Shown: piece after piece, positions 1 through 64,000 of the stretch
How the letters are laid out: each line of letters opens with the position of its first letter
Numbering within the stretch: the first letter of the stretch is position 1
Source of the DNA: Candidatus Latescibacterota bacterium
Lineage (GTDB): Bacteria; Latescibacterota; UBA2968; GCA-2709665
Direction of reading: 5' to 3'
Length of the DNA: 64,000 bases
NCBI GenBank assembly: GCA_965226795.1
Contig: CBDDDZ010000003.1
Coordinates: 512,001 to 576,000 of the forward strand
The notes under the pieces: model-generated
Database searches by the model: none
The model's input: only the letters and a program-made list of their open reading frames with translations
What the model was told of the DNA's origin: nothing
Program-made: the position numbers and the translations under genes

Positions 1-878
1 GGGTGGCGGGCGGATACACGACGCTTGTCGCGTTGTTGTTGATCGTCGGCTTCAGTTCAGCGGCTTTTCACGCGGTTGGACCGGCGATGGCCGGAACGCA
101 CTCCGGACCGAATCTGGGTCGCGGAATGGGCATCTGGATGCTGTGCGGCGAACTCGGCCGCACCCTGGGTCCGATTCTGATCGTGAGCGTGATTGGGCTG
201 TGGGGGGGCGCAGGAACGGTCTATCTGATTCCCGCCGGCCTTGTGGCCTCACTCGTGTTATTGTTGCGGATGAGGCGCGTTACGGCTCGCGGTTTATCAT
301 TCTACAAGGCGCTGCCGTGGAGGGCCGCCCTGAAACGCATGGCGCCGGTTATGGTGCCGCTGTCCGGCATCGTGTTTGTTCGCGCGTTTACAATGGCCTC
401 CCTCACCGCATTCCTGCCCACGTTCCTGAGCGAAGAGGGCGTGAGCCTGTGGCTGGCTGGCGCGTCGCTTTCGGTGCTGGAAGGCGCGGGTATCGCGGGT
501 GCCCTCATCGGCGGATGGGCGAGCGACCGGTTGGGCCGCAAGCAGGTACTTGGCTTCTCCATGATTGCAACACCCATTCTGTTGTTTGTTTTTCTCGAGA
601 GCCAGGGCTGGGTCCTGTTTCCCGTCCTGGTAGTACTGGGCTTTGTTGCGCTCGCGACCGGCCCCGTGGTTATGGCGATGGTCCAGGAAAGCTGCCCCGA
701 AAACCGGGCATTCGCCAATGGGATCTATATGGGCGGGGGTTTCGCGCTTCGGGGAGTGGCGATGTTGCTGCTTGGCATGATGGGCGACGCGTATGGCCTA
801 AGGCGGGCATTCCAAATCAGCGCCGTTCTGATGTTGGTCGGGGTCGCGCTGGTATTGAAAATACCTGAAGAGCGGTGA
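1..878 (+). CDS. MFS transporter (Fsr-like), 5' end outside window
   Basis: Many TM helices; MFS loop motif GWASDRLGRK; AAFHAVG/G-GI...GELG pattern resembles Fsr-type MFS. Confidence 0.9.
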   Translation, partial: VAGGYTTLVALLLIVGFSSAAFHAVGPAMAGTHSGPNLGRGMGIWMLCGELGRTLGPILIVSVIGLWGGAGTVYLIPAGLVASLVLLLRMRRVTARGLSFYKALPWRAALKRMAPVMVPLSGIVFVRAFTMASLTAFLPTFLSEEGVSLWLAGASLSVLEGAGIAGALIGGWASDRLGRKQVLGFSMIATPILLFVFLESQGWVLFPVLVVLGFVALATGPVVMAMVQESCPENRAFANGIYMGGGFALRGVAMLLLGMMGDAYGLRRAFQISAVLMLVGVALVLKIPEER

Positions 879-930
879 GAAGTGAGACGTAAAAGGCGAG
901 ACGTGAGCAGCCAGAGGTGAGATGTAAGTA
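875..930. repeat. Degenerate heptamer tandem array (GTGAGAC-like, 8 units)
   Basis: gtgagaa gtgagac gtaaaag gcgagac gtgagca gccagag gtgagat gtaagta. Confidence 0.7.
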
Positions 931-1045
931 GAAGTGTGAAGTCGACACGACGGCCGCTCACGTTCTATTTCTAAGCCGCGAGGTCGCCAACCGCCCGCCT
1001 TGTGGCCCCTCAAGATCTATCTCTCGGCCACCCGGTGGTGGCGTT

Positions 1046-1220
1046 GGGGGTTTTTCCGCGTCATTCCATTCAGCAACGACGCATTTGATCGCCGACGGCC
1101 CTGGCAGGGCAACGACGCTTGTATTCTCGTGTGCGCCATTTCGCGGAAAAACCAGCCCTGCGGCGTCTGAGCAGCGCCGTTCTTTTTGGTCCTTTTTCTT
1201 AGGCGAATAAGAAAAAGGAC
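1046..1220 (+). repeat. Structured dispersed element, subtype A, copy A1 (no 33-bp insert)
   Basis: GGTTTTTCCGCG...81 nt...CGCGGAAAAACC stem, then CGCC-GTTCTTTTTG-GTCCTTTTTCTT-AGGCGAAT-AAGAAAAAGGAC pseudoknot. Confidence 0.9.
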
Positions 1221-1387
1221 GTAAGAAAGAATAGAATTAAGTGCAGCGATCAGCAAGAACAGCGAGTAGAAGTGAAAAGGATGAAACGGTGAGTAGGGAG
1301 AAGGGAGCAAAGGCGGAATACGAGCGGCTGAATCGTTATTCAAAACAGGCCAATCGACAATCCGCGGATAGCTGGATCTTTGATAGA

Positions 1388-1505
1388 GTGTTCATTTTCG
1401 CACATAGGCGTATCATTTTCGAACACTTGTCGGACGAGCCGAGACGCCGCTATTTGTTTCAAATTCCTGTTAATTAACAAATTGATTCATTGGCACGTTT
1501 ATCGC
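1388..1505 (+). promoter_or_regulatory. Putative sigma54 promoter with two tandem upstream activator sites
   Basis: TGGCAC-N5-TCGC at 1491-1505; imperfect palindromes GTGTTCATTTTCGCACAT (1388) and GCGTATCATTTTCGAACAC (1408); AT-rich spacer; same layout at 5886-6003. Confidence 0.75.
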
Positions 1506-1559
1506 AAGAAGAAGGATCAGTCCTATTCCGCGGCAGAAATTATGGGAGGTCAAGACGCT

Positions 1560-2276
1560 ATGAAACCGGTTTCCATCCTGATCGCGATGTTCAGCTTTTG
1601 CCTGGTGTCTGCTGGCTGTGACGCCGACGATTACGTGGAGGAGGAGGTCGTCGAGCGCTCGGTCGAATTTCAGTCGCGCGGACGGCTGGTGCTTGTCAAC
1701 GTGAACGGGAATGTATCGATCGATACCTGGGATCGACACGAGGTGAAGATGAAGGCGGAGAAGCGCGCGCGTGCCGAAAGCGAAGATGCGGCACGGTCGC
1801 TTCTTGAGAAGACCACGGTGCAGTTCGACCGTACCGAGAACCGGATTGACATCCGCACGGACGCGCCAAAAAAACCGGGAAGGAACCGGAACGTGAGCGT
1901 CACCTATACGGTGACGGTGCCCAAAGAGATCGAGCTGGAATTGAAATCGGTCAATGGAAGCGTACTGGCCAAAGATGTATCAGGCGCAGTCGATGCGAAA
2001 ACGACGAACGGAAAGATCAAGGTGACGGTTTCCGGGAGTGGCGACGAACCGCACGATATTCGCGCCGAAACGACAAACGGCGGCATTGAGGCCGGGTTGC
2101 CGAAACGGTTGAAAGCACACCTGAAGGCATCCACGGTTAGCGGGAAGATCGATACGGATTTTCCGGTTACCGTGAAGGGCCGCTTCAGCAAGTCGGTTGA
2201 TGGAGAGATTGACGGCGGCGGGAGACTGATCCATTTGAAGACGGTAAATGGCTCGATTCGATTGAAGCAGCTATAA
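1560..2276 (+). CDS. DUF4097 (adhesin-like beta-strand repeat) lipoprotein
   Basis: GGAGG RBS; lipobox-like LVSAGC; repeated T/S-x-NG-x-I motifs (NVNGNV, SVNGSV, TTNGKI, TTNGGI, TVSGKI, TVNGSI). Confidence 0.85.
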   Translation: MKPVSILIAMFSFCLVSAGCDADDYVEEEVVERSVEFQSRGRLVLVNVNGNVSIDTWDRHEVKMKAEKRARAESEDAARSLLEKTTVQFDRTENRIDIRTDAPKKPGRNRNVSVTYTVTVPKEIELELKSVNGSVLAKDVSGAVDAKTTNGKIKVTVSGSGDEPHDIRAETTNGGIEAGLPKRLKAHLKASTVSGKIDTDFPVTVKGRFSKSVDGEIDGGGRLIHLKTVNGSIRLKQL

Positions 2277-2372
2277 GCCGATGGCGGAACGCCACCGGCG
2301 GCGCGGCCTGCGCCGCCAAAACAGTTACTTCCTTGAGACACGTCTCCGGGAGAATTCGAAGGGAGATATATC

Positions 2373-3284
2373 ATGGACAGAATGGTCCTCGTTGTTGGAT
2401 TCTTTTCCTTCCTTGCCCTGGTTGCCTACGAATGCGAGACTCAAGCTGCCGTCCAGCCTTCGACCTTTATCGCATCGTTCTTCGCGGACGGAGCGCCGGA
2501 GGTCCCGCCGCTGAACCGACTCTCCTTGACCGATGTCATGCAGGCGCAGATGAGCTTGGAAGGAGCTACAAGATCAGTGGTTGTCCTCTGGGGGAAGAAT
2601 GGCAAGGGAGCGGATCGATTCTGGGTGGCGGGCTATGACGATGTAGGGAACGTCGAAATGTCGAATGGATCGATGAAGCGAGGCGAATCGGACGTCTACA
2701 AAGGTTCGGTTGACTTGAAGGCGCTTGGCGCTTCGCCACGATCTGTTGAAGTGGAGATCCGGGTCATACTTGCACAAAGACTGCTGTTATACAGGCAGGA
2801 AACCCAGGCATATTCCCTCTCAGCACGAGGAAGTGAATCAGGCGAGGAGCACGATAATCGGCTGAAGTGGCATGCACAGATACCCGATTTTCGGGTGCAG
2901 CTTCTCAATGGCGATTCTCTGGCAATCGCGGACCTGAGAGGCAGATTCGTGGTGATCAACTGGTGGGCGACCACCTGCTCGCCGTGTATTGCTGAGATGC
3001 CTGGGCTGAATGAGCTGGTGGATAAGTACAGCGGCAACGAGAGTATCTCGTTCCTAGCCATTGCAGCGGATACGAGGGAAGACCTTTCGCGATTCCTCGA
3101 GCGCCGCCGATTTGCATATATACAGGCGCTGTACAACGAGTCAGTGAAAGAGATATTCGGGAATGGGCTTCCCAGAAACGTCATCCTTGATCCGGATGGA
3201 GAGGTGGCATACGACCGTGTCGGTGGCAGCCCCACGACGCATAATATATTGGATGAAGCCATTGAGCGATTAATGTCTCGATAG
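2373..3284 (+). CDS. TlpA-family thiol-disulfide oxidoreductase with N-terminal extension
   Basis: RGRFVVINWWATTCSPCIAEMP CxxC motif; signal-like N-terminus. Confidence 0.85.
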   Translation: MDRMVLVVGFFSFLALVAYECETQAAVQPSTFIASFFADGAPEVPPLNRLSLTDVMQAQMSLEGATRSVVVLWGKNGKGADRFWVAGYDDVGNVEMSNGSMKRGESDVYKGSVDLKALGASPRSVEVEIRVILAQRLLLYRQETQAYSLSARGSESGEEHDNRLKWHAQIPDFRVQLLNGDSLAIADLRGRFVVINWWATTCSPCIAEMPGLNELVDKYSGNESISFLAIAADTREDLSRFLERRRFAYIQALYNESVKEIFGNGLPRNVILDPDGEVAYDRVGGSPTTHNILDEAIERLMSR

Positions 3285-3425
3285 ACGCAAATGGCACTGA
3301 ATAGCCACAGCTTCCAGGCTCGTCTTCCGGGCAAACTCGCCCATCCACCCCAGGCCAGGCACCTCGAAGGTCAATGATAAGAACGCTACTAAGGATTTTC
3401 GAATCACCCAGGAGGCACGGGATCC

Positions 3426-5777
3426 ATGCTCTGGAATTATCTGATCGTGGCGTACCGCAATCTCATGCGCCATAGGGTCTACTCCCTGATCAACGTGGCG
3501 GGGCTTTCGATCGGGATCGCGTTCTGCATTCTGACGTTCCTGTTCGTCCGGCGCGAGTGGACGTACGACGCGTTCCACGAGAACGCGAAACGGATCTACA
3601 GGGTCTATGTCGATTCCCGTTTCGGGCCGTCAGCCGAAACGCCGGACCCGCTGGGGCCGGCGCTGGTGGAGACGTTTTCGGACGTCCGGACCGTGAGGAT
3701 TGGCGGGGGCGCTTCCTTTGCGAAGTATCAGGAAAGGACCCTTCGCGGAAGTTTTCGCTTTGCCGATCCGGCGATTCTGGAGGTGTTCACGTTTCCACTG
3801 CTGCAAGGAGACCCCGCGACGGTTCTGGAGGATCCGTACTCTCTCGTCATCACAGAAGCGGCGGCGCGGAAATACTTCGGAGATGAAGACCCCCTCGGCA
3901 AAGTCCTTTCAGTGAAACTATGGGGGCCACCGGCGGTGGACCGGGATTTCGTCATAACCGGGGTTGCAAAGTCGGTGCCCAAGACCTCCAGCATCCGGTT
4001 CGATTTTCTGGCTCCGTTTTCGGCCAGAGGCGAACCCAGAGGTTGGAATATAAGAGCTATCCGGACGTTCGTATTACTTCCTCAACACGGACGTCCGTCG
4101 GAACTCAGCGCACGGTTTTCGAATTTGTTACCCAAATATCTGCCGGCATGGATGGGAGAACAGTCGGACACCTCTGTGGGCCTCCAGCCACTCCTGGAGA
4201 TGCATCTCGAACGGGGAATACCGGGACTCAGGGGAGCAGGCAATCCGGCATTTTCTTATATTCTTCTGGGAATTGCTCTGCTCGTTCTGGTGAATGCCTG
4301 CGTGAACTTCATAACCCTTGCCGTGGGCCGGTCATTCTCCCGCGACCGCGAAGTGGCGATGCGAAAGGCGGCCGGTGCGTCGCGGACACAGTTGATGGTA
4401 CAGTTCATGGGAGAGTCGATGCTCTTGAGCGTGGTAGCCATGGTGGCCGGGATCGGTTTGGCGGAACTCGTCCTGCCGGCCTTCAACAACCTGGTGGGCA
4501 AGGACCTCGCCCTGGGCGATCAGGCCGACGGTGCGGGTCTGGCGTTTCTGTTCGGACTGGTGGTGGCCGTCGGGATGGCCGCGGGCGGCTATCCGGCCTA
4601 CGTGCTGTCGGGGTTCCAGCCGGTTGCGGTGTGGAATCGACAGCGCAGGATGGGAGCCTCCAGTCTGTTTGGACGGGCGCTCGTGGTTTTCCAATTCGCC
4701 CTTTCCGTCTTCCTGGTTGTCAGTACGTTGCTGATGGTCCGGCAACTGGAGTACCTGAGGACGAAACCGCTCGGCTTCGAGAGTGATTACGTCCTGCGCA
4801 TCCGGGCGTGGGACCTGTTTGAGCGAGATTCAGACCTGCTTGGGGTGTATCGCAACGAGGTGATGCGACACCATTCTATCCTGGGGACCACGACGACCAG
4901 TCACGCGCTGAGCAACAGGACGAGGTACCTTACCGACATCGAGTACAAAGGCGAAGGAATAGACGTCGAGCAAGTCAATGTTGGCTACGACTTTCTGGCG
5001 ACGATGGGGGTCTATCTTCTGGAGGGGGCGGATTTCGATCCACAGAGTTCGGGTTCCCGGGCTTCAATTATCGTGAACGAGGCCCTTGTCCGGCATTTGG
5101 GATGGCAAAGTCCGGTCACGGGCAGGATGCTGCGCATGAATACACGGGATGTTACGGTGATTGGGGTGGCAAAGGATTTTCATTTTCGCTCCCTTCACCA
5201 TACGATCGGACCGGCGGTGTTGCGGTTCGACCCGAACGGATATGGCAACGTGCTTGTCAGGGTCCGTCCGGAGAATATCCCCGGCACGCTGGCCTTCCTC
5301 GAGGAGAAGTGGCTTGAAGTCGCTCCCGACATTCCGTTTCAGTTATCATTTCTTGACGACGAAGTGGATGGGCAATACAGGAAGGAGGAGCGCTGGAACC
5401 AAATTGTCATGTATTCTGCGTTGCTCGCGGTCTTCATCGCCTGTCTCGGGGCGTTCGGGCTAACCGCCCTTGCCGTCGCGCGCCGGACCAGGGAGATCGG
5501 CATCCGGAAGGTCCTGGGTGCCCGTGGATCCGGGATTGTCTCACTGCTATCCAGGGATTTTGTGATGCTCGCGGCAATTGCGAATCTGATCGCCTGGCCG
5601 GCGGCGTACTATGCGTCGGACCGATGGCTGCAGGATTTCGCGTATCGGATTGAACCGGGCATCGGCACGTTTGTATCGGGTGGGATATTGATGCTGGTGG
5701 TTGTGTTGTTGACCGTAGGTGTCCAGGCCATCCGGGCGGCGTGGGCGAACCCGGTGGACGCGTTGCGGACCGAGTGA
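3426..5777 (+). CDS. ABC transporter permease (MacB-PCD/FtsX, duplicated domains)
   Basis: NYLIVAYRNL...SLINVAGLSIG start; REVAMRKAAGA and REIGIRKVLGA; ANPVDALRTE end. Confidence 0.95.
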   Translation: MLWNYLIVAYRNLMRHRVYSLINVAGLSIGIAFCILTFLFVRREWTYDAFHENAKRIYRVYVDSRFGPSAETPDPLGPALVETFSDVRTVRIGGGASFAKYQERTLRGSFRFADPAILEVFTFPLLQGDPATVLEDPYSLVITEAAARKYFGDEDPLGKVLSVKLWGPPAVDRDFVITGVAKSVPKTSSIRFDFLAPFSARGEPRGWNIRAIRTFVLLPQHGRPSELSARFSNLLPKYLPAWMGEQSDTSVGLQPLLEMHLERGIPGLRGAGNPAFSYILLGIALLVLVNACVNFITLAVGRSFSRDREVAMRKAAGASRTQLMVQFMGESMLLSVVAMVAGIGLAELVLPAFNNLVGKDLALGDQADGAGLAFLFGLVVAVGMAAGGYPAYVLSGFQPVAVWNRQRRMGASSLFGRALVVFQFALSVFLVVSTLLMVRQLEYLRTKPLGFESDYVLRIRAWDLFERDSDLLGVYRNEVMRHHSILGTTTTSHALSNRTRYLTDIEYKGEGIDVEQVNVGYDFLATMGVYLLEGADFDPQSSGSRASIIVNEALVRHLGWQSPVTGRMLRMNTRDVTVIGVAKDFHFRSLHHTIGPAVLRFDPNGYGNVLVRVRPENIPGTLAFLEEKWLEVAPDIPFQLSFLDDEVDGQYRKEERWNQIVMYSALLAVFIACLGAFGLTALAVARRTREIGIRKVLGARGSGIVSLLSRDFVMLAAIANLIAWPAAYYASDRWLQDFAYRIEPGIGTFVSGGILMLVVVLLTVGVQAIRAAWANPVDALRTE

Positions 5778-5885
5778 AGAGACTTGGCGTGCCCATGTAT
5801 TGAGTCTGTCACCCTCTCCAGCCTGGTAATCGGGGTTATTCCGTGGGGCGCAGGCGGACCCTTGCTTCGTTACGGGCGCCGCCAA

Positions 5886-6003
5886 GTGTGCGTTTTCGGA
5901 CATATGTGTATCGAAATCGAACACTTTATTGTCGTTCGCTTGAAAGAGATTTCGTATAAGTCTTTAAAAAATAACAATAAATAATCATTGGCACGGTTGT
6001 CGC
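5886..6003 (+). promoter_or_regulatory. Putative sigma54 promoter with two tandem upstream activator sites
   Basis: TGGCAC-N5-TCGC at 5989-6003; sites GTGTGCGTTTTCGGACAT (5886) and GTGTATCGAAATCGAACAC (5906); spacing identical to 1388-1505. Confidence 0.75.
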
Positions 6004-6187
6004 GTCTTGCAATTATTGCCGGGAGCGGCAAATGGCCGAAATTTATCGCCCCTGCTACAGGAAAGTTGTGATGCAAACTACAAGGTGCGCCCCGCAAGAA
6101 GCACAAGGCCGAGGTCGGTAGGCGGTAAGACCGCGAGCCACGCGAGGGTCCGTGCCGGTCTGCCTCCCGCCCGACCTGTGGTGGCGT

Positions 6188-6393
6188 GGGGGGTTTTTCC
6201 GCGCGATTCCGTTCAGCACGGTTGCTTAGTGAATGCATCGAGGTGGTCAGGGCAGGGTTTCACGGTGCCTCCACAGAGGAAGTTCGCGGAAAAACCAGCC
6301 CTGCGGCGTCTGAGCAGCCTGCCTGCGCCGAGCCGTGCTCGGCAGGCAGGCGCCGTTCTTTTTGGCCCTTTTTCTTAGGCGAAGAAAAAGGGC
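6188..6393 (+). repeat. Structured dispersed element copy A2 (33-bp palindrome insert at 6318-6350)
   Basis: Same stem, 81-nt loop and pseudoknot as A1; insert CCTGCCTGCGCCGAGCCGTGCTCGGCAGGCAGG. Confidence 0.9.
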
Positions 6394-6533
6394 AGAGAAA
6401 AGGCAAAAAAAGGAAAACAGAATGACTATCAGGAGCGGTAAATAGAGGAAAGTGATGTAATCTATATTGTGTTCCCCGTAATAAGAAGTTTGCGATATCC
6501 TTACGTACGACACGAAACGGAGCGAGTCCGCTT

Positions 6534-7154
6534 GTGGCTGTAAAGAAAAGTGAATACAAGACGTTACAGTGCGCGCATGAGTCCGACGCTACGCTGATTG
6601 AACGGGCGCTTGCCGGCGATGAGTGGGCCTATACGTACCTTTACAGGGCGCATCGCGACCGCGTGCGGGCGCTCGTGCACCGAAGTGCAAGGAACGCAGA
6701 TGAGACCGGGGATCTGGTTCAGCTGGTCTTTATAAAGGCCTTTCAGGGACTGGCCGGGTTTCGGGGACAGGCCGCGTTCTCCACGTGGCTGACCCGCATT
6801 GCCATGAATGTGCGTACATCCTATTCTCGGTCCCTGAGAAAGCGGCAGAACTGGTTGAGTGAAGTGGCGGATGCGGCGCCCGCGCTCCACGCGAGGTGGA
6901 GACCGGTGCCACACGAAGATCCCGAAGCGGTGTTGGTGCGGAAGGAGCGCAGGGAGATTGTGATGCGGAGCGTCCAGGCGCTTCCGGGCCGGCAGCGCGA
7001 GGCGGTTTGGCTGCATTACGTAGGTGAACGGACCTATCGTGAGATCGTGGAGGAGCTACAGGTGCCGATCGGAACGTTGAAGGTCTGGCTATACCGCGGA
7101 CGGAATCGGTTGAGGGGAGAGGTCGAACGGTTGGGGATGACCGGGAGCTTGTAG
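6534..7154 (+). CDS. ECF RNA polymerase sigma factor
   Basis: Region 2 DLVQLVFIKAF...FRGQAAFSTWLTRIAMN; region 4 TYREIVEELQVPIGTLKVWLYRGR. Confidence 0.9.
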   Translation: MAVKKSEYKTLQCAHESDATLIERALAGDEWAYTYLYRAHRDRVRALVHRSARNADETGDLVQLVFIKAFQGLAGFRGQAAFSTWLTRIAMNVRTSYSRSLRKRQNWLSEVADAAPALHARWRPVPHEDPEAVLVRKERREIVMRSVQALPGRQREAVWLHYVGERTYREIVEELQVPIGTLKVWLYRGRNRLRGEVERLGMTGSL

Positions 7155-7219
7155 GGACAGGAAGGAATCGACTCAGGATGGTTGGATTTCAACGTCTCAA
7201 ACGATGTTAAGGTAAGACT

Positions 7220-8668
7220 ATGGAAGAGCGAAAACCACAAAAGGACAAGAGACGCCTGTTGAAGCTGAATCAGGCAGGCGCACCAGCTGATCACCAGACT
7301 TCGAGTCAGGAATCGTCTGAAGGAGCGTCCGATTCCGTTGGCAGGGAGAAACCGATGCCCGGTTTCGTGAATGCCGGTACGTCGGCGTCTGAACAGAAAG
7401 GTGAGACGACGATCCCTGGCACGGACCGCAAACTCGAAAGGAAATTCTGGACGCCGAAGCGAATCATGAGTGTTGGCGCAGTCGCGGGATTTGTGGGACT
7501 GGTGCTCTATATGGCCATTTTCGGCGACCACAGTGCCAGGCTCAACGTGCAGGTCGAGCGTATTACAATTTCCGAAGTCACCATCGGCCCCTTCCAGGAG
7601 TTCATCCCCCAACGCGGCACCGTGATGCCCATTCAGTCGCACTACCTGGATGCGCTGGAAGGCGGGCAGGTGGAGGAGATATTCCTTGAAGAAGGGGCAA
7701 TGGTTAAAAAAGGCACGCGGATCTTGCGCATGTCCAACCCATCCCTGGAACAGACCGTGTTGAGCCAGGAAGCGCAGTTGTTCGAGCAGATCAACAGAAT
7801 GGAGAACACACGGTTGAGCCAGGAGATTCAGGATATTCAGCGCAAGCGCGATTTGATGCTCATCGAACTGAACCTGCAGAAGTCCGAGCGCGAATTTCTG
7901 AGGCAGAAAGTGCTATTCGAACGAAATTTCACATCTCGAGAAAATTTCATGTCGGCAGAAGACAGTTACAATCATGCCCAAAAACTCAGGGTATTTATGC
8001 TGGAGACGGTCAGACGCGACTCACTGTATCGAATCAATGAACTGGCTGCCCTGCAGAAGCGCGCATGGAGCCTGCAGCGCCAATTGGATGACGTGCGTCG
8101 CCCTCTGAGGAATCTGATCGTACGCGCGCCGATCGACGGCCAATTGTCGCAACTCAACGCCGAGATCGGCAAGTTGATCGCGAAGGGGACCAGCATTGGC
8201 CAGATCGACGTTCTGTACGCTTACAAGATGCGGGCTGTCATCGACGAGTTTTACATTACCAGAATTACCCCCGGACTTAAGGGGACGATTGAAATTGACG
8301 ATGAGACGTATGAGTTGAAGATCCGTCGGGTTTTCCCCGAGGTGAAGGAGGGGCAGTTTAAGGTCGATATGGATTTCACAGGCGAGGCTCCTCAGGGCAT
8401 TCGCCGCGGCCAGACCGAGCAGATTCGGCTGGAATTGAACGCGCCCGAAGAAGCGTTGTTGCTGCCGCGGGGCGCCTTCTATCAGACCACGGGCGGCAAC
8501 TGGGTCTTTGTGGTGGAGGGCGACCTGGCCGTTCGGCGCCCGGTCCGAATCGGACGCCAGAATCCCGAGTATTTCGAGGTGCTTGAGGGCCTGTCACCTG
8601 GAGAACGCGTCGTGACCTCATCATACGAAAACTATGAGGAAATAGATAAATTGGTTCTGAAGCGGTAA
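7220..8668 (+). CDS. Efflux RND/HlyD-family periplasmic adaptor (start uncertain)
   Basis: TM segment, EGGQVEEIFLEEG lipoyl half, coiled coil, VRAPIDGQL, FEVLEGLSPGERVV. Confidence 0.9.
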   Translation: MEERKPQKDKRRLLKLNQAGAPADHQTSSQESSEGASDSVGREKPMPGFVNAGTSASEQKGETTIPGTDRKLERKFWTPKRIMSVGAVAGFVGLVLYMAIFGDHSARLNVQVERITISEVTIGPFQEFIPQRGTVMPIQSHYLDALEGGQVEEIFLEEGAMVKKGTRILRMSNPSLEQTVLSQEAQLFEQINRMENTRLSQEIQDIQRKRDLMLIELNLQKSEREFLRQKVLFERNFTSRENFMSAEDSYNHAQKLRVFMLETVRRDSLYRINELAALQKRAWSLQRQLDDVRRPLRNLIVRAPIDGQLSQLNAEIGKLIAKGTSIGQIDVLYAYKMRAVIDEFYITRITPGLKGTIEIDDETYELKIRRVFPEVKEGQFKVDMDFTGEAPQGIRRGQTEQIRLELNAPEEALLLPRGAFYQTTGGNWVFVVEGDLAVRRPVRIGRQNPEYFEVLEGLSPGERVVTSSYENYEEIDKLVLKR

Positions 8669-8699
8669 GAGGCAAGACGCAAGACGCAAGACGTAAGAG
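8665..8699. repeat. Heptamer tandem array (GCAAGAC x3 plus two variants)
   Basis: gtaagag gcaagac gcaagac gcaagac gtaagag; inverted units near 8870-8890. Confidence 0.7.
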
Positions 8700-8914
8700 G
8701 ATGGAAGTCTCGCTACTCAGTTTGGACCTAAACCAAGTGGGAAAGCCCAGAATGCCATGTTGAATCTCACCCACAAAAAGCTTGAGATTAATAAAGAGCG
8801 TTTCCTCGTAACCGGTGCCGATATCTTAGCCATTATCGTTGTGACCTGTAAAACGATCAGGCACTCATATCCTCTCCCGTCTTACGTCTACCTTTTTTTA
8901 AAAGGAGCGTCAAA

Positions 8915-9604
8915 ATGATCAAGACCGTAAATCTCCAAAAGGTATACAGGACCGAGGAAGTCGAAACAACCGCGCTTCGGAATGTCAATCTGGAGATCAG
9001 CGAAGGCGAGTTCGTGGCGGTGATGGGGCCATCGGGTTGCGGCAAGTCCACGCTGCTGAACGTGCTGGGGCTGTTGGATAACCCGACGGATGGGGAATAC
9101 TATCTGAACGACGTGGAGGTGTCGAAACACACGGAGCGGCAGAGAGCGGACACCCGGAAAGAGAATATCGGATTCGTGTTCCAGAGTTTCAATCTGATCG
9201 ACGAACTCACCGTGGCCGAAAACATCGAACTGCCGCTTCTGTATCTGAAGATGCCGTCCAAAGAACGCAGGAAACGCGTGGATGAGTCCATGGAGTACAT
9301 GGGCATCAAGCATCGGGAGAAGCACTTCCCGCAGCAGTTGTCGGGCGGCCAACAGCAGCGCGTGGCCGTGGCGCGGGCCGTCATTTCAAGTCCGAAAATG
9401 ATCCTTGCGGATGAGCCCACCGGGAATCTGGACTCCGCCAACGGCAACGAGGTGATGGGATTGCTGACGGAATTGAACAAGAACGGGACGACCATTGTGA
9501 TGGTGACGCACAAAGAGCACGACGCGGGATATGCCCACCGCGTCGTGCACCTGTTCGACGGCCACGTCGTGACGGAGAATATCAGGGAGCAAGCCCCGAA
9601 TTAG
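8915..9604 (+). CDS. ABC transporter ATP-binding protein (LolD/MacB-like)
   Basis: Walker A GPSGCGKST, LSGGQQQRV, ILADEPTGNLD. Confidence 0.97.
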   Translation: MIKTVNLQKVYRTEEVETTALRNVNLEISEGEFVAVMGPSGCGKSTLLNVLGLLDNPTDGEYYLNDVEVSKHTERQRADTRKENIGFVFQSFNLIDELTVAENIELPLLYLKMPSKERRKRVDESMEYMGIKHREKHFPQQLSGGQQQRVAVARAVISSPKMILADEPTGNLDSANGNEVMGLLTELNKNGTTIVMVTHKEHDAGYAHRVVHLFDGHVVTENIREQAPN

Positions 9605-9725
9605 AGATTATATATCGAGCCCGTCCGAGAACGACCAATCAGATCCGCTCCAGGTCTGCAGAGAGATGCTGACGTCGTCATCGCGATGTCGCAAATCCCC
9701 CGATCTGTTTCCTCGCGGCCCGTCC

Positions 9726-10688
9726 CTACAGAGGCCCCTGGTGCCCGGCGCGGATGGCTTCGCACAGCCGCATGGTCTGTACGGCGTCGTCCAGAGTTGA
9801 CCATGGCTCGCGGTCTTCCAGAATGCAGTCGACGAAGTGGACGATCTCGTTGAAGCCGGCCCCGCCAACGGCCTCGATTTCGTCGTCCCCCACCGTAAAA
9901 GCCTCGCCCCGCTCATATCCCTCCACATTCGGCGCCCTCGTCAGATCGAGATAGACCGATAAATCTTCGGCGTGCACTTCTGCCCTCTGGATCCGATAAC
10001 CCACGCCGTAGTGGCTCATCAGGACCCCGAAAGCGCCTGTGTCGAAGCGCACAACGGCGTTGTGGCGATGGCATACGGGGCGCTCGCCATCCTGCACCAT
10101 CCCCCGCACCTCCACCGGTATCGCTGCTTCCTCCGGGCCGGGACCTGCCAACCAGCGGATCAGGTCCACGTGGTGAATGGCGTCGCAGATCACCGGATCC
10201 GGCGTTGCGGCCTTAAACCGGGTTACCCGTTTGTTGTACGTGGCTGCGACGTGTACCGCGCCCCCGCCCGCCTGGATCCGCCGCCGGACCGCCAGCACCT
10301 GGGGATAGTATCGCCGGTTAAACGATACGATGGCCTTGCCGGTGCTCTGCCGGGCGGCGCGCGCCATCTGCCCGGTCTCGTCGGTGTTCATCCCGGGCGA
10401 CTTCTCCACCGACGTGTGAATACCGCGTTCCAGGCAATCGAGCACGATGGGAAGCAGATGGCCGGGATCCGTGACGACGTACACGAGATCCGGCCGGCAC
10501 GCGTCGAGCATCTGACGGTAGTCCGACGAGGCCAGGTCCGGCGCCCATTCCGCCTTGTTTTTTTGGAGACGCTCCCCGTCGAGTTCCGCAATGCCCGCCA
10601 GCTGAAGGCGTGGCTCGTCGGCTATCATCCGCAGGTGTGACTGGGCATGGCCGCCGCAGCCGATAACCGCCGCTTTCAAGTCTGTCAT
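9726..10688 (-). CDS. Gfo/Idh/MocA oxidoreductase
   Basis: VIGCGG Rossmann motif, VEKSP, FNRRY, DAIHHVD. Confidence 0.9.
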   Translation of the reverse strand: MTDLKAAVIGCGGHAQSHLRMIADEPRLQLAGIAELDGERLQKNKAEWAPDLASSDYRQMLDACRPDLVYVVTDPGHLLPIVLDCLERGIHTSVEKSPGMNTDETGQMARAARQSTGKAIVSFNRRYYPQVLAVRRRIQAGGGAVHVAATYNKRVTRFKAATPDPVICDAIHHVDLIRWLAGPGPEEAAIPVEVRGMVQDGERPVCHRHNAVVRFDTGAFGVLMSHYGVGYRIQRAEVHAEDLSVYLDLTRAPNVEGYERGEAFTVGDDEIEAVGGAGFNEIVHFVDCILEDREPWSTLDDAVQTMRLCEAIRAGHQGPL

Positions 10689-10775
10689 GGTGAATTCCTT
10701 TCAAGGAGGGTAGACGGAAGAAGGAAATAGATAAGAAAGAAAAACGCGAAGATGTATAACGTCCCCTATTCCCTT

Positions 10776-10982
10776 GCCCTTTTTCTTGCTTCGCCCAAGA
10801 AAAAGGGCGAAAAAGAAGGGCGCCTGCCTGCCGAGCACGGCTCGGCGCAGGCAGGCCGCTCGGCGCGGGGCCGGTTTTTCCGTGAATTTCCTCAGTAGTG
10901 GAATTGGAAATCGGGTGGCCTATGAGCCCTCCAGGAGCTGCCGGTGTACGGAGATTTACGGAAGAACACGGAAAAACCCCCC
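10776..10982 (-). repeat. Structured dispersed element copy A3
   Basis: Stem variant CCGTG/CACGG, 82-nt loop, 33-bp insert, pseudoknot CGCCC/GGGCG. Confidence 0.9.
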
Positions 10983-11144
10983 GCTCCACCTCCGTCCGGT
11001 CATTAGTTATTCCTTGAAGTTCTGACGAGCGGAATGGCGCTTGTACCGCTCTTTGCTGTATGCCGATAGTTATCTGCCAAATGCTGACCGCTGATCGCTC
11101 CTCACCCCCAGGAAACCCCACCGTTCTCTAACACGATGCCTCTT

Positions 11145-11338
11145 GAGAGGACTACCAGAGCAGGGCGCGTTTTTCCGTCCCGCTCCAAATTACGATTTCC
11201 TCCGTGGTTGGCAGGGCAGCGGATTGGGTGGGTCCCGTGAAGTAATTCGCGCCATGCATAAAACAGGCCCCGCGCCCAGCGGCGACTTTTGGTTCCTTTT
11301 GGTCGCTTCAAAAGGAACACGCCGTAGGCAGGGAATTT
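11145..11338 (+). repeat. Structured dispersed element subtype B, copy B1
   Basis: GCAGGGCGCG/CGCGCCATGC stem, 78-nt loop with the same boxes, GCGAC-TTTTG-GTTCCTTTTG-GTCGC-TT-CAAAAGGAAC pseudoknot. Confidence 0.9.
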
Positions 11339-11674
11339 GTGGAAAGGTGGATTTTGATTTTGACTTTCCCCTATTGCCTTTGGCTGACCCCTGACCGCTA
11401 CGTAGGGTAACATCTGTTCGGGCACATAGATAACACTTTTCGTGGCGGCCCCTGCAGGCTGCCACGTGACCGTTGAGGTGAGAAGTGTCGATAACCGGAA
11501 CGGTCGCGCCCGGGGTCGATGCGGGCGCCGCAGCAACGTTCGACCGGGGGTAAAGCGAGTGCGAACGCGAGGCGCGTCCCTTTTTCTGTTGACACCTCTG
11601 GACTTCCAACAGTACCATGACACCAGCATTTTGCGTCGTTCTCTGGTGATTGTACAACATAGAGGAGGTCAGAA

Positions 11675-13429
11675 ATGGACCGCGAGGAGATGAGCCACGA
11701 GGAGAACTACTGTTTCGATATTTCGGGCTACCTGATCTTACGGGGCGTTCTGACTCCCAAAGAGGTCGAGGCCTGCAATCGGGCGCTCGAGAGCGAGGGC
11801 CGCGTGAGTGGGATGCTGGGATGGCCCGCACCGCATAGGGAGCCGTTCCGGGACCTGATGGTCCAACCCCTGCTGGTTGGGTACCTGAACCAGCTCATCG
11901 GATATGGTTTCCGGCTGGACCGGGAACCGGAGCTGATCGGCAAAGCGGATGGGGCTGCCGGTGGCCTCGTTGGCGGCAATGAACCGATGGACGCCGGCCG
12001 GGCGTACTACATCCTCAACGGCCGCCGGCACTGCCAGGGAATACACGCCATCTGGGCGCTGTCCGATACGAGCGCGGGAGATGGCGGGTTTTCGCTGGTC
12101 CCGTGCAGCCACAAAAGCAATGTGGGAACCCCCGAAGATGTGCTGACCGGGAGGGACGACCTGGGACTGACCGTGCAGCCGGTGCTGAAGGCGGGCGACC
12201 TGCTGCTTTGCGTGGCGACCCTGCTTCAGGGCGTACGTCCCGGAACGAGGGAGCACCCGCAGCGGCTGCTCTTGTACAAATACGCGGGGCACGCGGCGGT
12301 GCAATCCATCGGCACCGGACCGAAGACCCGACGGGAGGACCAGCCGGAATGGATGGCGGAATTGACGCCGGAGCAGCGTGTTATGCTGCACAAGCCGGGA
12401 TACGGGGATTCGGACCCGCCTCCCACGCTCAGCTCGGATGGAGAGACCTGTCGGGTGGACCCGGAACCCGACCTGTCCCACCCTTCCATCTATATCAAGA
12501 ATCCGGATTCGAACATCGACGAGAAGGAGTTCTATTTTTGGGACCTGTGCGGTAATCTCGTCCTCCGAAATGTGATGACTCCGGAAGACCTGGCGCTGGC
12601 GAACGAGGCGGTCGACCGGTTTACGGACCGCATCGTGGTTGAAAGCGTAGATCTGGCCAAGGGGTCCAAGAGCCTGGCCGGAACCGGGCGGCCCACCATG
12701 ACCGGCCTGCTTGAAATGCCCAGGCCCTACTGTGAACCGTTCCGGAAGATGCTCGCCCACCCGGCAGTGGTACACCGCCTCACCTGGATGGGTGGGAAGG
12801 GCTTCCGGTGTACGGGCTTTGAGGCGATCTGTACGGCCAGGGGAGGCGCCGGACATTTTCTTCATGGCGGCAACGAGCCGTTGAGTCCATCTCGCAACTA
12901 TACCTTCCAGAACGGCCGCAGCTATGCGCTGGGGGGCCCGTCCGTTGCGGTGGCCTGGCAATTGCGGGATGTCACCAAGAACGACGGGGGGTTTGCCTGC
13001 GTGCCGGGAAGCCACAAGGCGCAGTACAGCATCCCCAGGGGCGTTTGGACCTGCGACGAGGACATGGGGCTGGTGGTACATCCGCTGACAAAGGCCGGGG
13101 ACGTCATCTTTTTTATGGACGGCCCGCAGGCGCACGGTGCACTGGCGTGGAAGAGCGACGTCCCGCGCCGCGTAATCCTGACGCGGTACTCCTCGCGGCA
13201 CTTCAACGGGGGGGCGGCAATGGCGACCCCGGAGGAGCGATGGGGGGATCTTCTGGAGGGGATGGGTGGGGCGCAGCTGGCGATGATGCGGGGGCCGGAC
13301 CGCGACGAGAAGGGCAGCAACGTGCCGCGGCTGGTTTCGGAGAACGGAAAAATCGAGGTCGTTTACGACCGGAGTCAGGGTGGGCTTTACACCGGGGCGA
13401 CCCCAAAGGGGGCGCCGTCCAGGCGTTGA
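11675..13429 (+). CDS. Tandem two-domain PhyH-family (Fe/2OG dioxygenase fold) protein
   Basis: Two repeats each starting Y.FD..G.L.LR.V.T; GGF..VP.SHK motifs; domain 2 has HGG...HG, domain 1 lacks both His. Confidence 0.85.
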   Translation: MDREEMSHEENYCFDISGYLILRGVLTPKEVEACNRALESEGRVSGMLGWPAPHREPFRDLMVQPLLVGYLNQLIGYGFRLDREPELIGKADGAAGGLVGGNEPMDAGRAYYILNGRRHCQGIHAIWALSDTSAGDGGFSLVPCSHKSNVGTPEDVLTGRDDLGLTVQPVLKAGDLLLCVATLLQGVRPGTREHPQRLLLYKYAGHAAVQSIGTGPKTRREDQPEWMAELTPEQRVMLHKPGYGDSDPPPTLSSDGETCRVDPEPDLSHPSIYIKNPDSNIDEKEFYFWDLCGNLVLRNVMTPEDLALANEAVDRFTDRIVVESVDLAKGSKSLAGTGRPTMTGLLEMPRPYCEPFRKMLAHPAVVHRLTWMGGKGFRCTGFEAICTARGGAGHFLHGGNEPLSPSRNYTFQNGRSYALGGPSVAVAWQLRDVTKNDGGFACVPGSHKAQYSIPRGVWTCDEDMGLVVHPLTKAGDVIFFMDGPQAHGALAWKSDVPRRVILTRYSSRHFNGGAAMATPEERWGDLLEGMGGAQLAMMRGPDRDEKGSNVPRLVSENGKIEVVYDRSQGGLYTGATPKGAPSRR

Positions 13430-13551
13430 GACCCTGGGCCGGGTTCAGGCCCTCCATGCGGAACGGAGCAGTCCCCGGAGCGAGAACACCGCGCCGGGGT
13501 CTGCAGTTTCGGAGATGCGGGGACGGGGTTTGGTCCTACTGCCTATCCCTT

Positions 13552-13759
13552 GCCCTTTTTCTTGCATCGCCAAAGAAAAAGGGCGAAAAAGAAGGGCGCC
13601 TGCCTGCCGAGCACGGCTCGGCGCAGGCAGGCCGCTCAGACGTCGCGGGGCTGCTCTTCCGCGAATCGCTTCACGGGAGATTACCAGCGTCGTTTCCCTG
13701 CGGCCCATTGGAGCGATCCGGAACCACATTGCTGGACGGATTACCGCGGAAAAGCCCCC
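13552..13759 (-). repeat. Structured dispersed element copy A4
   Basis: Same architecture, 81-nt loop, 33-bp insert. Confidence 0.9.
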
Positions 13760-13894
13760 GCCCCGCCTTCGGGCGGGCGAGAGTTGGTCTGGATAAGACC
13801 GCCGCTTGTGCTTGTACCGCCTTTAGCCGACAGCTTACGGCTGATAGATCCTCGCTCACGGAATACCGATGTAAATACACTCGAAATGCCTTTC

Positions 13895-14090
13895 GAGAGG
13901 ACTGCCAGAGCAGAGCGCGCGGTTCCGTCCAGCAGCTCGGCCCCTGATATTCACCATTGTTTGCAGGGCAGCAGATCCCGTGTATCCCGTGAGATAATTC
14001 GCGCTGTGCATATGGCAGGCCCCGCGCCTAGCGGCGACTTTTGGTTCCTTTTGGTCGCTTCAAAAGGAACCCGCCGGAGGCAGGGAATTC
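13895..14090 (+). repeat. Structured dispersed element copy B2
   Basis: Same architecture as B1, 80-nt loop. Confidence 0.9.
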
Positions 14091-14212
14091 GGGGAGATGT
14101 AGTTTTTCGATCTAGTTTCGTGCCTCTGGCTGACCGCTGCTCGCTGCCATTGTTTCCCTTTGTGTCTTCGTGCCTTTGTGTGAGTTGATGTTCCCGCGCC
14201 AAGGCTGAATTT

Positions 14213-14237
14213 GTAGGGGCAACCCTTGTGGTTGCCC
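14213..14237 (+). repeat. GTAG-type REP-like palindrome
   Basis: GTAG-GGGCAACC-CTTGT-GGTTGCCC. Confidence 0.8.
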
Positions 14238-14359
14238 GCATACGGGCGCGGACATCGGCAATTAACGTCGCCAGGCCGAATCGCTAGCCGGTTTAAGCTG
14301 ACAGCTGTAAGCTGATGGCTAATAGCTTATTTTTCCTCCACCCGACAACTTATTTTTCC

Positions 14360-15319
14360 TCATCGGATCGTAACCGATGTTGAGGGGAGTTCGACGAGTT
14401 CGCGTGTGCGGGCGGATTCGTGCATGGCCATGAGGAGTTCGGTTGCGGCCCGGCCTTTTTCACCTGAGCTCCGGTGTTCGGGCCCGCCTTCGAGCCACGC
14501 GATCATTTCACGTGTCTGTTCGAACAAATCCGGGATGGGTTCTTCCTGAAATGTGGAGATGCCATTTTTGTCCGTGAGGATCACTTCGTTGATGTCGGCG
14601 TCTATCGTGCCTTCGCTTCCCAGAACGCGAAAGCGGAAGCCGTCTTTCGGTACCTTTTCGCCCATTTCGACGAGGGCGCGGGTTCCGGTTTTGAAGGCGA
14701 CAAGCCCCATGCTCGATTCTTCGGCGGGCGAACCCTGATACAGGGTGACGCGTTTGCGGGACGCCTGGCCCATCACCCAGTCCGCTTCCGGGTCGCCCAG
14801 AAGGTAGCGCATCATGTCCACGATGTGGGTGCCGTTGTCCACAAGGCAACTGGTGAGATAACACCAGACGAGGCGGGGTTCTCCTATTGCGCCCTCCGCG
14901 ATCAGGCGGCGCGCCTTGTTGAAGTTGGGGTTCTGTCGGTGGCGATGGGCAATGACAAGCCGAGTGTTGCTCTGCCGGCAGGCGTGGATCATCGCATCGG
15001 CGTCGTCCAGGCTCAGGCACATGGGTTTTTCGCAAAGTACGCCTTTTGCCCCCGCGTTTGCCGCGGCGATGGTCTGCTCGGCGTGGACCTTCGGGTAGGT
15101 GCATACGCTGACGAGATCGATGTCGCGCTCGTGGCTGAAGAGTTCCCGGTGGGACGCATATCGACCCGAAATATTGAATTGGTCGCTGGTTCTATTGAGG
15201 TTCTCCGGGTTGATGTCGCAGGCGGCAACCAGTTGGACGCCGCCCTGTTCCAGGTAGGCTCTCGCATGGCGGCCGGAGATGCCGCCGCAGCCGATGAGGG
15301 CCGCTCGGTAGGAGGGCAT
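14360..15319 (-). CDS. Gfo/Idh/MocA oxidoreductase
   Basis: LIGCGGIS, LCEKPM, DNGTHIVD. Confidence 0.92.
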   Translation of the reverse strand: MPSYRAALIGCGGISGRHARAYLEQGGVQLVAACDINPENLNRTSDQFNISGRYASHRELFSHERDIDLVSVCTYPKVHAEQTIAAANAGAKGVLCEKPMCLSLDDADAMIHACRQSNTRLVIAHRHRQNPNFNKARRLIAEGAIGEPRLVWCYLTSCLVDNGTHIVDMMRYLLGDPEADWVMGQASRKRVTLYQGSPAEESSMGLVAFKTGTRALVEMGEKVPKDGFRFRVLGSEGTIDADINEVILTDKNGISTFQEEPIPDLFEQTREMIAWLEGGPEHRSSGEKGRAATELLMAMHESARTRELVELPSTSVTIR

Positions 15320-15393
15320 TGGTGTCGCTCCGTGTGACGGGTTTGGACGATGGGCCTGCGAGAATCGGCCCCGTACGGTTCAAACGCCGGAGA

Positions 15394-16332
15394 TCAGGGA
15401 GTCCAGGATTTCGCGCGCTTCGCGTATTCTCGCGCCTGCGCGAAGATATCCACGCCGACCTCCTCCGACCAGGCTTCAATGAGACGTCGATACACGGGTC
15501 CGGGACGGCCTGTGCCGACCGGCTGAAAGTTGAAACGGGTGATGGGGACCATGCAGATCGTGGTCGACGTGTACCACGCTTCGTCGGCGTCGCGTACATC
15601 GTAGGGTTCGATATTGGTTTCCCGGACGGGGATGTTCAACCGTTCGGCCAGCTCCATGCAGGCCTGTCGGGAAATTCCGCGCAGGATATCGTGGGGTTTG
15701 GGGGTGAGGATCTCGCCGTTGAGGACGATGAAAAAGTTGTTGCCGGTGCCTTCGGTGATGAACCCATGCTCGTCGGTGAGGAGGGCGCTGGCTCCGTCTT
15801 CCATGCGTTGCGCCTGCAAATTGGCAAGCTGGTAGTAGATCCGGCTGCGGTTTTTTGCTTTAGGATCTATGTAGCGGGCCGGTACGGATTGCTGGGGCGT
15901 GACCACAAAATGAGCCCCCTGCACGTAATAGTGAGCGGTGCCGCCGACGTGGCGCACGAGCGGGATGACATTGATGGTAACGATCGGACGCAGGCCTTCC
16001 CCGACGAGCGTGTCGTACAGGGGAAGGGCGCCCCGGGTGACGTTGTGCATAATCTGGTAGTCCAGGCCTTCCAACGCGGGTAGATTCCGTTCTATGGTCT
16101 CCCCGGTGGCGGCTTCCATCTCTTCAATGCTCAGGCCGCAATCGATTTCGGCGTATTTCATGGACGCGTATAGCCGGTCCAGGTGGTTGCGCAGGCGGTA
16201 GGGTTTTTGCTTGAATGAGCGGGTCATTTCAAATACCATGTCCCCGAACATGAGGGCCGAGTCGAAAATGGAGATGCGGGCGTCGCGTTCGGAGACGAAG
16301 TTGCCGTTGAAGTAGACGAGGCGCTGAGGCAT
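15394..16332 (-). CDS. Class IV aminotransferase (BCAT/D-amino-acid aminotransferase/PabC family)
   Basis: DSALMFGDMVFE, HLDRL, AKNRSR, EGTGNNFF, ILRGISR; start re-called to MPQRLVY. Confidence 0.92.
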   Translation of the reverse strand: MPQRLVYFNGNFVSERDARISIFDSALMFGDMVFEMTRSFKQKPYRLRNHLDRLYASMKYAEIDCGLSIEEMEAATGETIERNLPALEGLDYQIMHNVTRGALPLYDTLVGEGLRPIVTINVIPLVRHVGGTAHYYVQGAHFVVTPQQSVPARYIDPKAKNRSRIYYQLANLQAQRMEDGASALLTDEHGFITEGTGNNFFIVLNGEILTPKPHDILRGISRQACMELAERLNIPVRETNIEPYDVRDADEAWYTSTTICMVPITRFNFQPVGTGRPGPVYRRLIEAWSEEVGVDIFAQAREYAKRAKSWTP

Positions 16333-16353
16333 TGGCGTACCTTTAAAAAGGCA

Positions 16354-16448
16354 GTAAGAAGGAAGACGTGAGAAGTGAGACGTGAGAAAAGACAAAAAAC
16401 AACCCGGTTTCGGGTGGCCCTCGTATCTCTTACGTCTAGAGTCTTGCC
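16354..16448. repeat. Inverted pair of heptamer arrays
   Basis: gtaagaa ggaagac gtgagaa gtgagac gtgagaa, then tcgtatc tcttacg tctagag tcttgcc. Confidence 0.6.
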
Positions 16449-16636
16449 AAACAAAAATCAACGATAAGCAAGGAAGATGGTAGAAGTGAGGCAAAGCAAA
16501 ACCAATCGGGGTGGAAAGGTCTTCTTTCCTCTTGCTGTCTTCTATATATACGATCGGTTCTGGTGGAATTCAAGCGATGTAATGGCACGTGTCCGAGCGG
16601 TCGTCCAACCGGCCGTTTGAGGTGAGGAATATCGCA

Positions 16637-17893
16637 ATGAAAATCTCGGAGATTGAGGTGATTCCGCTGCGGGTTCCGTATGAAGCCCGAATCCGGAAGA
16701 CGTACCACCACTTCGCGATGCTGGAGGACGTGACGGTTTACAGATTTCATACGAATACCGGGCTTGTGGGACTGGGTGAAAACGGGGGATCGCCTTTCGA
16801 CAAAGAGACGCTAAACGCATATATCGGGACGGATCCGTTCGATCACGTAATGGGTCGGGGGCGTTTCAACCTGGATATGGCGTGCTACGATCTCATGGGG
16901 AAGCACCTGGGGTTGCCCGCGTGGAAGGTGATGGGGCAGCAGGAGCGTCATTGGGTGGCGATGGGGTGGTGGATGCCGAGCATGTCGCCGGAGGATACGG
17001 CGGCGGAAGTCCAGGTGGCGGCGGGTCGCGGGTACCGTGGGTTGAAGTGCAAGGCGCGGGCATTTTACGACGTTATAGAATGCGCACAGGCGATTCAGGA
17101 CGTGGCGCCGCCGGATTTCCGCGTGGAATTCGACTTCAACGGCGCACTGATTTGCGTGGAAAGAGCGCTGCCCGTGTTACGGGCGCTGGAGAAAATTCCC
17201 GTCGTCAAGGGCGTCGAGGAGCCCATCTTCGCATACGATATCGAAGGGTGGCGCAGGCTGCACCGGGAGATCCGCATCCCGTTCTATCTGCACGGCGTGC
17301 GCGTGCTTTCCGAGGCGGCCTCCAGGCAGCCGTCCGGGCCATGGACAGGGCTGCGGGCCGGCGACTTTGAAGGCGCGTTGTGCAGCCACGAGTGCGTCCG
17401 GGATGCGCTGGCGGCGGGGTGGACATTCGCCGCGGCGAATACGCCGATCCTGCTGCAATACGTGGGAACGGGTATTACGACGGCGTTTGCACTTCATTTG
17501 GGAGCGGCGATGCCGACGGCGACGTTGCCGGGGGTGACGGCCAGCCATTCCTATGAAGACGATTTGATTGTAGACCCACATCCCATTCAGAGGGGTTTTA
17601 TGAAGGTCCCGGAGGCGCCGGGCCTGGGCGTGGTCCTGGACGAGGAAGCCGTGGCGAAGTACGGAGCGTCGCCCGCGGCGGAATGGCCCCGGCATCTGTC
17701 GGTGGTGACGTTTCCAGGCGGCGTCAAGCACTATTATCGAAATCTGCAGCAGGCGGAGCGGTTAATGAAGCAGGGCGTGGACGAGTCCTTCGCGCCCGGC
17801 GTGCGGCTGGATGAATGGGAGGACGACGGCAGCGAGGCGTTCGACGGGTTGTGGAAGCGGCTGCAGGCACAGGATTGGCCGGTGTGGGACTGA
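16637..17893 (+). CDS. Mandelate racemase/muconate lactonizing enzyme (enolase superfamily)
   Basis: DMACYDLMGKHLGLP, KCK, DFN, EEP, PGLGVVLD. Confidence 0.9.
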   Translation: MKISEIEVIPLRVPYEARIRKTYHHFAMLEDVTVYRFHTNTGLVGLGENGGSPFDKETLNAYIGTDPFDHVMGRGRFNLDMACYDLMGKHLGLPAWKVMGQQERHWVAMGWWMPSMSPEDTAAEVQVAAGRGYRGLKCKARAFYDVIECAQAIQDVAPPDFRVEFDFNGALICVERALPVLRALEKIPVVKGVEEPIFAYDIEGWRRLHREIRIPFYLHGVRVLSEAASRQPSGPWTGLRAGDFEGALCSHECVRDALAAGWTFAAANTPILLQYVGTGITTAFALHLGAAMPTATLPGVTASHSYEDDLIVDPHPIQRGFMKVPEAPGLGVVLDEEAVAKYGASPAAEWPRHLSVVTFPGGVKHYYRNLQQAERLMKQGVDESFAPGVRLDEWEDDGSEAFDGLWKRLQAQDWPVWD

Positions 17894-17914
17894 TTCTGAG
17901 AGAGGTGCGGATAG

Positions 17915-18877
17915 ATGAGAGCGGCTAGATTGGTCGCGCCCCGGCGGTGGGAACTGGCCGAGGTGGAAAGACCCCGGGCGACAGAGGAGATGATGCTGGT
18001 GCGCCTGGAGCGGGTGGGCATCTGCGGGACGGACAGACCGGCGTTTTCCGGAACGGGCGGTTCCTACCCGATGGGTCTGGGTGAGACGGGTCATGAGGGT
18101 CTGGGCATTGTGGAGGCCTGTTCTTCAGGCGCCTTTAACGCCGGCGATCGGGTGCTGCTTTGGGGGTTCGACCGGGGGCTGTTCCAGGAATACGTGCTGG
18201 CCGATCCGGCCGGATGCGTGAAGCTGCCGACGGACCTTGAACCGGAGGTGGCGCTGATGAGCCAGTTGCTGGGGACGGTCATCCACTGTTTCTATAAACT
18301 GGGCAACGTTATCAACCTGAAGGCGGTGGTGATCGGGCAGGGGCCGGTGGGCCAACTCTTCAACGCGACGCTGCGCAACCTGGGCGCCAGGGATATTATC
18401 GGGGTGGATCCGCTTCCCCACCGGCTGGAAGTGTCTCCGAAGATGGGCGCGACCCATACGATCAACCCGGATACGTGCGACCTGGCGAAGGCCGTATCGG
18501 AGATAACGGGCGGGGAGATGGCGGACCTGGCGGTGGAGGCCGTGGGCAGGGAGGCCACCTTCAACCTTTGCGGCGATTTGCTGCGCCGGAACGGCACGCT
18601 GGTTTACTTCGGGGTGCCGAACAAGGAGAATGCGGAGGGGCGGATGACGCTTGCGTTCATGGAGATGTTCAGGAAGGAACTCCAGATCGTGACGTCGGTA
18701 GGTCCGAATCCGGACATGGATTTTACCATCGCACTGGACTGGATCGCGCAGCGCCGGCTGGACGTGCGGCCCATTTTGACGCACCTGCTGCCATTCGAGA
18801 GAATCCAGGAGGCGTTCGAATTGGCTTTTGAGCATCCTGAGACGGATGGCGCAGTTAAGGTGGTTCTGGCATTTTGA
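17915..18877 (+). CDS. Zinc-binding alcohol dehydrogenase (MDR family)
   Basis: GICGTD, GHEG, GQGPVG motifs. Confidence 0.92.
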   Translation: MRAARLVAPRRWELAEVERPRATEEMMLVRLERVGICGTDRPAFSGTGGSYPMGLGETGHEGLGIVEACSSGAFNAGDRVLLWGFDRGLFQEYVLADPAGCVKLPTDLEPEVALMSQLLGTVIHCFYKLGNVINLKAVVIGQGPVGQLFNATLRNLGARDIIGVDPLPHRLEVSPKMGATHTINPDTCDLAKAVSEITGGEMADLAVEAVGREATFNLCGDLLRRNGTLVYFGVPNKENAEGRMTLAFMEMFRKELQIVTSVGPNPDMDFTIALDWIAQRRLDVRPILTHLLPFERIQEAFELAFEHPETDGAVKVVLAF

Positions 18878-18989
18878 TGGTGGCCACTTTGAGGTGATGG
18901 AACGACAGTTTGCGGTTCGGCACGTGGCAGACCGCAGGCATTCCGCATCGAGTCGCCCGGGTGGATGGTAACGGGAGCACGTGTCGGCC

Positions 18990-20534
18990 ATGAGTTGGAT
19001 ACTTGCCGCTTTATTGCTCTGGCCGATGCCGGGGCATGCCGAGGAGAGACCGCTGATGCAAATTTCAACGACGATAGATTTCGGTCACGACGTGGGGCAG
19101 AATTGGGGTTCGCTGTTTGAAGCCCGCAACTCGGAGGGCCGCGTGGCAATGGGGGCGGGCTTTACCGGCGTATACAATACGGCGTTCAGGATGGATCGGT
19201 TCACGTTGCAGTTTTTCCTCCGCGACGACGAGGCGGAAGCGCAATTCGAGACACTGCCGCCTTCCACGGAGGATGGGGGGAGCTACCTGTTCGATCTGGA
19301 TGGCCGGGTGTACTCGTGCAGCTATCACCAGGACCGGACGGCACGATGGTGGGACGACGAGGCGGGCGCGTGGCAGGTAGACGAGAGCTTCGGCGTGGGT
19401 GAAACCGTGGCAGGCGACGGAAAAATGCGGGTTGCCGGGAAGATATTCCAGTTCAAAGGGGGCGAAGCCTGGTACGACGGCGAGCGGATCCTGGAAAGGC
19501 CCGCGTCGGGGTATTTTCACCATTTCTATTACGCCCTGGGTTACCTGACGTTTTTCCACAAAGACGACGAGTCGGATCCACCGTATACCACGCTGTACGC
19601 GGCGCCCTGGACGCCGGGAAATGCATCTGTCGACCTGGAAAATGCGGTGACGCTGGATCTGAAGTATCCCCAGGAGACGCCGTTCTCCATTGGACAACTC
19701 GGAGACGAGATCGTGAACTCGTCCAATATGGGGGGTGTATACGTATTTGACGGGTCCAGGTGGAAGGTGGTGCGTGCGTCGCTGGCGGGAGTGAGTTTTC
19801 AGCTCTATTCGATGTTGAACTGGTACGACGAGCTGTTGATCGCACAGTACCCGACGGGAAACCTGTTCAAGTACGATGGCAGGGAACTTCGCCACCTGAA
19901 AGACTGGCCGCCGGTGATGCCGGGTGTGTCGGGCTCCGCGCGGGAGGCTCAGACAACGGCGATTTACGGCGGCGACCTCTATGTGGGAGTGTGGCCCTGG
20001 TCCGAGCTGTGGCGGTTCGACGCGCACGAGAACAAGTGGCTTTTCGTGAAGCGGATGTTCCGGACACCGGCGATTACGGACGAGATGACGCATCCGTGGG
20101 AGGATCGGCTGGTCGCGTACAACGAGGAACACGGCGCCGACCTCGTGATCAATGATTGGGGACAGCGCGTGACCGGCCTGGGGCCAATGGGAGATGCGCT
20201 TTATCTGTCCGTGAGTGCCAAGGGCTGCCCTGTGCGTGACATGCGGCATTCATTCCTGCACGATGACGAGGTGTGGAACCAGTACCGCAGGGTCCACCGG
20301 GTGCGAAAACCCGGCAGCGTTTCCGTGCCCGTCGCATGGACGGGAGAACCGACGACGCTGGTGTTTACGATAGGCACGGAAACGATCAGCATCGCGCAGG
20401 ACGGCCGGATTCTGGGTTCGGCGCAAATCCGCGCCGGGCGGGCGGCGGAGGCGGCAAAGGACGTGGATATACAATGGGGCCACGGCATGTTCGGACCCCT
20501 TCGGGCGGAGATGCAGTCGAACGCGGTTGATTGA
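18990..20534 (+). CDS. Secreted hypothetical protein, aromatic-rich, probable beta-propeller
   Basis: Signal peptide; repeated YVFDG.RW / FKYDG / WRFD motifs; operonic position. Confidence 0.6.
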   Translation: MSWILAALLLWPMPGHAEERPLMQISTTIDFGHDVGQNWGSLFEARNSEGRVAMGAGFTGVYNTAFRMDRFTLQFFLRDDEAEAQFETLPPSTEDGGSYLFDLDGRVYSCSYHQDRTARWWDDEAGAWQVDESFGVGETVAGDGKMRVAGKIFQFKGGEAWYDGERILERPASGYFHHFYYALGYLTFFHKDDESDPPYTTLYAAPWTPGNASVDLENAVTLDLKYPQETPFSIGQLGDEIVNSSNMGGVYVFDGSRWKVVRASLAGVSFQLYSMLNWYDELLIAQYPTGNLFKYDGRELRHLKDWPPVMPGVSGSAREAQTTAIYGGDLYVGVWPWSELWRFDAHENKWLFVKRMFRTPAITDEMTHPWEDRLVAYNEEHGADLVINDWGQRVTGLGPMGDALYLSVSAKGCPVRDMRHSFLHDDEVWNQYRRVHRVRKPGSVSVPVAWTGEPTTLVFTIGTETISIAQDGRILGSAQIRAGRAAEAAKDVDIQWGHGMFGPLRAEMQSNAVD

Positions 20535-20560
20535 CGCCCATCATTACGAGGGTCAGAAAA

Positions 20561-21616
20561 ATGACAGATCGATATCGGACGGCGCTGATCGGTTGCGGGC
20601 GGATGGGGGCAACGATTGACGACGAGGTGCGGGACCATCCAAACTCTCATCTCTGGATTCCGTACTCTCATGCGGCGGCGGCCGTGGCGTGTGAGCGGAC
20701 GGACCTCGTGGCGGTTTCGGACGTGTTGGCTGAGAAGGCGGAGTCGATTCGGGACCGGTACGGAGTGCCGGTCTGCTACACCGACTATCGGGAGATGATA
20801 GACAAAGAGAAACCTGATATCGTGTGTATCGCAACCCGCCCCGCGACCCACTCGGAGATGACCGTATTCGCGGCCGAACATGGGGTTAAGGGGATCTATT
20901 GCGAGAAGCCGCTTTGCTGTTCAATGGAAGAGGCGGACGCGATGGTGTCAGCGGTTGAGAAGAATTGCGTGAAGTTCAACTACGGCACCCAGCGGCGATA
21001 TATTCCGGTTTACCGAAAAATGAGGGAGCTTGCCGATGCGGGCGATCTGGGTACGGTACAGGCCGTTATCGTGCAGCAGGGCGTGACGGCCGCGTTGTGG
21101 GGACTGACTCACGGTGCGGACATGATGCTGTTCCTGGCGGGAGACTGCAAGATCGATTTCGTGCAGGGCACCATTGCGTGTGAGGATAGGGATTGGGACG
21201 ACAACCGTTTGAACGTGGATCCGGGCGTCGCCAGCGGTTACGTTCGGTTTCAAAACGGCGTTCACGGATATACGACCGCGGGCAGCGGCGCGGAGTTCGA
21301 GCTTTGTGGTTCGTCGGGAAAGTTGAGGACATTCGACAACGGAATGATCTGTCAGTTCCGGAAGGCCTGCGGCGTGCGGCATGTGCTGGAGGACCGGCCG
21401 TTTCCCGAGGTCCCGATGCAGAGCGGCACGGTGAACGGGCTGAGGGATATCGCCGAGGCCCTGGATACGGGTCGGGAGACAGCGGGGCCGGTTCAACTGG
21501 CGCGACGCAGCCAGGAAATGGTGATGGGGTTTATCGAGTCTCATCGGCTGGGCGGCGTGCGGGTGCGTTTGCCAATGAAGAATCGAGGCCTTTACGTGGG
21601 GCGGCAGGGTTGGTAG
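20561..21616 (+). CDS. Gfo/Idh/MocA oxidoreductase
   Basis: LIGCGRMG, YCEKPL, THGAD. Confidence 0.9.
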   Translation: MTDRYRTALIGCGRMGATIDDEVRDHPNSHLWIPYSHAAAAVACERTDLVAVSDVLAEKAESIRDRYGVPVCYTDYREMIDKEKPDIVCIATRPATHSEMTVFAAEHGVKGIYCEKPLCCSMEEADAMVSAVEKNCVKFNYGTQRRYIPVYRKMRELADAGDLGTVQAVIVQQGVTAALWGLTHGADMMLFLAGDCKIDFVQGTIACEDRDWDDNRLNVDPGVASGYVRFQNGVHGYTTAGSGAEFELCGSSGKLRTFDNGMICQFRKACGVRHVLEDRPFPEVPMQSGTVNGLRDIAEALDTGRETAGPVQLARRSQEMVMGFIESHRLGGVRVRLPMKNRGLYVGRQGW

Positions 21617-21951
21617 GGTCCGGTTTGGAAGACGGCGCGAATGCTGAGGCGCGCTCGGGGGTGGATGTGACGTCGCAGGCAAAGCAAGTCGCCAAGCCTG
21701 GGAGAACGCTCCCGATCAGTCGGAACGGCAGATCACCCCACGCGACGTCCCGCCCCTGGTATGCGATGGGCGAGGCGTTTTTTGTTTGCCCTTGTACAAA
21801 CCGGTACATGGGTAACACTTTTCGGGGTGGTCCTTTCGTGGTCTATCCTCTATGTCTTAACAGGTCGCCTGTTGGCGGACAATTGTTGAATGGAACTGCG
21901 TTCCGGGCGTACACAGACTTTTCCTAACCCTTCACCTTTTGATTTATCTTT

Positions 21952-22157
21952 GTCCTTTTTCTTTCTCGCCAAAGAAAAAGGACCAAAAAGAACGGCGCCT
22001 GCCTGCCGAGCACGGCTCGGCGCAGGCAGGCCGCTCAGACGTCGCGGGGCTGCTTTTCCGCGAATCGCCTCAGGGGCATGAACTTGGGTTGATGGCCTGC
22101 CGACATCGAGGGCGTTTATAGGCCGTATTGCTGGACGGAAAAACGCGGAAAAGCCCC
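21952..22157 (-). repeat. Structured dispersed element copy A5
   Basis: GCTTTTCCGCG/CGCGGAAAAGC stem, 81-nt loop, insert, pseudoknot. Confidence 0.9.
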
Positions 22158-22225
22158 TTCCACCTCCGGGCGGGTGAAGGACGAAACCGAGAGGCCGCGA
22201 ACCCCCTGGTGCCGTCGTTGCATTT

Positions 22226-22357
22226 GTAGGGGCAACCCCTTGGGTTGCCCTCATCGTGGCGCGCAATTAGCCGATTGACTTTGCCAGGCCATATCGTTTG
22301 CCGGGTTTGGCTGACTGCTGATCGTGGATTCGCGGGCGACGCATGCGTCGCCCCTAC
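22226..22357. repeat. Inverted pair of GTAG-type REP-like palindromes (REPIN-like)
   Basis: GTAGGGGCAACCCCTTGGGTTGCCC at 22226 and GGGCGACGCATGCGTCGCCCCTAC at 22334. Confidence 0.8.
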
Positions 22358-22498
22358 GAATGCTACGTCGGCATCGCCATCTGTTAATAGATTTCACCGG
22401 GCCGTATCGGTAACCGGTTTTAGCTGACGGCTAACTACTGATCGCCTATTGCTGCTCGTCCACAGGAACCCACGCGGACTACGAAAGCGATTCCATTC

Positions 22499-22692
22499 GA
22501 GAGCGCGTTCAGAGCAGAGCGCGCGGTTCCGTCCCGCACCGAACAACGGTATCCGCCTTATCCGGTAGGGCAGAGGATCATGTGCATCCCGTGAGGCAAT
22601 TCGCGCTGTGTATATGGCAGGCTCCGCGCCAAGCGGCGACTTTTGGTTCCTTTTGGTCGCGTCAAAAGGAACTCGCCGAAGGCAGGGAATTT
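22499..22692 (+). repeat. Structured dispersed element copy B3
   Basis: Same architecture as B1/B2, 78-nt loop. Confidence 0.9.
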
Positions 22693-22775
22693 GAGGGGAA
22701 GTGTTTTTCGATTTTGTTTTGAGTCCTTGGCAGATTGTTGAAAGCTGTTTTACCTGACCGCTAAAGGAGACAATC

Positions 22776-23756
22776 ATGTCGGAATACGAATGGATTTGCG
22801 TTACCGAACAGGCGGCGTTTGCGGGGCGGGACGGAGCGGGCGCGCTGGTGTTTAAGGACAGAATGTGGCTGCTGGGTGGATGGAATCCGGGGGACAAGGT
22901 CAATTTTCCGCGTATCTGCAACAGCGAGGTCTGGTGTTCCTCTGACGGGGAAACCTGGGTCGAGGTAAACGAGGAGGCGTCCTGGGAGGGGCGGCACACG
23001 GCGGGCTACGCCGTTCACAATGGTCAGATGTGGGTCGTGGGAGGAGACTGCAACCAGGGGCACTATCAGAACGACGTGTGGCGCAGTTCTGACGGCGTGG
23101 GTTGGGACCTGGTCTGTGACCCGGTCCCGTGGGGGCCGAGGGTATTACACTATACGGCGGTTCTCGATGGCAGAATCTGGGTGATGGGCGGGCAGACCAT
23201 TCCGCAATTTGCAGATGAAGACGAGATCTTCTATAACGACGTTTGGAATTCGGCGGATGGCCGGGCCTGGAACCGGGTGGTCGAAAATGCACCGTGGGCG
23301 GAGAGGGGAATGATCGGCGGCAGCGCGGTTTTTCAGAATCGGATCTGGATTCTGGGCGGCGGGACGTACGATACCCCCAGGATTGAACGTCGATTGATGT
23401 ATAACGATGTATGGAGTACGGCCGATGGCGCAAACTGGGAGTTGCATACCCGCGCCGCGCCGTGGGTGCCGCGCCAGTATCACGACGTTGCCGTGTGGGA
23501 CGAAAAGTTGTGGGTGATGGAGGGCTGCTATCATCCTGCAGCCAGCCGATCGATGCGTGAGGCAACAGGTAGCTGGAACCGGAACGACGTCTGGTACAGC
23601 TCGGACGGGGTGAACTGGATCGAACTCCCGGATACGCCATGGGCCCCGCGGCACGCCGCCAGCGTTTTTGTCTACGAAGACGCGCTGTGGATGGTAGCGG
23701 GCAACAACATGTTTCCGGACGTCTGGAAGCTGGTTCGCAAGAATGACGTGCAATAG
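22776..23756 (+). CDS. Kelch-like repeat beta-propeller protein
   Basis: About six repeats of W.PR..H......MWV.GG....NDVW.S.DG..W. Confidence 0.85.
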   Translation: MSEYEWICVTEQAAFAGRDGAGALVFKDRMWLLGGWNPGDKVNFPRICNSEVWCSSDGETWVEVNEEASWEGRHTAGYAVHNGQMWVVGGDCNQGHYQNDVWRSSDGVGWDLVCDPVPWGPRVLHYTAVLDGRIWVMGGQTIPQFADEDEIFYNDVWNSADGRAWNRVVENAPWAERGMIGGSAVFQNRIWILGGGTYDTPRIERRLMYNDVWSTADGANWELHTRAAPWVPRQYHDVAVWDEKLWVMEGCYHPAASRSMREATGSWNRNDVWYSSDGVNWIELPDTPWAPRHAASVFVYEDALWMVAGNNMFPDVWKLVRKNDVQ

Positions 23757-23852
23757 TGGTGAATAGTATCAGCCAAACGGGAAGTGACCAGACGGATGCT
23801 GCCGAGTGCGTGCCGGTTTTTCCGGGATGCAAATGAGAAAGGACCCGGTCGA

Positions 23853-26573
23853 ATGGATGGGATAGCCCTGTTGATATTTGCTGTCTGCTGCGCAGCGGCA
23901 GCGGACATGGCGCGGCCCCGCATGGTCGAAGCTGCGCACCCGGTGTACCGCGTTGAGGTGTCGACGGACCGGATCAACCGATTGAAGCGGGTCGTGTCCA
24001 GGGTGATGGCGATGTCCGAAGCCGAGATGGTGGCCCTGGTTCCTGACAGGACGGGATTCCGGTTCATGGGTTGTCCGAATTGCGACGAGGGGACGCAGGA
24101 GGGTCAGTTGCGGTGGAGAATTTCGGATCCTCACCATGTGCAATGCCGGTTCTGCGAGATGGTTTTTCCGAACGATCAGTACCCCGAGGATCGGGTGATG
24201 AAAGTGGTGAATCCCGTGGGCGTGGAGGTCGAATATCCCTACTGGGAGGATGAGACCGGGTACAGGTACCTCTTCTCGGCGAAGGCCTGGCGTGAGGCCC
24301 GCACGTACTTTTCGCGGATCGCGGAGGACCTCGGAGAACTGTACCAGATGACGGGCGACCGGACGTATGCGCGCCGCGCCGCCCTGATTCTGGATGCGTT
24401 TGCCCGATATTATCCAGGATTCCTTGTGAGCCGCGACTGGCCGCACAGGCCGAAGGGGTTCGCAACGGAGCCGCCGTATCCCAACGGGGGCGGAAAATGG
24501 GGTCGATGGCGACACGACGAGATGCCGACGGACCTGGTGTACGCGTACGATTCGATCTACGGCAGCGGCGAGTTGGAGCGCCTTTCCGAAGAGGCCGGCG
24601 TGGACGTGAAGGCGCGTATTGAGGGTGATTTCTTCCGCGGCGCCGTACGGCAGGACCGGTTTCACGAGACGGACTACAGCAATGCCGCGCCCCGTATATA
24701 CGAAGGATATATTGCGATCGGAAGGGTTCTGGGAGATCCGGGCCTCGTGCATGAAGGCGTTCGTCAAAGCCGGGGGTTGTTCGAGCGGACGTTTTATGAA
24801 GACGGGTTCTGGAAGGAAGGCAGCGTGGGGTACCACCAGATGACGATGGGTGGAATGAACACGGTGTTCCGCGCCGCTCGGGGCTATGGCGACCCGCCCG
24901 GATATGTCCATCCGGAGGACGGGACGCGCCTGGACGACCTCGACCTGGAACGGGATATCGCGGTAATCGCCCGGGCGAAGCGAATTATGGACATCTGCCG
25001 GTATCCCGACGGGCGGCAGATGACGATGCACGACAACTGGGCCCATTTCAGGAATCTGCGGGTGCCGGACCGCTCTGTCTCGACATTGCTGGCGGGGGTC
25101 GGGCACGCGTGGCTCGGGCGTGGCCGGGGTGACGAACAGGTTCAGCTTCACCTCCACTTTTCAGGCGGCTACGGGCACGAACACGCGGACAATCTCAATA
25201 TGGGCCTGTTCGCGAAGGGCATGGAACTGTTGCCGGACGTCGGGATACACGCACACGCGGCACCGGGCGTGGAGCACAAGTACGCTGTGTCACAATACGG
25301 TGGTGATCGATGAGCAACGGCAACATACCCGGGGCCGTCCGGGGCCTTCGGACGGGCGGCTGCTTGCATTCGAACCGGGATTCGATACCGTGCAATGGAT
25401 CGAAGCGAGCGGGGAACGGGCGTACCCGGGGCTGGCGCAGGTCTACCGGCGTGCGCTGCTGCTGGTGAATGCCGGGGAAGCTGAAGTTTACGCGGTGGAC
25501 CTGTTTCGCGTGGTTGGTGGATCGCAACACGACTGGGCGCTGCACGGAAGTGCGGACCGGGACGGGGAGGCCAGGGTGAGCGTTCCTCTAGCGCCTTTTG
25601 GCGAGCACATGCTGCCGGGTGTGGACGTGCGGTTTCCCGCCGGAGAGTCGGATCGCGGGGACGCCAGGGGCCGGAATATTTCGTATGCGTATTTCCGGAA
25701 TGTCTCTCACGGCGAGGCGGAAGACAGCCTTGAGATCACGTTCAGCGTTGACGATTCGCCTATGGCGGTGCGGACGCATATTCCCGGACAGGCGGGCGCC
25801 GAAGTGTTCGTGGGCGATGCCATGTCGTTTCGGCGGGCCGAGGAGAACGATGCGCTCCTGGATCGGTTTCGAATGCCTATCATCCTGCTGCGCCGGAAGG
25901 GAGCGGCACCCCTCTCCAGCCGATTCACCTCGGTGCATGAGCCGTTTTCAGGATCTCCATTCATAGAAGACGTGCGCGTGGAAGCGCTGGATGGAGACGC
26001 GGTGGGCATCAGTGTACGCCACCACGGTGTGGTCGACCATTTCGTGTACCGGGAAGGATCGGGGCACGAAGTCGTCGCGATGGGTGATCTGTCGCTAACG
26101 GGCGAGGTCGGGTTCGTGAGGGCGCGTGACGGCCAGCCGGAGATGATGGGGCTATGGGGCGGCACGATGCTGAAATGGAAACACGTCGCGCTGGAAGGCA
26201 GCGGCGCCTATGAGGGGGAAGTGACCGGTACTTTGAGGAGGGATGCCGGCGCGAAGCACGATGCGCTGGTCGTCACCGGCGAGTTGCCGGCGTAGGCGAG
26301 GAATTGAACGGGGCGACGGCAATCGTGACATTCGGCGACGGGTCAACCCGGGGATGCCGGGTGCAGGCTGTGGCGCGCGAAGGTGGGGAGACGCGCGTGT
26401 TGCTGGATGCCGACCCGGGATTTGCGGTGGAAGGCGAGGGCATGCGGCATCTGTTCTTCCCGCACCGGGAGATTCCCGGAAAGGTGCGCTACCGGCTGCG
26501 AACGTCGGCTTTCGTCCGAATCGGGGATGGTTCAATCACGTCGGTCGGCGAGGCGAGGTTTTCGGGGTTTTGA
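23853..26573 (+). pseudogene. Heparinase II/III-family lyase split by two single-base frameshifts (pseudogene or assembly error)
   Basis: EGSVGYH, GHEHADNL, LPDVG|YTH...HNTVVID motifs run across frames; shifts at ~25242 (GGG run) and ~26290. Confidence 0.75.
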
Positions 26574-26785
26574 ACTGATTTCAATTGCGGACAAACATCC
26601 CCGATAATACGGGATCTTCCAAGGTCCAGGATTCTACCATTGACCCCTATTTGACACGGTTCGGTCGGCGTAGAGTCGGAGCGAGGAATATTCGGGTGTA
26701 CCGTACGGCTGGGCAACGTAGGCGCTGGCGGGAATCACTGGTGTAACTCGTACTGACCTCATCCCACCTCAATTGGAAACCCACC

Positions 26786-28615
26786 ATGAGGTTTCGGTCC
26801 GCTCATTACAATCTTGCATTCGTGATCGGAGCGACGGTCCTGCTCTCGATGAGTACAGTGGCTCAGGTCTTACCGCAATCCGAGGGCGCCAGTTCAACTC
26901 AGGCGCGCCCCCATCTTCTCCAGGTACGCGTTGAGTCACAATCCGACCCCAATCCTGATTTTGACAGGAACGGCGTCGTGGATTTTCCCGACTTCGTCTT
27001 GTTTGCGCGAAGGTTCGGGGTAAGCCGAGGCGATGAAACGTTCGAGGCGCGATACGACCTGGATGGTGACGGAAATGTCGGGTTTTCTGATTTCCTGATC
27101 TTTGCCAGGAACTTCGGTAAGTCGGTAACGATACCCACTACGGGGATTTGTGGGCGGACGCCTCAGGTGCGGCGTGCCATCCTGAACGCGCTGCCCGATA
27201 TGGACGACTGTGCCCTGGTCCCGGACGTGCATCTGCACTCTATCCGGAGCCTGGATCTTAAGTACGAGCGCATTACTGCCCTGATGGGAGACGATTTTTC
27301 CGGGCTGGACAGCTTGAGGGCCATATCGCTCGAATTCAACGACATAAGCTCGCTGCCAGAGGGAGTGTTTTCCGGTCTCGTGAAACTGGTGGAGCTGGAT
27401 CTGAGCCGCAACAAAATGAAAACTCTTTCAGACGGGTTGTTTTCCGGCCTGGTCAAGCTGCGCGTTCTCAAACTTCAAGGCAACGGTCTGACAACATTGC
27501 CAGAGGGGGTGTTTTCCGGCCTGGACAGCTTGAAAGTATTGGAGATCGGTTTCAGTGATGTATATACCGTATCCGATGATGTGTTTTCAGGTCTGACACC
27601 CGATCTAGAGGTGTTGCGGCTGTATAATGACGATCTTCGCAAGCTGCCGGCAGGTGTATTTTCTACATTGGATAATTTGCAGGAACTGCGGCTTTTTTCT
27701 CCGGGTTTGCGGATTATGCCGGAAGGCGTCTTCTCCGGTCTGTCGAACTTGCGTCGCCTGCGTTTATACACTATACACGTACGCACGCTGCCTGCCGGGA
27801 TATTTTCCGGCCTGGTCAATCTGCGGTACATAAGCCTTAATGACAGCCATCCATTGACCACATTGCCCGCAGGGGTGTTTTCCGGCCTGGATAGCTTACG
27901 TTTCCTGACCATTTTCAATAACGAAGGACTTCGCACGTTGCCGGAGGGTGTATTTGCCGGCCTGTCCAGCCTGGTACACCTGGTCGTCTTTTCAAACGAC
28001 AAGCTGAGCGCGCTTCCAAAGAACGCTTTCTCCGGACTGACCAACCTGGAGTACCTGGGCGTTTATGGCAACGATGAATTGAAAACAATGCCACAAGATG
28101 TTTTCTCCGGACTGACAAACCTGAACGGCCTGAGTCTTTTTGGAAACGATCAACTGAGCACGCTACCTAGGGGCGTATTCTCGGGTCTCCCCAGATTGGG
28201 ATCCCTCACCCTGTTCGATTGCGGATTCGTCCGGCTTCCTGAGGGGATATTCACCGGACTGTCCAGGGTGGGAACACTCTGGCTTCACGGTAACCCCGGG
28301 TCGCCCTTTACCCTGACGGTTGAGTTGGTTCGCAAGGACAACAAAGACAGGACGGCGCCGGGGCCCGCGAATGTCGTCATCAAAGTTGCCGAAGGAGCGC
28401 CGCGTGAAATGACCGTCAGCCTTTCGGCGCGGGGCGGCACCCTGTCGGCGGATAAGGCCACAATTGCAGTGGGAGCGACCGAGAGCGAGACCGTCGTGGT
28501 GACCCAAACAGAGGGCGGTCCTGTCATAGTCATCCCTGGTTCGGCATCTGCCCTGCCAACGAGATTCCTGGGCTTAAAGACCGCCGTGGGCGATTCCCTC
28601 GTGCTGTTTCGATAG
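26786..28615 (+). CDS. Secreted leucine-rich-repeat protein with N-terminal dockerin-like paired EF-hand module
   Basis: Signal peptide; DFDRNGVVDFPDF and DLDGDGNVGFSDF; about 14 LRRs (L..LP.GVFSGL..L..L.L..N). Confidence 0.9.
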   Translation: MRFRSAHYNLAFVIGATVLLSMSTVAQVLPQSEGASSTQARPHLLQVRVESQSDPNPDFDRNGVVDFPDFVLFARRFGVSRGDETFEARYDLDGDGNVGFSDFLIFARNFGKSVTIPTTGICGRTPQVRRAILNALPDMDDCALVPDVHLHSIRSLDLKYERITALMGDDFSGLDSLRAISLEFNDISSLPEGVFSGLVKLVELDLSRNKMKTLSDGLFSGLVKLRVLKLQGNGLTTLPEGVFSGLDSLKVLEIGFSDVYTVSDDVFSGLTPDLEVLRLYNDDLRKLPAGVFSTLDNLQELRLFSPGLRIMPEGVFSGLSNLRRLRLYTIHVRTLPAGIFSGLVNLRYISLNDSHPLTTLPAGVFSGLDSLRFLTIFNNEGLRTLPEGVFAGLSSLVHLVVFSNDKLSALPKNAFSGLTNLEYLGVYGNDELKTMPQDVFSGLTNLNGLSLFGNDQLSTLPRGVFSGLPRLGSLTLFDCGFVRLPEGIFTGLSRVGTLWLHGNPGSPFTLTVELVRKDNKDRTAPGPANVVIKVAEGAPREMTVSLSARGGTLSADKATIAVGATESETVVVTQTEGGPVIVIPGSASALPTRFLGLKTAVGDSLVLFR

Positions 28616-28945
28616 GCGTTGAATCGGTAAGTCGGGTATTGAAAGTCCGGCGAAAGTCAGTCGCAAATGGATGCCCGCCGAGATCCACGTGGGTGCGGGA
28701 GGGTTTTGGGCGGCCGGACGTGAAGGGGACTGGCGCGGGTTGGATGCGCTTGGGGGTCATTGCAACGGGATGTAACGTCTGCGGGAATTGCTGATAGGAT
28801 GGGCAGGACTACCCTGTCCTGAAGAACAGGTTTCAAACACGCCTTCCGTTCGATGCGGGGGGCTATTTTTATAGCTAAATTTCAACCACGACAAGAGAAT
28901 GGCGAATCATCACGGTTGGCGTCTCAAAATAAAAGGAGGTCGACT

Positions 28946-29647
28946 ATGTCAACGCGAACAGCGCTTGTTACGGGCGCCTCCCGGGGTTTGGGTCTCGCTC
29001 TCTCGCGAGAACTCGCACGTCGGAATTGGCGGTTGGTCATTAACGCGAGAGGCGTGGAGGCACTGAAAGCCGCGCACGAAGAATTGGCAGAGTGGACGGA
29101 AGTCATCGCCATTTCCGGAGACGTGACAGCGGCGGAACACCGGGAGGAACTCGCTCACGCTGCTGATGAACTGGCTGGATTGGATGTGGTAATCAACAAC
29201 GCGGGCATGCTGGGGCCGAGTCCTCAACCCGGATTGCTCGAATATCCGCTGGATATCCTTGCAGACGTGTATCGCGCCAATGTGATTGCGCCCCTGGGCG
29301 TGCTGCAGGCGGTTCAACATGCCTTGAAACCCGGTGCACGCATAATCAATGTGACCAGCGATGCGGCTCGCGAGGCGTACGGTGGCTGGGGTGGATACGG
29401 TTCTTCGAAGGCGGCGTTCGAGCAGCTTTCAAACGTGCTTGCGGCGGAGCGACCGGATTGGCGCGTCTACTGGGTGGATCCCGGCGACATGCGCACTCAA
29501 ATGCATCAAGATGCGTTTCCCGGCGAGGATATCAGCGACCGACCTCTGCCAGAGACGAGCGTGTCGGGATTTATGGAACTCCTGGAAGGCTCGCACGAAA
29601 GTGGTCGCTACGCGGCGCGTGAGTTATTCAACACGAACGATAGTTGA
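28946..29647 (+). CDS. Short-chain dehydrogenase/reductase
   Basis: TGASRGLG, NNAG, YGSSK; strong RBS AGGAGG. Confidence 0.95.
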   Translation: MSTRTALVTGASRGLGLALSRELARRNWRLVINARGVEALKAAHEELAEWTEVIAISGDVTAAEHREELAHAADELAGLDVVINNAGMLGPSPQPGLLEYPLDILADVYRANVIAPLGVLQAVQHALKPGARIINVTSDAAREAYGGWGGYGSSKAAFEQLSNVLAAERPDWRVYWVDPGDMRTQMHQDAFPGEDISDRPLPETSVSGFMELLEGSHESGRYAARELFNTNDS

Positions 29648-29666
29648 TTGTTGAAGGGGGTACGTT

Positions 29667-30773
29667 ATGTCCAATTCGATGCCAACGACGGTATCGCCCA
29701 TTACCATGGTCGATTCGAAGCTGGACTCTCTGGCCTTTGATCTGCCTTCCCGCCTGGAGGCGGGCGAGCCACCTGAAGCGCGCGGCCTCAGTCGAGACGA
29801 AGTTCGGTTGATGGTGTCGCGGATAGGCGATGATACGATTGAACACATTGCATTTCGCGATCTGCCCGAGGCGCTGCGCGCGGGCGACGTGCTCGTGATT
29901 AACACAAGCGGCACCCGCAAAGCGTCGTTGCCTGTTGTTCGGCCCGACGGACTGGAACTGAGGCTGCATTTGTCGACGGAATTGCCGGCTGAAATGTGGG
30001 CGGTTGAAGTGCGCTCAGCCGATGCGTCGCGGCCCTTCCCGCACGCCCGGGCGGGCGAGGTGTTGACGTTGCCCGGTGGCGGATCCGCGCAGTTGCACGT
30101 ACCCTATCGGCCCGACTTGCGGGAAGATCCCGCCGCTGCCGTTCGTTTGTGGATTGCAACGATGAATTTGCCCTATGACGTGGAAACGTACCTGGACGTC
30201 CACGGGATGCCCATTCGGTACGGATATGTACGGGACAATTGGTCCATTGGATATTATCAGACCGTATATGCAACGGAAGCAGGCAGCGCCGAGATGCCAT
30301 CGGCCGGCCGCGCATTCACACCCGAGGTCATCACGGCATTGGTTGCGAAGGGGATTCAGATTGCACCGCTGATTCTGCATACGGGTGTGGCAAGCCTGGA
30401 AGCCGATGAGCCGCCATACGAGGAGTATTACCGTATACCGGTCGAATCGACCCGGGTTATCAACAATGCAAGTGAAAATGGCGGGCGGATTATCGCCGTT
30501 GGCACCACAGTGGTTCGGGCGCTCGAAACCGTTGCCGATAAGAACGGACGAGTCTCTCCGGGTGAAGGATGGACGACACTGGTGATTTCACCTGAACGAC
30601 CCATGCGAGTCGTACGTGGTTTGCTGACCGGACTGCACGAACCGCGCGCCACACATCTCGCTATGCTGCAGGCATTGACGGGGGTGAATCATCTGAAACT
30701 GACTTATGAAGCGGCACTCAATGAAGGTTATATGTGGCACGAATTCGGCGATCTGCATTTGATTTTGCCCTGA
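29667..30773 (+). CDS. queA: QueA-family protein (SAM:tRNA ribosyltransferase-isomerase-like)
   Basis: GDVLVINTS, YQTVYA...GSAEMPSAG, LHTG, IAVGTTVVRALE, FGDLHLI; divergent from canonical QueA. Confidence 0.8.
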   Translation: MSNSMPTTVSPITMVDSKLDSLAFDLPSRLEAGEPPEARGLSRDEVRLMVSRIGDDTIEHIAFRDLPEALRAGDVLVINTSGTRKASLPVVRPDGLELRLHLSTELPAEMWAVEVRSADASRPFPHARAGEVLTLPGGGSAQLHVPYRPDLREDPAAAVRLWIATMNLPYDVETYLDVHGMPIRYGYVRDNWSIGYYQTVYATEAGSAEMPSAGRAFTPEVITALVAKGIQIAPLILHTGVASLEADEPPYEEYYRIPVESTRVINNASENGGRIIAVGTTVVRALETVADKNGRVSPGEGWTTLVISPERPMRVVRGLLTGLHEPRATHLAMLQALTGVNHLKLTYEAALNEGYMWHEFGDLHLILP

Positions 30774-30833
30774 ACGGGAAGTATATTGGCAAAAGGAGCG
30801 CACCAAACACCTTAATGGCAGACGAAGAGATCC

Positions 30834-31995
30834 ATGCCAACGCGAACCGATCAGCTCAAACAACGCAATCGCGAACTCTCCATTCTGAACGAGATCGCCC
30901 ACGCGCTCAACCAGTCCGTGGACCTCGATCAAGCCCTCGAATCGGTACTTGAAGAAGTGGCCGCGTTGCTCGATCTGAGCACCAGTTGGATATGGCTCTT
31001 CAACGAAGAAACCAATGAACCCTATCTGGCTGCCGCACAGAATCTGCCTCCCGCATTGCGCGACAATCCGGCCCAAATGGAGGGTTGGTGCTATTGCCTG
31101 GACACCTTTCGGAAGAGGCGATTTAACAGGGGCTGCGAATGTGAATGTCGTCACGTGCAGCCGGCTCAAGGGGCTTGTGGAAGGAACGGACGGATTGCGG
31201 TATCACGCGAGTATTCCACTGTACGCGCACAGCAAGAAGGTAGGCGTGTTGAACGTGGGCAGCGTCGAGTGGCGCGAACTCTCAACGGAAGATTTACGCT
31301 TGCTGAATACGGTCGGCGATCTCACGAGTATTGCAATCGAACGGGCGCGATTGTACGAAAAGAGCGTCGAAATCGGCGCCGCGGATGAACGTCTTCGACT
31401 CGCACGAGAAATACACGACACCCTGGGTCAGAATCTGGCGGCCATCCTGATGCGGCTCGAAACACTGGATGCGCTACTCGAAAGCGATACGGACCGCGAG
31501 AAGCTGTCCGCAACCGTGCGCGACGCGATGGCGATGGCTCGCGGTAATCTGGAAGATGCGCGGCGGGCCGTATTGGATCTGCGCGCCGCACCGCTTGAGA
31601 ATCTCACGCTGGCAGAGGCATTGGAAGCTCTAATGCAGGAATTCGGAGCGCACAAAGGCCTGGATACGCGTGTAAAATGCGTCGGCGGACATCCCCTGTC
31701 CGCGAGGGTCGAAGCCGGTTTGTATCGCATGGCGGAGGAGGCGCTGAACAATGTCGCGGCGCATGCAGATGCAACGAAGGCCCTGGTTGAATTGACGTCA
31801 ACTCCTGACTGCGTGGTGCTTATTGTTGAAGACGACGGGTGCGGATTTGACCCGGAAGACACGTCAGAAGCACGATATGGGCTGGTCGGTATGCGTGAGC
31901 GGGCACATTTGCTGGGGGGTTCATTTTCCATTGAGAGCGCGCCCCGGCAAGGCACGCGTCTGGAGATACGTATTCCTCTGGAGCGTCGCATATGA
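30834..31995 (+). CDS. GAF-domain sensor histidine kinase (HisKA_3), one frameshift at ~31113
   Basis: GAF N-terminus in one frame; RLAREIHDTLGQ, EALNNVAAHA, DDGCGF, GLVGMRERA in the next. Confidence 0.8.
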
Positions 31996-32612
31996 GCGAG
32001 TCGATCCGCATCCTCGTTGTCGACGATCATCCGGTCGTGCGCGACGGCCTGGCTGCGATGTTGAACACGCAGTCCGATTTCGAGGTGGTGGGAGAAGCCA
32101 GTGACGGGGAGGAGGCGGTGCGGAAGGTTGCCGATAGCGACCCCGACGTACTGTTGCTGGATCTGGAGATGCCTGGCGTTGACGGGATCGAGACCCTTCA
32201 ACGGTTGAGAGAAAGGAAGGCCCGGGCGCGGGCGATTGTATTCACGGTTTTTGATACGGACGAACGCATAGTTTCGGCGATGAAGGCTGGCGCAAAAGGC
32301 TATCTGCTCAAGGGCGCGCCCAGAGGCGATGTGTTTCGCGCCGTGCGGGTGGTCAACGAAGGCGGGTCGTTGCTCGAGCCGCTGATCGCTTCAAGGTTCC
32401 TGGACAGCATCAATAACCCGGACGCGTTGACAGCGCGGCAAAAGGAAGTGCTGAAACTGATTGCAACGGGCCTTTTAAACAAAGAAATTGCCGATCGACT
32501 CTACATTTCCGAACGCACGGTCAAGTTCCACGTCAGCGAGATCCTGGCCAAGCTCGGCGCGGGAAATCGTACAGAGGCTGTCGCTATCGCGACACAGCGA
32601 GGGTTGATTTAA
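31992..32612 (+). CDS. NarL/LuxR-family response regulator
   Basis: VVDDH, LLDLEMP, GYLLK, LuxR HTH NKEIADRLYISERTVKFH. Confidence 0.96.
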   Translation: MSESIRILVVDDHPVVRDGLAAMLNTQSDFEVVGEASDGEEAVRKVADSDPDVLLLDLEMPGVDGIETLQRLRERKARARAIVFTVFDTDERIVSAMKAGAKGYLLKGAPRGDVFRAVRVVNEGGSLLEPLIASRFLDSINNPDALTARQKEVLKLIATGLLNKEIADRLYISERTVKFHVSEILAKLGAGNRTEAVAIATQRGLI

Positions 32613-32790
32613 GCAGGCGGCATTCAGCTGTCTGCACCCTACGATCCGCTTCGAAGGGTTTGTCTATCGAGACCGCTGGCAGACATGTGGATGGAGTAAT
32701 TTCGGCATGCTATCCTCGCGCGGCATCGCTGCGCTCAGTCGCAACCAAATATGTAGAAATGAACACGCCAGCCCGCATGACGGTCAAATC

Positions 32791-32946
32791 ACTCCCCCCT
32801 TGAGGGGGAGTCGCAGAAGCCGAGCCGGCCCCCTGAGCGCTCGCCCTGCGCCTGCGGTCCCTGAGCTTGTCGAAGGGCCGAAGGATGTCGAAGGCGCTGC
32901 CCTGAGCCTGTCGAAGGGCCGGCGACGGCTGATGCGGTGGGGGGAT
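32791..32946. repeat. Nested palindromic repeat cluster (CCTGAGCxTGTCGAAGG units)
   Basis: ACTCCCCCCTTGAGGGGGAGT hairpin, then several CCCTGAGC(T/C)TGTCGAAGGG units; another unit near 49268. Confidence 0.7.
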
Positions 32947-33066
32947 TTCAACGCTATACCGTACGCAAGGTGCATGATTTATTATGAATGCATTTTGCGT
33001 AGAAGTCTTACTGTAAGGACTTAACGTCGATTTGTCCCAATACTCTAAAGAGAAGGACACGCCAAG

Positions 33067-35639
33067 ATGAAAGAAATCTACGATTGGGTACCGTGGTTTC
33101 AAAAGTTGGCACGAAACATCGCGGAAGGTGGAGAAGCCTATCTGATCGACAGAGCGAAAAAGGTCGCATGGGGAGAAAATCAAGCTCTGCTTCAATATGG
33201 CGACGCGGCGATCGATCCGTTTTCTTTTTTTTATTTTTTGGCTTCAAAAGCCACCAGATACCAACTGAAACCCGTGTACGACAGTGTAGGCGATGTGTTT
33301 GAAATTAAGACCCCTCGCGCAGACGGGAGTGTCGATGACAGCTATACAATTCCTTCTTCCTCACGCAATTGGCTCTTTCATGGCGATTGGGATTTTTCTC
33401 CCGATTTGCTTTGGCGTTTGTTCAGGCAAGCGGAGGAAAGGAATCCAGATATAAACCCTCAGGATTTCAAGAATGTCATGGGCATTAAGAATGTCGCGGT
33501 TGTGAAATTGACGCACACATTGTTTCTGATAAATCCCGAATACTTCCAGCCGGTGGATAATTTAACCGATGAATTGTCGGAAGCCTTGGGTTTGCCGGCG
33601 CCGTCAGATTTACAGAGTGGGATAAACAAAAGCGGAGACTACGAGACATATCTGACCTTTATTGAGAAGTTAATGCAAGCATTTCCCGGATGCCGGCCGT
33701 ATGAAATTAACATGTTCTGTATCTCATTAAGCCTAAAGCGCCGAATAGATTAACGTTAGCGGTAGCTTCTATCAAATCAGCACGAACGTAATTCGACCCT
33801 GAGGGTGGTGATTATTGGGAAGACCGTGACGGCAGCTTCGAAGAAAACAACTGGGTTTATACGGGAGGACCGGGACCGGGAAAATCGTGGGACGAAGACG
33901 GGAGCTATCCTCTGACCAAACCTGCGAGGGGCGATATCATCCTGGTCAGAACGGGCAGGCAGAGGGGACGGGCAATCGGTATCGTACAGAAAAACGACTA
34001 CGCCGAGTCAGGGATGAATGAGAACAGCAGGATTCACGTTCTCTGGATAAACAAATCGGACGAGCAACTCTCGGGCTTTACGGCTATGATAGGATTTAGC
34101 GGGTCACGACCGTACGACTCGGGCATTTGAAGGTGCTTCGGGCTACAGTCGTTCGTTTGAATTGATTGGTGAATTGAAAGGAGATCCAACCGAGACGAAT
34201 CCATCGAAGATCAGGATGCCCGGAGCAGGGAGAAGATTCTGAAAAACGACTATCCATTAAATCAGATACTGTATGGTCCCCCCGGAACGGGCAAAACGTG
34301 GAATACCGTTGATTATGCCATGGCGATTATCCAAGACGAGCCGTTGGATGTAATCGAAAGGATGGAAAGAAAGGGCAAATTGCAGCGATTCGACGAATTG
34401 AGAGAGAACGGCCAGATTGAAATGGTGACGTTTCATCAGAACTACAATTACGAGGATTTCATCGAGGGCATCAGGCCAGTCTTGTCCGATGACATTTATG
34501 AAGAAGGAAAAGTAGAGTATGAACTATCACGTGGGTATTTCGGGGAATCCGGAACGTGATTGGATAACACTGGCGGTCTGGTCAAGCAGGACGAGTCCTG
34601 GAACTTAGATGATTTGCTTCAGGCCTTTGCCGAGTGGATTGACGATAGTTTGGACTCAGAAGCGATTCAATGAATTGATCGAAAAAGTGGCCAGATCGAA
34701 TCATGGTGACTTTCACCAGAACGTTTACATTGGCTGGTATGAAGGACTATTACCTTACGAGAAATGGCATCAGGAATTACAAGGCCTCTTGCAACGGGCT
34801 GATCAATGGATGAAGAATTAAATCTTGAATATGAACTCAGCATCGCGATACTACTTGGTGTTCCAAAAAATAAAGGAAATTGCAGAACGTGCCAACCAGA
34901 TAAAGCGGTGGTGACATAGAGCAGAATTACGTCCTGATCATCGATGAAATCAATCGTGGCAATATCGCTAAGATTTTCGGCGAGTTGATTACGCTGATTG
35001 AAGATTCCAAGCGGATCGGTGGGATGATGAGGCGACCGTCACGCTCCCGTATTCCAAGGAAGAATTTGGAGTGCCAGGACAACCTGTACATTATCGGCAC
35101 CATGAATACCGCTGATCGGTCGATCGCCCTTCTGGATACCGCATTGCGGCGGCGGTTCGAGTTTGTCGAAATGATGCCAAAGCCGGATCATCCTGATATT
35201 AGTCAGGATATCGAGGGCGTGAACGGCCAAAGTTACTGCCGCAATGAACGAGCGCATCCGGTTTCTGCTGGACCGCGAGCATCAGATCGGACATACCTAT
35301 TTCCTGGGAATTGATGACTTGAAATCGCTTGAGGCAGCGTTCAAACATAAAATCATACCGTTGCTGCAGGAGTACTTCTACGATAATTGGGAGAAAATCG
35401 ACCTGGTCTTGAATCGTAACGGGTTTATTCAAAAAATCCAGATTGAGAGCGGCCTGTTTAAGGATTCAGACTTGATTGACAATCAGACTGAAAGTTATGA
35501 GTTGCTGCCAGTCGACGACGGCAAATGGCGTGATCCGAAACAGTACCGGAAAATCTACGAGAATGGGAAACAAGGCGAGCCGGTGAAAGTAAAGAGGACT
35601 CCTGAATATGCCCAACACGCGGGTAGTCAGAGAACATGA
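33067..35639 (+). pseudogene. mcrB: McrB-like AAA+ GTPase, multiply frameshifted
   Basis: YGPPGTGKT (~34270), VTFHQNYNYEDFIEG, LIIDEINRGN, GTMNTADRSIALLDTALRRRF in different frames. Confidence 0.85.
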
Positions 35640-36849
35640 AGAACTGAAGGGTCTCAGTCCGGAGGAGCTTCGTGACCTGAAGGAGTTCGCCCTCGAACAC
35701 CAAAGAGATGATTTGGGCAACTACAGGCCGGTATTGACAGTCAGAAACGGCAAACTGAAGGCCGGAAACTACGTCGGGATTATCGAAACCCGCATGCGAA
35801 CCGTGCTGGAAATCCTGCCGAAGGTCGATTTTTCGGACGGCGATGAAAATACCAAACGGATTCTCTTCGAAATGTTACGCACCTGGCGCGGTTTCAAATC
35901 GTTAGCCGTATTCAACGAGAGCCAGATCAACGCCGTGCGGCGTTTCAATATGCTGGAGGTGTTCGTCCATCTCTTTTTGAACAACCTCGTCATGCTCACA
36001 CAGCGCGGGCTTGCCCGCCACTATCAGCCGGTTGAGGACAACCTGCCCTGCCTCCGCGGGCGCATTTTGTTTCCCCAACACATCCGGGAAAATTCGTCCA
36101 ATCGCGCGCGTTTTTACGTGGGCTACGACGAGTTCAGCGCCGATCGCCCAGCCAATCGATTGATTCATAGCACGATTGACAGACTGATCGGAACGGTTCG
36201 CCAGCCGAGAAACCAGCAGTTGCTGCATCAGTCGCGCATCAGTTTTTCCGATATTCCGCTTTCCACGCACTTCCAGGGAGACTGGGACCGGCATCGAGTG
36301 GACCGCACGATTCAACACTACGATGCGGTGATGCAGTGGGTCGGGTTGTTTCTATTCAATCACGGACTGACCACATTCGCCGGGAGACACGTCAACCAGG
36401 CCCTGTTATTTCCTATGTGGGAGATATTCGAGGACTTTGTCGCCCACTGTCTTCGGCGGTACGGGCAGGAATTCTCGGTGCGCCAACACGGGCCACAAAA
36501 ATACCTGGTTAAGGACGACAAAAATCGTGATGTGTTCGCTTTGAAACCGGATATCAGTCTGATGTCCGGCGGCAGGACTGTCTTCATCCTGGATACGAAA
36601 TGGAAACGCATTAACGGTGAGGACGGTGATCTGAAACACGGCGTCAACCAGGCCGATATGTACCAGATGTATGTTTACGGGAAAAAATACGGCTGCAGGA
36701 AGGTCGCGCTTGTCTATCCGAAGACTGGGCGATTTTATGATCCATTACATTACAAATTTGACGATCAATTATCATTGGCCTGTCTTCCATTTGACGTGAC
36801 GAATCCGGAGCATAGCGTAAGAGAGATAATCCAGCATCTGAACAACTGA
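35608..36849 (+). CDS. mcrC: McrC-family restriction endonuclease subunit
   Basis: NYVGII, EILPK, LFPMWEIFEDFV, LKPDI...DTKWK, DMYQMYVY; overlaps mcrB end. Confidence 0.92.
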   Translation: MPNTRVVREHEELKGLSPEELRDLKEFALEHQRDDLGNYRPVLTVRNGKLKAGNYVGIIETRMRTVLEILPKVDFSDGDENTKRILFEMLRTWRGFKSLAVFNESQINAVRRFNMLEVFVHLFLNNLVMLTQRGLARHYQPVEDNLPCLRGRILFPQHIRENSSNRARFYVGYDEFSADRPANRLIHSTIDRLIGTVRQPRNQQLLHQSRISFSDIPLSTHFQGDWDRHRVDRTIQHYDAVMQWVGLFLFNHGLTTFAGRHVNQALLFPMWEIFEDFVAHCLRRYGQEFSVRQHGPQKYLVKDDKNRDVFALKPDISLMSGGRTVFILDTKWKRINGEDGDLKHGVNQADMYQMYVYGKKYGCRKVALVYPKTGRFYDPLHYKFDDQLSLACLPFDVTNPEHSVREIIQHLNN

Positions 36850-36957
36850 ATTTGCTCGATACTGCCGCTGCGAGCCCGGTTAATTTATGAATTGTCAAGA
36901 TTACCTGGTTTTTTCGAAAATCAATCAACTCCACGCCCGCGCGATGGTTTGTCGATC

Positions 36958-37330
36958 CGTTGAAGAAGCGTGTCTGAAGGTGGGGCAGACATTCCTGTCT
37001 GCCCTGCTCATTGCCCTTCTGCCGCGACGTAAACAGAAGAAAGGCTTGCGTCGTCTTAGTAGACCTTATACTCGTAGTTGCGCTTTACCCACGGCTTACG
37101 CGCTTCTTGGAAGACGCGGCGATTGTCCCGAGGGATTGCGACAGCGAGGCGAGAGGTAATCCTGTAGATAGCACCTTCCTTTTTCCTATGGGGGAGGCGG
37201 CGGTGAGTCGCGGCGTGCCCGGATAACGGATTGTGAGGTTTCGGTTTGATGTATGTGAGCAGACAGGAATGTCTGCTCCACCCTTTCAATCCTTTGTTTG
37301 AGGTATCGCTTGACTGTATCAACCACCCGA
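36958..37330 (+). repeat. Composite REP-bounded non-coding element (inverted homolog at 59240-59555)
   Basis: GTGG-type palindromes at 36980 and 37258; 37180-37330 is highly similar to the reverse complement of 59240-59390. Confidence 0.8.
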
Positions 37331-37375
37331 GACAGATCGCCTTCACTTGCTTCCACTTACCACTTGGTGAATCAG

Positions 37376-37407
37376 AAAGCCCGTACCGTAATGGTACGGG
37401 CTTTTTT
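37376..37407 (+). terminator. Intrinsic terminator-like hairpin between convergent loci
   Basis: AAAGCCCGTACC-GTAAT-GGTACGGGCTTTTTT. Confidence 0.7.
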
Positions 37408-37576
37408 GTATGCGTTGAAACTGCGGCTTAGGTTTACGGAAGTTGTGTGTATCGTCTGTATTATATCATATATAGAAAATGGAGGCGGCGTCTGCCAGAA
37501 TATTCCCCAACTCTTGTGTTTTTATCCTGTCCATCCTGTCTATCCAAGTAATTTTCCGCTTGGTAAGTTAAAAAGC

Positions 37577-38644
37577 CTAAAACGTCTGGCTCAGGTTTCT
37601 GCGATGCAGGATGAACCAGATGACGACCGGTGCGCCGATGAGGGACGTGACCGCATTCAGCGGAAGAACGTATTGACTGCCCGGCAAATGGGCAAACAGA
37701 TCGGATAGCAGAGCCAGGGTTGCCCCGAGGCAGATGACGGCCGGCATTAGGGCGCGGTGATCGGACGTGTGCAGGAGACTGCGGCAAAGGTGCGGGACGG
37801 CCAGACCCAGGAACGCAATCGGGCCGCAGAAGGCGGTGGTGGCGCCGGCAAGAATGGACGCGCTGGCCAGAATCCATATGCGGGCGCGCTTCACGTTGAG
37901 GCCCATGCTGCGGGCGTAATTTTCCCCGAGCAAGAGTGCATTGAGAGGCTTGATACACACCAACGCCAGCGAAATGCCGAGCAGAATGGCGCAGACGAGA
38001 ACGGGGATCTGGCGCCACGTCACACCGCCAAAACTGCCAAAGGTCCACAGGATATACGACTGTATCTGTTCGGGAACGCTGAAGTAGATCAAAATACTGA
38101 CGAATGCCCCTGTCGCATACCCGAACATCAGACCCAGTATGAGCAGCGTCATCACACTGCTTACACTGCGAGAAACCAGCAACACGCACCCCAACACCAC
38201 GGCCGCACCCAGGATAGCCGCAAGAGCCAGGCCAAGATCACCCACGAAGCCCAGACCGGCAATCAGCGCACTGCCAGCCGCACCCGCCGTCAACACCACA
38301 ATGGCGACGCCGAGACTGGCGCCGGCGCTGATGCCAAGCACAAACGGATCGGCGAGCGGATTACGAAACAACGTCTGCATCTGCAGGCCGCTGACGGCCA
38401 GGGCGGCGCCTGCCAGAACACCGGTGATCGCCCTTGGCAAACGGATGGTGTGGATGATGATCGCCCATGCGGGAGAAGACGCTTCTTTTCCCATGAGAAC
38501 GTCGAACAGTCCGGTCAGTGGAATATGAACCGACCCGAGTGACAGGCTCAAACCGAACGCGATCAGGAGCAACAGAAACAGACCCGGTACAATGACCGCA
38601 TGCCGAGGACCCTCCCGCGCTTCATCGCTCTGTTTCGACATCAT
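37577..38644 (-). CDS. btuC: Cobalamin/iron-chelate ABC permease (FecCD/BtuC family)
   Basis: IRLPRA, QTLFRNPLADP, LLGENYARSMG, GPIAFLGLAVPH; B12 locus context. Confidence 0.88.
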   Translation of the reverse strand: MMSKQSDEAREGPRHAVIVPGLFLLLLIAFGLSLSLGSVHIPLTGLFDVLMGKEASSPAWAIIIHTIRLPRAITGVLAGAALAVSGLQMQTLFRNPLADPFVLGISAGASLGVAIVVLTAGAAGSALIAGLGFVGDLGLALAAILGAAVVLGCVLLVSRSVSSVMTLLILGLMFGYATGAFVSILIYFSVPEQIQSYILWTFGSFGGVTWRQIPVLVCAILLGISLALVCIKPLNALLLGENYARSMGLNVKRARIWILASASILAGATTAFCGPIAFLGLAVPHLCRSLLHTSDHRALMPAVICLGATLALLSDLFAHLPGSQYVLPLNAVTSLIGAPVVIWFILHRRNLSQTF

Positions 38645-39687
38645 ACAGTTTTTCCCGATTCTGACACGGTATCTATTCCACTTTCGCCCTTGATTGCCAG
38701 GACCAAGTCGTAAATGGAATGATATTCCCGGGTTATACCGCCGCGCTCGACCCGCCAGGCGCCGGTTTCAGCGTCTCGGATGTCGATACGCCGTTCGGAT
38801 CCGGTGTCAACCACCTGAAACCCCGCCCTCTCGAGTGCGCGCACGGTCCAATAGGCGCGCCGCCCCTTCCCCGTAACGGCGACCGTGGCGCGGCCGCGCT
38901 CCGGGGTGAGCCTGAATGCACCCGTATCGGCGTCAAAACGTACGCCATCGCTCTGGAATGCCGTTTCAAAAGCACCATTCAGGATTAAATCCTCCGGCGC
39001 GCCTGACTGTAAAGCGCCCTCTGACGGCAAGAGATAAATGCGGTCTGCACAGCGCAACGCCAGGTCCAGATCGTGCGTCGAGAGGAGAATCGCTTTCCGG
39101 GTCGTATGTGCGAGGTTTCGCAATAATGCCATGATTTCAACGCGGCGGGGCAGATCCAGAAAGGCCGTGGGTTCATCCATAATCATGAGGTCGGGCTGCT
39201 GCGCCAGCGCGCGCGCAATCATTACCTTCTGGCGCTCGCCATCGCTGAGTTCGGCCACGTTGCGGTGTTCCAATTTCTCGGCGCGGGCAACCCGCATTGC
39301 CCATGAAACGGCCTGCTCGTCTTCGTCGCCGAAGCGTCCGATCCAATCGGTGTGGGGATACCGCCCAAGGCCGACGAGGTCGCGCACCGTCATGGCACCA
39401 ACGCTGATGCGATCCGTGAGTACGACGCTGAGCGCTTGCGCAACTTCGGTCGCAGACATCTCCGCGATGTCTGCACCTGCGAGACGAACGCGCCCATGCA
39501 GCGATGGCTGCATCCCGGCAAGCGTGCGCATAAGCGTGGATTTCCCCGCGCCATTGGGCCCCAGCAGGCAGACAAAGTCGCCCGGAGCGAGCGATACGTC
39601 GATATTGCGGGCTACGACGCGAGGCGGCCTGCGACCGCGTTTGTAACCGATGGAGAGATCCTGCGCCGTTAGAATCGCCTCAGCCAC
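38641..39687 (-). CDS. btuD: Cobalamin/iron-chelate ABC ATP-binding protein
   Basis: GPNGAGKST, LSDGERQK, MDEPT, STHD. Confidence 0.88.
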   Translation of the reverse strand: MAEAILTAQDLSIGYKRGRRPPRVVARNIDVSLAPGDFVCLLGPNGAGKSTLMRTLAGMQPSLHGRVRLAGADIAEMSATEVAQALSVVLTDRISVGAMTVRDLVGLGRYPHTDWIGRFGDEDEQAVSWAMRVARAEKLEHRNVAELSDGERQKVMIARALAQQPDLMIMDEPTAFLDLPRRVEIMALLRNLAHTTRKAILLSTHDLDLALRCADRIYLLPSEGALQSGAPEDLILNGAFETAFQSDGVRFDADTGAFRLTPERGRATVAVTGKGRRAYWTVRALERAGFQVVDTGSERRIDIRDAETGAWRVERGGITREYHSIYDLVLAIKGESGIDTVSESGKTV

Positions 39688-39714
39688 CGCGCACCTCCGG
39701 AAAAATCAAAGGCC

Positions 39715-39966
39715 TTACTTCAAAAGTCCAAGGCGCTCAAGGTCGTCCTCTACCCACTGAGCTTGTCGCTCTACGATCGACTTGAGTGTACCCACTGCAA
39801 ACGTCTGATTCATGCTGTGTAAATGGGCGGTCGTCATTCTCCCATCCGCGTGCACAAAAAAACGGGTCGCGCTTTTCCTTCTGTATTCACGAAACCCGTC
39901 TCTGTTTAATGCCCGCATCAATCTGCGTGCCGTCAGTAAACGAAGCCTGCTGTAACCAATTGCCAT
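39715..39966 (-). CDS. hicA: HicA-family toxin
   Basis: 83 aa; ALNRDGF...H...GTLKSI pattern; adjacent hicB. Confidence 0.8.
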   Translation of the reverse strand: MAIGYSRLRLLTARRLMRALNRDGFREYRRKSATRFFVHADGRMTTAHLHSMNQTFAVGTLKSIVERQAQWVEDDLERLGLLK

Positions 39967-39967
39967 A

Positions 39968-40225
39968 TCAGATGGCTACGGTGACCATTGGCACATCGCC
40001 GACCTCAATCTGAGAAGATGGCTCGGAAGGTATCTCGTCTCCATTCTCCAGCAAGTACGCAACAAGAAGATCAACAGCGTTCTTTAAATTCCGCAGGGTA
40101 TTTCCCCAGCTTGCAGCCCCTCTATGTTCCAACGCGGGAATATAAGCTCGCCACACCGCTTTTGAATCCGGCTCATCAGGCCATTTGTCTTTCTCCAGGA
40201 CAGCCTTAAATAGATATGTTTTCAT
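39968..40225 (-). CDS. hicB: HicB-family antitoxin (short, no DNA-binding domain)
   Basis: W.AYIPAL..GAASWG.T...NLKNAVDL...GDEIP; start re-called to MKTYL. Confidence 0.8.
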   Translation of the reverse strand: MKTYLFKAVLEKDKWPDEPDSKAVWRAYIPALEHRGAASWGNTLRNLKNAVDLLVAYLLENGDEIPSEPSSQIEVGDVPMVTVAI

Positions 40226-40425
40226 TTTTTCCTCAGAACAGATTATATCACGAACGGCTTGGAAATAGACGATTCTTTCAAGGCATTCAAGCCTTATGGT
40301 CCCCAATCGGGCATACCGACTGTTATAAGAATACCCGTGACGTTGTCCAGTGCATTTGGAACCGTGTGAGAAAAATATCGGACTGAGCGTGGAAAGTCAA
40401 CGCACGGCGGATGTACACACCACGG

Positions 40426-42015
40426 CTATTTGGCCATCACCATCTTGCGCGTGACCACGTCTGTACCTGCTTGAAGCCGATACAGGTACAAACCCGTACT
40501 CACCTGTCGCCCGGCAGCGTCACGCCCGTCCCACACGACCGTATAGTTTCCCGCGGGCTGGAACTGTCGAACCAGCAACCGGACCTCCTGGCCCAATAGG
40601 TTGTAGATTGCCAGTTTCACGGCGACTGCTTTGTCCAGAGAATAGCGAATGGAGGTGGCGGGATTGAACGGATTCGGACGGTTCGTTCCCAGCGAAGCCG
40701 CAAGTGCCCTGATGGGGTGTACATCGCCATTTAAATTGACCTCATAAGTCACACGCCGTCCGGGCATCAGCGGAATGCTGTGCCAGCTTGCAATGGTTGC
40801 GCCGTCTGTGGAGCGCACGCGCGCCCGGTACATGCCGTTTACACGACGTCGCTCGTCCGCTGTCACCATTACCACGGCACGCCCCGTCTCTTCTGTCGTC
40901 TTGCGCCACGCATAGACGGGCGCGCGGCCGGAAATCGAACGCGAAACTTCCACCGTAAGACCGCTCGGATCGCCATCGCCAACGACCTGTACATCCACCA
41001 GGGCGACACCTTCGAAAGCCGTATCGTTCTCCAGGTATATCCCGGCACCGACGATAAACGTCTGTCCGAATACGTTGATCGGCATCACGTAGCTCAACTT
41101 GGGCGACTGTGTGTCTTCATCTCCGATGACCGCCGGATTATCCCAATAGTATTTCACAAACCCGCCCCCCGCTACCCCTGTCGCAATGATCTCCCGGACA
41201 ATTTTGACCCCGTTGACGTCTTCGACGTCGATCATATTTTCCCCATATTGACTGGGGTCGGCGGTCCCGTGAAAGATCAGTACACCTGAGGTACTCACCA
41301 CAAAGATGTAAATCGAGCGATATTTGAAATCCTCGCCCTCGGTCCTGATCGCGGCCTGGACGGTTGCCAGGTAGGGATAACCCTTTTCCTCGATGATGGG
41401 AACGAGAACTCCCAGACCTTCCACAAAAGCTTTCAGAGACTCCCTGTCCTTCACGTCACGGGCCGTTACCGCCAGCAACTCAAAGATGTTCGGTTCGGCG
41501 TCGACGTCCGACAGGTCCATATGAAAACCGCCCGACAGGATAAACTCACTGCCCTGAACGGTAACCGGAACCGCGTAGATCACCCTGGCTGAATCGGCGT
41601 CTCCCTCCACGGCAGGATCGTCCCAATAGTACTCGACGAATCCGCCGCCGCCATTGGCCGCGTCGAGCATGTCACGGACGATTTTCGTGCCCCTTGCATC
41701 TTCGAGATCGATCACATTCTTGTCCTCAAACGTCACATCCGCGGCGTGAAATTGTACGAGGCCTTCGGCAGTCATTACAACGAGATAGACCGAACCGGCC
41801 TTCCAGTCATCCTCGGTCCTGAATGCCTCCAACAATCGCGAGACCTCGGCGAAGTCGGCGGCGCTTTCCAGGGAATCCTTGGCCGTTTCCACAAAGGCCA
41901 TCAGTGTTTCCCGGTCCACCACGTCGCCCGCCGTTGTCCTATTCTCCTGCGCAGAGGCGGGATGCATAGAAAAACAGATACCAGCCAACGCCAGAATCGT
42001 CATCAGAGATCTCAT
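40426..42015 (-). CDS. Secreted protein: two Cache-like domains plus C-terminal FlgD-Ig/Por-CTD-like domain
   Basis: Signal peptide; two repeats D.EDxxG.KIVR.....GGGFV.YYWD.P; C-terminal NRPNPFNPATSIRY...IYNLLGQ...WDGRD..G..VSTGLYLY. Confidence 0.8.
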   Translation of the reverse strand: MRSLMTILALAGICFSMHPASAQENRTTAGDVVDRETLMAFVETAKDSLESAADFAEVSRLLEAFRTEDDWKAGSVYLVVMTAEGLVQFHAADVTFEDKNVIDLEDARGTKIVRDMLDAANGGGGFVEYYWDDPAVEGDADSARVIYAVPVTVQGSEFILSGGFHMDLSDVDAEPNIFELLAVTARDVKDRESLKAFVEGLGVLVPIIEEKGYPYLATVQAAIRTEGEDFKYRSIYIFVVSTSGVLIFHGTADPSQYGENMIDVEDVNGVKIVREIIATGVAGGGFVKYYWDNPAVIGDEDTQSPKLSYVMPINVFGQTFIVGAGIYLENDTAFEGVALVDVQVVGDGDPSGLTVEVSRSISGRAPVYAWRKTTEETGRAVVMVTADERRRVNGMYRARVRSTDGATIASWHSIPLMPGRRVTYEVNLNGDVHPIRALAASLGTNRPNPFNPATSIRYSLDKAVAVKLAIYNLLGQEVRLLVRQFQPAGNYTVVWDGRDAAGRQVSTGLYLYRLQAGTDVVTRKMVMAK

Positions 42016-42320
42016 GATATTATTCTCCCTGGAAATGTCGTATTGGATTGTATGAACATGGCAGATCATGATAGCGGTGGGTGTTCAGAAAGTCAACGTA
42101 CGCAAGAGGAACAGCGCAGAAACCGCGAGAGCCGTTGCGAGCAGACAGGTGACACTGACAAAGACGCACATGCGCCGCATATCCTCGGGCCGGCCGCCTT
42201 CCGGGTCGGATTCATCGCCCAGCCAGAGGTCCGTAATCCGTGGAATCAGTTTTCAGCCGTCAGCTTAACCTGGTTAACGATACGGCCTGGCGATATCAAT
42301 TTACGCATATCCGTTTGTTT

Positions 42321-42344
42321 GTAGGGGCGGTTCGCGAACCGCCC
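42321..42344 (+). repeat. GTAG-type REP-like palindrome
   Basis: GTAGGGGCGGTTCGCGAACCGCCC; identical inverted copy at 55303-55326. Confidence 0.8.
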
Positions 42345-42593
42345 GCCTTGTGGATCCTCAAGTTTCATCCCTCGGCCACCCGGTGGTGGCGCGAGGGCTT
42401 TTGTTCGCGGCATAAAACGTGCCGCTCACCATCAGCCTCGAACGCCAACACCAGGCGTCCCCTGTTGTCCCGATAAACCTCCGGAACAACAGGTCACCCG
42501 CTACGCGGGCGGACGTAGATTCCGCGCTCTATCACACAACATCACTATCGTACCGAACCTCGTGAGGTACTATCAAGCTTACGGTTGTGGTGT

Positions 42594-42799
42594 GGGGGGT
42601 TTTTCCGTGTTCATCCGACCAGCACCGTAGTATTGGTACAGTTAAGGAGCCTGTAGGCCACCCAATTTCCGCTTATGCCCCTGAGGTGATTCACGGAAAA
42701 ACCGGCTCCGCGCCGAGCGGCCTGCCTGCGCCGAGCCGTGCTCGGCAGGCAGGCGCGGTTCTTTTTGGTCCTTTTTCTTACGCGAATAAGAAAAAGGAC
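42594..42799 (+). repeat. Structured dispersed element copy A6
   Basis: CCGTG/CACGG stem, 82-nt loop, insert; pseudoknot helix changed compensatorily to CGCG/CGCG. Confidence 0.9.
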
Positions 42800-43116
42800 G
42801 AAGAGGAAAAAAGTTGAAGTGAGAGGTAAAGTCTGTGTTGCCCCGAACGCAGTTCCAAAAAAATAGCCGTGAGAGGGAAGATGGGAAAAGTAAGAGGACC
42901 ACACCGCACTCGCGCTCCTCTAAGCGATTCTTTTCAAACTGAATATTGCGAGAATCCGATTGCGGACGCCTCACCTGTCAAAGTTGCCAACACCTCTATC
43001 GTCTTCCCTCTCACGGCCTCTCGAAAAAGGGCAAGGGAATAGGGGACGTCAGGGGGTGGGGAAGATTCTAACTTACCTGTGGCGAAACATGAGCGTTTCG
43101 ACAAGTCCAATAGTGA

Positions 43117-44361
43117 TCATCCACCACCAAATTCCGAAGCAAAGATCAGGAAATCGGGAAAATCAACCTCTCCATTGTCGTTCAAATCGAACCTGGTTTC
43201 GAAGTCATCGTCACTGGCTGTGCTGCCAAACGTGGAGGCAAATGCCACGAAATCGCTGAAATCCACCACACAATCGCCATTGAAATCCGCCGCGCTGCCC
43301 ACGAACGCAATGCTCGCCGGCGGCAAGCCCGTGCTGATCGGACCGGCCAGAAGTTCATCCGTATTCACGTCGTAGATCTTCACGCCGGCGGAAGCCGGAT
43401 CGACGTGACTCCCCTGATCCAGAATGTACAACCGCGAACCGAATACGCCCAGGCCGGGCACAAATCCGCCGGAAAGACCGTCCAGTCCTTGAGATGCAGT
43501 TTGCGCCGTTAAATTGAGGCGCTTGACGGTATTGACGAATTTTTCGTCGGTAACCACGGCATACCCATCATTATCGGAAGTCATCGCTAAAGAGCCCAGG
43601 TTGCCGCCCGCAGTCGCCTCATCAAGCACGATACCTTCGCTCCTTCGATTCTCCAGATCGATCACCTCAATGCCGCCGTCCGTCAAATCGGTGTACGTAT
43701 TAACCGCGCTCAAGAACCACTTACTACCTCGCTGTGCTGCCCCCGCGAGATTCCTGCTGTTCATTACAATCCCCTGCACGCCCTCGGTATCCGCATCCGC
43801 GTCCACCAATAGGTCTGTTGCCACGTCAACAATCGCGATCACCGAAATATCCGTCGGCGCCCATTCTTTCTCCCTATCCAGCCGATGACATGCTGCGAAC
43901 AAATGACTCCCGTATAGGGCCAGTTGAGATACTTCCGGCAGACCGTCCGCATCCGCGAACGCGGATAAATCGACCGAACCCAACGAATCGCCCGAAACGG
44001 GATTTACGATGAGCAAATGCGTTCGTCCAAATCGCGAAATATAGGCTTTCTCTTCGCTGACAAAGGCGATGTCGTGGGGATTCGAGCCGTTTCCTGTCGA
44101 ATACTGCGTCAACGGTGTCGCCAGATCGTCGCGACTCAAAACAATCACATTGTCCTGTCCCAGGCGATTGAGAATATACACCTTGCCGCGATACGTACGA
44201 ACCACGGCATCCGCATGGATCGTCAGATGATCGTTGGTTGCCGTATGCGTGCCAAGATCCAGGCTCGACAGACTGCCGCTGCTGTAAGCCGTTGTGGTAA
44301 TAACCGCCTGATTCGCCAGTGCATCGGTTGCAAGAAACAGAACCATCAGAAACCACCTCAT
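43117..44361 (-). CDS. Secreted YncE/BtuG-like beta-propeller with C-terminal dockerin-like EF-hand pair
   Basis: NPHDIAFVSEEKAYIS blade motif; DFNGDCVVDFSDF, DLNDNGEVDFPDF; follows the TonB receptor. Confidence 0.75.
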   Translation of the reverse strand: MRWFLMVLFLATDALANQAVITTTAYSSGSLSSLDLGTHTATNDHLTIHADAVVRTYRGKVYILNRLGQDNVIVLSRDDLATPLTQYSTGNGSNPHDIAFVSEEKAYISRFGRTHLLIVNPVSGDSLGSVDLSAFADADGLPEVSQLALYGSHLFAACHRLDREKEWAPTDISVIAIVDVATDLLVDADADTEGVQGIVMNSRNLAGAAQRGSKWFLSAVNTYTDLTDGGIEVIDLENRRSEGIVLDEATAGGNLGSLAMTSDNDGYAVVTDEKFVNTVKRLNLTAQTASQGLDGLSGGFVPGLGVFGSRLYILDQGSHVDPASAGVKIYDVNTDELLAGPISTGLPPASIAFVGSAADFNGDCVVDFSDFVAFASTFGSTASDDDFETRFDLNDNGEVDFPDFLIFASEFGGG

Positions 44362-44487
44362 TAAATCTTCCCCTCCGGTTACAAGTAAATAAACGACCAC
44401 TTGATTCGTGGTATTCGCCCGATAAGCCGGCTTCAGTTGAAAAGGGCCGATCCGCCTCGCGGACCTGCCTTCTCCTGTCTTCCATGC

Positions 44488-46683
44488 CTATTCCGTGTTC
44501 ACACTCACAAAAAACGCGCGTCCCGGCAGCGGGTAACCCCAGGTATCGGCGATTTGCGCACCGGATATATTTTTGGCCTCAAATCCGATTTTAAACCGCC
44601 GCCCGGTATCCACTTTTACGCCCGCGTTGTAAACGTGTCGCGCCGACAGAGGCCGTCGATTCGCCTGGTCGAGAAAGCTGTTGCCCTCCAGGCTGTAGTC
44701 GTAGGTCACCGTACAGCGTCCCAGCCGCGCCGTTGCCCGGGCAAACAGCGCGTGGGGCGGACGATTGGGCAAAACGTTGCCATTCAAATAGGGAATGTCC
44801 GATCGGTCCCTGGCATCTTGAAACGTGTAATTCCCGGACAGGTTGAAGCGGGGACCGAAGCGCTTTCGCGCGGTTATTTCGAGCCCGTACACCCGCGCAC
44901 TGCCAATGTTGACGGGGCGCGACGTGGCTTGCGACGTGTGGACAAACTGGATCAGGTCTTCATAGCGGTGATCGAAAAACGCCAGTTCCAACGTGGTTGT
45001 CCCATCCGAATAACGCAGGCCACCATCCCACGCGAATCCGTATTCGGGCCGGAGATTGACGTTGCCCACCACACCGCCGCGGTCGCCAAAAAGCTCGAAG
45101 AAAGAGGGCACCCGGAACACACGCCCCGCATTGGCCTTGAACGCCAGGTGCGATGCCAGATCCAGACGCACGCCCGAGCGCACGGTGGTGAGATTTCGCG
45201 TATTTGCGGAATCGGGCGCAAGCGGCGAAAAGTCAAAGGGATTGGCGCCGGTATAAGAACTGTGTATCCGGCGTTGTTCGGCATTCAACGACCACACGCC
45301 GACTTTTTCGGGTAATGAAACATCGATGCCGGCGCGCGCGGACAACGTCCATCGCCGGCTGTCGAACAAATTGGCGATGGTTCGGATCCGCGTTGTGGGC
45401 ACATAGGCCTCCCGGCGCAAACCAATCACGGCCGCGATATCGCAGCGCGAAAACAGAACCGTCTGCAAACGGCTCCGCCACCCAAAAGTGCGCGTGCGAT
45501 AATCGTTATCCTGGCGACCCGTTCCAACTTCGCCGTCGAGATCGCGGAAGCGTTCATTGGTGTGGGTGACATAGAGCGATTGACGCGTACCCAGGCCGTT
45601 CGATAGCGCCCGATTTTCGTATGTTACTTCGGTCATGGTCCGGAAGGCATCCAGCTGCGCGTTCCGCGACTGATTGTTGCTGATGCCGGGCATGCCCTGG
45701 TATTTCCAGTACGCCGTTTCGTGGATGGAAACATTACTGTTTCTCCCCAGAGCGCGGCGCCAGTTGCCCAGCAGGTTGAGAGATCGGTGTTCGTTGTTCC
45801 GGCGCCGGCTCCAGACGTCGTCATCGGCATTGTATTCAGTTCCGTTGTCGTCCAGGAAGCCGAAATCGTTATCGCTTTGCGCATAGTCGGCCACAACGAG
45901 AAACTCCGACTGACCGAGCGCTCCCGCGACCACGCTGCTGAGTAATCGTGTATCAAAAGCTCCCCACGAGCCTCGAACGCCGTGTCGCCATCGTCTTTGC
46001 GGCGGGCGCGTGCGGACGTGCACCGTGCCGCCCAGTCCGTTGCCAACCGCGCCCGCGCCGCGATACACCTCGATCTGCCCGACGTGCGCCAGCGGCAAAT
46101 TGCCGAGGTCTACGCCTCCGCCAAAGGCGGCGTTCAACAGAATGCCGTCGAGATAGACCTCGACCTGATCGCCGGATGAACCCCGCAGTGAGAGCGTGCT
46201 GAAAGCGCCCAACCCACCCAGGCGCTTAATGTGTACACCCGTGGCTTCGGCCAATACATCGGGCAGGGTCGTATCTCTGCCCTCGAAACTTTCGCGCGCA
46301 ATTACGGTTGCATACGCCGGATTCCTGTGAATATCGCCGGCTCCCATGGGATCGGCGATCACCGAGAATTCATCGAGGGGAAAGGCCCTGGGTGACAGCT
46401 CGATTGCGACGTCAGTCTTTCCTGTCACGAGGGAGGTGCGTTGCCCGGCCTGGTAGGCGATATGCGTTATGGCGAGGGAGTAGTCGCCGGGCGTCAGATC
46501 AGAAAAAGCGAAATGACCACGGTCATCCGTCTTGGTCGCAAGATCGTCGTTGAGAATGCGGACACTCGCGTTGGCGATGGGCATTCGCGTCTCCGCATCG
46601 GTGACACGGCCGGCAATCTCCGCCGCCTGAAGCGGCGTACTTGCACAGAGAATCAGGAATATCACGGCTCGTATCGTTTGCAT
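44488..46683 (-). CDS. btuB: TonB-dependent receptor, probable cobalamin receptor
   Basis: N-terminal carboxypeptidase-regulatory-like domain; plug LRGSSGDQVEVYLDG, IEVYRG; NLRPE; YPLPGR end; riboswitch-led. Confidence 0.88.
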   Translation of the reverse strand: MQTIRAVIFLILCASTPLQAAEIAGRVTDAETRMPIANASVRILNDDLATKTDDRGHFAFSDLTPGDYSLAITHIAYQAGQRTSLVTGKTDVAIELSPRAFPLDEFSVIADPMGAGDIHRNPAYATVIARESFEGRDTTLPDVLAEATGVHIKRLGGLGAFSTLSLRGSSGDQVEVYLDGILLNAAFGGGVDLGNLPLAHVGQIEVYRGAGAVGNGLGGTVHVRTRPPQRRWRHGVRGSWGAFDTRLLSSVVAGALGQSEFLVVADYAQSDNDFGFLDDNGTEYNADDDVWSRRRNNEHRSLNLLGNWRRALGRNSNVSIHETAYWKYQGMPGISNNQSRNAQLDAFRTMTEVTYENRALSNGLGTRQSLYVTHTNERFRDLDGEVGTGRQDNDYRTRTFGWRSRLQTVLFSRCDIAAVIGLRREAYVPTTRIRTIANLFDSRRWTLSARAGIDVSLPEKVGVWSLNAEQRRIHSSYTGANPFDFSPLAPDSANTRNLTTVRSGVRLDLASHLAFKANAGRVFRVPSFFELFGDRGGVVGNVNLRPEYGFAWDGGLRYSDGTTTLELAFFDHRYEDLIQFVHTSQATSRPVNIGSARVYGLEITARKRFGPRFNLSGNYTFQDARDRSDIPYLNGNVLPNRPPHALFARATARLGRCTVTYDYSLEGNSFLDQANRRPLSARHVYNAGVKVDTGRRFKIGFEAKNISGAQIADTWGYPLPGRAFFVSVNTE

Positions 46684-46686
46684 ACG

Positions 46687-47874
46687 CTATGGATCCAGCT
46701 TTCGATAGTACTTGAGTTGGTGATCCGGGAGCAGGTCCGGGTGAAGGATCTTTATGAGATCAGCCAGCAGAACGTCCGGTTCGATCAGGCCCGTTTCCCA
46801 ATAGTCGTTACCGCCGTGCTCATTAAGGCGCGCATTGGCATTGAAGACATTTCCAGTTTTGATCGCCCTGAAGTTCCCGTAACGTTCATCCTCGGCCACG
46901 ACGTCGTTGCGAGAACGCCACTCATTCCTCATCGTTATCCAGTATTCGGCATCGTGCGCCTCTTCGTAGACCGTTTCGAAATCCAGCGACAAACTCCGTT
47001 GCGATTCATTGTCCGCCCACAGGTAATCCGCGCCCGCCTCCTCGAGCAATTGCGCGGCATACGTTTTTCCGCCCGACATAAACCATGTCCCGCGCCATAG
47101 GGATCCCACGAAGACGGTGGGTCTTTTGTCTACCGGCAGATTCCGCGTCAACGCCTTGCGAACCCGATACCGGGCTACAACACTGTCGAATCGCGCGGCG
47201 GCCAATGCCTCCTTATTGAAAAAAACGCCTACGAATTTGAGCCACTCCACGCGTCCGAGCAGCGTCGGTTCGGCATAGGCGGCATTCACAACGGCGGTCA
47301 CCCCGGCCTGCTGCAGAGGGTGAAACGCATTATCCTGCGACGGCGCGTCGATGAAGACGATATCGGGCCGGAGCATGAGAACGCGCTCCATATCGATGGA
47401 TCTGCCCCTGCCGATTTCCGATATCCTGCCCGCTGTAAAACGCTGTTTGACGGCCTCTGAATTGACGAATTTGATGTTGTCGACCGCAACGAGGCTTTGA
47501 ACCTCATCCAGCTTTTCGATATGCGGCAGGTGCGTCGTGGACGTGGTTATCAGAGACCGTACGGGAATCCGTATCCTCGGAACCCCTTCAAAGCCATCGG
47601 GCGATTTCCGGCCGCGCTGTACCAGGACGTACCGAAGCGTTTCCCGCGTTCCGGACCCCGGCGCCAGGACGGACACGATCTTGTACCCATCGAAGTATTC
47701 AACGCCAAATCCCTCTGCATATTGCAAAGACAATTGGGCGGAGACAGGCATCGCCGCAACCCCGACCCCTATACAACAAAGCGTGTGTATCCATCTTCTC
47801 AGATTCACCACGACGAACACCCCCAGTTCCAAATCCACGCTCTGACGCCCCTCCCGGTTAGAAGTAAGACGCAA
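46687..47874 (-). CDS. btuF: Periplasmic cobalamin-binding protein (start uncertain)
   Basis: YAEGF.VEY, IPVRSLITTSTTH, LGRVEWLKF, GNDYWETG..EPD. Confidence 0.85.
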   Translation of the reverse strand: MRLTSNREGRQSVDLELGVFVVVNLRRWIHTLCCIGVGVAAMPVSAQLSLQYAEGFGVEYFDGYKIVSVLAPGSGTRETLRYVLVQRGRKSPDGFEGVPRIRIPVRSLITTSTTHLPHIEKLDEVQSLVAVDNIKFVNSEAVKQRFTAGRISEIGRGRSIDMERVLMLRPDIVFIDAPSQDNAFHPLQQAGVTAVVNAAYAEPTLLGRVEWLKFVGVFFNKEALAAARFDSVVARYRVRKALTRNLPVDKRPTVFVGSLWRGTWFMSGGKTYAAQLLEEAGADYLWADNESQRSLSLDFETVYEEAHDAEYWITMRNEWRSRNDVVAEDERYGNFRAIKTGNVFNANARLNEHGGNDYWETGLIEPDVLLADLIKILHPDLLPDHQLKYYRKLDP

Positions 47875-48008
47875 GACGCGAGTTCAGGCGCAGCTGACAC
47901 CTTGGCGCAGCGGGTAACCCGCCCCTTCTGCTTCTTGTGCTCGCTTCATTCGGTTATCCGGCGGTGATGGGTGGTCCTTTCACCTCTTACGTCTGGCCTC
48001 TCACCGCC

Positions 48009-48043
48009 AAAAAAAATCCCTGACTTCCTTGCGGAAATCAGGG
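48009..48043 (-). terminator. Intrinsic terminator in the riboswitch expression platform
   Basis: Minus strand CCCTGATTTCC-GCAA-GGAAGTCAGGG-ATTTTTTTT between aptamer and btuF. Confidence 0.8.
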
Positions 48044-48130
48044 TCATCGCTTTCACGATAGAAACCACATGGCCGAAGCGCATGTTATCTCAACCTTTTC
48101 CCGAATCCGCGAGGAATTTTCATGGTCTGA

Positions 48131-48278
48131 GATTCAGGCAGGTCTTCTGGCTCCTGGATCACCTGGTTCTCGCGCCTTCCCGGTTTTAACCAGTGGCATC
48201 GCGGCGAGAAACATCCCCAGTTACAGCGGCGGGACCGCAACGGATTTTAACCGTTTTCCCTATTTTGTAACCTGAATC
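48131..48278 (-). ncRNA. Cobalamin riboswitch
   Basis: Minus strand AGGGAAAACGGTTAAAATCCG, CCCGCCGCTGTAA, GCCACTGG...CCGGGAAGGC, B12 box AGCCAGAAGACCTGCC; closing GATTCAGG/CCTGAATC helix. Confidence 0.95.
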
Positions 48279-48561
48279 CGGAATTACTATGGCAATGTCG
48301 TGTTATCTAAATGTGGAAAATCCTCCCGTGAATGGCCCCTGTGGTGAATCGTGAGCCGACCCAACGAAGGCGAACCGTAATCTATGGATACGAAATATAC
48401 GCCGCTGATTCCATAACATCAAGAACTTTGTTTCTAATCGCTCAGTGTCTGGTCTGTTCGGGAACAGCACGTCTCCGGCTGTCGGCCTTCAAGGGTCGGA
48501 TTCCTGCAGCCATTCGGGTGTCTGCCGGCGAGTTGGCAACTGAGTGTTACTGGATGATGGG

Positions 48562-48738
48562 CTATAAGCCGGTGCTCGTGTCTACTGATGGTTCCTTATG
48601 TTCATCCAGTTTTAGTCCCGATTTTTCCTCAATATACGCAATCTGCTGTTTAGGAGTCATTCCTCTCATTTCTTCGCTCATACGATCACGGAGAGTCCTC
48701 ATAATTTGGACCGCGTTATTCTCCTGATTTGTCTTCAT
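48562..48738 (-). CDS. Small 58-aa protein, probable partner/antitoxin of the PIN toxin (not in ORF track)
   Basis: MKTNQENNAVQIMRTLRDRMSEEMRGMTPKQQIAYIEEK...; overlaps PIN gene end. Confidence 0.65.
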   Translation of the reverse strand: MKTNQENNAVQIMRTLRDRMSEEMRGMTPKQQIAYIEEKSGLKLDEHKEPSVDTSTGL

Positions 48739-49186
48739 AATAAACCTCCTGAGGAGAGCGAATCTCCAAGGGGGGATACCCCTGTTTCAAATTCACGGCG
48801 TTAAAAGCGCGAATGCGACTCCACTTGACGATGTGTTGGAAATTCCAACTAACCAGGATGTCTACTCGTTGAACCGTGGCAATCGCGATATGCTGCGCAT
48901 CTACGCGATGGGCATCGCCTACTACAGCGTCTTCAATATAGGCCTCCGAGAGCAATGTCGCTTCCTCATCCAGAAACACCCGCTCCGCGGACTCAAGAAC
49001 AGGGAGTTGCAAAAGAGATCGGAAGGCTTCCGGGGCTTGGCCCAGTTCAGCAAGGGTAACATTCGACAGTACAGCCTTAAATCTACCCACTTGAAAATTG
49101 AAAAAAAGACGCCTCGAATGCAGACGAAATTCATCATCCAAATATCCGCCGATGACGGATGTGTCGATGTACACTTTTGGAATCAT
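48716..49186 (-). CDS. PIN-domain (VapC-like) nuclease
   Basis: YIDTSVIGG, DAQHIAIA, LVSWNFQH. Confidence 0.9.
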   Translation of the reverse strand: MIPKVYIDTSVIGGYLDDEFRLHSRRLFFNFQVGRFKAVLSNVTLAELGQAPEAFRSLLQLPVLESAERVFLDEEATLLSEAYIEDAVVGDAHRVDAQHIAIATVQRVDILVSWNFQHIVKWSRIRAFNAVNLKQGYPPLEIRSPQEVYYEDKSGE

Positions 49187-49373
49187 AGGATCTCATCTTT
49201 ACAAGAAACCGATAGCTACTAACCAATTTACCCAAACGGTCTCCAGTTTGCCAACCCCTATCTCGGACCCTGAGCGTGTCGAAGGGCATCGAGGGGTGGC
49301 GACGGGTTGCCATATGCCAGACCGCCTGCGACAGCGCAGCGCAAACGCTGTTTCAGATGAAGTTATCGCAAAT

Positions 49374-49730
49374 TCAGGCTTGCAATGTTTGGACAGAATT
49401 GTACGTCAGTTCCCAGTGCTTCTCTCCCGGCCACTCCCGGTACTGAATGTCCGATCCGAAGCCACTCAGAGCGGCAACGAGTTCCTGTTCGGTCGGGAAA
49501 TTCTTGACGATATCGTACTCTTGTCCATCCGAGAGAACCCGCCGCTCAATGGTATCGCCGTGGGAATCGGCATGCCTTTGTGTGGCCATACTGTCAACTC
49601 TGGGAACGTCATATTCAAGTTGATCCGTAAACAGCACAAGCGCTCCAGGAATCAGCCTGCGGCGAAGTGATAGCAGAAACTCCCGCACACGGGATTTGGG
49701 GATGTGCGACCACCGCCAGACAGCGAACGC
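49374..49730 (-). pseudogene. C-terminal remnant of a class I SAM methyltransferase
   Basis: WSHIP...FL..L...L.PGALVLFTD and DIVKNFPT; SAM-binding N-half absent. Confidence 0.55.
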
Positions 49731-49789
49731 TTCCAGGATGCCGCGACCCGCCAGGTATGAGCACAATTGCAGGCTGAAGGCACGTATCT

Positions 49790-49914
49790 TTGCTCCTGTC
49801 GCTGGTCAGGAGGCCCCCATCGAAAGCGGCTTCCAGCCTTTTTCCAAAAAGACTTGCGAAAAGGAAGCTGTGATGATCAATTTGAGCTCCCACTGTAGTT
49901 TCCTCCAAGTTCAT
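49790..49914 (-). mobile_element. N-terminal remnant of an IS1380-family transposase
   Basis: FGKRLEAAFDGGLLTSD resembles IS1380 N-terminal motif; similarity ends abruptly. Confidence 0.55.
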
Positions 49915-49968
49915 TGTTATGGGTTATTTGCGTAACCATAATATAATACAATGACTTGGGTAAGGAAA

Positions 49969-50809
49969 CTACCTTTTTTTTGAATTATTCAGGTTAGACG
50001 TGTCCAGTCTGTTGAGTTGTTTGCCGAGTCGCTTTGCTAGCGTAGGGAACTCGCTGCCGAATAGGATGTAGCCTTTGCGAGTTACTGACTGCCCCGGTGC
50101 AATATTACCAAAAAGAGGTCTGCTATGCAGGCAATGATGACCGTCAGCGTTCTGAAAAGCCGATGTTGCACACTCATATCCCAACGCTATTGCCTTAGAC
50201 CTATCATAAGAAACGGCACCCAGGATGGCCGGTCGATCTATGGCCGTGTTGCTTCTTCCCCAGAACCATGCTGACCTATTGACCCATTCTTTTTCGTAGT
50301 CCATAAGGTCTGCATGATACGCGGTCCGAATATCTATAGTTCTGTGAAGATCGCCCATGCTTTCTGGCTTACCTTTCACCAGGATGTAGGATCGTTTGAC
50401 TTCATTTTGATCCAGAAAATCAGATGACTTTGCCTGGAGACATCCACCATCAGAAACGACGTCATAAAATATTGCGGATGACTGATTCGTGAGGGTCAAC
50501 GTCAATTCTACTCTGTCCTCGAGTCCGGACAACGCTGCTCTGAGAATAAGACCTGTTATAAAGTTGTGTCGAATGACCTTCCCTGAGGGATCCTTTTGAC
50601 GGTATGCCAACTGCTCTTTGATGTACTCAGGCGTTGTTTGCCATTCGTAAGCCCATGCATTGTCTCTTGTCTTGGTCCATTGAGGGCAGATCTTCTGCCA
50701 CATCATCGTCACACCATTCATCGACGTGATGACTTCTGGAAACTGGATGGACCACTTCAGATCCCAGTCCAGGTGATGAATATCAACGAATCGCGTTTTG
50801 ATAGGCTGT
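49969..50809 (-). pseudogene. Hypothetical protein, 5' end interrupted by IS1380
   Basis: Frame is open up to the IS edge and continues beyond the other edge to a GTG near 52733; lower GC. Confidence 0.6.
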
Positions 50810-50815
50810 ACTAGT

Positions 50816-52696
50816 CCTTAAACAAGCGTGATGGTGAGATTTTTCTGGTCCAAGAGACCGGAAAGGCCTACCGTTGTTGGAGATAGATGGATTGCGCTAG
50901 AAATCATCACTCCAACGCAGGAGACCTTTCCGGTGAAAAGAATATCGGTTGATGACAGCCGCAGGAACAGTGCTCGTCGCAAACGCAAAGTGGCCGCCCG
51001 CCACGGTCGAGCGGGGCATTGGCAGGCGCAGCCCCGGCCCATGTTCAGCCCTGGCAAAGTGCACTACGAGGTGGGCGCCTACACCGACGCGATGAGTTAC
51101 GGAGGCATCGGCGCCGTGCATCGCCTGGTCACCAAGCTGGGTCTGCCCAAGCGCATCGACGCGTCGCTGTCCCTGTTGAAGGTGCATCTGCCCTATCATG
51201 AGTCGGACCACGTACTAAACATCACATACAACGTGTTGTGCGGCGGCACGCGCCTGGAGGATATCGAGCGTTTTCGACATGACGGGGCCTACATGAATGC
51301 CCTGGGTGCTCAGTTGATTCCCGATCCGACCACGGCGGGTGACTTTTGCCGACGCTTCTCGGAACGGGACATCGTCGAACTGATGGCGTGCATCAACGCG
51401 GTGCGATCCTCCTTGTGGGCATCGCGTGGCCGCAAATTGCTTTGTGACATCACCTATATCGACGTGGACGGCACAAACGTGCCGACGTATGGAAAGCGCA
51501 AGAGGGGTATGGACATCTCTTACCAGGGCATCTGGGGCTACCATCCGCTGGTGATCTCACTGGCCAACACGAAGGAAGTGCTCTTCCTGGTCAACCGACC
51601 GGGGAATGTGCCCAGCCACACCGGTGCGGCACCCTGGATCGACGCGGCCTTGGCGCTGGTGCAGCCCCACGCCAAGCGCCTCTGTGTACGTGGCGACACC
51701 GACTTTTCCTTGACCCGACATTTTGATCGATGGGCGAAAAGCGTCGACTTCATCTTCGGGATGGACGCCAACGCGACGATGCGTTCCCGTGCTGAGGCCC
51801 TCGACGAGGCACAATGGCAGCCCCTGCAACGCAAACCCCGTTATCACACCGTGACCGACCAGAAGCGGAAGCGCAATCAGCCCCACGAGAAACAGCGCAT
51901 CGTCCGCAAACGGGCCTACGCCAACCTGGTCCTCAACCACGAACACGTGGCCGAGTTCAACTACCAACCCACGCGCTGTAAACGTGTGTATCGCGTCGTG
52001 GTCCTGCGCAAGAACATCAGTAAAATGAAGGGCGACCTTGTCCTGTTCGACGAATGCCGTTATTTCTTCTATATCACGACACGCACGGACGTAAGCCCCG
52101 CCGAGATCGTCGCCTGTGCCAACCAACGCTGCGATCAGGAGAACGTCATCGAGCAACTCAAAAACGGCGTCAACGCCTTGCGCGTGCCCCTGTATGACCT
52201 GGTCAGCAACTGGGCCTACATGGTCATCGCCGCGCTGGCCTGGAACCTCAAATCCTGGTTTGCCATGATGATGCACCGACACCTGGACCGACAGCAGTAC
52301 GTCCGCATGGAATTCCGGCGCTTCATCCACAGCATCATCTTGATTCCCTGCCACGTCATCCAACGCGCGCACACCACCACGTTGCGCCTCATCGGCTATC
52401 AACCCACCCTCGATCGCCTCTTCAGCACCTGGCGTATCATTGAACGCACCGGATTTGGATAACACCAATGCAGCACCACCGATGACACACACACGCCGCG
52501 CCATCCCCACACCCCTCAACGGACCGGTGTGTCCACCACGCGCCTGACCGCCACTTCGGATACTCAATTCACGATAGCGACCACGACAAACACCGCCCCA
52601 AAGATCATCCAAAACGCCAATTCCATATAAATCGACACCAACGCCTCACCACAAACACAGATCGATGTGCCGCACACGAAACTCGCTTATTTTAGG
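50816..52696 (+). mobile_element. Complete IS1380-family insertion sequence
   Basis: Terminal IRs CCTTAAACAAGCG / CCTAAAATAAGCG; flanked by ACTAGT at 50810-50815 and 52697-52702. Confidence 0.92.
50828..52462 (+). CDS. IS1380-family DDE transposase (start may be downstream GTG)
   Basis: PDPTTAGDFCRRF, IDVDGT, GYHPL, VRGDTDF, RCDQENVIEQLKNG. Confidence 0.93.
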   Translation: MMVRFFWSKRPERPTVVGDRWIALEIITPTQETFPVKRISVDDSRRNSARRKRKVAARHGRAGHWQAQPRPMFSPGKVHYEVGAYTDAMSYGGIGAVHRLVTKLGLPKRIDASLSLLKVHLPYHESDHVLNITYNVLCGGTRLEDIERFRHDGAYMNALGAQLIPDPTTAGDFCRRFSERDIVELMACINAVRSSLWASRGRKLLCDITYIDVDGTNVPTYGKRKRGMDISYQGIWGYHPLVISLANTKEVLFLVNRPGNVPSHTGAAPWIDAALALVQPHAKRLCVRGDTDFSLTRHFDRWAKSVDFIFGMDANATMRSRAEALDEAQWQPLQRKPRYHTVTDQKRKRNQPHEKQRIVRKRAYANLVLNHEHVAEFNYQPTRCKRVYRVVVLRKNISKMKGDLVLFDECRYFFYITTRTDVSPAEIVACANQRCDQENVIEQLKNGVNALRVPLYDLVSNWAYMVIAALAWNLKSWFAMMMHRHLDRQQYVRMEFRRFIHSIILIPCHVIQRAHTTTLRLIGYQPTLDRLFSTWRIIERTGFG

Positions 52697-52749
52697 ACTA
52701 GTGACCGCAGTAAGCGATGTGAGATACTGATCACCTGCCATAGAGGACA

Positions 52750-53595
52750 CTAATTGGCCACGAAGTGCCGGAAGAGCGGCTTCACTTCCTCCGGAAGCCC
52801 CTCGTACACGTCGCGGCGCAGGGGCTCCATCTCGTAGTTCTTCCCGCCGGTCTCCACCACCATCATGTCGTGCTCCGGCGTGCCTACGTGCGTCGGATTC
52901 AGGTTCAGCCACCAGGGAGCGTAGCGCACGATCAGGGCCACCCGGGGGCTGCCGCTCCGGTTGGGGGCAACCGCGTGCCACTGCCGGCTGTCGTAGAGCA
53001 GCACCGATCCCGCCCTGCCCTCGGTGTTGATCTCGGCCGGCTGGGGTGCCTCGTTGTCGAAGCCGGGGAGGTCTCCCGTCGCCGGGTTGTGGTCCTTCCG
53101 GTGCGTGCCCGGCAACAGCAGCGTCCCTCCGTTGGCGGCGGAGAAATCGGTCAGCATCCACAGCGACGACGCGTGCATCATCACGTTCGGGTAGGGGGCG
53201 GCGACATTGGAGGCGTTCGTCTGGTTGAACGGCCAGTCCGCGTGCCAGTAGCCGCGCTCGTTCCCCGGGTGGTTCACCACGGCGTCGGTGCAGGAGATCC
53301 GCAGCCAGGGACCGAAGAAGATCTCGAGGGCCCCGACGATCCGCCGGTCGGCCAGGTACGGCGCGAACGACTGGTCGTGGTTGATCGCCTGCTTGAGTAC
53401 GCCGACGCCGCGGGCTCCGATTCGGTGGCCCCTTGCTCGAGTCACCCTTTCCCTGGCCTGGTGGGCGGCGTCGGTGGCGGCCTGCGCCCGCACGACGCGC
53501 TCGCGGATCCTGCCCACTTCCCCTGAGGGGATGACGTCCTCGACGATGCAGTAGCCGTTTTCCCTGATATGGTGCGCTATTTCAGCTGGTTCCAT
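52750..53595 (-). CDS. PhyH-family dioxygenase (canonical HxD)
   Basis: WHADWP, NGGTLLLPGTH, YDSRQWH. Confidence 0.9.
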   Translation of the reverse strand: MEPAEIAHHIRENGYCIVEDVIPSGEVGRIRERVVRAQAATDAAHQARERVTRARGHRIGARGVGVLKQAINHDQSFAPYLADRRIVGALEIFFGPWLRISCTDAVVNHPGNERGYWHADWPFNQTNASNVAAPYPNVMMHASSLWMLTDFSAANGGTLLLPGTHRKDHNPATGDLPGFDNEAPQPAEINTEGRAGSVLLYDSRQWHAVAPNRSGSPRVALIVRYAPWWLNLNPTHVGTPEHDMMVVETGGKNYEMEPLRRDVYEGLPEEVKPLFRHFVAN

Positions 53596-53746
53596 GTCGT
53601 TGTCCTTTGCCCGGGTGCCGGTTCGGTTGTCCGGACCGGAAGGAATGGCAGGGAGCAGCTCCCTGCCAAGGTGGATGGTCCAGGGTGACCGTCGTCGGTA
53701 CTTCCCGGATCGCCTTGGTCCAGCTACATATGTACTAACCGTTGTA

Positions 53747-54817
53747 CTAACCGTAGACCGCCTGAATCATGGCATTGATGTAGCCGAAGCAGTACGCGTA
53801 GGACTGATAGGAGCGCATCGGATCGTCGTCAGTCCACGGAACGTGGTCCGGATCGATGCCGTAACAGTAGCCCGTGTCCTTCAGGGCCCTTAATACCCGG
53901 TGGAAGTCCATATCTCCTTCGTCGGGCAGAGACTCGCGGAAGCTGTAACGCCCGCCGAGTATGTTTCGATAGTGAACCAGGAAGATCGTGTTACGGCTGC
54001 CAAAGTATTCGATGGTGGGGTAGATTTCAGTGGCCGGATCTTCCAGCCCTTCAGCGATGGAGCCGACGCAGAAGTTCCAGCCGTGATACGGACTGCGCTG
54101 AATCTCGATGAAACGCTTCATGCCCTCAAAGTCGTTGAGGACTTTGTCAACGCCCATATAACCGGGGGGTGTGGCAGGGTCTTCCTGGGAATTGCCCATC
54201 CGAACCTTGAATTCTTCCGCCACCGGAATCATGCGTTCGAGCAGATAATCAATTCGTTCCCAGTGCATGTCCGCCGTGACGCGTCCGGCATCAGTCAGCC
54301 TGGCCTGTTCTTCTGCCGGGATCTTCTCCACGCGGAACGCGGTGTGGTAGAAGCCGCCGCGGCCTTCCTCCGGTTCCGTACGGTCGATGGGAAGGACGCA
54401 AGTGTTATAGCGCAGAGAATCGATGCCGGCCCGCGAAGCGGTCCGGATCATTTCGCATACGAGGTCGATTTCCCGGTCGCGCTCCGGGCTTTTGCCGAAA
54501 TAGATGATGTTGGGAAATCTCTCGTATATGGGCAGCGAGCTCATATCCAGTGTTATCCCGAAGGCCTCGTGGCGCTCTCGTACCTGGACCAGTTCCTCGA
54601 GGTCCCAGCCCCTGCCGGGGTGGAACGGAAAGACAACGGCCTTGTGGCGCACGCCGCAGCGCTGCAGAAAACGCAACTCCGCATCGGTTGACCCGAAACT
54701 CTGTGTGCGCACGTACATACGCCCGCCGTTCGACGATGACTGTGACGCGCCTCCGGTGGCGGAAGCGGCCGCCTCACCGGCTGCGAGGCCTTGTTCAAAT
54801 GGATCGGATTTCGTCAT
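53747..54817 (-). CDS. uxuA: Mannonate dehydratase (UxuA)-like protein
   Basis: IPVAEEFKVRM, NFCVGS, VHYRN, DEGDMD, DPDHVP, AYCFGY. Confidence 0.8.
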   Translation of the reverse strand: MTKSDPFEQGLAAGEAAASATGGASQSSSNGGRMYVRTQSFGSTDAELRFLQRCGVRHKAVVFPFHPGRGWDLEELVQVRERHEAFGITLDMSSLPIYERFPNIIYFGKSPERDREIDLVCEMIRTASRAGIDSLRYNTCVLPIDRTEPEEGRGGFYHTAFRVEKIPAEEQARLTDAGRVTADMHWERIDYLLERMIPVAEEFKVRMGNSQEDPATPPGYMGVDKVLNDFEGMKRFIEIQRSPYHGWNFCVGSIAEGLEDPATEIYPTIEYFGSRNTIFLVHYRNILGGRYSFRESLPDEGDMDFHRVLRALKDTGYCYGIDPDHVPWTDDDPMRSYQSYAYCFGYINAMIQAVYG

Positions 54818-55046
54818 TTGGTTCCTTTCGTTGGCATGGCTTCAATGTGGGAAGACAGACGACGTACACTGTCGTTATATGCGTTCGAAAACTATCGTGA
54901 GGTCGTCCTTCTCGGGTTATACAAAGTGTCTTACCGGGTAGACCGGAAGTGGACAATCACGCATTGGAACTGCGTTCCGGGCGGATGGTTATTGAATTCG
55001 GAGCGGCATAGAATCTCCCCCACCACCTAACGTCCCCTATTCCCTT

Positions 55047-55255
55047 GCCCTTTTTCTTGCATCGCCCAAGAAAAAGGGCGAAAAAGAAGGGCGCCTGCCT
55101 GCCGAGCACGTCTCGGCGCAGGCAGGCCGCTCAGACGCCGCGGGGCTGCTTTTCCGCGAATCGCCTCAGTGGTTCACACGTACGGAAATGCCCTGCAAAT
55201 TCCAGCGGTTTACAAATGCCAAGGTGCTGGACGGAAAAACGCGGAAAAACCCCCC
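55047..55255 (-). repeat. Structured dispersed element copy A7
   Basis: Same architecture, 81-nt loop, insert with one substitution. Confidence 0.9.
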
Positions 55256-55355
55256 ACGTCCCCATTGGGTGGCCGAGAGCCAAAACTGAGAGGCCACAAG
55301 GCGGGCGGTTCGCGAACCGCCCCTACAACAATGTGACATCCGCGATATTGACATC

Positions 55356-55500
55356 GCGGCGACTTTTGGTTCCTTTTGGTCGCTTCAAAAGGAACTTGCC
55401 GAAGGCAGGGAATTTGGGGTGATGTTGAATTTGGTTTAGACTTTTGATTCCTTAACGCGCCCCTAGGCGCGGGGCCGGTTTTTCCGCGAACTGCCTCAGA
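55356..55500. repeat. Partial element copies (B pseudoknot 55356-55415; A fragment 55466-55500)
   Basis: GCGGCGACTTTTGGTTCCTTTTGGTCGCTTCAAAAGGAAC and GGCGCGGGGCCGGTTTTTCCGCGAA. Confidence 0.8.
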
Positions 55501-55546
55501 GGCAAATATAAAATGCACACTACTTAAGGTGTTTACGCTTCCCTCA

Positions 55547-55888
55547 TTATCGTGCATCCGTCTCCAAGACATCGGCGAGTGTTTCAGTCGCCCACTGATT
55601 GATACTCTTTCCGCTGACTTCAGCCGCCGTGGCAATCGCTGCGTGAACCTCTGGTGGAATCCGCAACATCAGATTGCCGGAATATGGCTTTTGAGGGGAC
55701 CTGTTGAGCTTTTCACAGGTTTCAAGATAGTCGTCAACCGATTCTTCAAAAGCATCACGCAGTTGTTCGACTGATTCGCCGTGAAAGCCTACCACATCAT
55801 TGATCCCTGCAATATGACCAACGAAGCAGCCGTCTTCATGGCTATAGTCGATTCGAGCCGCATATCCTCTATGGGTCATTGTGTTCAT
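55547..55888 (-). CDS. hicB: HicB-family antitoxin with RHH domain
   Basis: GY.ARI.YS.ED..FVG.I.GI.D, SVDDYLE, YSGNLMLRIPPEVH. Confidence 0.92.
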   Translation of the reverse strand: MNTMTHRGYAARIDYSHEDGCFVGHIAGINDVVGFHGESVEQLRDAFEESVDDYLETCEKLNRSPQKPYSGNLMLRIPPEVHAAIATAAEVSGKSINQWATETLADVLETDAR

Positions 55889-56139
55889 GGGGTTACTCCT
55901 GCCTGTTGTAGAAAATGTCTCGCATCACGCACTTGATAGGGCTTTGCGTCTTTCTGAGGGTGGGGACGGTGAAAGGTGGCGACAACATCATTCAGCTCAA
56001 ACCGCACCCGTGAACCTCTGCCTTCAATTGGTTTAGCTCCGATTGCGTTGAAAAGGGCTTCAATCCGTCTCCATTCCAGTCCGGTAGGAACCGGCGTTTT
56101 GAAAATGTCAACTAAAGTGTTTCGGTGCCGTCTATTCAT
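55885..56139 (-). CDS. hicA: HicA-family toxin (HicA3-like)
   Basis: WRRIEALF, GRGSRVRF, FHRPHP, YQVR. Confidence 0.92.
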   Translation of the reverse strand: MNRRHRNTLVDIFKTPVPTGLEWRRIEALFNAIGAKPIEGRGSRVRFELNDVVATFHRPHPQKDAKPYQVRDARHFLQQAGVTP

Positions 56140-56146
56140 AAATAAA

Positions 56147-56167
56147 TGATATCACAAAATGATATCA
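56147..56167. promoter_or_regulatory. Putative HicB operator: two TGATATCA palindromes
   Basis: TGATATCA at 56147 and 56160, immediately upstream of hicA. Confidence 0.6.
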
Positions 56168-56267
56168 TTAGCAAGGAATATGTTGGGGTATCAAATAACG
56201 CATGAGTGTGTTGGTCATCGTATCAACGAGTGAAAACAACGGCAGGAGCGGGCGCACCTGGGTGTGC

Positions 56268-57092
56268 TTAACCGTACGCGCCTTTTTCGTGCCTGCCGAA
56301 GAGGCGCTGTAGGCGGGGACTGGCGTCCTGCCAGACGTGGTCGGGCATGCGGTAGTCGATGAACGGATAGAGGCGCTGGGCGATCATCCGCTGGCTGTAG
56401 ACAATGGAACCCACGTACCGGACCTGGTCGGAGTTGTTGCGCGATCCACAGTGCCAGACCTGGTTGTGGAACATGTACAGGTCGCCCGGGTTCGCGACAA
56501 GAGATACCGGCTGCCGGCCTTCGAAGGTCGGATTCTCGCGATCGTTCGGATTTCGGCCCGCAAAGTGGCTGCCGGGGACGACCCGGGTGACGCCGTATTC
56601 GATGGAATCGGCCCTGCTGAGCGGGATCATCACGTTGATCACGAAACAGGGGATGGGGATATCCGGGTTGTGCCGTGGGACGCCGTCGGGAAGCGGAAAC
56701 TGAACCTTATCGTCCACGTGCCAGCCGCCGCCCTGGCCGGGTTCGTAACGCAGGGCGTTCTGGGACATCATGTGGCAATCGTCGCCGAGGATAGCCTCCG
56801 TCAGGCTGACGATGGGTTCGCGTTCGATAAGGTCCCGGTAGTTGCGGTCATACTCATACATGCGCATCATGCTAATTCCCCGGATGTGGTCGCCCGCCTC
56901 GTCCGCCTGAATCCGGGGGTCGTTCCACTTGCGCTCCATGCCCTCCCTCAGTGCGTCCACTTCCTCGGAGGTGAGCACGTTTTCCAGGAAACAATAGCCG
57001 TCCCGGTTGAACTGTTCCACGATTTTCCGTGTGGTTTCCTCTTCGAAGGGCTGCGCGTTTTTTACGATAACGCTGCTGTCTCGGGTATGCAT
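56268..57092 (-). CDS. PhyH-family dioxygenase (canonical HxD)
   Basis: WHVDD, TRVVPGSH, FHNQVWH; start re-called to MHTRD with GAGGAG RBS. Confidence 0.9.
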   Translation of the reverse strand: MHTRDSSVIVKNAQPFEEETTRKIVEQFNRDGYCFLENVLTSEEVDALREGMERKWNDPRIQADEAGDHIRGISMMRMYEYDRNYRDLIEREPIVSLTEAILGDDCHMMSQNALRYEPGQGGGWHVDDKVQFPLPDGVPRHNPDIPIPCFVINVMIPLSRADSIEYGVTRVVPGSHFAGRNPNDRENPTFEGRQPVSLVANPGDLYMFHNQVWHCGSRNNSDQVRYVGSIVYSQRMIAQRLYPFIDYRMPDHVWQDASPRLQRLFGRHEKGAYG

Positions 57093-57314
57093 CGGGATCT
57101 CCTCAATTGTGTGGTCTGGCGAAAAATATAGGGATCTGCCAGCGAGGAGACAATTGATTTGAAGGGAGGCGCACAACGCCATTTTTCTTTGACTTCCGGG
57201 GGAAACTGTGCCATCATGCAATCGTCGCCGCCCGTCGCGGCGCCGGAATGCTGAAAGAGCGGCAAACGGGGTTGATCCGCGACACCCGGGCCCACATTCC
57301 AGATGGAGGAATCC

Positions 57315-58364
57315 ATGGCTGTAACTGCTCAGGATTTACAGGCTGCCATCGAGCGGTTTCCGAGGACGTCTCTGGCCGAACTTCCCACGCCGTTGCACGA
57401 TTGTCCGCGTTTATCGGAAGCGTTGGGAGGTCAGGTTCGGGTGATGGTGAAGCGAGATGATTTGACAGGTCTGGCATTCGGAGGGAACAAGACGCGCAAG
57501 TTCGATCTCGCCCTGGGAGACGCGCTGGCGCAGGGGGCGACGGCGGTGGTGACGGGCGCGGCCTCCCAGTCGAACCACGCGCGGCAGGCGGCTGCTGCGG
57601 CCGCGAAACTGGGGATGAAGTGCGTACTGGTGAACCGTCACGATCATCGAAGCCTGATGGGTATCCAGGGAAATCAACTCCTTGACAATATCCTCGGCGC
57701 GGACGTCAGGCTGGTCGCCGATGGCGTAAGCCAGGAAGAGGTAAAGCGCAAAGTGCTGGACGAATTGCGGGCGCAGGGGGAGAAGCCCTATCTCATCGGG
57801 CGGCGGGCGGTGGTGCTGGGTACGGTGGCGTACGTAGGCTGCGTGCTGGAGATTGCGGCGCAACTCGAGGCCATGGACGCACGCACGGATTTTATCTGTA
57901 CGGCGTCCGGGCATGGAACGCACGCGGGGTTGGCATTAGGGGTGAAGGCGCTGGGAATGCCGGTTCGCGCACAGGGATTCTCGCCCAGCAGGGGAAACGA
58001 GACGCAGCGGAAGGCGCAACTTGCGGAAGTTGCCAACGAGGCGGCGGCGCTTCTGGAACTGGATATTCTAATGACTGCCGGTGAAATGGAGAATACGGAC
58101 GCCTACGTGGGCGAGAACTATGGGATTGTGACCGAAGCAGGCCTGGACGCGTTGCACCTGCTGGCGCGGACGGAGGGGATTCTGCTGGATCCGGTGTATA
58201 CGGGCAAGGCCATGTCCGGCGTGATCGATAGAATCCGGACGGGAGAAATTCCGAAGGGATCGACGGTTGTATACGTGCATACCGGAGGGAACCCGGCGCT
58301 GTTCGCCTATGCGCCCGAACTCATTTCCCACGGCGATTTTCGCCAGAACATTGTAAGTCGGTAA
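57315..58364 (+). CDS. D-cysteine desulfhydrase / ACC deaminase family PLP enzyme
   Basis: KRDDLTG..FGGNKTRK, QSNH, LDPVYTGKA, HTGG. Confidence 0.92.
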   Translation: MAVTAQDLQAAIERFPRTSLAELPTPLHDCPRLSEALGGQVRVMVKRDDLTGLAFGGNKTRKFDLALGDALAQGATAVVTGAASQSNHARQAAAAAAKLGMKCVLVNRHDHRSLMGIQGNQLLDNILGADVRLVADGVSQEEVKRKVLDELRAQGEKPYLIGRRAVVLGTVAYVGCVLEIAAQLEAMDARTDFICTASGHGTHAGLALGVKALGMPVRAQGFSPSRGNETQRKAQLAEVANEAAALLELDILMTAGEMENTDAYVGENYGIVTEAGLDALHLLARTEGILLDPVYTGKAMSGVIDRIRTGEIPKGSTVVYVHTGGNPALFAYAPELISHGDFRQNIVSR

Positions 58365-58414
58365 GGCGCCTGTGACGTGGCAGGCGGCGGCCTCTCTCCC
58401 GAAGGAGGATTGAG

Positions 58415-59203
58415 ATGACGGACGATGAGAAATATCTGTTCGACTTGACCGGGTACCTGGTGCTCAGGGATGTCCTGACGCCGGAGGAGGTCGAGCGTTG
58501 CAATGCCGCGATCGACAAACACGTCGATCGGCTACAGGAGATGGAGCAGTCCATGGCGGTAGGATCGAAGGCGCTGGAAGGCACGTCCCACCGAAGGGAT
58601 CTGGGCGGTATGCTGGCCTGGGAACGTCCCTGGTGCGAGCCGTTCAGGGCGCTGCTGGTACACCCGCGGGTTGTCCCGTATCTGGAAGTCATTCTGGGGA
58701 AGGGGTTCCGCCTCGATCACGGCCCTGGGTTAATCGCGATGGACACGGGGTGCGAAGGGGGCACGTTGCACGGGGGTAGCGTGGAGCGCCCGGATCTGTC
58801 AGAGGCCTATTTCTTCAAGAACGGACGTATCTATTGCGGATTGACCGTCGTGGAATATCTATTGGCGGACGAGGGGCCGGGAGACGGGGGCGTGGCCGTC
58901 GTACCTGGCAGCCATAAGGCGAATCTGGCGTGTCCGCGCGAGATGAACCGGGGCGAGAAGTACCGGGAACACGTGGTGGAGGTGAACGGACGGGCGGGAG
59001 ACGTTGTGATCTTTACCGAGACCTTGACGCATGGGACGTTGCCGTGGGAGGCCGAACACCAGCGGCGGGCGCTGCTGTACAAGTTCAGTCCCGGATTCCA
59101 GGCGTATGGGACGGGCGCGCATACGGTAACGTATCCGGACTACATCATGGACATGACGGATGCGGAGCGGGCGGTGATGGAGCAGGCGCACATTCGAAAG
59201 TAG
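58415..59203 (+). CDS. PhyH-family protein with HGG in place of HxD
   Basis: YLFDLTGYLVLR, TLHGG, VPGSHKAN, LTHGT. Confidence 0.85.
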   Translation: MTDDEKYLFDLTGYLVLRDVLTPEEVERCNAAIDKHVDRLQEMEQSMAVGSKALEGTSHRRDLGGMLAWERPWCEPFRALLVHPRVVPYLEVILGKGFRLDHGPGLIAMDTGCEGGTLHGGSVERPDLSEAYFFKNGRIYCGLTVVEYLLADEGPGDGGVAVVPGSHKANLACPREMNRGEKYREHVVEVNGRAGDVVIFTETLTHGTLPWEAEHQRRALLYKFSPGFQAYGTGAHTVTYPDYIMDMTDAERAVMEQAHIRK

Positions 59204-59239
59204 TGACTTGAGCGAGGGTCCCCTGTCGGACGATAAGAC

Positions 59240-59555
59240 CCACCTGTGTGGATTGATGCGCTCAAGCGATGCCTTGAACAAAGGGTTGAAAGGGTGGAGC
59301 AGACATTCTTGTCTGCTCATAGACATCAAACCGAAACCTCAGGATCCTGTGACTGGGCACGCCACGACTCGCCGCCGTCTCCCCACTGGAAAGAAGGTGG
59401 TGCAAGCCTTTGTTCTGTCAGCATTCCGGAACAAGGACCTCTCCCCCCGGCCCCCTCTCCTGTGAGGAGAGGGGGAGTCGAACGAAGTGTTGCGTAAACA
59501 CGAGAAGGGCAGACAGGAATGTCTACCCCACCTTCACACACGCTTCCTCAATGGC
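59240..59555 (-). repeat. Composite REP-bounded element (homolog of 36958-37330) containing a CCCTCTCC hairpin/triplex-like motif
   Basis: GTGG palindromes at 59294 and 59507; CCCCCTCTCCTGTGAGGAGAGGGGG at ~59451. Confidence 0.8.
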
Positions 59556-59590
59556 TCGACAGGCGCAGGAGAGACGATTTTTAAGGAAGC

Positions 59591-60163
59591 GTGATGCCGA
59601 AATTTGGAGCGAGCGCGGTTGTCATTTCATCAGGAGAGGTGCTGCTGATCAAGAGAACAGACTGTGAAGCCTGGGCTGTGCCGGGCGGAAAGGTCGAGGC
59701 TGGAGAAACCGTGGCGGATACGGCCATCCGCGAGGTTCGAGAAGAAACCGGGATCGATATCGAGCTGACGAGACTGGTGGGGGTTTACTCGAGTCCGCGA
59801 TGGCATGCCGGCGGCAATCACACGATTCTCTTTGCGTCCGTATCTCGCAGCCAGGCGATTACGCCGCAACCGGAGGAAGTTGTCGACGCCGGTTTCTTTT
59901 CGCCTGCCCAACTGCCCGAGCCCTTTGTATGGTGGCATCGGCGGTGGATCCGGGACACCCTCGAGGGGGTCAGTGGAATGGCCTGCCTGCAGGATCGAAT
60001 CTGGCCGTGGGAAGCCGATGTCAGCCCGGGAGATCTGCACCGGATTTTCCAGGAATCCGGGATGTCGCCACAGGAGTTCTTTCAGAAGTATCTGACGCGG
60101 GCGGCGCCCGTCAGAGAGCGCATCGAGGTTGAACAGGCAATGGGGAACGCGGGTGGACCATGA
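59591..60163 (+). CDS. NUDIX hydrolase
   Basis: Nudix box GGKVEAGETVADTAIREVREETG. Confidence 0.92.
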   Translation: MMPKFGASAVVISSGEVLLIKRTDCEAWAVPGGKVEAGETVADTAIREVREETGIDIELTRLVGVYSSPRWHAGGNHTILFASVSRSQAITPQPEEVVDAGFFSPAQLPEPFVWWHRRWIRDTLEGVSGMACLQDRIWPWEADVSPGDLHRIFQESGMSPQEFFQKYLTRAAPVRERIEVEQAMGNAGGP

Positions 60164-61014
60164 TTGAAGCCGAGGGGTTGACCTACGCCTATCCGGGCGC
60201 GGATAATCAGGCGGTTCGGTCGGTTGACTTCAAGGTTGAGACGGGGGAAATCTTCGGTTTTCTCGGGCCCAACGGCGCGGGAAAGAGTACTGCCCAGAAA
60301 GTGCTGATCGGTCTGTTGCGGGAATATACCGGCCGGGTTCTGATCTTCGAGCGGGATCTCAGGAAGTGGGACAACAGCTACTACGAGAGGATCGGGGTTT
60401 CGTTCGAGGTTCCCAACCACTATCTGAAATTGACGGCGCTCGAGAATCTCCGGTATTTCCGTACGCTCTACGCCGGAGAAACAGAGGCGCCGCGGCGTCT
60501 TCTGGAACGGGTGGGGCTCGACCAGGACGGGGACAAACGTGTCGGACAGTTTTCCAGGGGCATGCGCGGGAGGTTGAACTTCGCGCGGTCGCTCTTGAAC
60601 AAACCGGAACTTCTCTTTCTGGATGAGCCCACGGCGGGTCTGGACCCCGTTAGCAGCCGCCGGATCCGGGATCTGATACGGGAGCAGCGCGAGGCGGGCG
60701 CCACGGTGTTCCTGACAACCCACAATATGGCCGTGGCCGATGAACTCTGCGATCGCGTGGCCTTTATCGTGGATGGCGGCATCCGGCTCGTCGACGCGCC
60801 GCGGGCGCTGAAGCTGCGGTACGGGAAGCGAACGCTGCGCGTGGAGTACGTCGCGGACGGCGGCCTCGAGCAGAAGGATTTTCCGCTGGACGGCCTCGCG
60901 GACCATGCGCAGTTCCAGGAAATTCTGCGACGCGCGTCCATTCAGACGATGCATACCCAGGAGACCACGCTGGAAGACATCTTCATTCAGGTGACCGGGA
61001 GGGCGTTAACGTGA
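60160..61014 (+). CDS. ABC exporter ATP-binding protein (Rv2688c-like)
   Basis: GPNGAGKST, FSRGMR, FLDEPT, LTTH. Confidence 0.93.
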   Translation: MIEAEGLTYAYPGADNQAVRSVDFKVETGEIFGFLGPNGAGKSTAQKVLIGLLREYTGRVLIFERDLRKWDNSYYERIGVSFEVPNHYLKLTALENLRYFRTLYAGETEAPRRLLERVGLDQDGDKRVGQFSRGMRGRLNFARSLLNKPELLFLDEPTAGLDPVSSRRIRDLIREQREAGATVFLTTHNMAVADELCDRVAFIVDGGIRLVDAPRALKLRYGKRTLRVEYVADGGLEQKDFPLDGLADHAQFQEILRRASIQTMHTQETTLEDIFIQVTGRALT

Positions 61015-61721
61015 AACGCCTGGTGTCGGTCTTTCGGTGGGACGTGACGTTGCAATACAGGTACAAATTCGTCGCTGTCAGCGTCGGCATGGTGTTGTTC
61101 TGGGGGATCCTGTTCAGCCTGATACCCGGTATCGGGCGCGTGGACGCCGGCGTCGTGGTGCCGGCTTTTTTCGTCATCAATCTGTACGTGACCACGTTTT
61201 ATTTCATCAGCGGCCTCGTGTTGTTCGAGAAAAGCGAAGGCGTCCTGACGATGTTGGCGGCAACGCCGCTCCGGGACGTGGAATATCTGCTCTCCAAGGT
61301 GGTGTCACTGACACTGCTCGCCCTTGTCGAGAGCCTGTTGATCGTCGTGGCTGTTCTGGGAACCGTCGGTGAGTGGGTGCCATTGGTGTCGGGCGCGTTC
61401 CTGTTGGGGGCGCTCTTCGCGCTGGCTGGATTTATCGTGGTTGTGCGCTATGATTCGATCAATGCGTTTCTTATTCCGTCCGTCCTCTACGTGACGGCGC
61501 TGCTGCTTCCGTTGCTGCCTCACTTCGGGCTCGCAGACAGAACGGTTTTCTACCTTCATCCCGCACAGCCGGCCCTGGTGTTGATGCGCGCGGCGTATAT
61601 GCCGAAGGGCGCCTGGGAGATGGTTTACGGGGTGGCGGCAGGTCTTGGATGGGTGGGTATCGGCTTTGTTGTTGCCCGGCGGCGGTTCTACAAATTCGCG
61701 ATCCGCGAAGCGGGCACATAG
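61011..61721 (+). CDS. ABC exporter permease (Rv2687c-like)
   Basis: Hydrophobic; LVLFEKSEG...TPL....YLLSK. Confidence 0.8.
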   Translation: MKRLVSVFRWDVTLQYRYKFVAVSVGMVLFWGILFSLIPGIGRVDAGVVVPAFFVINLYVTTFYFISGLVLFEKSEGVLTMLAATPLRDVEYLLSKVVSLTLLALVESLLIVVAVLGTVGEWVPLVSGAFLLGALFALAGFIVVVRYDSINAFLIPSVLYVTALLLPLLPHFGLADRTVFYLHPAQPALVLMRAAYMPKGAWEMVYGVAAGLGWVGIGFVVARRRFYKFAIREAGT

Positions 61722-61736
61722 CGGGAGCCTTGATTC

Positions 61737-62471
61737 TTGCAGACATTCGCAGTCTATCGATCCCTCGGATGGTTGGATTTCAAGAACGTGAAGCGTGACA
61801 GGCTATTGGCCTGGATGGTGGCCATGCCCCTGATGATCGCCGCCCTGTACCGTTTCGGCCTGCCGCCGCTGGCCGATTGGTTGCTGGAGGGATACGCATT
61901 TGATCTTAGGCGATATTACCCGCTGCTGATGAGCGTTTACGTGATGACGGCGCCGGGGATGATCGGCACGGTGATCGGTTTTCTGCTTCTGGACGAACGG
62001 GATGATCGGATGCTGACGGCCCTGCTGGTTACGCCGATGTCAACTAAGGGATTTCTGGCCTACAGGATTACGATTCCACTGGTGTCCGGCTTTATCATTA
62101 CAATTGTAGGCTACCGGCTGATCGGTCTGATGCCGGTTTCGTTGTCCGATTTGACGGCTGTTTCGATGTTGGCTTCGTTCAACGCCCCGATAACGGCCCT
62201 GGCATTAGCGGGATTCGCGGAGAACAAAGTAACCGGGTTCGCTTTCGTAAAGGTCTTGAACGCGATCACTATGGCTCCTGTGATCGCTTTTTTTGTGACG
62301 TCCGCCTGGCAGTTCGTTGCGGGGTTGGTACCCGCGTACTGGCCGATGAAGATGCTCTGGCTGGTGGCATCCGACGAAGGGTACGTATTGTACGGGCTCG
62401 GGGGACTTGCAGTAAACGCCCTGGCGGTATTGCTGCTGCTTAAGCGGTTTCATTCGGTTATGCACCGGTGA
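61737..62471 (+). CDS. ABC exporter permease (Rv2686c-like)
   Basis: Hydrophobic; FLLLDERDD...LLVTP, AENKVTG. Confidence 0.8.
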   Translation: MQTFAVYRSLGWLDFKNVKRDRLLAWMVAMPLMIAALYRFGLPPLADWLLEGYAFDLRRYYPLLMSVYVMTAPGMIGTVIGFLLLDERDDRMLTALLVTPMSTKGFLAYRITIPLVSGFIITIVGYRLIGLMPVSLSDLTAVSMLASFNAPITALALAGFAENKVTGFAFVKVLNAITMAPVIAFFVTSAWQFVAGLVPAYWPMKMLWLVASDEGYVLYGLGGLAVNALAVLLLLKRFHSVMHR

Positions 62472-62532
62472 GGGACGCCCGGTTCCGGACGGGATACCGG
62501 CAAACGGGCGCGTTGTGAAAGGGTTATAAAGT

Positions 62533-63750
62533 ATGACCTATGACCTGGTGCTGAAGGGGGGCACCGTGATCGACGGTGCGCAGGGATTGAACGGGATATA
62601 TGACGTCGCGGTTCACGGAGAGACGATTGCCGCCGTGGAGAAGGAGATTGCCGAGCCCGCCAACGAGACGGTCGACCTTTCCGGCAGATTTCTTACGCCT
62701 GGCTGGGTCGATATTCACACACACATCTATGCCGGGGCTACCACGTGGGGGATTCAGGCGGATGCGCTATGCCTGGCGACGGGCGTGACCACGGTCGTGG
62801 ATGCGGGCAGTCCGGGATGGGCGAATTTCATGGGGTTCCGCGACTACGTGGCGGCGCCGGCGCGGACTCAGGTGTTGACGTTTGTGCATATCAGCGGCAT
62901 CGGGTTGACCTGCGGATCCGTCGGTGAGATGCAGGATTTGCGGTATGCCGACCCCCAACGCACGGCATATGTAATTCAGAGGTGGCCGGAACTCTGTGTG
63001 GGCGTGAAGGTGCGCCAAGGCAGACACCAGGTGGGCGACAACGGAGTGGCGCCGCTACGGCTGGCTGTTGAGGCCGCCGAACGCTCCAATTCGAGGGTAA
63101 TGGTGCATGCCGGCGCCGGCGTTCCGCTGCCGGACGTACTGGGCGAGGTCCGGCCTGGCGATATCGTCACCCACTGCTATCACGGCGGTGGCGATACCAT
63201 CCTCGGTAGCGAGGAACGTGTAATTCCGGAGGTGTGGGCGGCGCGTGAGCGGGGAGTCTTGTTCGATCTGGGCCACGGAGGGGGCAGTTTCCTGTTCGAA
63301 GTCGCAAAAAAAGCCCTGGCGCAGGGTTTTCCTTCGGACGTGATCAGTACGGATCTGCACGTACATTGTTTAAACGACCCGGTCTACAGTCTGCCGGAGA
63401 CGGCCTCCAAACTGCTGAACCTGGGAATGGAGTTGCCGGAAGTCGTCTACCAGTCAACAGCTGCGCCCGCTACGGCGATTGGACGAGAAGAAGAACTGGG
63501 AACGTTGAAGGTGGGCACCGTGGCAGACCTGGCGGCGTTCGAAGTACAGGAAGGTGCGTTCGAGTTTCGGGACGTGGGTGACAACCTGGAGGTGGGCTCG
63601 CGTATGATTCAGCCGGTACTGACCGTTCGCAAAGGGAAAGTGTACCGGCCGGCGGACCTGAAAGAGGAAGTCGCGGAGACGTTGCACAGGGCACGCGAGA
63701 TGAATGCGCTGGTGAGGGGCCAGTTCGACAAGCCAGGCCCGGGTCCGTAG
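62533..63750 (+). CDS. Amidohydrolase (dihydroorotase-like/deacetylase family)
   Basis: PGWVDIHTH, GVTTVVDAGS, THCYHG, DLGHG, ISTDLH. Confidence 0.9.
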   Translation: MTYDLVLKGGTVIDGAQGLNGIYDVAVHGETIAAVEKEIAEPANETVDLSGRFLTPGWVDIHTHIYAGATTWGIQADALCLATGVTTVVDAGSPGWANFMGFRDYVAAPARTQVLTFVHISGIGLTCGSVGEMQDLRYADPQRTAYVIQRWPELCVGVKVRQGRHQVGDNGVAPLRLAVEAAERSNSRVMVHAGAGVPLPDVLGEVRPGDIVTHCYHGGGDTILGSEERVIPEVWAARERGVLFDLGHGGGSFLFEVAKKALAQGFPSDVISTDLHVHCLNDPVYSLPETASKLLNLGMELPEVVYQSTAAPATAIGREEELGTLKVGTVADLAAFEVQEGAFEFRDVGDNLEVGSRMIQPVLTVRKGKVYRPADLKEEVAETLHRAREMNALVRGQFDKPGPGP

Positions 63751-63805
63751 ACTGGGTTCAATCGGGTTAAACGCCGACGTTGGAGATTCAGAAAGGAAGC
63801 ATTTC

Positions 63806-64000
63806 ATGTCAATGACCGGTGCGGAGGTGCTAGTCGAGGGGCTGACAGCGGCCGGGGTGAAGCATCTGTTTTCGCTGTCGGGCAATCAGATCCTCTCGGT
63901 TTACGATGCGACGATCGGCCGGGACATCGCATTAATCCACACCCGCCACGAAGCCGCGGCCGTCCATATGGCGGATGGTTGGGGAAGGTTGACCGAGGAG
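63806..64000 (+). CDS. Thiamine pyrophosphate-binding enzyme (acetolactate synthase-like), runs off window end
   Basis: MSMTGAEVLVEGL..AGVKHLFSLSG...TRHEAAAVHMADG. Confidence 0.88.
   Translation, partial: MSMTGAEVLVEGLTAAGVKHLFSLSGNQILSVYDATIGRDIALIHTRHEAAAVHMADGWGRLTEE

What the first reader, a model, noticed from the sequence alone, without database searches (positions are those of the whole stretch)
1046..55500. Dispersed ~200-bp structured element with fixed-length variable segments in a covarying scaffold (10 full copies, 2 subtypes)
Seen in sequence: copies A1 1046(+), A2 6188(+), A3 10776(-), A4 13552(-), A5 21952(-), A6 42594(+), A7 55047(-), B1 11145, B2 13895 and B3 22499 (all +). 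All share an outer stem that covaries (CCGCG/CGCGG vs CCGTG/CACGG; subtype B uses a different GCAG.GCGCG/CGCGC..TGC stem). The stem encloses 81, 81, 82, 81, 81, 82, 81, 78, 80 and 78 nt respectively. In the loop, a box TCCGTCCAGCA (degenerate in A3), a box YAGG(G/C)C (AGG at loop position 46 in 8 of 10 copies) and a box (C/G)TGAGGCGATT are separated by ~28-nt and ~20-nt segments that diverge in sequence but keep their length. A short covarying hairpin (CCGC/GCGG vs CTGC/GCAG) and a pseudoknot follow. G-T wobbles in A4 and A7 favour the strand with the pseudoknot at the 3' end. Orientation relative to neighbouring genes is inconsistent, so it is unlikely to be a riboswitch. Inference: an unnamed structured ncRNA or ssDNA family. 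It could be a non-autonomous mobile element with strict geometry, or a scaffold with variable guide-like slots. Caveat: some variable segments are related between copies (A1/A4, A3/A6), which fits drift under a length constraint as well as programmed guides. No cognate protein is visible in this window.
Basis: partly seen in the sequence, partly recalled or inferred. Interest (0 to 1): 0.9.

Follow-up and report, generated by a model that had tools for sequence, protein, structure and literature searches.

The report
Paired folded repeats with fixed-length loop
About 110 copies of a ~200-base non-coding repeat lie between this bacterium's genes, often as back-to-back pairs of two versions; each keeps a predicted knot-like fold and a loop of fixed length whose sequence drifts and is likely swapped between copies, so it is likely a mobile element copied by an unknown enzyme rather than a programmable guide RNA.

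Summary
The genome holds 112 copies (81 A, 31 B) and the family is in all 14 congeners searched. A covarying basal stem closes an unstructured loop of 81-82 nt (A) or 78-79 nt (B), followed by a small hairpin and a pseudoknot with a predicted pyrimidine triple helix. The guide reading is not supported: the variable segments share one ancestor, have no targets, and no IS110 or TnpB was found. No partner enzyme was identified; expression is unresolved. Closest published kind: the extended TwoAYGGAY elements of Pseudomonadota (basal stem, 3' pseudoknot, divergent doublets), but the AYGGAY hairpins are missing, so it is not a member. No Rfam match. The scan noted this or look-alike families before in other Latescibacterota genomes, and the pseudoknot module in other phyla. 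Verdict: a real, uncatalogued variant of structured interspersed repeats; most likely a non-autonomous element with strict geometry.

The parts
1046..1220 (+). A1: basal stem 1046-1060/1142-1152, 81-nt loop 1061-1141, small hairpin, pseudoknot with predicted triple helix 1174-1220; no palindrome insert
6189..6393 (+). A2: 81-nt loop 6204-6284, optional 33-nt palindrome 6319-6351, pseudoknot 6350-6393; part of a ~450-bp stretch absent from 5 of 5 congeners
10776..10981 (-). A3: 82-nt loop 10885-10966, insert 10822-10854, pseudoknot 10776-10823; left arm of doublet A3-B1
10982..11159 (.). Junction of doublet A3-B1: 5' extensions of both arms and short 7-mer repeats; 99% identical at the same site in G013
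11160..11329 (+). B1: stem 11160-11169/11248-11257, 78-nt loop 11170-11247, pseudoknot and terminal tetraloop hairpin 11279-11329
13552..13759 (-). A4: 81-nt loop 13664-13744, insert 13598-13630, pseudoknot 13552-13599; the copy at the same site in G013 has nearly the same loop but another scaffold variant
13760..13909 (.). Junction of doublet A4-B2
13910..14081 (+). B2: 80-nt loop 13920-13999, pseudoknot and hairpin 14031-14081
21952..22157 (-). A5: 81-nt loop 22063-22143, insert 21997-22029, pseudoknot 21952-21998
22158..22513 (.). Junction of doublet A5-B3, holding REP-like palindromes and 7-mer repeats
22514..22683 (+). B3: 78-nt loop 22524-22601, pseudoknot and hairpin 22633-22683
42400..42594 (+). 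Upstream 'C' module and degenerate loop-like extension in front of A6 (approximate ends); C module seen 5' of 16 of 112 copies
42595..42799 (+). A6: 82-nt loop 42610-42691, insert 42722-42754, pseudoknot 42753-42799
55047..55254 (-). A7: 81-nt loop 55159-55239, insert 55093-55125, pseudoknot 55047-55094
55356..55444 (+). Truncated B arm (pseudoknot and tail only) behind a REP-like palindrome; remnant of a doublet with A7
55459..55514 (-). Truncated A fragment (last box, stem strand, start of hairpin)

Best explanation
This is a multi-copy non-coding repeat with two homologous arm types, A and B, that is likely a non-autonomous mobile element copied as a folded single strand by an enzyme encoded elsewhere. 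Shown: 112 copies; covarying stem and pseudoknot; three boxes at fixed distances; an unstructured loop whose other positions drift by substitution; strict A-B pairing in divergent doublets; filled and empty sites among congeners; unlinked modules. Inferred: the copying protein holds the stem and the pseudoknot/triple helix and reads the three boxes at set distances, so an indel in the loop ends a lineage while substitutions between boxes are neutral; the A-B doublet is the full unit, with one folded 3' end on each strand, and single arms are derivatives or move alone; gene conversion with crossovers in the conserved boxes swaps loop halves and scaffold parts between sites and species. My first guess for the enzyme is a HUH tyrosine transposase of the RAYT kind acting on ssDNA (about 4 in 10 given this explanation; untested). 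A minor second route is riding inside DDE-type MITEs.
For: Geometry: stem-to-box1 4 nt in 118 of 121 parsed A loops, box1-to-AGG 41 nt in 112 of 121, AGG-to-stem 36-37 in 116 of 121; B is equally tight (own genome plus relatives). 1,105 parsimony substitutions against 21 gap-state changes in 75 A loops, as low as in diverged IS1380 coding copies (5-11 gap openings per 248-348 mismatches) and far below decayed IS or intron copies (12-57 per 10-50). Loop has no covarying pairs, MFE z about 0, no kept reading frame. Doublets: 24 of 24 divergent pairs under 2 kb are A-B in G000, median gap 214 bp; 23 of 24 in relatives' loci. A doublet junction is 83% identical at two non-orthologous sites (L164 and a G000 doublet). 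Turnover: A2 site empty in 5 of 5 congeners; other sites hold other copies or the opposite orientation. Recombination: distance correlations between v1, v2 and scaffold are 0.01-0.08, and 27 pairs with identical scaffold still differ by 0.62 and 0.54; all combinations of hairpin, insert and pseudoknot variants occur, linkage holding only between adjacent parts; same loop with another scaffold at the A4 site, half-replaced loop at the A3 site. For HUH: no terminal inverted repeat or target duplication seen at the filled/empty pairs printed; REP-like palindromes within 400 bp 5' of 50 of 112 copies (about 15 expected from the genome count of this loose pattern); a RAYT above cut-off is in the genome. 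MITE route: 4 of 112 copies lie inside an IS630-type MITE; a sister element in G016 sits in a ~518-bp MITE with inverted repeats and 4-bp duplications.
Against: No partner enzyme: 0 of 32 Y1-transposase loci and 0 of 6 RT loci carry a core or pseudoknot; Y1 was not found in 7 of 14 congeners, including G009, which has 31 pattern matches; no gene family other than expanded metabolic ones recurs beside copies. Few young near-identical copies at different sites in G000, so current movement is not shown. Insertion ends could not be fixed to the base; some 'empty' sites are deletion remnants. The length figures come from copies found with a full-length profile, and loop-less derivatives exist. Recombination inflates the parsimony substitution count. 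Some copies persist in place across species with the same loop (6 of the 22 same-orientation comparisons printed, covering 3 G000 copies, rank first), which host-level selection would also explain.
Confidence: 0.5

Rival explanations
1. Host-retained non-coding RNAs: each arm is transcribed outward from the doublet junction or as part of neighbouring mRNAs, the triple-helix pseudoknot protects the 3' end, and the loop presents three boxes to a host RNA-binding protein (sponge or scaffold); spread is secondary.
For: Pyrimidine strand matches the purine strand in register and run length in A, B and the G016 sister (sequence), as in 3'-protecting triple helices (recalled); G-T over A-C 15 to 3; pseudoknot module kept in 58 distinct phage/prophage loci (helix 3.84 bp against at most 3.02 in 2,000 shuffles); a sponge role is proposed for TwoAYGGAY elements (10.64898/2026.09.22.753630, discussion passage).
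Against: Sites are not conserved among congeners; orientation to genes is mixed; no sigma-70-like promoter in the A3-B1 region; CsrA not found and only 10 AYGGAY on the folded strand of 112 copies; RNA-library contigs cover genes and elements alike and cannot show a transcript.
Confidence: 0.2
2. A double-stranded DNA site: the three boxes and the inverted stem are protein-binding half-sites at fixed helical spacing (recombination or chromosome-organisation site, as proposed for Neisseria NIMEs), and copies spread by recombination with incoming DNA.
For: Fixed spacing with free sequence is how promoter and recombination regions evolve (seen in the orthologous promoter block at the A2 site); the register also extends 70 nt outside the B stem; module shuffling and near-identical blocks shared between species; copies avoid the 2.5 Mb around the GC-skew switch of C5.
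Against: A covarying pseudoknot, a triple-helix register and the strand-biased G-T pairs need a single strand; no clear 10-11-bp periodicity of conservation.
Confidence: 0.12
3. An RNA copied by a reverse transcriptase in trans (SINE-like), the loop serving as a template domain next to a triple-helix pseudoknot as in telomerase RNA (recalled) or as in UG27/DRT ncRNAs.
For: Architecture: single-stranded loop closed by a helix beside a triple-helix pseudoknot; many substitutions and few indels; UG27 arrays show sequence-diverse, structure-conserved units with a pseudoknot and short motifs that bound the cDNA (sections 9, 10 of the preprint).
Against: The two RTs tested are group II intron maturase type; none of 6 RT loci is near a copy; UG27 units are arrays beside their RT and template a hairpin, here the loop is unstructured and dispersed; substitutions are plain transition-biased, not adenine-specific; no 5'-truncation series or target duplication was seen.
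Confidence: 0.1
4. Programmable guide scaffolds (bridge RNA, omega RNA or TIGR-like) with two acquired guide slots.
For: Two variable segments of near-fixed length between boxes, exchanged as modules; a slight excess of 16-17-nt genome matches for v1 (9 against 4.1 in shuffles), not traced.
Against: Segments descend from one ancestor; no match of 18 nt or more in the genome, none in own flanks; one v1 and the box pattern have no exact match in IMG/VR (low power); no IS110 or TnpB in G000; the same fixed-register drift occurs outside the loop.
Confidence: 0.05

Closest known systems
Extended TwoAYGGAY elements of Pseudomonadota (Rfam RF01731 core; bioRxiv 10.64898/2026.09.22.753630; probably the R200 repeat of PMC2718517, my inference from 47 versus 48 copies in SBW25)
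   Same: Intergenic, tens to hundreds of copies, long basal stem, 3' pseudoknot, divergent doublets (68%, median 249 bp there; 24 of 31 close pairs, median 214 bp here), flanking short repeats and REPs, unknown mover. The pseudoknot end of a TwoAYGGAY-type locus (L096) aligns with the A end.
   Different: No AYGGAY hairpins, no RF01731 match, no CsrA found; the stem closes an unstructured fixed-length loop; doublets are strict heterodoublets of two arm types; copies are far more diverged (the paper says most positions are highly conserved); REPs lie mostly 5', not at a fixed 3' position; other phylum.
REP / REPIN / BIME with RAYT transposases (PMC5581495 passages; rest recalled)
   Same: Non-autonomous intergenic repeats, inverted doublets, structure-dependent copying in trans, mosaics with other repeats.
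   Different: Arms are ~200 nt with a pseudoknot, not 20-40-nt palindromes; no RAYT is flanked by the element (0 of 32 loci).
Neisserial intergenic mosaic elements, dRS3 + RS (PMC1797815 passages)
   Same: Conserved inverted ends around variable cores in many subfamilies, dynamic at syntenic sites, recombination-driven.
   Different: RS cores vary from 19 to 214 bp; here the core is 81-82 or 78-79 nt with internal boxes, and there is a pseudoknot.
UG27 reverse-transcriptase ncRNA arrays (same preprint, sections 9-10)
   Same: Sequence-diverse, structure-conserved ~150-170-nt units with a pseudoknot and short motifs bracketing the variable part.
   Different: UG27 units are tandem arrays beside a three-gene RT system in phages and template a hairpin; here dispersed, no RT beside them, loop unstructured.
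TIR MITEs (IS630- and IS1380-derived)
   Same: Short, non-coding, multi-copy; a sister element in G016 is carried by an IS1380-type MITE and 4 copies here by an IS630-type MITE.
   Different: A and B arms themselves have no terminal inverted repeats or target duplications that I could see.

Membership tests
Extended TwoAYGGAY element | Two AYGGAY-loop hairpins on a basal stem (RF01731) | tested here: not met
   No RF01731 hit at gathering score or E<=10; 10 AYGGAY on the folded strand of 112 copies; loop unstructured
Extended TwoAYGGAY element | Elongated basal stem | tested here: met
   10-bp covarying stem in 67 A copies, extendable to ~15 bp
Extended TwoAYGGAY element | 3' pseudoknot | tested here: met
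   4-5-bp helix in 67 of 71 A copies; aligns with L096
Extended TwoAYGGAY element | Divergent doublets, gap about 250 bp | tested here: met
   24 of 31 pairs under 2 kb, median 214 bp
Extended TwoAYGGAY element | 5' array of 5-6-nt repeats | tested here: inconclusive
   A different, 7-mer tandem repeat lies 5' of 22 and 3' of 9 of 112 copies; the paper's motif set was not counted
Extended TwoAYGGAY element | REP arrays at a fixed position downstream | tested here: not met
   REP-like hits 5' of 50 and 3' of 19 of 112 copies, at variable distance
Extended TwoAYGGAY element | Match to the paper's extended covariance model | not testable with these tools
   Model and supplements of the preprint are not available here
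REP/REPIN-RAYT | Element flanks a RAYT gene | tested here: not met
   0 of 32 Y1 loci carry core or pseudoknot; the RAYT at L003 has its own short palindromes
REP/REPIN-RAYT | Arms are 20-40-nt palindromes | tested here: not met
   Arms are 170-210 nt
REP/REPIN-RAYT | Cleavage of the folded ssDNA by RAYT | not testable with these tools
   Needs an in vitro assay
TIR MITE | Terminal inverted repeats shared with an IS, and target-site duplication | tested here: not met
   Only 4 of 112 copies lie inside IS630-type ends; IS1380-type ends flank none in G000 but do bound the G016 sister element; none seen at filled/empty pairs
Guide RNA systems (IS110 bridge RNA, TnpB omega RNA, TIGR) | Cognate effector in the genome | tested here: not met
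   PF02371 and PF07282 not found in G000; IscB and Nop-domain Tas proteins were not searched
Guide RNA systems (IS110 bridge RNA, TnpB omega RNA, TIGR) | Variable segments match targets or own insertion site | tested here: not met
   106 v1 and 106 v2 segments: longest match 17 nt; own flank 8.5/7.9 against other flanks 8.2/7.7; split 4-9-nt guides at unknown ends could be missed
Guide RNA systems (IS110 bridge RNA, TnpB omega RNA, TIGR) | Variable segments of independent origin | tested here: not met
   p-distance 0.60/0.57 against 0.74 random; subfamilies shared across species
UG27 ncRNA array | Tandem array beside a UG27 RT; central hairpin as template | tested here: not met
   Dispersed; RTs tested are group II intron type and not adjacent; loop MFE z about 0
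Riboswitch / cis-regulatory RNA | Constant 5' position and orientation to related genes | tested here: not met
   All four orientation classes are common for A and B (104 of 112 copies scored)
Any transcribed ncRNA | Discrete transcript with defined ends | tested here: inconclusive
   Only assembled contigs were available; they cannot show strand, ends or level

The most novel reading that the evidence does not exclude
A and B are the two halves of a bipartite bacterial retro-element: each RNA folds like the template/pseudoknot core of telomerase, a triple-helix pseudoknot recruits a reverse transcriptase in trans and the 81/78-nt loop is a length-measured template, making these the bacterial counterpart of SINEs, with the same pseudoknot end serving unrelated bodies across many phyla.
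Probability: 0.1. Interest if true: 0.9.

Novelty: new variant of a known kind. Interest (0 to 1): 0.5.

Why it matters
The same pseudoknot/triple-helix end occurs in many phyla and in phages and has no known job or mover; the extended TwoAYGGAY paper leaves that question open. This family adds constraints that a mover must meet: a measured 81/78-nt loop with three boxes, and obligate pairing of two different arms. These give direct mutational tests (insert 1-5 nt, swap arms, break the triple helix) and a bait for pulling down the unknown protein. Finding it could reveal a new way for short non-coding elements to copy themselves in bacteria. It is not a new programmable guide system on present evidence.

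Tried and rejected
Rfam: window at gathering score gave only a cobalamin riboswitch; 10600-14300 at E<=10 gave one spurious miRNA hit; 20 pseudoknot-bearing viral loci gave no family over the motif; 10 loci at E<=1 gave a sub-threshold TwoAYGGAY hit in L096, 400 nt from the motif. Plasmids: no match for A1 or B2. IMG/VR: no exact match for the A pseudoknot pattern, one v1 segment or the three-box pattern. Hidden pairing in the loop: none. Hidden ORF or concatemer frame: stops in all six frames, mixed lengths. DGR-type mutagenesis: substitutions hit all bases. Autonomous copy with a gene between the arms: three long divergent gaps held ordinary genes; no transposase-like family recurs beside copies. 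Y1 transposase co-occurrence: not seen. Arm-to-arm hairpin as the cause of the length limit: partner loops are only slightly more alike than non-partners (38.5 against 37.4, permutation p 0.002, 45 doublets that are not independent), too weak to build on. Strand bias to replication: 60 leading, 35 lagging, 17 unclear on noisy skew, not decisive. Expression: RNA-library contigs cover genes and elements alike; no conclusion. My early idea that a third body ('D') shares the pseudoknot was wrong: it is a separate IS630-type MITE. No covariance model or R-scape test was run; covariation was counted directly. Literature searches that found no description of this family.

Full report
Observation. A profile of the ten cores finds 112 copies at E<1e-5 in the 5.41-Mb, 96% complete genome, 81 of type A and 31 of type B. 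A full A copy as query matched 14 of 14 congeners, 4 of 7 other genomes of the family and 2 of 19 of the next family; a strict A pseudoknot pattern was found in 17 of 151 genomes of the phylum, all in this family. Named records with the B pseudoknot are titled Candidatus Latescibacterota, Gemmatimonadota or uncultured MAGs, and several runs holding the stretch are labelled sponge metagenome; I infer a sponge-associated Latescibacterota host.

Anatomy. On the strand with the pseudoknot at the 3' end each arm reads: a 5' extension, a basal stem, the loop with three boxes, the other stem strand, a small hairpin, an optional 33-nt palindrome (43 of 75 A copies), an H-type pseudoknot, and in B a terminal tetraloop hairpin. 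The A stem gives 651 Watson-Crick, 15 G-T, 3 A-C and 1 other pair in 67 copies; its two variable pairs are the top covarying columns. The pseudoknot helix is 4-5 bp in 67 of 71 A copies, with compensating variants. The pyrimidine run that crosses the second helix matches its purine strand in register, and the run length changes with it between A, B and the G016 sister element (sequence), which predicts a triple helix; this is inferred, not probed. Single copies do not fold better than shuffles, so the structure rests on covariation.

The loop. Lengths in G000: A 81 in 48, 82 in 21, other in 6 of 75 parsed (6 of 81 not parsed); B 78-79 in 26 of 31. In relatives' loci: A 81-82 in 49 of 50, B 78-79 in 67 of 71 distinct loops. 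Each sub-distance is fixed to within about one base. A tree of 75 A loops needs 1,105 substitutions but 21 gap-state changes (recombination inflates the first figure); diverged IS1380 coding copies in the same genome show 5-11 gap openings per 248-348 mismatches and decayed IS or intron copies 12-57 per 10-50. So length is constrained about as hard as a reading frame, yet no frame is kept, no pairs covary inside the loop and loops fold like shuffles (mean z -0.09 and 0.02 for 60 A and 60 B loops). The same indel-poor drift continues about 70 nt upstream of the B stem. Caveat: copies were collected with a full-length profile, and loop-less derivatives exist.

Not guides. The two variable segments differ by 0.60 and 0.57 on average, against 0.74 for random sequence of this composition, and form subfamilies that recur in other species. 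Of 106 v1 and 106 v2 segments none matches the masked genome over 18 nt; there is a small untraced excess at 16-17 nt for v1 (9 against 4.1); matches to own flanks equal those to other flanks. IS110 (PF02371) and TnpB (PF07282) were not found; IscB and Tas proteins were not searched. One v1 segment and the three-box pattern have no exact match in IMG/VR, a weak test.

First, pairing: of 31 neighbouring pairs under 2 kb in G000, 24 are divergent and all 24 are A-B (median gap 214 bp; 24 of 31 B copies); in relatives' loci 23 of 24 are. Random pairing of 81 A and 31 B would give about 40% A-B (arithmetic). One junction type is 83% identical at two non-orthologous sites (L164 and a G000 doublet), which suggests that the doublet moves or converts as a unit. 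Second, shuffling: distances in v1, v2 and the 3' scaffold are nearly uncorrelated (0.01-0.08), 27 pairs with identical scaffold have unrelated loops, and all combinations of hairpin, insert and pseudoknot variants occur, with linkage only between adjacent parts. At the A4 site G013 has almost the same loop on another scaffold; at the A3 site G008 has half the loop replaced. I read this as gene conversion between copies.

Mobility. In five congeners the region is syntenic. The A2 site is empty in 5 of 5; other sites hold the same doublet, a different copy, the opposite orientation or nothing. Relatives' copies map to both filled and empty sites in G000; of 22 same-orientation comparisons printed, 6 (three G000 copies) have the co-located copy as best match. 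I saw no terminal inverted repeat or target duplication at the pairs printed, and could not fix the ends; some empty sites are deletion remnants. Four copies lie inside an IS630-type MITE. In G016 a sister element with the same scaffold and another body is amplified inside a ~518-bp MITE with IS1380-type ends; 12 of the 15 loci fetched had both ends, most with a 4-bp duplication. Riding in MITEs is thus one route, but not the main one here.

Partner enzyme. None found. The genome has a RAYT above cut-off, a partial one, and group II intron RTs, but 0 of 32 Y1 loci and 0 of 6 RT loci carry the element, Y1 was not found in 7 of 14 congeners, and neighbours of copies are ordinary, expanded metabolic families. 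REP-like palindromes are enriched 5' of the arms (50 of 112, about 15 expected). This, the lack of target duplications and the single-strand fold make a HUH enzyme my first guess, untested.

Wider context. A degenerate pattern for the pseudoknot end finds 78 IMG/VR stretches; in 58 distinct ones the pseudoknot helix averages 3.84 bp against at most 3.02 in 2,000 shuffles (the triple-helix runs were imposed by the pattern). It also occurs in Bacillota and a CPR record with other bodies. One such locus, L096, has AYGGAY hairpins before the pseudoknot and a sub-threshold TwoAYGGAY hit nearby. The preprint 10.64898/2026.09.22.753630 (abstract, passages and sections 8-10 read; supplements closed) describes extended TwoAYGGAY elements with an elongated basal stem, a 3' pseudoknot, divergent doublets (68.4%, median 249 bp), flanking repeats and a mobile-element-like spread of unknown mechanism. 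The family here has that plan but fails its defining feature, the AYGGAY hairpins, and CsrA was not found: it works like, but is not, a member. NIMEs (PMC1797815, passages), REPINs/RAYTs (PMC5581495, passages; rest recalled), R200 (PMC2718517, passages) and UG27 arrays are the next comparisons; PMC2864571 (passages) lists TwoAYGGAY as probably not cis-regulatory. Nine literature searches found no description of this family. Earlier notes of this scan report the same or similar elements in other Latescibacterota genomes and the pseudoknot module elsewhere; they are not independent support.

Expression. Eight run layings were contigs only; RNA libraries cover genes and elements alike. Unresolved.

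Verdict. Real, uncatalogued, structurally constrained repeat; most likely a non-autonomous element whose unknown copier measures a fixed-length loop and uses two different arms, with recombination rewriting the parts (0.5). Host ncRNA 0.2, duplex DNA site 0.12, retro-element 0.1, guide scaffold 0.05. New variant of a known kind; interest 0.5.

Noticed in passing
window 48120-48290 (-): Cobalamin riboswitch (111.9 bits) upstream of a periplasmic-binding protein and TonB-dependent receptor cluster.
   Followed up: no
window 50828-52462 (+): IS1380-type DDE transposase; the family has 9 similar ORF copies in the genome, several over 98% identical.
   Followed up: partly
G000, 65 paired sites; parent at L295:707-1549: IS630-derived MITE, mostly 56-210 bp, often flanked by TA; inserts into or encloses the element.
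   Followed up: partly
G016, e.g. L264:1500-2080: About 43 copies of a ~518-bp MITE with IS1380-type ends and 4-bp duplications that carries the same scaffold and pseudoknot around another body; shared polymorphisms are shuffled among copies.
   Followed up: partly
window ~42400-42525 (+): A further ~130-bp structured 'C' module sits 5' of 16 of 112 copies and is followed by a degenerate loop-like stretch.
   Followed up: no
G000 C5 0.6-3.1 Mb: Only 9 of 112 copies lie in the 2.5 Mb around the GC-skew switch of C5 (likely the terminus); REP-like and 7-mer repeats are also scarcer there.
   Followed up: partly
window 6319-6351 and 57 other sites: A ~33-nt palindrome is an optional insert at a fixed spot; 46 of 58 such palindromes in the genome lie at these elements; variants also insert into B arms and other repeats.
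   Followed up: partly
window 10855-13505: The A3-B1 doublet and the next gene are 96-99% identical in G013 and G008 while neighbouring genes are 84-91%, suggesting recent exchange between species.
   Followed up: no
L001, L002 (G000 C2 ~164-170 kb), L003: Two ~1,200-aa ORFs with a RAYT-like domain, and a stand-alone RAYT flanked by its own short palindromes; similar long fusions in congeners.
   Followed up: no
window 26786-28615 (+): Leucine-rich-repeat protein with a dockerin-like motif, of the kind common in sponge symbionts (the generalisation is recalled).
   Followed up: no
window 55547-55888 (-): HicB-family gene beside A7; this site holds different small genes in each congener.
   Followed up: no
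window 37178-37322 / 59253-59397 and 36950-37009 / 59502-59561: Two further dispersed repeat pairs (83% and 90%) not part of the finding.
   Followed up: no
L060-L137: The pseudoknot/triple-helix end occurs in 78 phage or prophage stretches with unrelated upstream bodies and no Rfam family over it in the 20 tested.
   Followed up: partly

Follow-up and report, generated by a model that had tools for sequence, protein, structure and literature searches.

A dispersed two-armed intergenic repeat of Candidatus Latescibacterota with a head predicted to fold as a triple-helical pseudoknot

The module described here occupies positions 42754-42799 of a 64-kb window, by which we mean the whole stretch of DNA that was analysed (64,000 nucleotides). 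This copy is situated inside a gene run that includes a cobalamin riboswitch (window positions 48120-48290) upstream of genes for a periplasmic binding protein, a TonB receptor, dockerin-like and Cache-domain proteins, and an ABC transporter. The module, hereafter called a head, occurs in two types. The window contains seven A heads and four B heads, and the whole 5.41-Mb genome (G000, with the window on contig C3) contains 78 A heads and 32 B heads (Table 1). All of these heads (110/110) lie between predicted genes, which we called using our own hexamer model. When the genome was scanned de novo for the pseudoknot-plus-triplex geometry, after pre-filtering to regions with T runs and A runs, 102 matches were obtained, every one of which belonged to families A and B. 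TM-like motifs form a separate family in this genome, with 27 copies. The A heads have no preferred orientation relative to the upstream gene (40 on the same strand and 38 on the opposite strand), and solo A heads show no clear bias with respect to the leading and lagging strands (24 vs 12, with 22 unclear). Downstream of one A head elsewhere (G000:C5:3016044), a small ORF reads C-x-x-stop (TGA) and then continues in frame; we take it to resemble an Rdx-type selenoprotein.

Table 1. Coordinates of the head at 42754-42799, its neighbouring modules, and other copies within the window.
Feature	Position	Strand	Remarks
A head, solo	1175..1220	+	
A head, solo, loop 3 deleted	6351..6393	+	G013 and G008 lack it at the orthologous spacer
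Back-to-back doublet	10776..11318	.	A head 10776-10822 (-), B head 11283-11318 (+)
Back-to-back doublet	13552..14070	.	A head 13552-13598 (-), B head 14035-14070 (+)
Back-to-back doublet	21952..22672	.	A head 21952-21997 (-), B head 22637-22672 (+)
GTAG-type REP palindrome upstream of the arm	42321..42344	+	RAYT genes are flanked by REPs of this class
Another optional module of the repeat mosaic	42424..42520	+	21 genome copies
Arm	42598..42703	+	82-nt loop closed by a 12-bp stem (42598-42609 paired with 42692-42703); common to A and B
Optional 31-nt palindromic insertion plus GC duplication (33 nt in all)	42722..42752	.	46/78 A copies
S1a, 5' half of pseudoknot stem S1 (4 bp)	42754..42757	+	CGCG at this copy; the majority have CGCC
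Loop 1, predicted third strand	42759..42766	+	7 T.A-T and 1 C.G-C triples with 42788-42795
S2a, pyrimidine strand of the 13-bp stem	42768..42780	+	
S1b (CGCG), inside the loop of stem 2	42781..42784	+	Followed by 2-nt loop 3, AA, 42785-42786
S2b, purine side of stem 2 and middle strand of the predicted triplex	42787..42799	+	
Conserved tail past the knot	42800..42858	+	C(GCA)G triloop hairpin at 42845-42855
Purine/pyrimidine inverted-repeat insert (42866-43022), then the remnant tail from an earlier A head (43023-43061)	42866..43061	+	
Back-to-back doublet, shortened B arm	55047..55395	.	A head 55047-55093 (-), B head 55360-55395 (+)

The segments of the head follow one another in the order S1a, loop 1, S2a, S1b, S2b, as in a preliminary description made from the sequence, with a single G on either side of loop 1 (TTCTTTTT, 42759-42766). 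That description gave stem 2 a length of 10 bp; the hairpin is present, but at this copy it measures 13 bp. Folded as DNA, stem 2 has a z-score of -4.1, and 0 of 200 shuffles folded as well. The hairpin of the tail (42845-42855) is weak when folded alone (z = -0.5). Both S1 strands read CGCG in this copy (42754-42757 and 42781-42784), a joint change that had been pointed out from the outset, and S1 covariation extends to the larger set of genome copies. We collected 77 forward hairpins anchored on the stem 2 core alone, leaving S1 and loop 1 unconstrained. Loop 1 was found upstream in 74/77, and S1 covaried in 73 of the 74 scorable copies (S1 position 4 against S1b position 1: C-G in 56, G-C in 17, G-G in one, and three unscorable). 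The outer pair of stem 2 was G-C/G-C in 37 of these hairpins and G-T/A-C in 35, and the inner pair was G-C in 38, T-A in 21, A-T in 14, and other in four. An extension of S1 to CGCCC/GGGCG had also been proposed, but it is not conserved, and the base in question is the one that pairs and covaries with S2b as this inner pair.

Further support for the two stems came from a 13-row alignment, in which 93.6% of cells were paired and the covariation score exceeded those of 500/500 shuffles and of all slid controls, the rows being related to each other and one of them misaligned by a deletion. Across phyla the outer S1 pair was T-A (86), C-G (6), G-C (4), T-G (2), or unpaired (15). S1 and S2 are interleaved and both covary well beyond the window, in agreement with the H-type pseudoknot that was originally suggested. 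Matches L047, L055, L068, and L116 keep loop 1 and stem 2 with a 4-nt loop that leaves no room for S1; three Firmicutes records are among such matches.

Loop 1 had been predicted to track S2b as the third strand of a parallel pyrimidine triple helix, and this is supported by three-way covariation. A metagenome scan in which loop 1 and most of stem 2 were left free yielded 133 matches, of which 89 had a stem of at least 7 bp and 44 were dropped. Loop 1 was in register with the purine strand from the first base, with at least six triples, in 66 of 72 distinct modules, whereas permuting loop 1 among modules placed on average 24.9 and at most 37 of them in register (5,000 trials); these are counts of related modules rather than of independent events. 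Approximately ten matched loop 1/S2b patterns occur in the metagenomes, with zero, one, or two C.G-C triples. The C of loop 1 shifts, doubles, and vanishes together with its G, and several matched patterns are found side by side in one Polaromonas genome. A reversed control pattern gave 0 matches in 15/15 genomes. Neither slippage nor fold-back copying would produce a loop 1 that is complementary to S2b in parallel orientation, so we infer that selection acts on the three-stranded structure. Taken as predictions from sequence comparison, both the knot and the triplex are well supported.

Upstream of the head lies the arm, whose stem is 11-12 bp long and covaries among the genome copies. The arm loop (42610-42691 here) is 81-82 nt long in 66/72 copies; 44 loops of 81 nt have a mean identity of 54%. 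The loop contains three short conserved motifs approximately 36 nt apart. No covariation was detected within the loop, and its mean folding z-score was near 0. A small protein encoded by the loop was rejected as a candidate, with stops in 18-36 of the 44 loops in all six frames and no codon-position bias. We also rejected loop segments as guides: approximately 150 segments gave 17 short matches outside the elements (a count with no shuffled control), two of them from one duplicated locus and the others 16-23 nt long. A conserved tail of 60-80 nt follows stem 2 in the genome copies, which indicates that the head is not the terminus of the repeat.

The element is embedded in a mosaic of other repeats. 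The 31-nt palindrome before the head occupies this same site in 46 of its 50 genome copies, some contigs skip 33 nt here, and in relatives other palindromes with the same ends stand in its place. GTAG REPs are present in 33/73 element-bearing intergenic regions compared with 20/349 others, and the module at 42424-42520 in 13/73 compared with 2/349; other repeat families are also enriched in element-bearing spacers. An intact head directly precedes a tail of the 43023-43061 type in two of five congeners. An element with purine-rich/pyrimidine-rich inverted ends has repeatedly taken the place of heads, whether A or B (window positions 42866-43061, L389:6041-7119, G000 C3:12484, and C2:406331), and this element also interrupts TM-type triplex motifs.

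The single internal non-canonical pairs of stem 2 in the metagenome modules are G.T in 95 cases, A.C in five, and other in 15. This excess of G.T over A.C identifies the pyrimidine-first strand as the folded strand. A purine-motif triplex on the opposite strand, as the preliminary description envisaged, is possible in principle, but it is not the strand to which these mismatches point. The flanks of 210 modules contain 236 C(GNA)G triloops with stems of at least 3 bp on the folded strand; the opposite strand contains 50, shuffled sequences contain 19, and distant flanks 16/17. The corresponding numbers for the folded strand, the opposite strand, and shuffles are 36, 25, and 24 for GNRA tetraloops and 2, 22, and 4 for cUNCGg loops. 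The triloop hairpins comprise 96 distinct sequences in 147/210 modules, with each of the four bases represented in the middle position, and a conserved flank motif bears a hairpin of variable stem length that is mostly GNA-capped. In the genome under study, triloops on the folded and opposite strands number 36 and 0 for B and 21 and 4 for A; their density is 0.96 per kb in A arms (2.6-fold over a background of 0.36) and 4.0 in B, and the weakness of the excess in A arms speaks against DNA. The triloop of the B tail occurs with all four middle bases, and that of the A tail is found in approximately 15 copies, including the one at 42845-42855. An rRNA operon used as a control had 11 GNRA loops, five cUNCGg loops, and no C(GNA)G triloop, and none was found in 75 terminator-like hairpins (0/75). 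An extraordinary stability has been described for GCGNAGC mini-hairpins made of DNA, and a far lower one for a related RNA hairpin (PMC13037366). Because of the triloop signature, DNA appears to be ahead of RNA as the folding polymer, although not far ahead, and RNA is a serious rival; a comparative-genomics paper cautions that motifs of single-stranded DNA are not easily told from RNA motifs by computation (PMC5737381).

If the folding polymer were RNA, the arm could be a non-coding RNA with a structure of its own, or could pass through an RNA intermediate recopied by a reverse transcriptase, with a telomerase-like U.A-U/C.G-C pseudoknot near its 3' end and with the doublets as divergent transcription units. 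We consider this rather unlikely. An abundance of G.U-type wobbles (95 vs 5) suits RNA at least as well as DNA, folding of an RNA alignment of the Polaromonas arm prefers the same strand (-67 vs -50), and reverse-transcriptase genes are present in the genome. The commonest head, found in 53/87 modules, has 7-8 triples followed by six further base pairs and zero unpaired linker. The deep-groove crossing rule of A-form RNA pseudoknots fits a linker of 0-1 nt with approximately six further pairs, which again favours RNA. The H-type topology with a parallel pyrimidine triplex also falls into the RNA-compatible class of the scheme laid out in the openly readable part of PMC4666352. Against this stand the loops of the arms themselves, which are C(GNA)G triloops with no clear enrichment of GNRA or UNCG, and the lack of orientation of heads to genes. 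The nearest heads are more than approximately 40 kb from the four main reverse-transcriptase loci, and one reverse transcriptase inspected by eye looks to be of the group II intron type. An Rfam search of the window and 20 homologous loci found nothing over the arm or head at the gathering score, the only matches there being at chance-level E-values. The summed contig depth of the module was approximately 19-120x that of flanking genes in five RNA runs and 79-117x in three runs of unrecorded type with even cover, with no excess beyond copy number; depth of contigs cannot show expression level, strand, or ends.

The preliminary description had cast the module as one that protects the 3' end of an RNA. 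That role is not supported, given the conserved sequence running 60-80 nt past S2b, together with the missing gene orientation, the DNA-type triloops in the arms, and the absence of a + strand promoter or terminator consensus around the copy at 42754-42799. The protein-binding role predicted alongside it is plausible.

Heads frequently occur in pairs. In the genome under study, 25/32 B heads stand back to back with an A head within 1 kb, and none face one. Head pairs in other phyla show the same arrangement (26 back to back, one facing, and four in tandem). Among 30 heads of Polaromonas there are 14 doublets, each joining two different head types and with a mean identity among doublets of 86% (up to 98.7%), and among 13 heads of Variovorax there are six doublets. 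No target-site duplication was found at the 14 Polaromonas doublets, where direct repeats within a doublet's own flanks (4-7 nt) were no longer than those between unrelated flanks; the ends of the element are imprecise, so a short target duplication could escape this comparison. A search for recent intragenomic duplicates that could fix the ends recovered only two larger segmental duplications, and sharp ends were not found for the element.

In four doublets (L169, L179, L450, and L453) low-GC cargo genes lie between the arms. The doublet at L453:4635-6420 encloses two low-GC ORFs, each followed by an attC-like site, which we take to resemble the integron attC consensus; these sites fold no better than shuffles. 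The cargo of L450:607-1640 is a 298-aa ORF with an R-x4-H motif and no Pfam match, that of L179:1223-1612 is a DUF6896 gene, and L169:1190-1880 has matches to the C4 and isrK RNAs together with a small ORF. Two further sets of candidates were discarded. A dense cluster in G013, considered as a cassette array, proved to be a local duplication, and the wide head pairs of L451 and L452 proved to be separate elements around ordinary genes.

The distribution of heads is patchy. Copy number ranges from 3 to 78 within the genus, and the sister family is at control level. Among 61 genomes of another family it ranges from 0 to 30, with none found in 40. Orthologous spacers of congeners carry different elements or none; in five congeners, the spacer that corresponds to the copy at 42754-42799 contains an A, an A, a truncated A, a B, and nothing. 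A scan of genome collections with loop 1 fixed located heads in Beta-, Gamma-, and Deltaproteobacteria, Bacteroidota, Firmicutes, Gemmatimonadota, and Latescibacterota, at a minimum of 110 loci. Among the matches listed, the named assemblies with the most similar heads belong to Candidatus Latescibacterota and Gemmatimonadota. Four scans of viral contigs gave 0, 1, 5, and 6 true heads, the loosest of them after 116/122 matches missing a stem of 7 bp had been dropped, and searches of plasmids and phages gave three short matches, 0 and 0. One of the viral contigs, 7.5 kb long, has a head approximately 160 nt from the end of an IS110 transposase gene (L017:115-1339).

Within chromosomes, the copies are concentrated on the origin side. 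Only 8/110 copies fall in the terminus-side 45.5% of the genome under study, and the dnaA-proximal half holds 34/46, 46/58, and 18/21 copies in three congeners. Origin-side clustering of triplex repeats is also noted for E. coli MG1655 in the openly readable part of PMC4666352. Together with the near absence from plasmids and phages and the shuffling of heads and arms at orthologous sites, this clustering would be consistent with host-selected chromosomal sites that serve replication, recombination, or nucleoid organisation near the origin and that are spread passively by recombination between repeats. Such an origin is improbable in our view, as no heads were found in 40/61 genomes of one family, the sister family is at control level, and positions differ between congeners. 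It is more improbable still that the knot is a by-product of an ordinary palindromic repeat with pyrimidine runs that merely resemble a triplex, because loop 1 covaries in register with both strands of stem 2 and the reversed pattern has no matches, even though S1 is just 4-5 bp long with few covarying positions, some Firmicutes matches have a 4-nt loop too small for S1, and the BoxC/PIT work, as far as its openly readable text goes, found no stable triplex in vivo for the related E. coli motif (PMC4666352).

We searched for an enzyme that could move the element. No recurring mobile family was found among 120 neighbouring ORFs, no shared neighbour among 1077 clustered ORFs, and no heads near Y1/RAYT loci (0/22). 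The genome's own intact RAYT is flanked by its own GTAG REPs and not by heads, and RAYT-like genes occur in 13/19 genomes of the head-less sister family, so RAYT was rejected as a partner. The genome (95.9% complete) has no match to TnpB or four-helix-bundle genes, and TnpA lies beside no head. A RAYT-like Y1 domain was observed in frame within a DNA methylase-like ORF of approximately 1200 aa (L011:13396-16977; twice in G000 C2), and similar long Y1/methylase-like frames are present in G008, G010, and G016. In a congener, a gene of the DUF559 nuclease family is framed by BoxC/TM-type triplex repeats (L140:10200-10960), which shows that small nuclease genes can lie between triplex repeats, although the repeat there is a different one.

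With little more than even confidence, we interpret the 46 bases as part of a dispersed, non-coding repeat with two arms, in which they form the outer head of one arm; its single-stranded DNA knot would be recognised by an enzyme acting in trans. The pyrimidine-first strand would fold, probably as single-stranded DNA and while the DNA is transiently unwound, into a pseudoknot with 7-9 parallel T.A-T and C.G-C triples. The knot would likely be a recognition or stop structure for the putative enzyme that copies the repeat, and the element would be actively mobilised in the manner of REP/BIME. A broader proposal is more tentative, and we place it clearly short of an even chance. In it, the heads define a cross-phylum class of mobile elements with natural single-stranded DNA pseudoknots containing a triple helix of 7-9 layers at their ends, a three-stranded structure that is itself under selection, and the asymmetric back-to-back doublets are moved by a recombinase or nuclease of a family new to repeats and may carry single foreign genes and integron-like cassettes.

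Several known systems resemble the element in part. In the telomerase RNA core pseudoknot, SAM-II, preQ1-II, and MALAT1-type folds, loop 1 lies in the major groove of stem 2, and C.G-C triples interrupt runs of U.A-U. The head is alike in that the same placement of loop 1 is predicted, with a C.G-C triple interrupting the T.A-T run; it differs in being multi-copy and presumably mobile, with a longer run of triples that is not at a 3' end. The ends of IS200/IS605 elements and the scaffolds of TnpB guide RNAs likewise place a structured single strand with long-range pairing at the end of an element (guide pairing is described in the accessible part of PMC8266576). Unlike those, the ends here are inverted homologues, with no TnpB in the genome and no TnpA beside heads. 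A MITE of a DDE transposase was rejected, as the element is without sharp terminal inverted repeats or target-site duplication. Subtype B presumably resembles the R200 family of Pseudomonas fluorescens. R200 is a 320-bp intergenic family with an origin left unexplained in the openly readable part of its description (PMC2718517). We found no description of the present repeat in openly readable text, though the original list of H. influenzae PITs and the R200 consensus might overlap with it.

The BoxC/PIT/TM repeats are similar in being intergenic bacterial repeats with one triplex-capable strand, a patchy distribution among kin, and no tie to the function of neighbouring genes, as far as the openly readable part of PMC4666352 describes them. 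In the scheme of that paper, judged from the same part, the head would count as class IV when one strand is read and as class II when the opposite strand is, but its sequence does not fit the G/C-rich class II consensus of BoxC/TM. The TM motif is G/C-rich and purine-type, with neither a pseudoknot stem nor a long arm, whereas the head is A/T-rich, pyrimidine-type, and knotted, with three-way covariation. Heads occur in Haemophilus, and the 21 H. influenzae PITs of an earlier study, cited in the accessible text of PMC4666352, could include this head. Whether intrastrand triplexes form and act in bacterial genomes has been open since BoxC/PIT, and joint change of all three strands provides comparative evidence of selection on such a structure. 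The 46-mer makes the triplex directly testable. If DNA, it would be a natural knotted DNA triplex; if RNA, it would be a bacterial triple helix of unusual length, part of a multi-copy RNA that has not been catalogued. In either case, the repeat is widespread, able to enclose foreign genes, and without a known mover.

The closest parallel in behaviour is provided by REP/BIME/REPIN sequences, which also have many intergenic copies, two inverse units around a variable linker, mosaics, and single-strand folding, according to the openly readable parts of PMC8266576 and PMC3337134, and with which this element co-occurs in the form of GTAG REPs. The units differ, as REPs are palindromes of 20-50 nt that form hairpins, whereas the arms described here are 200-250 nt long and carry a predicted pseudoknot with a triplex; the head also has no GTAG foot, and no RAYT is flanked by heads. 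The element falls outside REP/BIME, BoxC/PIT/TM, MITEs, IS200/IS605, and Rfam families in its make-up, and it behaves like REP/BIME.
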